33,931 bases of DNA from NCBI GenBank assembly GCA_041694835.1, contig JBGFRZ010000017.1, forward strand, positions 1 to 33,931, given 5' to 3'. The DNA comes from Ignavibacteria bacterium. GTDB lineage: Bacteria > Elusimicrobiota > Endomicrobiia > PHAN01. The translations under genes and the position numbers were made by a program. Shown piece after piece: positions 1-33,931 of the stretch; the first letter of the stretch is position 1, and each line of letters begins with the position of its first letter. Under the pieces are notes generated by a model, which saw only the letters and a program-made list of their open reading frames with translations, did no database searches and had not been told where the DNA came from.

Positions 1-15
1 ACATTGGGAGTAATT

Positions 16-858
16 ATGACATTTCAAGAGATAATTTTGACTCTCGAGAGATTTTGGGCAAAACGAGGGTGCCTTATATGGCAGCCTTATGACATTGAAA
101 AGGGCGCGGGCACTTTTAACCCCGCCACATTTTTAAGATGCCTCGGTCAGAAGTCGTGGAAAGTTGCGTATGTGGAGCCGTCAAGAAGACCCGCCGACGG
201 CAGATACGGGGAAAATCCGAACAGATTGTGCCACTACTATCAGTATCAGGTAATCCTAAAGCCGCCCCCGAAAAACATACAGGATTTGTATCTTTCATCG
301 CTAAACGCAATCGGATTAAGTCCCAAAAAGCACGATATAAGGTTTGTCGAGGACGACTGGGAAAGCCCAACGCTCGGCGCATGGGGACTCGGTTGGGAGG
401 TCTGGCTCGACGGGATGGAAATCACTCAGTTTACCTACTTTCAGCAAATCGGAGGCATAACATTGAACCCCATAAGCGTCGAGCTGACTTACGGTTTAGA
501 AAGACTTGCGATGTTCGCACAGGGAAAATCGTCCGTTTTTGAGGTTTTGTGGAATAAGGACTGCACTTATGGGGATATCCGCAAAAGAGACGAATTCCAG
601 TTTTCAAAATATAATTTCGAAGAAGCGGACGTAAATCGCCTAAAGGAAGAATTTAATTTTTTTGAGTCGGAAGTCGGAAGACTTGTTGAAAAAGGACTTT
701 ACATTGTGGCATATGATTTTGTGCTCAAATCTTCTCACTGCTTCAATCTGCTTGAAGCCAGAGGTACGATATCTGTTTCCGAAAGGACTTCCTACATAGC
801 AAGGGTGAGAAATCTGGCGAAGTTGGTTGCTGTGGCATATATGGCAAATAGCGGATAG
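16..858 (+). CDS. glyQ: Glycine--tRNA ligase alpha subunit
   Basis: [10 protein letters not shown]...[44 protein letters not shown] motifs; ATG at 16 after GGGAG. Confidence 0.97.
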
Positions 859-878
859 AGGGTAGAAGGCAGACAGGA

Positions 879-1274
879 TTATCCCATCCTTGCCTTTTTC
901 ATTTCCGCTCTCGCGTAGGAAAGAACTTGCTTTATCGTGTTTTTATCGGTTTGTTCCTTGTTAAACCGGATTCCATAGACGAAAGTGGGTGGGGTTATGC
1001 GCTTGCGTTTTATGAATCCCGCTATAGAAACCCTGTGTTGGGGCATGGAAAACATTATAATAACCTCGTCGTCCACTTTGAATTCGTCGAAACTCTCTAT
1101 GGCTATGCCGCTTGAGCTTACATCGATGACAGCGGTCCTTTTGTAGTGCTCCTCTTCGTGCCTGAACTTTATCGGGGATATGGTGACGATTCCGTGGAGT
1201 TTGAGTCGCTCCGGCCTTTTTGTGTAGCCGTATTTTAATCCAAGATACAACTCTTTAATTTTGCCGAAAATCAT
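879..1274 (-). CDS. PilZ-domain protein
   Basis: KRPER (RxxxR-like) and DVSSSG (DxSxxG) motifs, C-terminal YGIRF; start taken at ATG 1274. Confidence 0.7.
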   Translation of the reverse strand: MIFGKIKELYLGLKYGYTKRPERLKLHGIVTISPIKFRHEEEHYKRTAVIDVSSSGIAIESFDEFKVDDEVIIMFSMPQHRVSIAGFIKRKRITPPTFVYGIRFNKEQTDKNTIKQVLSYARAEMKKARMG

Positions 1275-1276
1275 AT

Positions 1277-1305
1277 TTGCATTATACAAAAATTTATGTT
1301 AAAAT
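1277..1305 (+). promoter_or_regulatory. Sigma70-type promoter upstream of tmk
   Basis: TTGCAT (1277-1282), 17 bp spacer, TG-extended TAAAAT (1300-1305). Confidence 0.5.
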
Positions 1306-1376
1306 ACAATAGCAAGTTGTAAAAATATTAGTTTTGAAATTTATAGGGGAGACCGAATGCCGAGGGAAACAGTCAT

Positions 1377-2021
1377 ATGAGAGTAAGCAAGAAGAAAGGA
1401 ATTTTCATAACTTTCGAAGGGCCTGAAGGCTCAGGTAAATCGACGCAGGCAAAGTTGATATATGATTTTCTCATAAAAAGGGGGTACAAGGTTATACACA
1501 CCCGGGAGCCCGGTGGAACGGGTGTCGCCGAGGCTATTCGGCAGATTCTTTTGAACCCAAAATATAGCGTATCGCCGATGACGGAGCTTCTCTTGTACGA
1601 GGCGTCCCGCCACCAGCATACACAGGATGTCATAACCCCAGCCATTAAGAGCGGAAAGGTCGTTATTTGCGAACGTTACACGGATGCCACGCTTGCGTAT
1701 CAGGGCTATGGCCGCGGCATAGATTTAAAAACAATAGAATTTTTAAACAAAATGGCAACTGAAAACTTAAAACCCGACCTTACTCTCTATCTTGATATAC
1801 CGTCGGGCAGGGGGCTTGTTAAAGCAAGAAAGAAGCTCTATTACTCAAACGGCGACAGGATAGAAAACGAATCAATGAAGTTTCACGGAAAAGTCCGACG
1901 GGGCTATCTGAAAATCGCAAAGAAAAATCCGGAGAGAATAAAAGTCGTAAAGGTGCAGAGCGATATAGATTTTACAAATAAGAAGATATTAAAAATAATA
2001 ATGCGGAAAGTGAAAAAATGA
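1377..2021 (+). CDS. tmk: Thymidylate kinase
   Basis: FITFEGPEGSGKSTQ P-loop, TREPGGT, AYQGYGRG. Confidence 0.97.
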   Translation: MRVSKKKGIFITFEGPEGSGKSTQAKLIYDFLIKRGYKVIHTREPGGTGVAEAIRQILLNPKYSVSPMTELLLYEASRHQHTQDVITPAIKSGKVVICERYTDATLAYQGYGRGIDLKTIEFLNKMATENLKPDLTLYLDIPSGRGLVKARKKLYYSNGDRIENESMKFHGKVRRGYLKIAKKNPERIKVVKVQSDIDFTNKKILKIIMRKVKK

Positions 2022-2081
2022 ATTTGCGCCGCCTCCCGAAATTATTGAGACCATTGAAAAACCTCACCACAGAGGCATTCA

Positions 2082-2110
2082 CCCCGTTAGATAGCAAGCA
2101 TCTAACGGGG
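2082..2110. repeat. CCCCGTTAGAT...ATCTAACGGGG palindromic element (copy 1)
   Basis: 11-bp perfect inverted repeat; same termini at 20336-20422 and 27378. Confidence 0.8.
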
Positions 2111-2264
2111 CAAGGAGCACAGAGAAAAACTTTACAACGAAAACACGAAAGTCAGAAATCACGAAAAAAATAATCCCCCTATTTCCCCCTTTAATAAAGG
2201 GGGAAGCGAAGCAGGGGGATTTACAGTGACTTGTGCACTTGTGCTCTTATGCCTTGTGCACTTG

Positions 2265-2287
2265 TGCAGACCAAGGTCTGCAACTAC
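2265..2287 (-). repeat. GTAG-type REP-like palindrome
   Basis: Reverse strand reads GTAG-TT-GCAGACC-TT-GGTCTGC-A. Confidence 0.6.
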
Positions 2288-2400
2288 AAAACTTGTGCTT
2301 TGTTGCAAAAAATTTCTTACACATTTTTTGCGTCTCGTGTGGTAGAAGAAATTTTTCAATAATCTCAAATTATTCGCGGACGGTGAAGCGAATAGAACAA

Positions 2401-3279
2401 ATGTTCGAAAGTATATTGGGTCAAAAACACGCCGCAGAGATTCTTGCAAAATATGTTAAATCCGGAGATGTCCCCCCGGCGCTTTTGTTTTTGGGTCCGT
2501 CGGGGGTTGGAAGAAAAACGATGGCCGCGGAGTTTGCGAGAATACTAAACTGTGAATCCGCCGTCGCCCCCTGCGGTTCCTGCCGCTCCTGCGCCTTGAT
2601 GTCAGCAGATTCGCACCCCTCTTGCTTTACTATCGACTTTGAGTGGCAGAAAAGGTTTCTGGAAAAGGAACTAAAGGAGATCAGCATACACACCGTGCGA
2701 GAGATTCAGCGGCAACTTTCGCTAAAGATCTCGTTCGGAAAAAAAAGGATTGTTATAATCGCCGCATCGCAGAGGTTGTCGTCTGAGGCGGCGAACGCGT
2801 TGTTAAAGACGCTTGAAGAACCCCCGGATAATACGACTATAATTTTGATAAGTAACTCGAAAAAACAGCTTCCGCCGACTGTGGTTTCGAGATGCCAGCT
2901 TGTGCCGTTTTCTTTTTTAAGCAGGGAATCCGTAAGAGGAAAACTCAAAGAGATGAAAAAAGAGCTGACAGAGGAAGAAATCGATTTTTTTTCGGAGATT
3001 TCGGAAGGGTCGCTTTCGAAAGCTATAAGATATCTTGAAAAATGGGAAGATTACAATGCTCTTGAGAAAGATTTTGAGATGCTTGATTTGAAAGCTTTCA
3101 AAGACGTTGAGTTGAACGAGTTTCTCGATTATCTTGCGGCCCGCCGAAGAAAAAAATTTACCGCGAATCCCGATGAATACTTCTTTGTTTGGGAATCGCT
3201 TGGATGGGCGAAAAATCAAAATAGCATGGGCGTCAATAAAAACATGATACTTACAGAACTTCACACGAAATTACTTTGA
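2401..3279 (+). CDS. holB: DNA polymerase III delta' subunit
   Basis: MFESILGQ, ALLFLGPSGVGRKT, C-x-PCGSCRSC zinc motif, AANALLKTLEEPP, TVVSRC; the upstream ORF extension lies inside the MITE. Confidence 0.92.
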   Translation: MFESILGQKHAAEILAKYVKSGDVPPALLFLGPSGVGRKTMAAEFARILNCESAVAPCGSCRSCALMSADSHPSCFTIDFEWQKRFLEKELKEISIHTVREIQRQLSLKISFGKKRIVIIAASQRLSSEAANALLKTLEEPPDNTTIILISNSKKQLPPTVVSRCQLVPFSFLSRESVRGKLKEMKKELTEEEIDFFSEISEGSLSKAIRYLEKWEDYNALEKDFEMLDLKAFKDVELNEFLDYLAARRRKKFTANPDEYFFVWESLGWAKNQNSMGVNKNMILTELHTKLL

Positions 3280-3301
3280 TGAGCCAGACAAACAGGAAAG
3301 T

Positions 3302-4093
3302 ATGCCTTTATTAACAGAAGTGTCGATAAGAAAAAATATGCAGATAATCCAGTGTGACGCTGGCGAGCTGGATTTGGACCCCACAGACAGAGTTTTAGTT
3401 GAGACGGAACACGGCCCCGAGGTGGGATTGGTTTGCCAGAAAGAGAGGTTTGTCAAGGAAGATATAAAGCCAGAGGGCAAGATCGTAAGAATTCTCGGAG
3501 TCGAAGATATAGAGAAGATCAAAGAAAATAGAACGAAAGAGCAAGAAGCGATAAAAATAGTTCATCAAAAAATAGAAGATTCCGAGATAGAGATGCATCT
3601 TACGACAGTGGAGTTCAACTTTGACAGAACCAAACTTTTTGTTTATTATACCGCGGAAAACAGGGTCGATTTCAGGGATTTTATAAAGAGCCTCGGACAT
3701 ATACTTAGGACAAGAATTCAGATGGTTCAGATCGGCGTTCGGGACGAGACTAAGATGCTCGGCGGACTTGGAATCTGCGGGCGGGCTTTTTGCTGTGCAA
3801 GTTTTCTCAGAGATTTCAGCACCATAACTATTGACATGGCGAAACATCAAGACATAGCACTTAACATACAGAAGCTGTCGGGCCACTGCGGAAGGCTTTT
3901 GTGCTGTCTGAATTACGAGGAGAATTTCTATGTTGGCGAGAGGAAAAAATTTCCGAGGGTCGGCTCCAACGTCAGCACGCCTCAGGGCACCGCATCAGTC
4001 GTTTCTTTCAACTGTCTGAGCCATGACGTGGCAGTCAAATTTTCAGACGGCGTATTAAAAACCTTCAAACTCGAGCAAATCAAATCGGTTTAA
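3302..4093 (+). CDS. ricT: PSP1/RicT (YaaT) family protein
   Basis: YYTAENRVDFR, QIGVRDE, GGLGICGR..CC, KLSGHCGRLLCCLNYE; usual holB-yaaT-metG context. Confidence 0.88.
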   Translation: MPLLTEVSIRKNMQIIQCDAGELDLDPTDRVLVETEHGPEVGLVCQKERFVKEDIKPEGKIVRILGVEDIEKIKENRTKEQEAIKIVHQKIEDSEIEMHLTTVEFNFDRTKLFVYYTAENRVDFRDFIKSLGHILRTRIQMVQIGVRDETKMLGGLGICGRAFCCASFLRDFSTITIDMAKHQDIALNIQKLSGHCGRLLCCLNYEENFYVGERKKFPRVGSNVSTPQGTASVVSFNCLSHDVAVKFSDGVLKTFKLEQIKSV

Positions 4094-4096
4094 TCC

Positions 4097-5605
4097 ATGA
4101 AGAAATACATAACCACGCCCATTTATTACGTCAACGACATCCCTCACATCGGCCATGCTTATACGACAGTTGCGGCGGATGTCCTGTCTCGTTTTTATCG
4201 TCTTAAAGAAGAGGATGTTTTTTTTCTGACAGGCACTGACGAGCACGGGACGAAGGTTGCCGGCGCCGCCGAATCTCTCGGAAAATCCGCCAAGGATTTC
4301 TGCGATGAAATATCCTTTGAGTTCGTTAAAGAATGGAAAAATCTCGATATAAAATACGACCGCTTTATCAGAACCACTGACGCCGGGCATATCAAGTGCG
4401 TAAAAACCGTTCTTAAAGAGCTCTATGACAGGAAACAAATTTACAAAGGGATTTATGAGGGGCTTTACTGCACGGGCTGCGAGAAGTTTCTTGCCGAAAG
4501 CGATCTCGTCGAAGGGGTTTGCCCCCACCATAAAAAAAAGCCCGAAAAATACAGTGAAGAAAATTATTTTTTTAAGCTCTCACTCTACAAAGACAAACTT
4601 ATAAAGATACTATCCGATAAAAATGACCCCGATTATATGGAGGTAAAACCTGACGAAAGAAAAAACGAGATAATAGGAAAATTAAAACTCGGCCTTGACG
4701 ACATATCCATATCCCGCTCAAAGGTGGAATGGGGAGTTCCACTCATTTTCGACGAATCGCAGACCACCTATGTCTGGATAGACGCTCTCATAAATTACAT
4801 CTCAGCGATTGGTTGCAAATCTTCTTCCGGATTTAATAAGTGGTGGCCTGCCGACTGCCATCTTATGGCCAAGGACATACTTTGGTTTCATGCTGTCATA
4901 TGGCCGGCGGTGCTTATGGCAATTGGCATTAGTCCCCCGAAAAAACTTTTCGCTCACGGTTTCTTTACACTCAACGGACAGAAGATGTCTAAAAGCCTGA
5001 AGAACATGATAAGGCCATCGGAACTGACCGGCAAATTCGGCGTTGATGCCACCAGGTATTTACTGCTTTCGCTTTTTCCTTTCGGAATCGACGGGGATAT
5101 TTCATGGGATGCACTGACGAAAAAATATAACGCCGATCTCGCCAACAACATAGGGAATCTTCTGGCAAGAACCATCGCTATGGTTGAAAAATATTTTGAC
5201 GGAAAAACCCCATCTCCAGGAGGGGAAAATAAATTCAGCATACTTGATAAAATCATGGAATTTGACACTTATATGAAAAACCTGGAGTTTCATCTTGCGA
5301 TAAATGTGGTGCAATCGGCGGCGGATGCGTCGAACAAATACATTGAAGAAACCGCTCCCTGGGTTTTGTTTAAAAAAAACGACCCGAAACTTGCAAATGT
5401 GCTCTATGGCCTTCTTGAATCAATAGGGATAATAACGATTCATTTTCAGGTGTTTATGCCGAATGCCTCTGAGAAAATGTGGGCAAGTCTCGGAGCTAAA
5501 AAGTCGCTTATGACGGCTTCGGAAGAGTTTTTCGACGGAAAAATCGATTTTCTTTTACCGGGTTCAAAAATTTCAAAGTCCCCACCACTTTTTCCTCGCA
5601 TCTAA
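4097..5605 (+). CDS. metG: Methionine--tRNA ligase
   Basis: YITTPIYYVND.PHIGH, GTDEHG, YVWIDALINY, KMSKS. Confidence 0.97.
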   Translation: MKKYITTPIYYVNDIPHIGHAYTTVAADVLSRFYRLKEEDVFFLTGTDEHGTKVAGAAESLGKSAKDFCDEISFEFVKEWKNLDIKYDRFIRTTDAGHIKCVKTVLKELYDRKQIYKGIYEGLYCTGCEKFLAESDLVEGVCPHHKKKPEKYSEENYFFKLSLYKDKLIKILSDKNDPDYMEVKPDERKNEIIGKLKLGLDDISISRSKVEWGVPLIFDESQTTYVWIDALINYISAIGCKSSSGFNKWWPADCHLMAKDILWFHAVIWPAVLMAIGISPPKKLFAHGFFTLNGQKMSKSLKNMIRPSELTGKFGVDATRYLLLSLFPFGIDGDISWDALTKKYNADLANNIGNLLARTIAMVEKYFDGKTPSPGGENKFSILDKIMEFDTYMKNLEFHLAINVVQSAADASNKYIEETAPWVLFKKNDPKLANVLYGLLESIGIITIHFQVFMPNASEKMWASLGAKKSLMTASEEFFDGKIDFLLPGSKISKSPPLFPRI

Positions 5606-5776
5606 ACTCCTGATTGTTTCGCAGATTTTGAATTTTTACAAGTATTTTATATAATGAGGACGTTGAAGAAGGTTATTTACCACTTTTTTATTATGGAGGC
5701 AGATGGATTGTAAGATAAAAATTTATACTTTGAGTCGCTTTGCAAACCAGGAAACTCTACAAGGAGGGACTACTCA

Positions 5777-5977
5777 ATGAATATTGCATTGAAAACCAGA
5801 ATTGTTAAAAAGAAACCCAATTTAATCAGTTTTGAAATTGAGCGGGAAAACTTTGAAGCATTCTGTAATGCAGCAGGATTGTTCCGGACCAGTTTTATCA
5901 ATTACCTTAAAATGTCAGAAAAAGATTATAAAGCAGGACGAATTAAAGAAAGAAAATCACTATATGAACTGATATAA
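5777..5977 (+). CDS. Putative type II antitoxin
   Basis: 66 aa, C-terminal SEKDYKAGRIK..KSLYELI typical of RelE-partner antitoxins; GGAGGG RBS; directly upstream of the toxin. Confidence 0.6.
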   Translation: MNIALKTRIVKKKPNLISFEIERENFEAFCNAAGLFRTSFINYLKMSEKDYKAGRIKERKSLYELI

Positions 5978-5980
5978 ACA

Positions 5981-6259
5981 GTGATAACAACATATACGAC
6001 CAATACATTTGACAGATTATTTGAAAAACTTGATCGTGAAATACAGAAAAAAGCAGCAGTAAAAACAGGAATTTTTAGGCATAATCCGTTTAATCCAATT
6101 TTGCGAACAGAAAAACTGCATCCAAAAAAGTTTGATGTGTGGAGTTTCAGAGTGGATATAAATTACAGAATTGTGTTTCAATTTATAGGCAGGGAAAAAG
6201 TACTTTTTATGTATATCGGTCACCATAATCAGATTTATAGTTATGATTTGTTCAGATAA
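5981..6259 (+). CDS. RelE/ParE-superfamily toxin (mRNA interferase-like)
   Basis: 92 aa basic protein, NPFNPILRTEKL, WSFRVDINYRIVF, IGHHNQIY. Confidence 0.8.
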   Translation: MITTYTTNTFDRLFEKLDREIQKKAAVKTGIFRHNPFNPILRTEKLHPKKFDVWSFRVDINYRIVFQFIGREKVLFMYIGHHNQIYSYDLFR

Positions 6260-6401
6260 AACTTTTTATGAAAACCAGAACTTTACTATATATCTGCTTG
6301 TAGAAGCGGGCGTCCAAATAAGTTAAATATCTGAGGAGCAATAAAAAAAGTTAAAGGTAATATAAAGTGTTAAAGCAGAAACAATTAAATGGGAGATTTT
6401 T

Positions 6402-6719
6402 ATGCAGGCTATAGTTTTAATTAATTCACAACAGTTAAAAGTTGGAGTCGGACAGAAGATTATCGTTAATAAAATTGCAGCGAAACCGGGCGAAAGAATA
6501 GAATTTGACAAAGTTCTTTTCTGTGGCGACGGGAAAAACGTTCAAATCGGAAAACCAACTATAAAGAATGCAAAGGTCGTTGCAGAGGTGCTAAAGCAGA
6601 AAAGAGGTCCGAAAGTAATCGTTTTCAAAAAAAGATCCAAGAAGGGTTACAAAAAAACACAGGGCCACAGGCAGTATCTTACAGAGCTTGTTATAAAAGA
6701 TATAAATTTTAGTAGATAG
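6402..6719 (+). CDS. rplU: 50S ribosomal protein L21
   Basis: GPKVIVFKKRSKKGYKKTQGHRQYLT. Confidence 0.96.
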   Translation: MQAIVLINSQQLKVGVGQKIIVNKIAAKPGERIEFDKVLFCGDGKNVQIGKPTIKNAKVVAEVLKQKRGPKVIVFKKRSKKGYKKTQGHRQYLTELVIKDINFSR

Positions 6720-6817
6720 TAGCGGGTAGCGAGTAGGTAGGATATAGGGCAACTGCAAACTTTTTCAAACCGCAATTCCCTATCTACTATCTACCCGCTA
6801 CTCGCTACTATACTACT
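6711..6817. repeat. Heptamer-periodic hairpin (TAGCGRG / CYCGCTA) between rplU and rpmA
   Basis: AGTAGATAGTAGCGGGTAGCGAGTAG pairs with CTACCCGCTACTCGCTACTATACTACT; includes the rplU TAG. Confidence 0.85.
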
Positions 6818-6844
6818 GCTCTGCACTTAAATTAAGGAGAAACT

Positions 6845-7108
6845 ATGGCTCATACAAAATCGCAAGGTTCCACAGCTAACGGCAGAAACTCTCCGGGTCA
6901 GAGGCTCGGCATGAAAACTTTCGGCGGTGAGACGGTTTGTCCCGGCGCCATAATAATGCGCCAGCGCGGCACAAAGGTATACCCCGGTCTAAATGTCGGG
7001 ATTGGCTCGGATTTTACGCTTTTTGCCAAAAAATCTGGCGTTGTCCAGTTCAAGAGGGGAACAAAAGATCGTCTCATTGTAAACGTGATTCCATCCATAA
7101 AAGAGTAG
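6845..7108 (+). CDS. rpmA: 50S ribosomal protein L27
   Basis: [30 protein letters not shown]. Confidence 0.97.
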
Positions 7109-7141
7109 TCGCACCCCGGAACATTAAATGTTCCACTCAAG

Positions 7142-8383
7142 ATGTTTATAGATAAGGCAAGGATAGATGTTATCGCTGGCCGCGGCGGCGATGGTATAAT
7201 GAGTTTCAGGAGAGAAAAATACGTTCCTTACGGCGGACCCTGCGGGGGCAACGGCGGCGATGGGGGAAACGTTTATCTTGTCGCTTCCTCTCATATTAAA
7301 ACACTCCTTGATTTTAAATACAAACCGCACTTTAGAGCAACTGACGGTACAAAAGGACAGTCCTCGAACAGATATGGCAAAACGGGAGAGGATTTAACGA
7401 TCAAAATTCCTGTCGGAACTGTTGTTTACAAAAATAGCGAATTTTTTTATGATTTCGATAAACCTTTCAAGATAAAAAAAGTCGCCGAAGGGGGCCGCGG
7501 CGGGAGAGGGAACCAAGCATTCAAAACGCAAAAAAACATAGCGCCTCATCTTTATGAAAAAGGACAGCCCGGAGAGAAAGCAACGCTCGACTTTGAATTG
7601 AAACTCATCGCCGATGTCGGGATAGTCGGCTTTCCAAATGCGGGCAAATCCACTTTCCTTTCAAGAATATCATCGGCACATCCCAAAATAGCACCCTACC
7701 CTTTTACGACGCTTTTCCCGAATCTTGGTGTGGTAAAGATATGGGAAAAGACGCTTGTTTTCGCGGACATACCAGGCCTTATCGAGGGTTCACACGAGGG
7801 GAAAGGTCTCGGTCATGAGTTTTTGAGACACATAGAGAGAACAAGGATTCTCGTTCACATAGTTGACGGGAGCGTCGGCGGAGCCGAGCCACTGAAAAAT
7901 TACAGAGCCCTTCTGAACGAATTGAAACTCTACTCAAAAAGCATTGCCCAAAAACCAATGCTCGTTGCTTTCAACAAAATGGATTTACCCATCGCTGCAA
8001 AAAATTTAAGGACGTTTGAAAAAAAACTGAAAAAATGCAAAATATTCCCGATTTCTGCGGTCACAGGCGAAGGGATAAATTCCATACTCGAATATACAGC
8101 AAAAATTTATGAAAAACTTCCCGAGTCTAAAATAGAGTATGAGACGAGAAAATTTATTTATGAGCCGACTTACAGGATAATAAAAGAGGGCAATGTCTTT
8201 ACGATAAAAGGGAAAAAAATAGAAGACCTCGCCGCTATGACCGATTTCGAAAATGAAGAGTCATTGAAAAGATTTCAGAGCATCATAAAAAAAATGGGCA
8301 TCGAGGGAGATCTTATAAAATCCGGCATAAAAGAAGGGGCTCTCGTTAGAATCTGGAAGAGAGAATTCGAATTTTTTAAATAA
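7142..8383 (+). CDS. obgE: GTPase ObgE/CgtA
   Basis: Gly-rich Obg domain, ADVGIVGFPNAGKST, YPFTTL, DIPGLIEG, NKMD, C-terminal OCT-like domain. Confidence 0.97.
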   Translation: MFIDKARIDVIAGRGGDGIMSFRREKYVPYGGPCGGNGGDGGNVYLVASSHIKTLLDFKYKPHFRATDGTKGQSSNRYGKTGEDLTIKIPVGTVVYKNSEFFYDFDKPFKIKKVAEGGRGGRGNQAFKTQKNIAPHLYEKGQPGEKATLDFELKLIADVGIVGFPNAGKSTFLSRISSAHPKIAPYPFTTLFPNLGVVKIWEKTLVFADIPGLIEGSHEGKGLGHEFLRHIERTRILVHIVDGSVGGAEPLKNYRALLNELKLYSKSIAQKPMLVAFNKMDLPIAAKNLRTFEKKLKKCKIFPISAVTGEGINSILEYTAKIYEKLPESKIEYETRKFIYEPTYRIIKEGNVFTIKGKKIEDLAAMTDFENEESLKRFQSIIKKMGIEGDLIKSGIKEGALVRIWKREFEFFK

Positions 8384-8386
8384 AAG

Positions 8387-8440
8387 AGACACAAGTCGCA
8401 ATCTTGACTTGTGCACTTATGCCTTATGCTCTTAAGCACT
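8387..8440. repeat. Octamer (CTTGTGCA/CTTATGCT) repeat with hairpin
   Basis: CACAAGTC...GACTTGTG stem plus octamer units; same family as 2229-2268 and 26955-27038. Confidence 0.65.
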
Positions 8441-8453
8441 GGTGAGGAAATGT

Positions 8454-8657
8454 ATGCGAGAATGTAATGTTTCTAAAAAGATGAAGAACTGCAACTGCAC
8501 TTACGAACCATGTCCTCGGAAAGGTATTTGTTGCGAATGCCTTAATTATCACCGTATTCGCTACCAGTTGCCCGCTTGTTATTTCACCACGGAGTTTGAA
8601 AAAACATACGACCGGTCGGTTGAGAATTTCATCAAATGTTACAAAGAATGGATTTGA
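8454..8657 (+). CDS. Small Cys-rich protein (DUF6485-like)
   Basis: [20 protein letters not shown]...QLPACYF...EKTYDRS pattern; GAGG RBS. Confidence 0.75.
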
Positions 8658-9043
8658 GAAGTTTGATTAAGTGGGCAAGGGTCTTTCTGTGGTGCGGACT
8701 GATTTTCTATCTTTCCAGTATCCCCAACCTGAAGACGGAGTTCGGCATATGGGATTTGATATTCAGAAAAATCGCCCACATGTTTGTGTTCGGGCTCCTT
8801 TTTTTATTCTTGTGCTCGGCTATATCGGGAAGTTTTGACATAGCAACCTCGAAAGTATATGTTTTCTCCGTTGTTTTTAGTATAATGTACGCGGTGTCGG
8901 ACGAGTATCATCAGAGTTTTGTTCCGGGCCGCCATGGTTCAGCAGTTGATGTCTTGATAGATTCCGTCGGTATTTTTACCGCTTTGCTCGTAAAAAAGAA
9001 AAAGTCCACAGGTATTTCATATAAAGATGATGAAAATAAATAA
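8648..9043 (+). CDS. VanZ family membrane protein
   Basis: [37 protein letters not shown]. Confidence 0.9.
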
Positions 9044-9050
9044 TAGAAAT

Positions 9051-9316
9051 CAGAGCAGCAGAGGTCAGAGATGAGAGGACAGAGGTCAGGGGACAGAGAT
9101 GAGGGCAGTAGAGAATTAGTGGCTCGTGGTTCGTGGCTCGTGACTCGTGGCTCGTGGCTCGTGGCTCGTGACTCGTGGCTCGTGGCTCGTTGTTCATTTC
9201 CTCCAGCCACCAGCCACAAGTCATCAGTCACTAACAAGTCACCAGACACCAGACACCATACACCAGACACCAGTCACTGTTTACTATTTACTATTTACTA
9301 TTTACTCTTTACTCTT
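9051..9316. repeat. Multi-block heptamer repeat array
   Basis: Blocks of CAGAGRN, CGTGGCT, CCAGCCA/CCAGACA and TACTATT/TACTCTT units. Confidence 0.9.
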
Positions 9317-10099
9317 CTGGTTGGTTGCGGTCCAGACCATCAACTTAAAAGAGCGGAAAAACTTATTGAAAAAGAACAGCATCTTGACGCCGCCGTTTCG
9401 CTTGAAAGATTTTACAATAAATATCCCACTCACAAGCTTGCCCCTCGCGCCATTTTAAAATCCGCTGGAATATACAACTATAAAATGCGACTTCCCTCAA
9501 AGGCGGCATCCCTTTATAAAACCGTTCTTGCGAGTTATGGGGATTTCGCGGATTATGCCGCTGAAGCCATGCGAGGGCTGTTGAAATCACCCGACTATTT
9601 CCCACTTGTTCACGGAGCTTCTTGGCTTGAGGGCGATTCTGCCTCCGGCGGGACGAACATGAGAGCGGAGTGGAAAGTTCTTGAGGTTTCGACGGGGGTA
9701 TTTGAGTTGAGCAAGAAATTCATGGCCGCTGGAAAAATCGTGACAAAAAAAAAGAGCTTTTTTAAGCATGAAAAATTCGCATTGATTGAATCTCCGGCCA
9801 TAAAATCTTCCATCGCATGGATTTTTCTGGAATATCCGTTAAATCCGGGCAAAAAATGGTCGTCGGTGCGGGCGGGTAAAAATGTAATATTTTCGATAGA
9901 TTCCGCGACAAACAGAGTTGAAACGCGTGCCGGCGTTTTTGATGATTGTTTGAAAATATCCGAGAGATACCATGATATGCCCGGGGTCGTAAAGTATAAC
10001 TACTATGCTCCGTATGTCGGATGGGTCCTTACAACGATATCAACGGGCAAGGTCGAACACAGAAACAGCGAGCTGATTTCATATAAGATACCGCTTTAA
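9071..10099 (+). CDS. Putative lipoprotein with TPR-like (BamD-like) N-terminal region; start uncertain
   Basis: Lipobox LLVGC (Cys codon 9326), helical TPR-like segment (YNKYPTHKLAPRA), beta-rich C-terminus; the N-terminal ~85 codons are repeat-derived. Confidence 0.65.
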   Translation: MRGQRSGDRDEGSRELVARGSWLVTRGSWLVARDSWLVARCSFPPATSHKSSVTNKSPDTRHHTPDTSHCLLFTIYYLLFTLLVGCGPDHQLKRAEKLIEKEQHLDAAVSLERFYNKYPTHKLAPRAILKSAGIYNYKMRLPSKAASLYKTVLASYGDFADYAAEAMRGLLKSPDYFPLVHGASWLEGDSASGGTNMRAEWKVLEVSTGVFELSKKFMAAGKIVTKKKSFFKHEKFALIESPAIKSSIAWIFLEYPLNPGKKWSSVRAGKNVIFSIDSATNRVETRAGVFDDCLKISERYHDMPGVVKYNYYAPYVGWVLTTISTGKVEHRNSELISYKIPL

Positions 10100-10106
10100 T
10101 ATAATG

Positions 10107-10281
10107 AGAGTGTTGAAAAACCCATCTTTTTCACTTAAAGAGCAGTTTTTTAACGGTTAGAAGTTTCAATCAGACCGCAAAACTCCTCGCTTTGCTCGTC
10201 GGACATTGCGGTCTAAACGATTTCAACTTTTAACCTAAAACTGCCAAATCGTTCAAAAAATTAAGGTTTTTCAACGGTCTA
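10107..10281. mobile_element. MITE, same TIR family as 2047-2366
   Basis: AGAGTGTTGAAAAACC / GGTTTTTCAACGGTCT (14/16), nested internal stems, flanking ATAATG direct repeat. Confidence 0.7.
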
Positions 10282-10290
10282 ATAATGTAA

Positions 10291-10469
10291 GGCTCTTCTC
10301 CAAATGTTGTTGTAGCATTGGGTAAAGATTTTGCAATACCTAAAAACAAAGTATTTTCGCTCATTCTCGTCCCGATAAATCGGGACTGCGAGGCAATCAA
10401 GCGTTCACACTTGATTAAACCCGCTCAAACACTTTGTTTTTATACGCACAACAAAAATGGAGAAGACCC
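10291..10469. mobile_element. Second MITE adjacent to the first
   Basis: TIR GGCTCTTCTCCA / TGGAGAAGACCC, 8-bp TSD TAATGTAA (10283-10290, 10470-10477), internal GTCCCGAT-AA-ATCGGGAC hairpin. Confidence 0.7.
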
Positions 10470-10686
10470 TAATGTAATTTGCCACAGAGAGAGACCCAAA
10501 ATATTTGTTCACGGGACCGCTCACCAGATGATAGTTGGAAAATAATCTGTGGATTGGTGTTCGCTTAGCGTTCCATCTTGCAAAAGTATCATATTAAATT
10601 TAGTTTTACAAAACGAGACTTCACGAAATCCCGTTTCACAAACATTTCTTGTCCATGTCCATCTGTGTTAATCTGTGGTCTTTACT

Positions 10687-11028
10687 ATGGATATAAGTTT
10701 TCCTGACAGAAGAAAACACCCTAGAGTCGTTCTGATTGCGCCCGTCGAAATTTCGTCCGCGACAAGAAAACACCACGGCATAATAAGAAATATCTCGATA
10801 TCTGGCGTCGGGATAGAGTCTTACGAAAAACTTGATGTAGGCAAAGTGTATCAGTTTTGTTTTTCGCCGGGTGGTTTGTTGAAAATAAAAATCAAAGGCA
10901 TAATAAAGTGGAACAGAGATTCTGAAAACAAAAGCATATACGGCGCAGAGTTTGTGAAATGCGGAGTTTTTAATCGGATAAAGATGGCAATTTTGATAGG
11001 CAAGCTGATAAAAAAAACCATCCTTTAA
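10687..11028 (+). CDS. PilZ-domain protein
   Basis: DRRKHPR (RxxxR), NISISG (NxSxxG), YGAEF. Confidence 0.82.
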   Translation: MDISFPDRRKHPRVVLIAPVEISSATRKHHGIIRNISISGVGIESYEKLDVGKVYQFCFSPGGLLKIKIKGIIKWNRDSENKSIYGAEFVKCGVFNRIKMAILIGKLIKKTIL

Positions 11029-11031
11029 CAT

Positions 11032-12000
11032 ATGAAAATCCTATTAACTGGAGCGAATGGCTTTATTGGAAGTCACATAGCCGAAAAACTTAGCGTTTCT
11101 GGCCTCGTCGTTAGATGTCTTGTCAGAAAGAGCAGCGACCTCAAATGGCTTAAAAGTTTGAAAGTGGAGTTTACCTACGGAGATATAAACGAGCCGTCGT
11201 CTCTGCAAAAAGCCGTCGAAGGTGCCGATGTCGTCGTTCATGCAGCGGGGGTATTGAGGGCCAGGGACAAAAAAAGATATTATGAAGTAAATCAAATCGG
11301 GACAAAAAACGTCGTAAATGCGGTGAATGACTCTCAAGTAAAAAAAATCATATACATATCGTCTCTCGCTGCTCACGGCCCGTCAAAACAGGGTTCCGCG
11401 AGGAGTTTTTCAGACGAATCCGCTCCAGTTTCTGATTACGGCAGAAGCAAACTTGCGGGAGAGCGCGAGATCAAAAATAATTCAAAAAAACCTTGGACAA
11501 TTCTCGTTCCTTCGGCCGTCTATGGTCCAAGAGACAAGGATATGTTTTTCTTTTTCAAATTGGTCAGTATGGGACTTTCCATAAAATCCCGTCAAAAAAG
11601 ACTCATAAATCTTTCTTATGTCGATGATATCGCTTCTGCCGTTGAAAAAAGCATTCATGCGCCAATAAGCGATTTCAAGACATACTATGTGGCTGACAAA
11701 AAAGTTTTTTCGTGGGAAGATATCTGCAATGTGTTGGCTGTTCTTATGAAAAAAAAAACATTCTCTTTCGCGATTCCCGATTTTTTGCTTTATGTTGCGT
11801 CTTTTTTTTCTGAAAAAATAAGCGCCATTTTCGGAAAAGACGCCGTCTTTAACATCCAAAAAGTCGACGAAATGGTTCAGGACGGATGGCTTCTCAAAGA
11901 CGAAAATGTCACGAGAGATTTAAATATTAAGTTCACCGATTTTTTCTCAGGTGCCCAAAAAACATATAATTGGTATAAAGAAAACCGCTGGCTGAAATAG
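11032..12000 (+). CDS. NAD(P)-dependent epimerase/dehydratase SDR; candidate ceramide reductase
   Basis: TGANGFIG, VVHAAG, YGRSK, VYGPRD; directly upstream of Spt and GNAT genes. Confidence 0.8.
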   Translation: MKILLTGANGFIGSHIAEKLSVSGLVVRCLVRKSSDLKWLKSLKVEFTYGDINEPSSLQKAVEGADVVVHAAGVLRARDKKRYYEVNQIGTKNVVNAVNDSQVKKIIYISSLAAHGPSKQGSARSFSDESAPVSDYGRSKLAGEREIKNNSKKPWTILVPSAVYGPRDKDMFFFFKLVSMGLSIKSRQKRLINLSYVDDIASAVEKSIHAPISDFKTYYVADKKVFSWEDICNVLAVLMKKKTFSFAIPDFLLYVASFFSEKISAIFGKDAVFNIQKVDEMVQDGWLLKDENVTRDLNIKFTDFFSGAQKTYNWYKENRWLK

Positions 12001-12112
12001 AATAGCGAATAGCAAATAGCAAATAGTGAATAGCGAGTAGCGAATAGCGAATAGTGGATAGTGGCTGGTGGCTGGAGGAAATGAGCAACGAACCACGAGC
12101 CACTAACCACTG
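11997..12112. repeat. Heptamer-periodic repeat/hairpin (AATAGCG, GTGGCTG)
   Basis: About 9 AATAGCR units starting at the TAG stop, followed by a GTGGCTG..CGAGCCAC hairpin. Confidence 0.88.
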
Positions 12113-12130
12113 CTTTTACAGGAGCAAACT

Positions 12131-13429
12131 ATGGATTTATTTTCAAAATGCGTGAAATTTACCGCCGCCAAAGAAGCCATCGCCGCCGGCGTTTACGCGT
12201 ATTTTATAAGGGTGGATTCAGCGCAAGGCCCGACGGCAATCGTGGAAGGCAATAAAAAAATCATCATCTGTTCAAACAATTATTTAGGACTGGCCAATCA
12301 TCCCAAAGTAAAAGAAGCCGCCGTTGACGCCATAAAAAAATACGGGACTTCTTGCACCGGCTCACGATTTTTAAACGGAACGATTGACCTGCACGAAAAA
12401 GTCGAAAGAAAATTCGCGAGATTCGTCGGAAAAGAGGCCGCCATTCTTTTTACCACGGGACATCACTCTAACCTCGGGGCAATATCAACTCTGGTTGGCA
12501 AAGGCGAATATATAATCACCGACAAACTCGACCACGCTTCAATTATAGACGGATGCCGCCTCTCATACGGAGAAATGTTAAGATTCAGGCACAACGACAT
12601 GGACGACCTCGAGCGGCTTCTGATAAAATACAAGGACTGCGGAAAACTGATTGCCGTCGACGGGATATTCAGCATGGAAGGCGACATAACCGACCTGCCG
12701 GGAATTGTAAAACTCGCAAAAGCGTATAACGCAAGAATTTTAGTCGACGACGCCCATGCCCTTGGCGTATTAGGCGCCGGCGGACGAGGCACGGGCGAAC
12801 ACTTCGGGCTCGAAAGCGATGTGGATGTCATAATGGGCACGGCGTCGAAATCGCTTGCTTCAATAGGCGGCTTTCTTGCGGGCCGCGAAGAAGTGATTCA
12901 TTATATAAAGCATGTCGCCCGCTCGTTTATCTTTACGGCGAGTCTTCCGCCGGCCTCGACGGCATCAATCGACGTGTCGCTTGACATTATAGAAAGAGAA
13001 CCGGAAAGAAGAGAAAAACTCTGGCGGAATGTCTGCAAAATGAAAAAGGAATTTCAGTTGTTAGGTTTTGACACAGGAACTTCCAATACTCCGATAATAC
13101 CTATCATTGTGGGTGAAAATATGACGGCGTTTAAATTCTGGCGGATGCTTTACGACGAAGGCATATTTACAAGCCCCGTCGTCGCGCCTGCCGTGCCCGA
13201 AGGTCATGCCATAATAAGAACGAGTTACACATCCGCTCACGAGGACGAGCATCTTGATTTCGTGCTTGAAAAATTTGAGTTGGTAGGAAAAAATCTCGGG
13301 GTAATCCCCGGCGGACCAAAACGAATAACGAAGAGAACGGATAAAAAATTTGCATGGCTGTCGAAAATAAAAAATTTCAACATAAAAGGCAAAACGCAAA
13401 GTTGGTTTAAAAAACTCTGGCGAGCGTAA
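12131..13429 (+). CDS. spt: Alpha-oxoamine synthase, likely serine palmitoyltransferase
   Basis: SNNYLGL, YGTSCTGSRFLNGT, DHASIIDG, FSMEGD, DDAH, MGTASKSLASIGGF; context with a GNAT ceramide-synthase-like gene. Confidence 0.75.
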   Translation: MDLFSKCVKFTAAKEAIAAGVYAYFIRVDSAQGPTAIVEGNKKIIICSNNYLGLANHPKVKEAAVDAIKKYGTSCTGSRFLNGTIDLHEKVERKFARFVGKEAAILFTTGHHSNLGAISTLVGKGEYIITDKLDHASIIDGCRLSYGEMLRFRHNDMDDLERLLIKYKDCGKLIAVDGIFSMEGDITDLPGIVKLAKAYNARILVDDAHALGVLGAGGRGTGEHFGLESDVDVIMGTASKSLASIGGFLAGREEVIHYIKHVARSFIFTASLPPASTASIDVSLDIIEREPERREKLWRNVCKMKKEFQLLGFDTGTSNTPIIPIIVGENMTAFKFWRMLYDEGIFTSPVVAPAVPEGHAIIRTSYTSAHEDEHLDFVLEKFELVGKNLGVIPGGPKRITKRTDKKFAWLSKIKNFNIKGKTQSWFKKLWRA

Positions 13430-13431
13430 TT

Positions 13432-14547
13432 ATGGAAATTAAAAAAGTAGAAAACAAAAAGGATTTGTCGGCTTTTGTAAAACTCCCGTGGAAGCTCTAC
13501 AAAAACGACAAAAACTGGGTCCCGCCGCTAGTCGGCGAGTTTAAGGCGCTTCTTGACGAGAAAAAAAATCCGTTCTGGGAACATTCCGCCAAAAAACTTT
13601 TTATCGCTTGCGATGAATCTAATAATTGCGTAGGTCGCGTTGCGGCCATAGTAGACAGAAATTTTCTGGAATTTCATGGCGAACAAACGGGATTTTTTGG
13701 TTTTTTTGAATGTATAGATGACTTATCTGTTGCCAAAGAACTGCTTTCTGCAGCAGAGATGTGGCTTAAAGAAAAAGGCATAACAAAAATTATTGGCCCG
13801 ACGGCACCGTCGACAAATGACGAAATGGGATTGCTTGCTCAAGGATACAACTCGCCGCCTTATTTGATGATGCCATATAATCCGCCGTATTATCACGAAC
13901 TGGTGATTGCCGCGGGCTTTACAAAAGCAAAAGATTTGCTCGCCTACATAATGGAAGAAAAAGACGCCCCTAAAGAGCGTCTTGGAAAAATAGTCAAACT
14001 CGTCGAAAAAAAAGAACCGTTTTTGAAAGTCAGAACAATAAATCCCAAAAACTATAATTCAGAAATATCGAAAATTCATCAGATTTATAACAACGCGTGG
14101 GAAAAAAATTGGGGATTTGTGCCATGGACGCAAAAAGAGTTTTTTGCTCAGTGCGCAAAACTCAAATCGCTTATTCTGGCAGATTTCATTCTTATTGCTG
14201 AAATCAAGGACTTGCCTGTCGGAGTTTTGGTTGGTGTTCCAAATTACAACGAGGTGCTTATTAAATTAAACGGGCGACTGGGTCCTGTGGAGATTTTAAA
14301 GTTCTTATATCTAAAAAATAAAATCAAAACGGCGCGAGTAATGATTATGGGTGTTGTCAAGGAACACCGCAACAAAGGAATTGAGGCACTGATGTATTCT
14401 GAGATAATCAAAAATGGCCCGAAACACGGTATGCTGACCGCCGAGTTTTCGTGGGTTCTTGAAGACAACACGCTCATGTGCCGCGCCGCCGAGATGCTCG
14501 GCGGAAAGCAATATAAAAAATACACGGTTTATGAGAAGAATATATAG
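13432..14547 (+). CDS. GNAT-fold (YghO-like) protein, candidate bacterial ceramide synthase
   Basis: LPWKLYKNDKNWVPPL, GFFGFFEC, MMPYNPPYY, NAWEKNWGFVP, SWVLEDN. Confidence 0.75.
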   Translation: MEIKKVENKKDLSAFVKLPWKLYKNDKNWVPPLVGEFKALLDEKKNPFWEHSAKKLFIACDESNNCVGRVAAIVDRNFLEFHGEQTGFFGFFECIDDLSVAKELLSAAEMWLKEKGITKIIGPTAPSTNDEMGLLAQGYNSPPYLMMPYNPPYYHELVIAAGFTKAKDLLAYIMEEKDAPKERLGKIVKLVEKKEPFLKVRTINPKNYNSEISKIHQIYNNAWEKNWGFVPWTQKEFFAQCAKLKSLILADFILIAEIKDLPVGVLVGVPNYNEVLIKLNGRLGPVEILKFLYLKNKIKTARVMIMGVVKEHRNKGIEALMYSEIIKNGPKHGMLTAEFSWVLEDNTLMCRAAEMLGGKQYKKYTVYEKNI

Positions 14548-14712
14548 AGAATAGAGGACAGAGAACAGAAAAAACGGGTAGCGAAGAACGCAAAGCGGAG
14601 AGCGTAAAGCGTGAACGGCTTTAAACTCTTTTCGCTTCCCGCTTTCCGATATACACTTTCCGCTTTATGGCGTTTTATTCTCTCACCCCTCATCTCTGTC
14701 CTCTCACCTCTG
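14545..14712. repeat. Nested heptamer-periodic hairpin
   Basis: Outer AGAGAAY/AGAGGAC versus CTCTCAC/CTCTGTC arms; inner AAAGCGK versus CGCTTTC arms. Confidence 0.8.
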
Positions 14713-14717
14713 ATATT

Positions 14718-15965
14718 ATGCACAAAGGTATAATTGAAAAGTACAGAATTTTTTTGCCTGTCACAGCCAGGACGCCCGTGGTGACGCTTTTAGAAGGAAA
14801 TACCCCTTTGATAAGAGCGAACAATATTGAGCAACTGCTTAAATTCGAAGGCGAGATTTACTTAAAATACGAGGGAATGAATCCAACAGGTTCTTTCAAG
14901 GACCGCGGAATGACACTGGCTATATCAAAAGCCGTTGAAGAAAAATCAAAAGTTGTAATCTGCGCCTCCACCGGCAATACATCCGCATCTGCCGCCGCAT
15001 ACGCCGCCCGGGCGAATATAAGATGTATTGTTTTGATACCTTCTGGTTCAATCGCTCTCGGGAAACTTTCTCAGGCGCTTATTCACGGAGCGGAAGTTTT
15101 TGCGGTAAGAGGCAACTTTGACGAGGCGTTAAAAATAGTAAAAGGACTTTCAGAGAAATATCCGATAACAATGGTAAACTCTTTGAATCCTTACAGAATC
15201 GAAGGACAAAAAACCGCCGCTTTTGAAATTATTGAAACACTCGGGTGCGCTCCTACTCATCAGTTTATGCCCGTCGGAAACGCAGGCAACATCACCGCTT
15301 ACTGGAAGGGCTATAAGGAATCCTGTTTTACGGGATTCAAGTTTGGAGATAATAGTTTAGAGTTTAGAGGACAGAGGAGAGGGGATAGGGGACAGAGAAC
15401 AGAGAACAGAGGACAGAGAAGAGAAAAGAGAAAAGAGAAAAGAGAAAAAACTCATCTCTCATCTCTCATCTCTCACCCCTCAACTCTCAACTCTCAACTC
15501 TCAACTCGTGGCAATTTATTGCCACGAATGTTCGGTTTTCAAGCCGCAGGCGCCGCTCCGATTGTGCTCGGTAGACCCGTCGAGAAACCCAAGACCATCG
15601 CGACTGCAATCAAAATCGGAAACCCCGCTTCATGGAAAAGCGCGATTGCCGCCCGCGACGAATCGAAAGGGGTTATAGACAGCGTTACCGACGACGAGAT
15701 ACTTGATGCATACAAACTTCTTGCGAATTCGGAAGGAGTTTTCTGCGAGCCCGCCTCGGCTGCATCCATTGCAGGGTTGATTAAATATACCCGAAAAGGT
15801 TTTTTTACTGAATCTCTTCATCGCTCCAGCGCTCCATCTCCGATAGTGGTTTGTATTCTCACCGGACACGGCTTAAAAGACCCCGACTGCGTCGTAAAAA
15901 ATGTAAAAAAGCCAAAAGTTGTCGAATGTAAAACCGAAAAAATTGCTAAAATGATAGGATTTTAA
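14718..15965 (+). CDS. thrC: Threonine synthase carrying an in-frame repeat insertion
   Basis: [52 protein letters not shown]. Confidence 0.95.
15353..15507. repeat. In-frame heptamer-periodic hairpin inside thrC
   Basis: AGAGGAC/AGAGAAC/AGAGAAA arm then CTCATCT/CTCAACT arm; encodes [40 protein letters not shown]. Confidence 0.9.
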
Positions 15966-16013
15966 TGTTGATTGCCGTCTTAACGGTGGGTTAGCGTATC
16001 GCAGGAGAGATTT

Positions 16014-17594
16014 ATGATTTTTGGCAAAAAAAGAGAAACTTGGGGTTCAAAACTTGGAGTGATATTAGCGGTTGCCGGTTCTGCCGTCGGACTTGGAAAT
16101 TTTTTAAGATTTCCCGTTCAGGCGGCAAGGAACGGCGGCGGCGCTTTTCTCATTCCTTATTTCATATCGCTTTTTCTTCTCGGAATTCCGTTGATGCTAA
16201 TTGAATGGACAGCAGGACGTTTCGGCGGCGGTTTCGGCCACGGCACCGCACCAGGGGTATTTCATTCCATGTGGCAAAAAAACAGATTTATAAAGTACTT
16301 CGGGGTCATCGGCATATTCGGGCCTATCGTGATTTTCATGTACTACACTTACATAGAGTCTTGGCTTCTTGGATACGCTTTTTTTTCTATTACGGGCAAA
16401 TATGCTCCCGCCGCAGTATCGACGGAAGGTATGAAAGGATTTCTTAGCGGATATCAGGGTCTTGTCAGGAACGAATACTTCGACGGACTTACCTGGGCGT
16501 ATATATTTTTCATCATCACGTTCATATTAAATATATCCGTGATATATTATGGAATAAAAAGTGGAATTGAAAAACTCTGCAAATGGGCGATGCCGGTTCT
16601 TTTTGTTTTCGGGATTGTTATAGCCGTTCGCGTTTTGACGCTGGGCGTTGTAGATGTTGCGAAGCCCGACTGGAACCCGATGAACGGACTCGGTTTCTTG
16701 TGGAATCCGGATTTTTCAAAACTGAAAGACGCTAAGGTATGGCTTGCCGCGGCCGGACAGGTGTTCTTTACATTGAGTGTAGGTATAGGCGTTATACTTA
16801 CTTATGCGAGTTACTTAAAAAAGCAGCAAGACGTCGTTCTTTCGGGACTGACGTCGGCTATGACGAACGAGTTCGTCGAAGTGATACTCGGCGCCAGCAT
16901 AGTGATACCCGCAGCCGTTACTTTCTTCGGTTTGTCCGGAGCGACTGAAATAGCTCAAGGTGGCGCTTTCAACCTTGGTTTTGTGACGATGCCGATGATA
17001 TTCGATAAAATTCCGATGGGAGCGGTTTTTGCTTTTATGTGGTTTGTTCTCCTTTTCCTGGCGGGGATAACTTCCAGTGTTTCTCTGGCGACGCCCGCCG
17101 TTGCTTTTCTTGAGGACGAATTCGACATCTCGAAAAAAGACGCCGTTTTGATATTCGGAATTGTGACATTCGTTTTATGCCAGCCGGCGATATTCCTTTT
17201 GGGAAACGGCGTCGTAGATGAACTGGATTTTTGGGGCGGAACTTTTTGCCTTGTTCTTTTTGCGATGATTGAGGTGATAATTTTCTCGTGGGTATTTGGC
17301 ATTGAAAAAGCATGGACGGAGATGCATCACGGCGCCGATATCGTGGTTCCGGGGTTCTACCGCTTCATAATAAAGTATGTAACGCCGCTGATTCTTCTTG
17401 CGATACTCGTCGTGTGGTTTTGGCAGGAAGGGTTAAATACCATACTTATGAAAAATGTTTCCGCTTCAAACTATCCGGTTATTTTATACACGAGAATAAA
17501 CCTTATCGCTCTTTTTGCGATACTTTGCATAATGGTTATGACCGCATGGCGCAGGAGAGTTCAGAAAAGTATTTCAAAAGGGGATGAAGTTTAA
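16014..17594 (+). CDS. NSS-family sodium-dependent amino-acid transporter (LeuT-like)
   Basis: RETWGSKLG..AVGLGNFLRFP, GGGAFLIPY, WLAAAGQVFFTLSVG, FLAGITSS. Confidence 0.93.
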   Translation: MIFGKKRETWGSKLGVILAVAGSAVGLGNFLRFPVQAARNGGGAFLIPYFISLFLLGIPLMLIEWTAGRFGGGFGHGTAPGVFHSMWQKNRFIKYFGVIGIFGPIVIFMYYTYIESWLLGYAFFSITGKYAPAAVSTEGMKGFLSGYQGLVRNEYFDGLTWAYIFFIITFILNISVIYYGIKSGIEKLCKWAMPVLFVFGIVIAVRVLTLGVVDVAKPDWNPMNGLGFLWNPDFSKLKDAKVWLAAAGQVFFTLSVGIGVILTYASYLKKQQDVVLSGLTSAMTNEFVEVILGASIVIPAAVTFFGLSGATEIAQGGAFNLGFVTMPMIFDKIPMGAVFAFMWFVLLFLAGITSSVSLATPAVAFLEDEFDISKKDAVLIFGIVTFVLCQPAIFLLGNGVVDELDFWGGTFCLVLFAMIEVIIFSWVFGIEKAWTEMHHGADIVVPGFYRFIIKYVTPLILLAILVVWFWQEGLNTILMKNVSASNYPVILYTRINLIALFAILCIMVMTAWRRRVQKSISKGDEV

Positions 17595-17790
17595 TCTCGG
17601 GGGTTTCATGTTTGCCGGACCCGGGATGAGAATCTCGATGGCCATACTTCTGTGGCAGATACCGTCCTCGGCGTCGGAAAAATCGGTGGACTCTCAAGAA
17701 CCCCATTAGAAATCTCAAATAATTTTTTCTTAATGTCGATGCAATTTTGACAGGACAAAACCTGACCAGGCTAACGCTTGCGTAGAGAGG
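17595..17790 (+). promoter_or_regulatory. TPP riboswitch (atypical, expanded)
   Basis: 3' module AACCTGAC-CAGGC-TAAC-GCTTG-CGTAGAGAG (17759-17789) matches P4/P5; 5' TCTCGGGGG and TGAGA (17627); lies directly before thiG. Confidence 0.65.
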
Positions 17791-17794
17791 AAAT

Positions 17795-18562
17795 ATGAAA
17801 GCTTTTAATATAGCGGGAAAGGAGTTTAAATCCCGCCTGATTGTAGGAAGCGGAAAATTCCCGTCAAATAAAATTTTAAAAAAAGCGCTTGAAGCTTCGG
17901 AAACCGAGATAGTTACCGTCTCTCTGAGAAGGGTTGATTTCGAGTCGAAAATCGAAAACATTCTCGACGCCATAGATGTAAAAAACTACAAATTGCTTCC
18001 CAACACTTCTGGTGCAAGAAACGCCGAGGAGGCCGTTCGGCTTGCCCGTCTGGCCAGATCCGCCGGCAAAGAAAATTGGATAAAGCTTGAAGTTACGCCC
18101 GATCCGAATTATCTTCTACCAGATTCCGTCGAGACGCTGAAAGCTACCGAGTTGCTTGTGAAAGAAGGATTTGTCGTCCTGCCGTATATAAATGCCGACC
18201 CTGTTCTGGCGAAAAAACTCGCTGAAGCCGGCGCCGCTACAGTTATGCCGCTCGGCTCACCAATCGGTTCCCACAGGGGACTTGATACAAGGGAGTCTAT
18301 AGGATTAATAATTGAGCAGAGTGATATCCCCGTCATAGTCGATGCCGGCATCGGCGCTCCTTCTCATGCGGCTGAAGCCATGGAGCTTGGCGCCGATGGC
18401 GTGATGATAAACACAGCTATCGCGATTTCGGACGATCCCGTGAAGATGGCCGAAGCGTTCAAACTCGCCGTAATTTCCGGTAGAAAGGCGTACGAGGTCG
18501 GTATAAAACCTCCAAAAAAGCTGGCTTCGGCATCTTCGCCGCTTACAGGTTTTTTAAGATGA
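17795..18562 (+). CDS. thiG: Thiazole synthase
   Basis: [45 protein letters not shown]. Confidence 0.97.
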
Positions 18563-19683
18563 GTTTTATCAATATATTAAAATCCGCGGATATGTTGGGA
18601 TTTAAATCGCACGCAAGAAATGTAAAAATAAGCGATGTGAAAGATGTTCTGAAAAAAGAAAAAATAGGGTTCAAAGATTACATAACGCTTCTTTCCGAAC
18701 CAGCAGCGGAACTTATAGATGACATCGCCCTGAAATCCCGCCATATTACAAATAAATATTTTGGAAAAACGATACTCCTTTACGCCCCCCTTTATGTTTC
18801 AAACGAATGCGAGAATGCATGCGTTTACTGTGGTTTCAGAGAAGATATACCGGAAAGAAGAAAGACACTCTCTTTGGACGAGGTTTTAAAAGAAGCGGAT
18901 TTTCTTTACAGAAAGGGTTTTAGACATATTCTGCTCGTTTCGGGTGAAAAAACGGACAAGGTGTCCGTAAAATATCTTGAAGAAACAATATGCGGCTTGC
19001 ATAAAAATTTCGATTCGATTTCCCTCGAAATATATCCTCTTGAAACGCGGGATTATTCAAAACTTATTTCAGCTGGTGCCGACGGACTGACTATCTATCA
19101 GGAAAGTTACGGCAGGGAGACATATAAGAAGCTCCATCCTTGTGGCCCGAAGTCAGATTATGAATTCAGGCTTGCGGCTCCGGAGAGAGCCGCCCTCGCC
19201 GGTTTCCGCAGGGTCAACATAGGTGCTCTTTTGGGTCTCGATGAGTGGTTTGACGAGGTCCTGGCGCTCGGACTTCACGCTGCCTATTTAATTAAAACTT
19301 TCTGGAAAACTCAGATTGCCGTTTCATTCCCGCGAGTCAGAGCGTCTGCGGCAAGATACTCTGCGCCCCGTCCTGTTTCTGATATAAAACTTGTTCGTAT
19401 GATATGTGCCCTCAGACTCTTCTTGCCGACAGTCGCTCTTGTTCTTTCTACAAGAGAAAACGAAGCTCTAAGGGACAATCTTATACCCTTGGGCATAACA
19501 CAGATGAGCGCCGAGTCGAAGACGTCTCCGGGCGGATATTCCGCCAGTGCGTCGGAGATATCGGCAATCGCCGCCGCTCAGTTTGAGGTTGAAGATAAAA
19601 GAACGCTCGCCGAAGTGATGGAAGCGATTTCAAAAAAAGGATACGACCCGGTTTTAAAGGACTGGGATAAGACGTATTTGTAG
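18559..19683 (+). CDS. thiH: 2-iminoacetate synthase (radical SAM)
   Basis: [45 protein letters not shown]. Confidence 0.95.
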
Positions 19684-19691
19684 CGGGTAAT

Positions 19692-20336
19692 ATGAACTTA
19701 AAAGAGCGCAAAGAGAAATTCGATAAGATCGACATATATCCAGTCACATGCAGTGCGCTTTCTGGCGACCGAAGCGCCGTCGAGTTCCTCCATGGGGTAA
19801 TGGCCGGTGGCGCAAAGATAATACAGTTAAGAGAAAAAGAACTTGCCGACGGCGAATTTTATGAACTTGCGTCGGAGTTTAGAAAAATAACACATTTGAA
19901 AGACGTTCTTTTCATTATAAACGACAGGGTCGATATAGCGTTGGCCGTCGGAGCCGACGGTGTTCATCTCGGTCAAAACGACATGCCGCTCACCGCCGCA
20001 AGAAAAATAGCGCCGGATATTCTCATCGGGATTTCAACGCACAACCTTGATGAAGCATTGGCTGCACAGAATAGTGGCGCCGACTACATCAACATAGGTC
20101 CGATTTTCGAAACCACCACGAAAGATTCAAAACCGGTGGGCATTGAAGCGATAAAAATAATATCAAGGGAAATCACAATACCTTTTACTGTTATGGGTGG
20201 CATAAAACTTCAAAATGTCGATGAACTCCTCGCCGTCGGCGCCAGAAAAATCGCCGTTGTCACCGCCATCACCAGGGACGATGACATAATAGGAACAACC
20301 ATGCTTTTTATCCGAAAAATCAGGGAGTTATCCTGA
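19692..20336 (+). CDS. thiE: Thiamine-phosphate synthase
   Basis: IQLREK, INDRVDIA, DGVHLGQND, GPIFETTTK. Confidence 0.95.
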   Translation: MNLKERKEKFDKIDIYPVTCSALSGDRSAVEFLHGVMAGGAKIIQLREKELADGEFYELASEFRKITHLKDVLFIINDRVDIALAVGADGVHLGQNDMPLTAARKIAPDILIGISTHNLDEALAAQNSGADYINIGPIFETTTKDSKPVGIEAIKIISREITIPFTVMGGIKLQNVDELLAVGARKIAVVTAITRDDDIIGTTMLFIRKIRELS

Positions 20337-20422
20337 CCCCGTTAGAGATATTCTGCCATTGTGTGACCCCATCGAAACTTCCCGGGCATGGCTATATTTC
20401 ATCGTATAATCTCTAACGGGGT
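20336..20422. repeat. ACCCCGTTAGAGAT...ATCTCTAACGGGGT palindromic element (copy 2)
   Basis: 14-bp perfect inverted termini around a 59-nt spacer, starting at the thiE stop. Confidence 0.85.
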
Positions 20423-20455
20423 TGATATCGGCATCAAAATTTGGTATATAATAAC

Positions 20456-20576
20456 ACGGTGGCGGTTTCTTCGGCGTCAGAGTCAAATTTCAATTTTTCG
20501 CATCGAAAAGGAGAGTTGTCCGCGAAGATGGTGATGATACTGAGGTAGAGTCGCGCGTGTTAAAAACTCCCACCGT
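20456..20576 (+). ncRNA. Unassigned rod-like structured RNA candidate
   Basis: ACGGTGG-C-GGTTT pairs with AAACT-C-CCACCGT; inner TCAG/CTGA and TTTTCGC/GCGAAGA stems; TATAAT at 20447-20452 just upstream. Confidence 0.35.
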
Positions 20577-20632
20577 CGACACTTGACCAATATGATTGTG
20601 ATTGCGTCACAGAGAAAGGAGGCGGAGGTTAA

Positions 20633-20728
20633 ATGAAAACGTCGGGATGGATTTTTCTTACTGTTTCGTGGGGAATAATATTATTGGCGATGGTCTTTTG
20701 TTTCGCCAGAATATTCAAAAAGCGATAA
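20633..20728 (+). CDS. 31-aa single-TM protein, possible NSS-transporter small subunit
   Basis: Absent from the ORF track; RBS GGAGG; MKTSGWIFLTVSWGIILLAMVFCFARIFKKR. Confidence 0.65.
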   Translation: MKTSGWIFLTVSWGIILLAMVFCFARIFKKR

Positions 20729-20745
20729 TAATCATCGGAGAGGAT

Positions 20746-21063
20746 ATGGAAGAAAAAAAAGAATTAAAAGAAACAATCAAGGAGACGCAGATTCAGATTG
20801 ACATCGACGAAATAACGGCGCAGGGGGTGTATTCAAATCTCATACTTATCGCCCACTCGGAAAGTGAGGTTGTTTTTGATTTCATTTTTGTTCAACCTCA
20901 AACGCCGAAGGCAAAGGTGAGAAACAGGGTTATAACATCACCACTTCACGCCAAAAGATTTTTAAAAGCTCTTGAGGAAAATTTGAAAAAGTACGAGGAG
21001 AAATTCGGAGAGATAAAAATTTCTGCTCAGGAAAAAAACAAAGGCATCGGGTTTCTGCACTAA
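20746..21063 (+). CDS. DUF3467 family protein
   Basis: AQGVYSNL..IAHSESEVVFDF, RVITSPLHAKRFLKALEENLKKYEEKFGEI; GAGG RBS. Confidence 0.85.
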   Translation: MEEKKELKETIKETQIQIDIDEITAQGVYSNLILIAHSESEVVFDFIFVQPQTPKAKVRNRVITSPLHAKRFLKALEENLKKYEEKFGEIKISAQEKNKGIGFLH

Positions 21064-22320
21064 ATGAAAATAGAACTCATCTGCGTAGGCACGGAACTTC
21101 TCGAAGGAAAACTTAATACAAACGTATCTTACATCGGGGAGAAAGTGTTTTCTCTTGGCTTCGGAGTCGACAGGGCAACTACCATAGGCGATTCCAAATC
21201 ACAGATAGAAAGAGCGTTTACCGAGGCGATAAGCCGCTCGGATGTCATAATTTCGACAGGAGGGCTCGGCCCTACTTTTGACGACCTGACCGTAGAGTGC
21301 GTTTCTTCAGTTCTCGCAAAAAAAACGACACTGAGCGTAAACGTTTTTAAAAAAATAGAAACACATTTTCAAGAAAGAAATATCCAGATGCCGCTTGTCA
21401 ATAAAAAGCAGGCATACATAATTGAAGGAGCTAAAATCATCGAAAACAAAATCGGCACCGCTCCGGGCCAGATAATAGAGTTGAAAGACCCGCAGAAAAT
21501 TATTTTTCTTCTCCCCGGTCCACCCCGAGAGCTTCATCCGATGTTTGAATCGACGGTCGCTCCGTTCTTGAGAAAACACGAGACCAAACTCAGAAAGTCG
21601 AGTGTTATCCATGTATTTGGCCTCAGCGAATCTGCCGTGGAAACTAGGATACAAAAAATAATTAGCGACGAGAAAATCGTTGACAAGGGGATGGTGAACT
21701 TTGCCATACTCGCCCATCAAGGTATAATCGACATAAAAATAACTGCATCCGCATCCGACGAACTTCTTATAGATGAAACTTTGCATAATCTCAAAAAAGA
21801 GTTTTCAGACGCTCTCGAAGGTTTTATATACGGCTACGACTCGGAAACCCTTGAAAGCGTCGTCGGGTTACTTCTTTTAAAAAATAAACTTACACTTTCA
21901 GTCGCAGAATCGTGTAGCGCCGGGATGCTTTCGTCGAAAATCGCAAATATTTCGGGCAGCTCTCATTATTTTCTCGAGGGCTTTATCGTTTACTCCGATG
22001 CTTCCAAGATAAAGAGGCTGGGCGTGAACGCCGAAACTATCGAAAAATACGGCGCCGTCTCGAGAGAAACTGCAGATGAGATGCTTGAGGGGTTGAAGAA
22101 AATGACCTCCTCTTATTGCGGGCTATCCGTTACGGGTATAGCAGGTCCATCCGCAGAAACATCCGAAAAACCGGTCGGAGTTGTTTATATAGGAGTTCAT
22201 ACACCGATTTCGAAGTCGATAAACGAGTTTAGATTTTCAGGAACAAGGAACGAAATAAGGGAGAAGGCGTGCCTTTCCGCGCTCGACATTTTGAGAAAAG
22301 AGCTTTTGAAGTTTAAATGA
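21064..22320 (+). CDS. cinA: Competence/damage-inducible protein CinA (MCD domain + PncC)
   Basis: VGTELLEG, TGGLGPTFDDLT, LPGPPRE, AESCSAG, GAVS, TGIAGP. Confidence 0.93.
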   Translation: MKIELICVGTELLEGKLNTNVSYIGEKVFSLGFGVDRATTIGDSKSQIERAFTEAISRSDVIISTGGLGPTFDDLTVECVSSVLAKKTTLSVNVFKKIETHFQERNIQMPLVNKKQAYIIEGAKIIENKIGTAPGQIIELKDPQKIIFLLPGPPRELHPMFESTVAPFLRKHETKLRKSSVIHVFGLSESAVETRIQKIISDEKIVDKGMVNFAILAHQGIIDIKITASASDELLIDETLHNLKKEFSDALEGFIYGYDSETLESVVGLLLLKNKLTLSVAESCSAGMLSSKIANISGSSHYFLEGFIVYSDASKIKRLGVNAETIEKYGAVSRETADEMLEGLKKMTSSYCGLSVTGIAGPSAETSEKPVGVVYIGVHTPISKSINEFRFSGTRNEIREKACLSALDILRKELLKFK

Positions 22321-22880
22321 GACTTTTTATATCGATAAATATACCCGAAGAGCTGAAAAAAAATATATTTGCGTTTATCGAGGATTTTAAAAAAAAATTG
22401 CCGAATTTAGGATGGGTGAAGCTTGATAACATCCACATTACTTTGAAGTTTTTGGGTGCATCACCGCCCGAGGATATCGATGAGATTAAGGCGGCGTTGA
22501 AATCGGTCGCAGGAAAATTTGGAAAGACGAAAATCAAAATCGAAAATATAGGTTGCTTCCCTTCCGAGTCAAGGCCGAGGGTTTTATGGGCGGGTATAAG
22601 CGAGGGCTCCGGATTTTTGAAAGAAGTTGCGAAATCTCTTGATGAAAAACTTGCCAAAAAATATAATGTTGAAAAAAGGGAGTTTGTTTCGCACATAACT
22701 ATGGCCAGGATAAAGTCGTATGACGGGCGGGGTTCAAAAAAAATAAAAAAAGCAATCGCCGATAAAAAAAACACTTTGTTCGGAGAATTTATGGTCGGGA
22801 AAATTTCGCTTATGCAAAGTTTCCTAAGCCCGAAGGGGGCTATCCACGAGGAAGTTTGTTCGTTTGAATTTTTGTTATGA
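22317..22880 (+). CDS. thpR: RNA 2',3'-cyclic phosphodiesterase
   Basis: MRLFI, HITLKFLG and HITMAR 2H motifs, PRVLWAG. Confidence 0.93.
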   Translation: MRLFISINIPEELKKNIFAFIEDFKKKLPNLGWVKLDNIHITLKFLGASPPEDIDEIKAALKSVAGKFGKTKIKIENIGCFPSESRPRVLWAGISEGSGFLKEVAKSLDEKLAKKYNVEKREFVSHITMARIKSYDGRGSKKIKKAIADKKNTLFGEFMVGKISLMQSFLSPKGAIHEEVCSFEFLL

Positions 22881-23641
22881 AATTTATTGTGAAACGATAT
22901 GAGATTATTTTTATATTGACACCGATATTTCTGTTAAGCGGAGTTGCGGTTACTTCCAACCAGAGCATCTTAAACCTTTCACATTTTAAAGTGCAGTCGC
23001 GGGAAAACGGCAAAGAAGACGGCCATCATAAATTGATAGCCCTAACTTTCGATGACGGCCCCCACCCACATTATACGAAGAAACTTATCGAGATTCTCAA
23101 AAAACACGATGTAACCGCCACGTTTTTTTTGGTTGGCAAACAGATTGAAAAACATCCGGAGCTGCTAAAAGAGATTGTGGCAGCAGGTTTTGAAGTTGGG
23201 GGGCACACCTACTCTCACAGAAATTTGAAGAAAATGTCCCGTTCAGAGATAATGTGGGAGCTTGAGAAAACCCGCCTTCTTATAAGAGAACACACATCTA
23301 TGAAGGTTTTTATTTTTAGACCCCCCGGCGGGCAAATTGACGAAGATATAAAAAAATCCGTCGGCAAATTTGGATATAAAACGGTCATGTGGGACGTCTT
23401 TCCAAAGGATCACGAGCATCTTACCTCCGAGGAGGTTTTAAACCGTGTCTTAAAAGGTTCTGCGTCCGGTGGAATAGTACTTCTTCACTCGGGAAAATCG
23501 GCCACGATAGATGCTCTTGAAAAAATAATACCCCAAATGAAATCGAGAGGTTTCGCCTTTGTGACGGCCACGGAGTATGAGCGCGCGAAACTAAAATTTT
23601 GTGTCAGAGGCCATGCGGATGGAAAGAATTCTTTCAATTGA
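22877..23641 (+). CDS. Polysaccharide/peptidoglycan deacetylase (NodB-like)
   Basis: ALTFDDGP, HTYSH, FRPPGG, IVLLH; N-terminal TM. Confidence 0.9.
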   Translation: MKFIVKRYEIIFILTPIFLLSGVAVTSNQSILNLSHFKVQSRENGKEDGHHKLIALTFDDGPHPHYTKKLIEILKKHDVTATFFLVGKQIEKHPELLKEIVAAGFEVGGHTYSHRNLKKMSRSEIMWELEKTRLLIREHTSMKVFIFRPPGGQIDEDIKKSVGKFGYKTVMWDVFPKDHEHLTSEEVLNRVLKGSASGGIVLLHSGKSATIDALEKIIPQMKSRGFAFVTATEYERAKLKFCVRGHADGKNSFN

Positions 23642-24050
23642 TTTTGGAATGAAACGCTTTGGTATAGCTGTCTCCGACCCACTTGGCATAACCGCTCAGC
23701 CTCTTCCGACATATGTAAGAACTTCCAGAAAGAGCGATATCGAGCATATAAAAAAAATAATCCTTGACAGAAGCGTGGGGAAAATAGTGTTCGGTCTTCC
23801 TCTCAACCTCAACAGCTCGGAAAGCGAGATGTCTTTGGCTTGTCGCGATTTTGCCCTTGAAGTCGGCATGGCTCTCGGAGTGAAAATTGATTTTTTCGAT
23901 GAGCGGATGAGCACGGCGGTCGCAGAGCGGATGCTTCAAGATGAAGCGGATTTATCCCGGGAAAAGAGGAAGAAGATAAAGGATAAACTTTCCGCCATCA
24001 TAATACTGCGGGACTATCTTCGATTTCGCGCCGAAAACCGGAATGAGTAA
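23619..24050 (+). CDS. ruvX: YqgF/RuvX nuclease
   Basis: ILSIDFGMKRFGIAVSD, VFGLPL, DERMST. Confidence 0.92.
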   Translation: MERILSIDFGMKRFGIAVSDPLGITAQPLPTYVRTSRKSDIEHIKKIILDRSVGKIVFGLPLNLNSSESEMSLACRDFALEVGMALGVKIDFFDERMSTAVAERMLQDEADLSREKRKKIKDKLSAIIILRDYLRFRAENRNE

Positions 24051-24978
24051 AATGCTAATTTATCTTTTTCTTTTTTCTCTGCTGGTGTATTCTTTTTTTA
24101 CTTTTATCAGATCACCTTCGGAAAAAATCATAATAGAAGTGCCAAAGGGCGACTCAGCTACAGTTGTCGCCGATGTGCTTCATAGAAACAGAATCATAAG
24201 GAGCAGATTCCTTTTTCTTAAACTGCTTAAATTGACGGGGAATGCGAAAAAAATAAAATCGGGTTATTATGAATTTGAAACGAACACCCCTGTTTTGAAA
24301 GTGATAAAAAAGCTTGTAAAAGGGGAGAGTTACAAGATAAGAATCACCATACCCGAAGGTTATAACAGCGTCCAGGCGGCAATGCTTCTTGTTCACAAAG
24401 GGATTGCCGACAAAAAAAAATTTCTTTCAATTGTTCAGAGGGAAAAACTCGAAGGTTTTCTTTTTCCCGAAACATATTTTTTTGAACCGGGGACGTCCGA
24501 AGAGGAAATTATCTCCGCGATGAAGAGGGAGTTTGAAAGGAGAATAACCCCCGAAATGCTTTCAAGAGCGAAAGAATTAAAACTTTCTTTGCATCAACTC
24601 ATAACACTTGCGTCCATGATAGAAAAAGAAGCGACGAAAGACGATAGACCGCTTGTTTCGGCGGTTTTTCATAACCGGCTAAAGAAAAATATGTATCTTG
24701 AAAGTTGCGCCTCCGTTCTTTATGCTCTCGGAAAACACAAGGAAAAACTCACATACAAAGATTTAAAAGTGAAATCTCCATATAACACTTACACAAACTA
24801 CGGTCTGCCACCCGGCCCGATATCAAATCCCGGGATTGACTCAATAAATGCCGCCTTATATCCTCAAGACACAGACGCATTATTTTTTGTCGTTGACAAA
24901 ACTTCCGGCACGCACATATTCTCGAGGTATTACAAGCATCACTTAGACGCTCAAAAAACAAAGCCACGCGGGAGATAG
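24043..24978 (+). CDS. mltG: Endolytic transglycosylase MltG
   Basis: ITIPEG, LEGFLFPETY, LASMIEKE, VFHNRL, SPYNTY..GLPPGPISNPG. Confidence 0.94.
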   Translation: MSKMLIYLFLFSLLVYSFFTFIRSPSEKIIIEVPKGDSATVVADVLHRNRIIRSRFLFLKLLKLTGNAKKIKSGYYEFETNTPVLKVIKKLVKGESYKIRITIPEGYNSVQAAMLLVHKGIADKKKFLSIVQREKLEGFLFPETYFFEPGTSEEEIISAMKREFERRITPEMLSRAKELKLSLHQLITLASMIEKEATKDDRPLVSAVFHNRLKKNMYLESCASVLYALGKHKEKLTYKDLKVKSPYNTYTNYGLPPGPISNPGIDSINAALYPQDTDALFFVVDKTSGTHIFSRYYKHHLDAQKTKPRGR

Positions 24979-24984
24979 TTTTAT

Positions 24985-27900
24985 ATGCATTGCATAGGAA
25001 TAGATATCGGCTCTGTTGCAACAAAGATAGTTGTAGTCGATGAAAACGCCATGATAGTAGAAAGACATTATCAGAGGCATTTCGGCCACCCCGCCTCAAA
25101 AACTCTTGAAGTTTTGAAAGAAATTAAAAAAAAATATCCGAAAGTATCTATATCTACGACGGGCTCTGCATGTTCTTTTATATCCAACGCTCTGAATTTA
25201 AAACCAACCAATGAGGTTGTCGCTCAAGGTTATTCTACAAGAAAACTTTTTCCGCACATAAAAACGATAATAGAGATGGGGGGAGAAGATTCAAAACTTA
25301 TAATTCTTAAAGATGGTATGATAAAGCAGTTTTCAATGAACTCCGTCTGCGCCGCAGGCACCGGCTCTTTCCTTGAGCAACAGGCGGAGCGACTCAATTT
25401 GAGCATAGAAGAGTTCGGACAACTCGCGGAAAAATCAAAAAGACCTTCAAAGATAGCCGGAAGGTGCAGCGTTTTTGCAAAATCAGATATGATACACCTT
25501 CAACAGATAGCGACGCCTCTTGAGGATATCGTCTCCGGGCTTTGCTTTGCTGTCGCAAGAAACTTCAAAGGAAGTATAGCCCGAGGGGTTGATATGAAGC
25601 CCCCCATATCGTTTCAGGGTGGCGTTGCGGCTAACAACGGAATGGTAAGGGCTTTCAGGGAAGTTTTCGATGCCCCCGCTCTTTTTATACCCCCCGACTT
25701 CTACTTTATGGGAGCCATAGGTGCCGTCTTGAAGGATATGGACGAGAACCGCATAAATTTTCTTGAAGTTGAAAAACAAATCGGGAAACTTCAAGAGTTT
25801 ATTTCATCGAGGATTTATGATGAAAAAGGATATCCTCCGCTCGGCTCCGACGATTTTTCTCAGAGACATTTAAAAAACAGCAACGACTCAATAAACCCGT
25901 TGTCAATTACTCAGCATCCGTCGCCGCCATTAAAAGTGTATCTTGGCATAGACGTCGGCTCAATAAGCACTAACCTCGCTCTTGTGGACGAAGGCGGAAA
26001 ACTCATCGCAAAACGATATCTGATGACAGCGGGGCGTCCTATAGAAGCCGTCAAAAAAGGTCTTGAGGAGTTATATTCCGAAGTTGGAGAAAACGTCTTT
26101 ATCTGCGGCGTAGGCACGACGGGCTCCGGCAGATATATGATAGCAGATTATGTCGGCGCTGACATGGTTAAAAATGAAATCACCGCGCAAGCCCGCGCTG
26201 CTATTTTTATAGACCCGAGTGTTGACACTATATTTGAAATAGGAGGACAGGACTCAAAATACATCTCTATAAAAGACGGTGCGATAGTTGATTTTGAGAT
26301 GAATAAAGCATGTGCCGCTGGAACAGGTTCATTTCTTGAAGAGCAGGCGGAGAAACTCAACATATCTATAAAAGATGAATTTTCCGAGCGCGCATTTGGC
26401 TCCGCATCTCCCTGCCCATTGGGTGAAAGATGCACGGTATTTATGGAAAACTCTCTTATGGCGAACCTTCAGAGAGGAGCAAAAATTAACGACCTTCTCG
26501 CCGGGCTTTCATACTCTATTGCGCAAAACTATATAAATAGGGTTGTAGTGGGCAAACCAATAGAAAAAAACATATTTTTTCAGGGAGGCGTGGCTTTTAA
26601 TAAATCCGTCGTCGCGGCGTTTGAAAAATATCTCGGAAAAAAAATCACTGTTCCGCCCGACCACGATGTGACAGGAGCAATAGGCATGGCTCTTATAGCA
26701 AAAGAGAGCATGAAAAATGGAGGCACGAACTTCAAAGGATTTGAACTTTCAAAGAGGCATTATGAGATAAACTCTTTTGAGTGCAACGCCTGCCCGAATG
26801 TCTGTGAGATAAATAGGGTCAGCATCGCCGGGGAAGAAAAGGAGCTGTTTTACGGTGGCCGCTGCGAGAAATACGACGAAAGATATTTGAAGAAAAACAA
26901 CCTTCCCGACCTTTTTGCGTTCAGAGATGAAATGCTCTGGAAGGCACATAATAAAAGAGCACAAGAGCACAAGAGCACAAGGGCACAAGAGCACAAGAGC
27001 GCAAGAGCGCAAGAGCACAAGAGCGAAAGGGCGCAAGATACCCGCGCCTCCCCACTAAAAATCGGGATTCCTTATATCTTTTATTTCCAAGATTTTCTTC
27101 CTTTCTGGTCAACTTTTCTATGGGAACTTGGTTTTGAGGTTGTTATTTCTCCGAGAACAAACAAACCAATAATAAACCTCGGTCTTGAAAATATCTTCTC
27201 CGAAGCATGCTTTCCGGTTAAAGTTGCACACGGACATATCAAACACTTAAAAGACGTCGGAGTAGATTTCATATTTCTTCCAAGTTTCATTGATTTAGAT
27301 GGTGTAGAGGCAGGATTTGGATGTCCATACATACAAACCATTCCTTATGTGTCAAAAGTTGCCTTGGGAGATGTGAGCCCCGTTAGAGATAAGAAGACAG
27401 AGGCGTCGGCAGACGATAAAAGGCGACCGACTTTTGACGGAATAAATCTCTTGACTCCCGCATTGGATTTCAGTCGCGGCAAAGGTTATATTATTAAAGA
27501 ACTATTCAGGGTTTTTGGAAGTTATGTTTCAAAGTCAGATATCAAAAAGGCGCTCTCGCAGGCGGCGGCGTCTCAAGAGACGTTTAATGAAGCCATAAGG
27601 GAGAAGGGCAGGGAGATAATAGATGGACTTGGGATTGGTGCCAGAGCAATAGTAGTCGTCGGGCGCTCTTACAACGCATTTGATTGCGGGGTCAATCTTG
27701 ACATACCGAAAAAACTCTCCCAACTTGAGACGATTTCAATCCCGCTCGATTTCCTGCCACTTGAAGAAGAGACACTGGATGAGAAATATAATATGTACTG
27801 GTTTTCAGGACGCAAAATTTTGAAAGCTGCAAAGGTAATAAAGAAAAATCCAAATCTTTTCCCTATCTACATAGGAAACTTCTCCTGCGGTCCGGATTCG

Positions 27901-29277
27901 TTCATTTTGAAATACTTCAAAGAAGAACTCGGGGAAAAACCGTTTCTTCATATAGAGATAGACGAACACAGCGCCGCCGCCGGTGCAATAACCAGATGTG
28001 AGGCGTTTCTTGATAGTATAGAAAATCAGAAATTAGAAATTAGAAAACAGAAGTTAGAAAAAAATGATGTCAAAAATTTACCAAATATCGGTCATGACTT
28101 AAAGCGAACCATCTATCTCCCTCGTATGTCAGACCATGCATTTGGCGTCAAGGCCGCTTTTGAGTGCTGCGGAATGAAAGCCGAGGTTTTGCCAGAGTCC
28201 GACAGAGAGTCAGTTGAAATCGGTAAAAAATATGTCTCCGGAAAAGAGTGCTATCCGTATCTCGTCACAACCGGCGACATGCTTAAAAAGGTATTTTCTT
28301 CAGGTTTCATGCCGGAAAAATCCGCATTCTTTATGCCGTCGGGTTCGGGGCCATGCAGATTCGGTCAGTACAATGTTTCTCACCGACTCCTGCTTGAAAA
28401 TCTCGGCTTTAAAGATGTCAGTGTATATTCGCCGAATCAAGACGGTGGATTTTACACTGAACTCGGTGCTCTCGGCGCCTCTTTCGCTCTGAAGGTGTGG
28501 GAGGGAGTAGTAGCATACGAGTTTTTGCTTAAATCTCTCCACGAAACAAGACCGTATGAAAAAAAGAGCGGCGACACTGATATCCTTTATAATTTTTATT
28601 TAGAAAAAATTTACGACTGTCTGCTTTCCGATAATTCGCTTAAAAATCTTTTAAAAAAAATGAAAGACGATTTTTCTTCCATAGTTTCTGAAAGAGTTGA
28701 GAGAAAACCAATTATAGGTATCGTCGGAGAGATATTCGTGAGAGCTCACAGGTTTTCAAACCAGGACTTAATAAGAAAGATAGAATCACTCGGCGCCGAA
28801 GCATGGCTTTCGCCTGTTCCCGAGTGGATATACTATCTCAACAAGATATCTATCAGAAGGACTTTTATAAAAAGTCACTGGCGCGACTTTATCGTAACAT
28901 CCCTGAAGGATTACTATCAGAAAAAGATAGAGAAAAAATTTGGGAAATCGTTAAGAGATTTTTTAAAGAGCATAAATGAGCCGGAGGTGTCTGATATATT
29001 TGAGAAGGCATCGCCTTATCTTGACGATTCCTTTGAAGGTGAAGCGATATTAAGTATAGGGAAGACGATAGATTTTATTGAAAAAGGCGCATCAGGCGTA
29101 ATAAATGTTATGCCATTCGGCTGTATGCCCGGAACGATTGTAACAGCGTTGATTAAAGCGGTAAGCCAGGACCACGACGTGCCTTGCATAAGCATTCCGT
29201 ACGACGGAACGGAGTCCACATCAACAAATCTCCATCTTGATACTTTCGTAGAATCCATAAAGACCACCCGCGGATGA
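24985..29277 (+). CDS. CoA-substrate-specific enzyme activase (two BcrAD/BadFG ATPase domains plus dehydratase-like domains)
   Basis: Two GIDxGS...GGxDSK...CAAGTGSFLE units, CNACPNVC, CFPVKVAHGH, FSCGPDSF, GPCRFGQY, PFGCMP. Confidence 0.88.
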   Translation: MHCIGIDIGSVATKIVVVDENAMIVERHYQRHFGHPASKTLEVLKEIKKKYPKVSISTTGSACSFISNALNLKPTNEVVAQGYSTRKLFPHIKTIIEMGGEDSKLIILKDGMIKQFSMNSVCAAGTGSFLEQQAERLNLSIEEFGQLAEKSKRPSKIAGRCSVFAKSDMIHLQQIATPLEDIVSGLCFAVARNFKGSIARGVDMKPPISFQGGVAANNGMVRAFREVFDAPALFIPPDFYFMGAIGAVLKDMDENRINFLEVEKQIGKLQEFISSRIYDEKGYPPLGSDDFSQRHLKNSNDSINPLSITQHPSPPLKVYLGIDVGSISTNLALVDEGGKLIAKRYLMTAGRPIEAVKKGLEELYSEVGENVFICGVGTTGSGRYMIADYVGADMVKNEITAQARAAIFIDPSVDTIFEIGGQDSKYISIKDGAIVDFEMNKACAAGTGSFLEEQAEKLNISIKDEFSERAFGSASPCPLGERCTVFMENSLMANLQRGAKINDLLAGLSYSIAQNYINRVVVGKPIEKNIFFQGGVAFNKSVVAAFEKYLGKKITVPPDHDVTGAIGMALIAKESMKNGGTNFKGFELSKRHYEINSFECNACPNVCEINRVSIAGEEKELFYGGRCEKYDERYLKKNNLPDLFAFRDEMLWKAHNKRAQEHKSTRAQEHKSARAQEHKSERAQDTRASPLKIGIPYIFYFQDFLPFWSTFLWELGFEVVISPRTNKPIINLGLENIFSEACFPVKVAHGHIKHLKDVGVDFIFLPSFIDLDGVEAGFGCPYIQTIPYVSKVALGDVSPVRDKKTEASADDKRRPTFDGINLLTPALDFSRGKGYIIKELFRVFGSYVSKSDIKKALSQAAASQETFNEAIREKGREIIDGLGIGARAIVVVGRSYNAFDCGVNLDIPKKLSQLETISIPLDFLPLEEETLDEKYNMYWFSGRKILKAAKVIKKNPNLFPIYIGNFSCGPDSFILKYFKEELGEKPFLHIEIDEHSAAAGAITRCEAFLDSIENQKLEIRKQKLEKNDVKNLPNIGHDLKRTIYLPRMSDHAFGVKAAFECCGMKAEVLPESDRESVEIGKKYVSGKECYPYLVTTGDMLKKVFSSGFMPEKSAFFMPSGSGPCRFGQYNVSHRLLLENLGFKDVSVYSPNQDGGFYTELGALGASFALKVWEGVVAYEFLLKSLHETRPYEKKSGDTDILYNFYLEKIYDCLLSDNSLKNLLKKMKDDFSSIVSERVERKPIIGIVGEIFVRAHRFSNQDLIRKIESLGAEAWLSPVPEWIYYLNKISIRRTFIKSHWRDFIVTSLKDYYQKKIEKKFGKSLRDFLKSINEPEVSDIFEKASPYLDDSFEGEAILSIGKTIDFIEKGASGVINVMPFGCMPGTIVTALIKAVSQDHDVPCISIPYDGTESTSTNLHLDTFVESIKTTRG
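26955..27038 (+). repeat. In-frame octamer tandem repeat, about 10 x AAGAGCAC
   Basis: Ten 8-mer units encoding RAQEHKST/RAQEHKSA/RAQEHKSE. Confidence 0.92.
27378..27442. repeat. In-frame CCCCGTTAGAGAT element (copy 3, degenerate right end)
   Basis: Left end identical to 20337-20349; right end TTTGACGGA; encodes PVRDKKTEASADDKRRPTFDG. Confidence 0.65.
28027..28060 (+). repeat. In-frame heptamer repeat (AGAAATT)
   Basis: CAGAAATTAGAAATTAGAAAACAGAAGTTAGAAA, encodes QKLEIRKQKLE. Confidence 0.7.
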
Positions 29278-29328
29278 TAAATTACACTCTCCCGGCACAA
29301 TTTTTGATGAAAATTTTAAGATGAATAC

Positions 29329-29371
29329 TTGACAAGCTCATTATTTTTTTGTATAATGATATTGAATATCA
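29329..29371 (+). promoter_or_regulatory. Consensus sigma70 promoter overlapped by a Fur/Zur-type box
   Basis: TTGACA (29329-29334), 17 bp, TATAAT (29352-29357); 7-1-7 palindrome TGATATT-G-AATATCA (29357-29371). Confidence 0.8.
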
Positions 29372-29442
29372 ATTTCTAAATTTTTGCGAAGTATTTTTCG
29401 TTGTTAACTTTTTATTTTGAAAGTATTGCGCAAAGTAGAAAA

Positions 29443-29772
29443 ATGAAAGTGCTATTTTTTATAATTTATTTGTTGACAATTTCTGCATACTTTCTGCATA
29501 ATCATTCTATATTGTCTTTTGTTAGTAGTTCATCGATTAGACATACGGATGATTGCGAGAGTGGAGGTTGCCAGAACAGTAGACGTAATCAGGAGAATTG
29601 TCTCGTTTGTCTATTGCGTTCTTACCAACAGATAAATTTTTATAAAGTTGTAGACATTAAGCCAGATTTAACAACCACCGCTATAGATTTAACTAACCAT
29701 CCTTTTACGCATCAGGAAATAACCCATTCCTTTTCATCCCGGGGCCCGCCAAGCCGCGTCCAATTTTGCTAA
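29443..29772 (+). CDS. DUF2946-like leader protein with CxxC and C-terminal RGPP
   Basis: Hydrophobic N-terminus, HNH, CLVC, SRGPP five residues before the stop. Confidence 0.65.
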   Translation: MKVLFFIIYLLTISAYFLHNHSILSFVSSSSIRHTDDCESGGCQNSRRNQENCLVCLLRSYQQINFYKVVDIKPDLTTTAIDLTNHPFTHQEITHSFSSRGPPSRVQFC

Positions 29773-29819
29773 CTTTTTAAACTTATTATAAAACTCCAAA
29801 ATTTTTAGGAGAGAACAAA

Positions 29820-30854
29820 ATGAAAAATATTATATATTTGCTTTTATTTACAATCTTTTGGGTAGAAATTTATGCAAAAGAATCAGTTTACAAATCCGCT
29901 CCAATAGGAACTTATGGTGGGCGGATGAATCCCGACTTAAGCGTAGTTGTTGATATTCAAGGGTTGTTTACAGATGATATAGAATATGCTGCTGAAAGAA
30001 ACAAGGTTCTTCTTCCGGGAGTTGAAATTGTTTTTGGTGGTTATCTTTATCCCGGAATAAGAGGTGATATTGTTACTATTTTTGAAGATGGTGGAGCAGA
30101 GTTTCACCTTGAAGAAGCATATATTTCATTTTTGGAATTGCCGATAGGAACGCAACTAATTACAGGTCGAAAACTCCTTGACTTCGGCAGACTTAATCAG
30201 AGCCATCCGCACCACTGGAAGTTTGTTGATATGCCTCTTGCGTTGGAAAATGTCTTTGGGCATCACCCATGGTACGGCGACCTGGTAAACTTAAACTTTT
30301 TAATTCCCAACCCAGTGGACATTTACGCCAAAGGAAGTTTCAGTGTAATCAATGCTATGCAAATGCAGGCGGATGCGATACAGTGGAATGGAAGGGTCTT
30401 TAACTCCAGGGTTTCAGTTGACTTGCCGTGGCTCAATTCTATAGTTGGTTACAGTCGTGCATTTGATGAAATGGGCTATTCAACAGTTCAAGGGATTGAA
30501 TTGACTTATAAAGAGCAATGGCCTGGATTTATTAAAAGACGGCTTAGACTACAAAATGAATATGTATGGGCTAAATCCGGAGATGTAAAAAGAGCCCCCG
30601 GGTTGTATAGTATGTTGGCGTTTGCTCTTGACCAATATACAGAATTAGGACTGCGATGCGACGGCTTGTTTAGCGCCAACAACCACAAAATAAAAACATG
30701 GGCCGGTAATTTGTTTGCTACATACTATTTTACAGATTCATTATATCTGAGGGGACAATATCAATACAAGCAAGAGAATGAAAAAACGAAAAACAAGTTT
30801 TATTTACAACTTGTCTGGGGCATAGGTCCCCATGCACACAAACTGGAGGACTGA
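29820..30854 (+). CDS. Putative outer-membrane beta-barrel associated with metal uptake
   Basis: Signal peptide, NPDLSVV, LEEAY, FGRLNQSHPHHW, C-terminal LQLVWGIGPHAH; upstream of the metal ABC transporter. Confidence 0.7.
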   Translation: MKNIIYLLLFTIFWVEIYAKESVYKSAPIGTYGGRMNPDLSVVVDIQGLFTDDIEYAAERNKVLLPGVEIVFGGYLYPGIRGDIVTIFEDGGAEFHLEEAYISFLELPIGTQLITGRKLLDFGRLNQSHPHHWKFVDMPLALENVFGHHPWYGDLVNLNFLIPNPVDIYAKGSFSVINAMQMQADAIQWNGRVFNSRVSVDLPWLNSIVGYSRAFDEMGYSTVQGIELTYKEQWPGFIKRRLRLQNEYVWAKSGDVKRAPGLYSMLAFALDQYTELGLRCDGLFSANNHKIKTWAGNLFATYYFTDSLYLRGQYQYKQENEKTKNKFYLQLVWGIGPHAHKLED

Positions 30855-30857
30855 AAT

Positions 30858-30965
30858 CAGCAGATAGCGGATAGTAGGGAGGGGATTGTAATCAGTTATC
30901 GGTAATCAGTTATCGGTAAAAAATAGGCGTTCGGTGACCACTGATTACAGATAACCGATTACTGA
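30858..30965. repeat. Heptamer-periodic hairpin (GTWATCR / YGATWAC)
   Basis: GTAATCAGTTATCGGTAATCAGTTATCGG pairs with CTGATTACAGATAACCGATTACTG. Confidence 0.85.
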
Positions 30966-31010
30966 ACATTATATCAGGAGGTAAAAACAATGGAAAACTT
31001 AATAAGCAAT

Positions 31011-31157
31011 TGGACACAGATAAACGCAAATGAAAAAAGATTTGAACCACGAAAGCGCAAAAACACGAAAATACTTGTAAAGAATTTTGTGATTTCTAAT
31101 TTTCGTGATTTCGTGGTAAAGTTTTTAATCTGCGATAATCCTGAAAATCTGCGTCCA
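31011..31157. repeat. Nested palindromic element (ACRCAGAT / CACGAAA types)
   Basis: TGGACACAGA...TCTGCGTCCA outer arms; ACCACGAAA..CACGAAA / TTTCGTGATTTCGTGGT inner arms. Confidence 0.75.
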
Positions 31158-31202
31158 GATAAATTTTTTGACATTAACTTTTCAAATTATAGGAGGATTA
31201 AA

Positions 31203-32123
31203 ATGAAAAACTTAAACAAAATTTTAGGTTTGTTGTTAGCGACGATTGTATTTCCGACTTTCGCTTTTTCGTCGGAAAAACTTGATATAGTAACAACCAC
31301 CCTTGAAGCGGCCGACTTTGTCAGAGAAGTTGGCGGCGATAAAGTCAATGTCCATTCTCTCTACAACGGACAGTTTGATTTTCATTTTTATGAGCCCCGT
31401 CCAACAGAAGCAGTCAGGTTAAGAAAAGCAGATGGTATTGTTGTATATGGCCTTGCAACCGATGCCTGGTTTCAGCCACTTATTGAAGCGGCACGGAACG
31501 CCAATATATCATTTGGCGCCAAGGGCTATATAGATATGGCTGACAGAGTCGGTGTTCTTAAGGTTCCCGCGGGCGGAATTGATGGTCGCATGGGTCATGT
31601 TCATCCTTACGGTGCCTGTGGCTATCTTTACACACCGGAGAATAGCAAAATTGCGATTATGAACATCTATGAGGGACTCATCCGGCTTGACCCTGCTAAC
31701 AAGGACTACTATGAAAAAAACAAAAATGAATATCTCTCAAAAATTGACGAAACATTTGAAAAACTCAATCAGAAAATGTCGCCACACAGAGGAACAAAAA
31801 TTGTTCAGTTCCATGAGACATGGCATTATTTTGCCGAGACATTTGGTTTGGAAATAGTTGCGGCTCTTGAACCAAAACCAGGGATACCGCCATCACCCGT
31901 GCATCTGGCAAGTGTGGTAGACATTATTCGTGAAAAAGAGCCAAAATTTATCATGGTTGAGCCATATTATCCGAAAAGACCTGTCAGATTTGTTGCAGAA
32001 CAGACAGGTATAAAAGAAATCAGAGCTCCGCACTATGTTGGCGGTGTGAAAGGAATAAATACATTTATTGGTAATCTTGAGTATGTAATCGGTGAAATAA
32101 TAAAAGTGCTGGAAAAACAATAA
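31203..32123 (+). CDS. Zn/Mn ABC transporter substrate-binding protein (ZnuA/TroA-like)
   Basis: Signal peptide after AGGAGG, DFHFYEPRP, GHVHPYG, FHETWHYF, EPKPGIPPSPVH. Confidence 0.88.
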   Translation: MKNLNKILGLLLATIVFPTFAFSSEKLDIVTTTLEAADFVREVGGDKVNVHSLYNGQFDFHFYEPRPTEAVRLRKADGIVVYGLATDAWFQPLIEAARNANISFGAKGYIDMADRVGVLKVPAGGIDGRMGHVHPYGACGYLYTPENSKIAIMNIYEGLIRLDPANKDYYEKNKNEYLSKIDETFEKLNQKMSPHRGTKIVQFHETWHYFAETFGLEIVAALEPKPGIPPSPVHLASVVDIIREKEPKFIMVEPYYPKRPVRFVAEQTGIKEIRAPHYVGGVKGINTFIGNLEYVIGEIIKVLEKQ

Positions 32124-32145
32124 TTTTTAATGAATAAAAAATAAT

Positions 32146-32225
32146 TGAACGCAGATGAACGCAGAAACAACTTTGATAAACGCAGATTAAAGCAATTATA
32201 AACTCATCTGCAAAAATCTGCGTCC
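32146..32225. repeat. AACGCAGAT-type repeat hairpin
   Basis: TGAACGCAGATGAACGCAGA..AAACGCAGAT versus ATCTGC..ATCTGCGTCC. Confidence 0.75.
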
Positions 32226-32235
32226 TAAAAATTTT

Positions 32236-32988
32236 ATGCTCAGTTTTGAAAATGTAACTCTTGGCTATGGCAGGGAAATTGTCCTTGATAATTTGAATTT
32301 CACCATAGGAAAAAATGATTTTGTCGGTATTATCGGTCAAAACGGAACGGGCAAGACAACCATACTTAAGTCGGTGATAGGTCTTGTAAAACCCATAAAA
32401 GGAAAAATCACCAGAGAGTCAAATCTTCAAATCGGCTATGTTATACAGAGGCAATACTTAGATACTATTTATCCATTTACAGTTGAAGAAGTTGTTCTTA
32501 TGGGTAGATACAAAAAAGTAGGTCCATTAAAATCTCCATCTTTGCAAGATGAACAAAAGGTTGAACAATGTTTAGATATGGTTGGTATGTCTGCCCTGAA
32601 AAATAAGCAATACAGAGAACTTTCCGGGGGACAGCGGCAGAGGGTTTTAATCGCAAGAGCGCTCGTGAGCGAGCCAAATCTTTTACTTTTAGACGAGCCG
32701 ACAAATGATTTGGACATAAAAGGCGAAGAGCAAATTCTTCAACTTGTCCGAAAAATTCATACAACGATGGGGCCGACGGTTGTGCTTGTGAGCCATACAT
32801 TGTTTACCGTGTTAAATTATGTTCACGAAGTTATTTTTTTGAAAGATAAAAAATCAGAGGTGTATACGACAAAAGAAATTTTTTCGGAAGATGTACTCTC
32901 AAAGATATATGAATATCCGTTAAGAATAGGAATGATTCACAACAAAAGGTATGTTGTGCCGGAGGAGATGAACAATGGAAATACTTAA
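32236..32988 (+). CDS. Metal ABC transporter ATP-binding protein (ZnuC-like)
   Basis: GQNGTGKT, LSGGQRQR, LLLDEPT, VSH. Confidence 0.92.
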   Translation: MLSFENVTLGYGREIVLDNLNFTIGKNDFVGIIGQNGTGKTTILKSVIGLVKPIKGKITRESNLQIGYVIQRQYLDTIYPFTVEEVVLMGRYKKVGPLKSPSLQDEQKVEQCLDMVGMSALKNKQYRELSGGQRQRVLIARALVSEPNLLLLDEPTNDLDIKGEEQILQLVRKIHTTMGPTVVLVSHTLFTVLNYVHEVIFLKDKKSEVYTTKEIFSEDVLSKIYEYPLRIGMIHNKRYVVPEEMNNGNT

Positions 32989-33775
32989 AGAGACATTTTT
33001 CAGACATAGTATTGTTTCAGGCGTATTGATTGCCGGATTATGTAGTTATTTAGGGGTCTATATTGTCTTAAAACGCATTGCATTTATTGGTCTTGCATTA
33101 TCAGAAATTGCCGCATTGGGTGTAGCTCTGGGATTGTTTTTGGGCTGGCAGGCAGAGATTTCCGCTGTAGTTGTTACATTTTTGGGTGTGCTGTTTTTCT
33201 GGTATCGTAGTAAAGAACAAACACGATTGCCGAATGAAAGTATTATTGGAGCAACTTATGCATTAGCGGGCGCTTTAGGTGTAATACTTATTTCTAAAAG
33301 CCCTGCAATTGTAGCATCCGGGATTGACTTACTGACGGGGAATATTCTTTATACAACAACTTCAGATTTATGGTTACTTGGCGGATTGCTCTTGCTTGTT
33401 TTACCATGCCATATTTTACTTCTTAAAGAGTTCTTATTTGTATCTTTTGACAGAGAAACAGCGCATACAACAGGCTTAAACACTAACTTTTATGAGTTTG
33501 TTTTATATTTGACTGTTGGATTAGTTGTTGCAGGAAGTATGCGTGTTGGTGGAATACTTTTTGTTTTTGGTTCTCTTGTAGTGCCACCACTAGTAAGTTT
33601 GACTTTATTTCGCAAAATTAATTTTGTTTTTGTGTCTTCAGTGGTCATCGCTATTGTTTCAGTAGTATCCGGTATTTTCTTGTCTTATTTTCTTGACCTG
33701 CCGTCCACACCAACCATTTTGTGCATTTATGGATTATTTTTTTGTTTATCATTCCTGTCACGAATTTTTAAGTAA
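32975..33775 (+). CDS. Metal ABC transporter permease (ZnuB-like)
   Basis: LGVYIVLKR, ESIIG, VSFDRETA..GL, multiple TM segments. Confidence 0.9.
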   Translation: MEILKETFFRHSIVSGVLIAGLCSYLGVYIVLKRIAFIGLALSEIAALGVALGLFLGWQAEISAVVVTFLGVLFFWYRSKEQTRLPNESIIGATYALAGALGVILISKSPAIVASGIDLLTGNILYTTTSDLWLLGGLLLLVLPCHILLLKEFLFVSFDRETAHTTGLNTNFYEFVLYLTVGLVVAGSMRVGGILFVFGSLVVPPLVSLTLFRKINFVFVSSVVIAIVSVVSGIFLSYFLDLPSTPTILCIYGLFFCLSFLSRIFK

Positions 33776-33851
33776 TCTTTTCATGTTGATTAGAGTCTGC
33801 TGCCGCTACGCTAAAATGCTAAAAATTCGAGCACTACAACTTAAACCTTTT

Positions 33852-33904
33852 ACCACAGAGACACAAAGACACAGAGAATTGTAGCGGTGGGATTACTATC
33901 CCAC
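33852..33904 (+). repeat. ACCACAGAGACAC repeat plus GTAG-type REP
   Basis: ACCACAGAGACACAAAGACACAGAG followed by GTAG-CG-GTGGGAT-TACT-ATCCCAC. Confidence 0.65.
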
Positions 33905-33931
33905 AAATCGTCTCATAGCAATGCGAACGCT

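What the first reader, a model, noticed from the sequence alone, without database searches (positions are those of the whole stretch)
6711..32225. Dispersed family of periodic (7/8/9-mer) hairpin elements that sit at stop codons and inside ORFs
Seen: about ten loci (6711, 8387, 9051, 11997, 14545, 15353, 26955, 28027, 30858, 31011, 32146) consist of short tandem units. Most have a 5' arm and a loosely complementary 3' arm in the same register, so they would fold into hairpins with regularly spaced mismatches. Unit sequences differ between loci while the architecture is kept, and three begin on the TAG stop of the upstream gene (rplU, SDR, GNAT). From recall, similar repeats flank four-helix-bundle (IVS-like) and GxxExxY genes in other genomes, but none of those genes is in this window. 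Inference: these may be empty sites or non-autonomous units of an undescribed repeat-templated mobile or RNA-processing system.
Basis: partly seen in the sequence, partly recalled or inferred. Interest (0 to 1): 0.75.

Follow-up and report, generated by a model that had tools for sequence, protein, structure and literature searches.

The report
Periodic-stem hairpin elements, IVS-like, gene-less
The window is peppered with inserted DNA hairpins whose stems are built from tandem 7-, 8- or 10-base units, and these are gene-less copies of elements that elsewhere carry a small four-helix-bundle or GxxExxY gene, the same kind of element known as the intervening sequence of 23S rRNA.

Summary
All 11 named loci carry tandem arrays. 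Six fold into strong hairpins, three weakly and two not at all. Genome-wide there are 1100 tandem-repeat rows against 38 in a shuffled genome, mostly period 7, 8 and 10; period 9 is rare.

In this genome 11 of 12 four-helix-bundle genes and the single GxxExxY gene visibly sit between complementary periodic arms that start at the upstream stop codon. The same holds in 20 of 24 loci of related genomes and 64 of 70 metagenome loci, with unit sequences that differ almost everywhere.

Two window elements look like internal-deletion derivatives of gene-carrying copies. Relatives lack the rplU-rpmA hairpin and the in-frame insert in thrC, so these are insertions. The genome's own 23S rRNA gene carries a 132-nt gene-less hairpin with heptamer arms.

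The closest known thing is the S23p-type 23S rRNA intervening sequence, which RNase III cuts and which has heptamer repeats in one published case.

Cleavage, mobility and the origin of the periodicity are inferred, not shown. Mismatches show no sense-strand G-U excess, so complementarity seems to be kept at the DNA level.

Verdict: a new variant of a known kind, of high interest.

The parts
6710..6817 (.). Type A hairpin in the rplU-rpmA spacer. The 5' arm is built of TAGTAGA / TAGTAGCG-type heptamers and holds the rplU stop codon (6717-6719). The loop is about 28 nt. The 3' arm is built of CTATCTA / CGCTACT units.
   Evidence: I1: 34-nt arms, 85% complementary; z -10.3. Ten of 11 relatives have a 27-36 nt spacer here. 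The arms match the C8 four-helix-bundle element 25/25 and 31/39.
8384..8437 (.). Short 8-mer element directly after the obg stop codon (AAGAGACACAAG ... ACTTGTGC / CTTATGCT units). It forms a weak hairpin.
   Evidence: z about -2. By eye the units belong to the AGAGCACA / ACTTGTGC family that flanks four-helix-bundle genes on C52 and C81.
9047..9313 (.). Composite layered element: CAGAGGT-type array, then GTGGCTC x10, a loop GTTGTTCATTTCCTCCAG, a CCAGCCA / CCAGACA array, then ACTATTT x5. It runs into the 5' end of lipoprotein ORF 9071-10099.
   Evidence: inner hairpin z -3.7 / -5.9. The own genome holds 65 BLAST matches. The core family has 24 places, in both orientations.
11998..12111 (.). 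GAATAGC x8 array that starts on the TAG of the SDR gene, followed by an inner hairpin GTGGCTGGTGGCTGG-AGGAAATGAGCAACGAA-CCACGAGCCAC. The hairpin is a core-family copy in the opposite orientation.
   Evidence: I10; z -6.3. It aligns to the ends of the C81:10783 four-helix-bundle element: 5' arm 22/27, AAATGA, 3' junction 19/22.
14545..14711 (.). Nested element that fills the spacer from the GNAT-gene TAG to just before the likely thrC start (M18, nt 14718). Outer arms are AGAGAAT / AGAGGAC ... TCTCTGTCCTCTCACCTCT. Inner arms are AAAGCGG ... CTTTCCG.
   Evidence: I14, I15; inner part weak, z -1.4 / -2.4. Relatives match thrC only from residue 13 to 32 onwards, most from 16-20.
15353..15510 (+). 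Two-arm element (AGAGGAC / AGAGAAA arm, then CTCATCT / CTCAACT arm) read in frame inside thrC. It adds roughly 45-55 residues (…[17 protein letters not shown]…[18 protein letters not shown]…).
   Evidence: z about -2. All 12 of 12 relatives lack it. It lies in a length-variable loop between [11 protein letters not shown] and LPxMMGFQA.
26955..27038 (+). Single-arm AAGAGCAC x10 array read in frame (…RAQEHKSTRAQEHKS…). It lies between the BcrAD_BadFG and DUF2229 domains of the 1430-aa activase-like protein.
   Evidence: no hairpin, z -1.35. Insertion status is untested: only 1 of 12 relatives has a homolog, and that aligns downstream of the array.
28019..28060 (+). Weak period-7/21 A-rich stretch inside the same ORF. 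It is probably not a member of the family.
   Evidence: MFE 0, z +0.57.
30855..30962 (.). Type A hairpin directly after the TGA of ORF 29820-30854. Arms are GTAATCAGTTATCG x2.3 and ACTGATTACAGATAACCGATTAC.
   Evidence: I5: 23-nt arms, 91%; z -3.7 / -6.6.
31046..31117 (.). Hairpin with CACGAAA-type units (ACCACGAAAGCGCAAAAACACGAAA ... TTTCGTGATTTCGTGGT), upstream of the likely true ZnuA start.
   Evidence: I7; z -2.6 / -4.5.
32146..32226 (.). Type B hairpin with the repeated core ACGCAGAT (TGAACGCAGA x2 ... AAACGCAGATT ... CATCTGC ... ATCTGCGT). It is a gene-less relative of the arms around GxxExxY genes.
   Evidence: z -3.6 / -5.3. The 10-mer family AACGCAGATG has 33 rows genome-wide. GxxExxY loci carry ACRCAGAT-type arms.
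2137..2268 (.).
33854..33910 (.). CACAGAGA x3 array followed by a small hairpin, GTAGCGGTGGGATTACTATCCCACAAATCG.
   Evidence: Similar small hairpins sit inside heptamer arrays on C87, C62 and C71.

Best explanation
The window's loci are mostly gene-less members of a dispersed family of inserted hairpin elements of the rRNA-intervening-sequence (IVS) type.

Anatomy. An element is a long, imperfect inverted repeat whose two arms are tandem arrays.
- Type A has 7- or 8-nt units that vary from copy to copy. Full copies carry a TIGR02436 four-helix-bundle gene in the loop.
- Type B has a repeated ACRCAGAT-type core at a spacing of about 10 nt. Full copies carry a TIGR04256 GxxExxY (PD-(D/E)XK-like) gene.
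- The 5' arm is C-poor on either strand. It often supplies TAG, TAA or TGA, and because the period is not a multiple of three the stop appears in all three frames. An element can therefore sit flush against the end of a gene. Arms without stop triplets can be read through when they land in a tolerant protein loop.

Shown here:
- the architecture and its association with the two gene families across many genomes;
- absence of the elements at orthologous sites in relatives;
- multi-copy spread of identical gene-carrying copies;
- derivation of two window elements from gene-carrying copies;
- a gene-less copy inside the 23S rRNA gene.

Inferred:
- Once transcribed inside operons, the stem is a double-stranded RNA substrate for RNase III, as for published rRNA IVSs. 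This would keep the insertion nearly harmless.
- Arrays grow and shrink by replication slippage.
- The two arms are kept complementary by a DNA-level process, either copying between arms or synthesis of both from one template, rather than by RNA-level compensatory selection.
- How the elements move, and whether the two small proteins move them, is unknown.
For: (1) Arms around the genes in this genome. PF05635 gives 12 near-full-length genes plus fragments, and PF13366 gives 1 gene. By eye in the printed flanks, 11 of the 12 four-helix-bundle genes and the GxxExxY gene lie between complementary periodic arms, and the 5' arm begins on the upstream TAA or TAG. TRF reports arrays on both sides for 9 of the 13 loci. 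The 12th gene, on C7, lies about 115 nt from its contig end, so no 3' arm can be seen.

(2) Generality.
- In relatives, 20 of 24 loci score above 24.1. That threshold is the 95th percentile of a mismatched-partner control computed.
- In metagenomes, 64 of 70 loci with enough flank exceed that control's 95th percentile and 46 exceed its maximum. The best arm period is 7 or 8 in nearly all.
- For GxxExxY, 9 of 13 loci score above 24.1, and the arms share an ACRCAGAT-type core.

(3) Enrichment over chance.
- 1100 TRF rows against 38 in the shuffled genome.
- 153 of 793 arrays have a complementary partner within 250 nt, against 5 of 793 with random partners.
- 241 of 607 clusters are intergenic, against 352 of 3035 random placements.
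- 40 of 607 clusters start within -3 to +6 nt of a stop codon, against 19 of 3035 random placements.

(4) The elements are insertions.
- The rplU-rpmA spacer is 27-36 nt in 10 of 11 relatives and 86 nt in one, against about 140 nt here.
- The thrC insert is missing in 12 of 12 relatives.

(5) Spread and decay.
- Three 99-100% identical four-helix-bundle copies, plus one at 87-88%, have the same AGAGCACA arms at different loci.
- A second family with GAATAGC arms has one copy with an internal TGA, one decayed copy, and two copies at contig ends.
- Window elements 6711 and 12050 align to the arms and inner junctions of the C8 and C81 gene-carrying elements.
- One core family has 24 places in the genome, in both orientations.

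(6) The rRNA link.
- The genome's 23S rRNA gene has a 132-nt insertion with GGTAGAA / CCCTCTA heptamer arms.
- An RNase III gene is present.
- In the one published case read, the S23p-type IVS has tandem heptamers GACAGAT of variable number, and RNase III cuts at the first repeat (PMC4990558, passages).

(7) Dose. Period-7/8/10-type arrays per 200 kb track the number of four-helix-bundle genes (gene counts, array counts):
- G000, 12 genes: 76 arrays.
- G021, 4 genes: 27.
- G001, 1 gene: 21.
- G025, 4 genes: 17.
- G030, 1 gene: 15.
- G023, 0 genes: 5.
- G019, 0 genes: 4.
This is seven genomes only, and they are kin, not independent.

(8) Fixed handedness and stops.
- The 5' arm has G>C in 38 of 41 hairpins with a loop of 150 nt or less; 1 is reversed and 2 tie.
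- Across 89 gene-carrying loci the 5' arms are 9% C.
- 40 of 89 5' arms have stops in all three frames, against 19.6 expected from shuffled arms.
- TAG is the adjacent stop in 13 of 33 cases, against 305 of 1560 genome-wide.
Against: - No RNA data exist, so cleavage, excision and even transcription of the elements are untested (no run listed).
- Mismatches in 89 arm pairs show no excess of sense-strand G-U (142) over A-C (169); binomial p = 0.14.
- Sense and antisense folds are equally stable: 20 against 14 of 34, not significant. In the window the antisense strand folds better at 8 of the 9 loci folded on both strands.
- There is thus no signature of selection on an RNA structure.
- Most arrays are lone. 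Only 43 of 580 cluster regions fold beyond the control's 1st percentile, and mean MFE per nt is no better than for random windows. The hairpin description therefore fits a minority of arrays.
- No target-site duplication was seen at four copies of one family (by eye).
- Neither small protein resembles a known transposase, and the four-helix-bundle family has no known activity.
- The alignment of empty to full elements is convincing in the arms but short and noisy in the inner junctions.
- The genome is a 89-contig assembly, so repeat copy numbers within arrays may be wrong.
Confidence: 0.6

Rival explanations
1. Host-serving operon punctuation. The hairpins are selected cis-elements, like REP elements or 3' stabilising stem-loops. 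They would set mRNA stability or processing or insulate translation between cistrons, and they would grow by slippage. The small genes merely exploit such sites.
For: - 33 of 38 hairpins lie between co-directional genes, much as the background of 1294 of 1471 gene pairs.
- Several fill the whole spacer from a stop codon to the next start.
- Stops occur in all frames in 40 of 89 5' arms.
- Elements also lie between tRNA genes in a relative (L122).
Against: - Orthologous spacers in relatives work without them, at 27-36 nt.
- The elements also land inside thrC and the 23S rRNA gene.
- They occur in both orientations.
- Only 5 of 41 are followed by a T5 tract.
- There is no sense-strand bias in stability or wobble pairs.
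- Their number tracks the number of four-helix-bundle genes.
Confidence: 0.15
2. Plain microsatellite dynamics. The arrays are long simple-sequence repeats made in place by polymerase slippage, of which heptamers are the commonest class in bacteria. The hairpin and gene associations would be side effects.
For: - Most arrays have no partner arm: 640 of 793 fall below score 24.
- Mean fold energy of array regions equals that of random windows.
- Heptamer repeats are reported as the most abundant class of long repeats in many genomes. This is Mrazek 2007, as summarised in PMC4679880 (passages).
Against: - Complementary partners are about 30 times more frequent than with random partners.
- Handedness is 38:1.
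- Conserved loops and cores recur at 24 places.
- 64 of 70 unrelated metagenome loci show arms of matching unit on both sides of one gene family.
- Whole elements are absent from relatives.
Confidence: 0.05
3. Protein-binding arrays. The ring-shaped four-helix-bundle oligomer binds the periodic arms, one unit per subunit, much as TRAP binds spaced triplets (recalled). The periodicity would be a binding code for regulation or packaging rather than a by-product.
For: - The closest solved structures, 2gsc and 2rld, each have five chains in the entry. A published passage describes the Xanthomonas protein as a homopentameric toroid (PMC4990558).
- The median aligned arm is 33 nt, about 4.7 heptamers.
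- The period clusters on the protein tree: 8 changes against 12.7 in shuffles, with 0 of 500 shuffles as low.
- The proteins are distantly similar to the DGR accessory protein Avd, below cut-off.
Against: - Unit sequences differ almost completely between loci whose proteins share the conserved motif.
- The period switches between 7 and 8 eight times among 57 loci, and common descent alone predicts some clustering.
- Gene-less copies vastly outnumber genes.
- Arm lengths range from about 16 to over 130 nt.
Confidence: 0.1

Closest known systems
ORF-containing 23S rRNA intervening sequences (S23p / 23S_rRNA_IVP type; Coxiella, Leptospira, Xanthomonas and others)
   Same: - A PF05635 / TIGR02436 four-helix-bundle gene lies in the loop of a long terminal inverted repeat.
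- Gene-less and gene-carrying forms both exist.
- Tandem heptamers of variable number lie in the stem of the one case read (PMC4990558, passages).
- This genome's own 23S rRNA gene carries a gene-less periodic hairpin.
   Different: - The window copies and most copies in this genome lie between or inside protein-coding genes, not in rRNA helices 25 or 45.
- There are hundreds per genome.
- Stems are layered arrays of several unit families.
- The 5' arm doubles as the stop codon of the upstream gene.
- A second gene family, GxxExxY, occupies the same kind of site.
- RNase III cleavage is not shown here.
Heptamer tandem repeats of bacteria: STRR of heterocystous cyanobacteria (recalled), long simple-sequence repeats (Mrazek 2007, via PMC4679880), TAACTGA repeats of Beggiatoaceae, Cyanobacteria and Bacteroidetes (PMC4679880, passages)
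   Same: - Head-to-tail 7-nt units.
- Mostly intergenic, next to start or stop codons.
- Stops in all three frames for suitable units.
- Occasional in-frame copies inside ORFs.
- Patchy phylogenetic spread.
   Different: - Those reports treat direct repeats. The passages read do not describe paired inverted arrays or a link to four-helix-bundle genes ('four helix' occurs 0 times in PMC4679880).
- Here arrays come in complementary pairs with fixed handedness and host two gene families.
- This genome is probably not cyanobacterial. The best named Obg match is 51%, to an Endomicrobium MAG.
REP / REPIN elements with their RAYT gene (PMC3116915; search listing and abstract only)
   Same: - Many short palindromic extragenic copies.
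- A few gene copies flanked by the same repeats in inverted orientation.
- Location within operons.
   Different: - The flanked genes here are not Y1 transposases.
- The arms are tandem arrays with variable units rather than one conserved palindrome. The type B core is somewhat conserved.
- Copies also lie inside ORFs and in rRNA.
Rickettsia palindromic elements (recalled from Ogata et al. 2000; no call)
   Same: Palindromic repeats inserted in frame into protein-coding genes at tolerant surface positions, as in thrC here.
   Different: They have no sequence relation, no tandem periodic arms and no associated small gene, and they come from another phylum.
MITEs such as Correia elements (recalled)
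   Same: - Terminal inverted repeats.
- Non-autonomous deletion derivatives.
- Intergenic spread.
- Co-transcription with neighbouring genes.
   Different: - No target-site duplication was seen (by eye).
- The full-length form has no transposase.
- The arms are internally periodic.

Membership tests
S23p-type 23S rRNA intervening sequence | Inserted in a 23S rRNA helix (classically helix 25 or 45) | tested here: not met
   The window elements lie between or inside protein genes. A separate 132-nt periodic hairpin does lie in the 23S rRNA gene, at model position about 1895.
S23p-type 23S rRNA intervening sequence | Terminal inverted repeats that form a long stem | tested here: met
   Six of 11 window loci have z of -3.5 or lower on at least one strand. 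Inverted repeats I1, I5, I7 and I10 support this.
S23p-type 23S rRNA intervening sequence | PF05635 / TIGR02436 ORF in the loop | tested here: not met
   None in the window. Twelve are present elsewhere in the genome, and 11 of them visibly sit in such loops.
S23p-type 23S rRNA intervening sequence | Stem cut by RNase III | not testable with these tools
   An RNase III gene is present. No sequencing run was listed.
Heptamer long simple-sequence repeats / STRR | Head-to-tail units of 7 nt, many arrays per genome, more than chance | tested here: met
   239 period-7 arrays, and 1100 TRF rows against 38 in the shuffled genome.
Heptamer long simple-sequence repeats / STRR | STRR proper: defined unit sequences in heterocystous cyanobacteria (recalled) | tested here: inconclusive
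   The units here differ from those I recall for STRR.
MITE | Terminal inverted repeats plus target-site duplication | tested here: inconclusive
   Inverted termini such as TAGAGCACAAG...CTTGTGCTCTA are seen. No duplication is seen at four copies by eye.
MITE | Internal-deletion derivative of an autonomous element that encodes a transposase | tested here: not met
   A deletion-derivative relation is suggested for two families. However, the full elements encode only TIGR02436 or TIGR04256 proteins, not a known transposase.
REPIN-RAYT system | Single-copy Y1-transposase (RAYT) gene flanked by the repeats | tested here: not met
   The flanked genes are four-helix-bundle and GxxExxY. RAYT itself was not searched for.
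Intrinsic terminator | GC-rich stem followed by a T tract | tested here: not met
   A T5 tract lies within 14 nt downstream in 5 of 41 hairpins.
CRISPR array | Repeats of 25-40 nt separated by unique spacers | tested here: not met
   The units are 7-10 nt and head-to-tail without spacers.

The most novel reading that the evidence does not exclude
The arms may not be inherited sequence but made anew at each insertion. Both 3' ends of a break would be extended with the same short G-rich, C-poor unit in telomere-like, templated or slippage-driven addition, and then joined around a loop or a gene.

This would explain at one stroke:
- why the two arms carry the same unit in inverted orientation;
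- why the G-rich strand always runs 5'->3' towards the centre (38 to 1);
- why unit counts differ between arms;
- why units differ between copies of one gene family;
- why stems are layered like an onion;
- why mismatches carry no RNA-strand signature.

The four-helix-bundle protein (a distant Avd relative) and the GxxExxY nuclease-fold protein would be the element's own factors. That would define a new class of mobile element, and possibly the origin of bacterial heptamer repeats.
Probability: 0.1. Interest if true: 0.92.

Novelty: new variant of a known kind. Interest (0 to 1): 0.75.

Why it matters
The finding ties together three things that the papers I read treat separately:
- the unexplained abundance of heptamer tandem repeats in some bacteria;
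- the rRNA intervening sequences with their orphan S23p, or four-helix-bundle, gene;
- palindromic insertions read through inside proteins.

If it holds, the intervening sequence is only the rRNA-borne tip of a widespread family of hairpin elements that colonise operons at stop codons.

Practical consequences:
- Such elements extend ORF calls and hide true start codons, as for the ZnuA, thrC and lipoprotein genes here.
- They break assemblies, since contigs C87 and C41 end inside copies.
- They may explain why 23S_rRNA_IVP genes turn up inside cas operons (PMC3936711, passage). The legend of PMC10910872 lists the family among novel CRISPR associations.

The fixed handedness, the non-multiple-of-three periods and the two unrelated cargo genes give concrete handles for finding the mechanism.

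Tried and rejected
- Public sequencing runs for window 6300-9400: none was listed and no RNA holder was listed.
- Rfam over the whole window gave no match at gathering score. ARAGORN found no tRNA or tmRNA.
- Sense-strand RNA selection was tested in two ways, by mismatch types and by sense against antisense MFE. Neither showed a bias.
- The intrinsic-terminator reading is rejected: T5 tracts follow 5 of 41 hairpins, and there is no enrichment between convergent genes.
- A reverse-transcriptase partner was sought. No RVT_1 match was found in a 97%-complete genome.
- Activase insertion status: only 1 of 12 relatives has a homolog, and it aligns past the array, so this stays open.
- A cyanobacterial identity, my first guess from the heptamers, is rejected. 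The genome is 1.9 Mb, the best named Obg hit is Endomicrobium at 51%, and the class holds 1.1-3.1 Mb genomes. The name 'Endomicrobiia / Elusimicrobiota' is my inference only.
- The mean fold energy of all array regions is no better than that of random windows. 'Every array is a hairpin' is therefore rejected.
- My first script for shuffled folds timed out and was replaced by strand folding.
- The 15-sequence alignment A1 was too divergent for the locus scan. The 5-sequence alignment A2 worked.
- Literature: eight searches found no paper describing periodic inverted arrays around TIGR02436 or TIGR04256 genes outside rRNA. The library lacks most subscription journals, and no supplements were read.

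Full report
**1. What the window is**

The window is a whole contig (C73) of a 1.9-Mb, 89-contig genome that is 97% complete and 42.5% G+C. All large ORFs lie on the + strand. They encode housekeeping proteins: GlyQ, Tmk, HolB, MetG, L21, L27, Obg, ThrC, ThiG/H/E, RuvX, YceG, a ZnuABC transporter and others.

The best named Obg relatives are only 51% identical or less, with an Endomicrobium MAG first. The nearest unnamed relatives share 58%. 'Endomicrobiia-like' is my inference.

**2. The observation**

TRF finds arrays at each of the 11 named loci. Genome-wide there are 1100 rows against 38 in a shuffled genome. They reduce to 793 non-overlapping arrays, or 607 clusters covering 36 kb.

The periods are 7 (239 arrays), 8 (86), 10 (60) and their multiples. 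Period 9 has only 8 arrays.

A limited set of unit families recurs: ACAGAGG, AATAGCG, AAATAGC, GTGGCTC, AGTATGT, the 8-mers AAGAGCAC and AAGTGCAC, and the 10-mer AACGCAGATG.

Of the 11 loci, six fold into hairpins far better than shuffles, three fold weakly and two do not fold.

**3. The link to the small genes**

The genome has 12 near-full-length PF05635 (TIGR02436, four-helix-bundle) genes plus fragments, and one PF13366 (TIGR04256, GxxExxY) gene. None is in the window.

In the printed flanks, 11 of the 12 four-helix-bundle genes and the GxxExxY gene lie between an upstream array and a downstream array of the complementary unit. The 5' arm begins on the TAA or TAG of the upstream gene, and the 3' arm ends in TTA or CTA close to the next start. 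TRF calls arrays on both sides at 9 of the 13 loci. The gene on C7 is too close to its contig end for a 3' arm to be seen.

Complementary array pairs fall into two loop classes: 0-150 nt, which are empty, and 344-431 nt, which hold the gene.

The same layout holds more widely:
- In relatives of other genera and families, 20 of 24 loci score above the control threshold. Two single-contig genomes are among the relatives, so this is not an assembly artefact.
- In metagenome loci encoding 40-60% identical proteins, 64 of 70 exceed the 95th percentile of a mismatched-partner control and 46 exceed its maximum.
- Units differ from locus to locus, while the best lag is 7 or 8 almost everywhere.
- GxxExxY genes of the class are flanked by inverted arms in 9 of 13 loci. 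These arms repeat an ACRCAGAT-type core, which is the 10-mer family of this genome and of window element 32146-32226.

**4. The window elements are inserted, and some are derived from full copies**

- The rplU-rpmA spacer is 27-36 nt in 10 of 11 relatives, against about 140 nt here.
- ThrC of all 12 relatives lacks the roughly 50-residue segment encoded by element 15353-15510. The segment sits in a length-variable loop between two conserved blocks.
- Element 6710-6817 shares 25 of 25 and 31 of 39 arm positions with the four-helix-bundle element on C8.
- Element 12050-12111 keeps the 5' arm, the AAATGA of the ribosome site and start codon, and the 3' junction of the element at C81:10783. The inner matches are short.
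- That core occurs at 24 places, in both orientations, usually inside a layered set of arrays in a preferred order.
- Four-helix-bundle elements themselves spread and decay. Three copies are 99-100% identical, one is 87-88%, and the other proteins are 28-53% identical. One family has an internal stop, a decayed copy, and two copies on which contigs end.

**5. Rules of the anatomy**

- Handedness. The 5' arm is purine- and G-rich and C-poor on either strand, in 38 of 41 short-loop hairpins. Over 89 gene-carrying loci the 5' arms are 9% C.
- Stops. Because stop codons contain no C and the periods are not multiples of three, 40 of 89 5' arms carry stops in all three frames, against 19.6 expected from shuffled arms. 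TAG is over-used next to elements: 13 of 33, against 305 of 1560.
- Read-through. Arms without stop triplets (AGAGGAC, GTGGCTC, AAGAGCAC) are the ones found read through inside ORFs. Several other large ORFs contain whole two-arm elements in frame. Only thrC was checked against orthologs.
- Context. Hairpins lie mostly between co-directional genes, as does the background, and rarely precede a T tract.

**6. RNA or DNA?**

The stems are equally stable on both strands. Arm mismatches show no excess of sense-strand G-U over A-C.

This does not exclude an RNA role. It does mean that complementarity is not being maintained by RNA-level compensatory change. A DNA-level process fits better: copying between arms, or a common origin of both arms.

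No RVT_1 domain was found.

**7. Closest known**

The S23p-type intervening sequence of 23S rRNA is the same unit: a four-helix-bundle gene inside a long inverted repeat that RNase III cuts. In the one paper read, the stem region holds tandem GACAGAT heptamers of variable number (PMC4990558, passages).

This genome's own 23S rRNA gene carries a 132-nt gene-less hairpin with GGTAGAA / CCCTCTA arms, beside two group I introns. It also has an RNase III gene.

Heptamer repeats as such are known (PMC4679880, passages). 23S_rRNA_IVP genes have been noted between cas genes and in CPR rRNA insertions (passages). None of these passages mentions periodic arms.

Eight searches found no description of the general architecture. 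The library lacks most subscription journals.

**8. Dose**

In 200-kb samples, period-7/8/10-type arrays number as follows (gene counts, array counts):
- this genome, 12 four-helix-bundle genes: 76 arrays;
- G021, 4 genes: 27; G025, 4 genes: 17;
- G001, 1 gene: 21; G030, 1 gene: 15;
- G023, no gene: 5; G019, no gene: 4.

These are seven related genomes, so the trend is only indicative.

**9. Verdict**

The elements are best read as gene-less members of an IVS-like family of periodic-stem hairpin elements.

Still inferred are RNase III processing, the mode of spread, the role of the two proteins and the reason for the 7/8/10-nt periodicity.

The boldest reading not excluded is that the arms are synthesised anew at each insertion.

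Noticed in passing
G000:C31:14794-16492 (L146): The partial 23S rRNA gene holds two group I introns (Rfam RF00028, 69.7 and 54.4 bits). It also holds a 132-nt gene-less insertion at model position about 1895 whose arms are heptamers (GGTAGAA.. / CCCTCTA..).
   Followed up: partly
window 33882-33910; also C87:~27150, C62:~15760, C71:~1290: A small conserved hairpin, GTAGCGG(C/T)GGGATT(G/A)CTATCCC(G/A)CAAAT, sits inside or beside heptamer arrays. It recalls the small dispersed repeats reported within heptamer repeats of Nostoc (recalled, not checked).
   Followed up: no
window 9071-10099: The only in-frame start of this lipoprotein-like ORF lies inside the repeat element. The hydrophobic stretch before the LVGC lipobox is encoded by the ACTATTT x5 array.
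   Followed up: no
window 10100-10640: A 540-nt gene-free stretch with several inverted repeats (I4, I11, I18). It has no Rfam match and no Pfam-bearing ORF.
   Followed up: no
window 20336-20422 and 2082-2110: Another hairpin type. It has perfect 14-nt arms ACCCCGTTAGAGAT / ATCTCTAACGGGGT right after thiE, and a similar CCCCGTTAGAT...ATCTAACGGGG after tmk.
   Followed up: no
G000 contigs C87 (end) and C41 (end): Both contigs stop about 80 nt into identical copies of a four-helix-bundle gene with GAATAGC arms. The assembly breaks on these elements, so their true copy number is higher than counted.
   Followed up: partly
L122 (G016:C12) and L128 (G020:C66): In relatives, four-helix-bundle elements lie directly between or after tRNA genes.
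   Followed up: no
window 5981-6259: A small ORF with weak RelE / ParE / HigB-like toxin matches, below the Pfam cut-offs for two of three families. It lies just upstream of rplU.
   Followed up: no
window 17795-20336: A thiG-thiH-thiE cluster with no TPP riboswitch detected at Rfam gathering score anywhere in the window.
   Followed up: no
G000, many ORFs (for example C28:56625-57641, C49:18965-22120, C6:7683-9329, C87:3846-5174, C56:6580-8805): Whole two-arm elements are read in frame as ...RGQRTEDRGQ...HLSSLTSHLSPL... peptides. Some may be artificial fusions of neighbouring genes produced by my crude ORF calls.
   Followed up: partly
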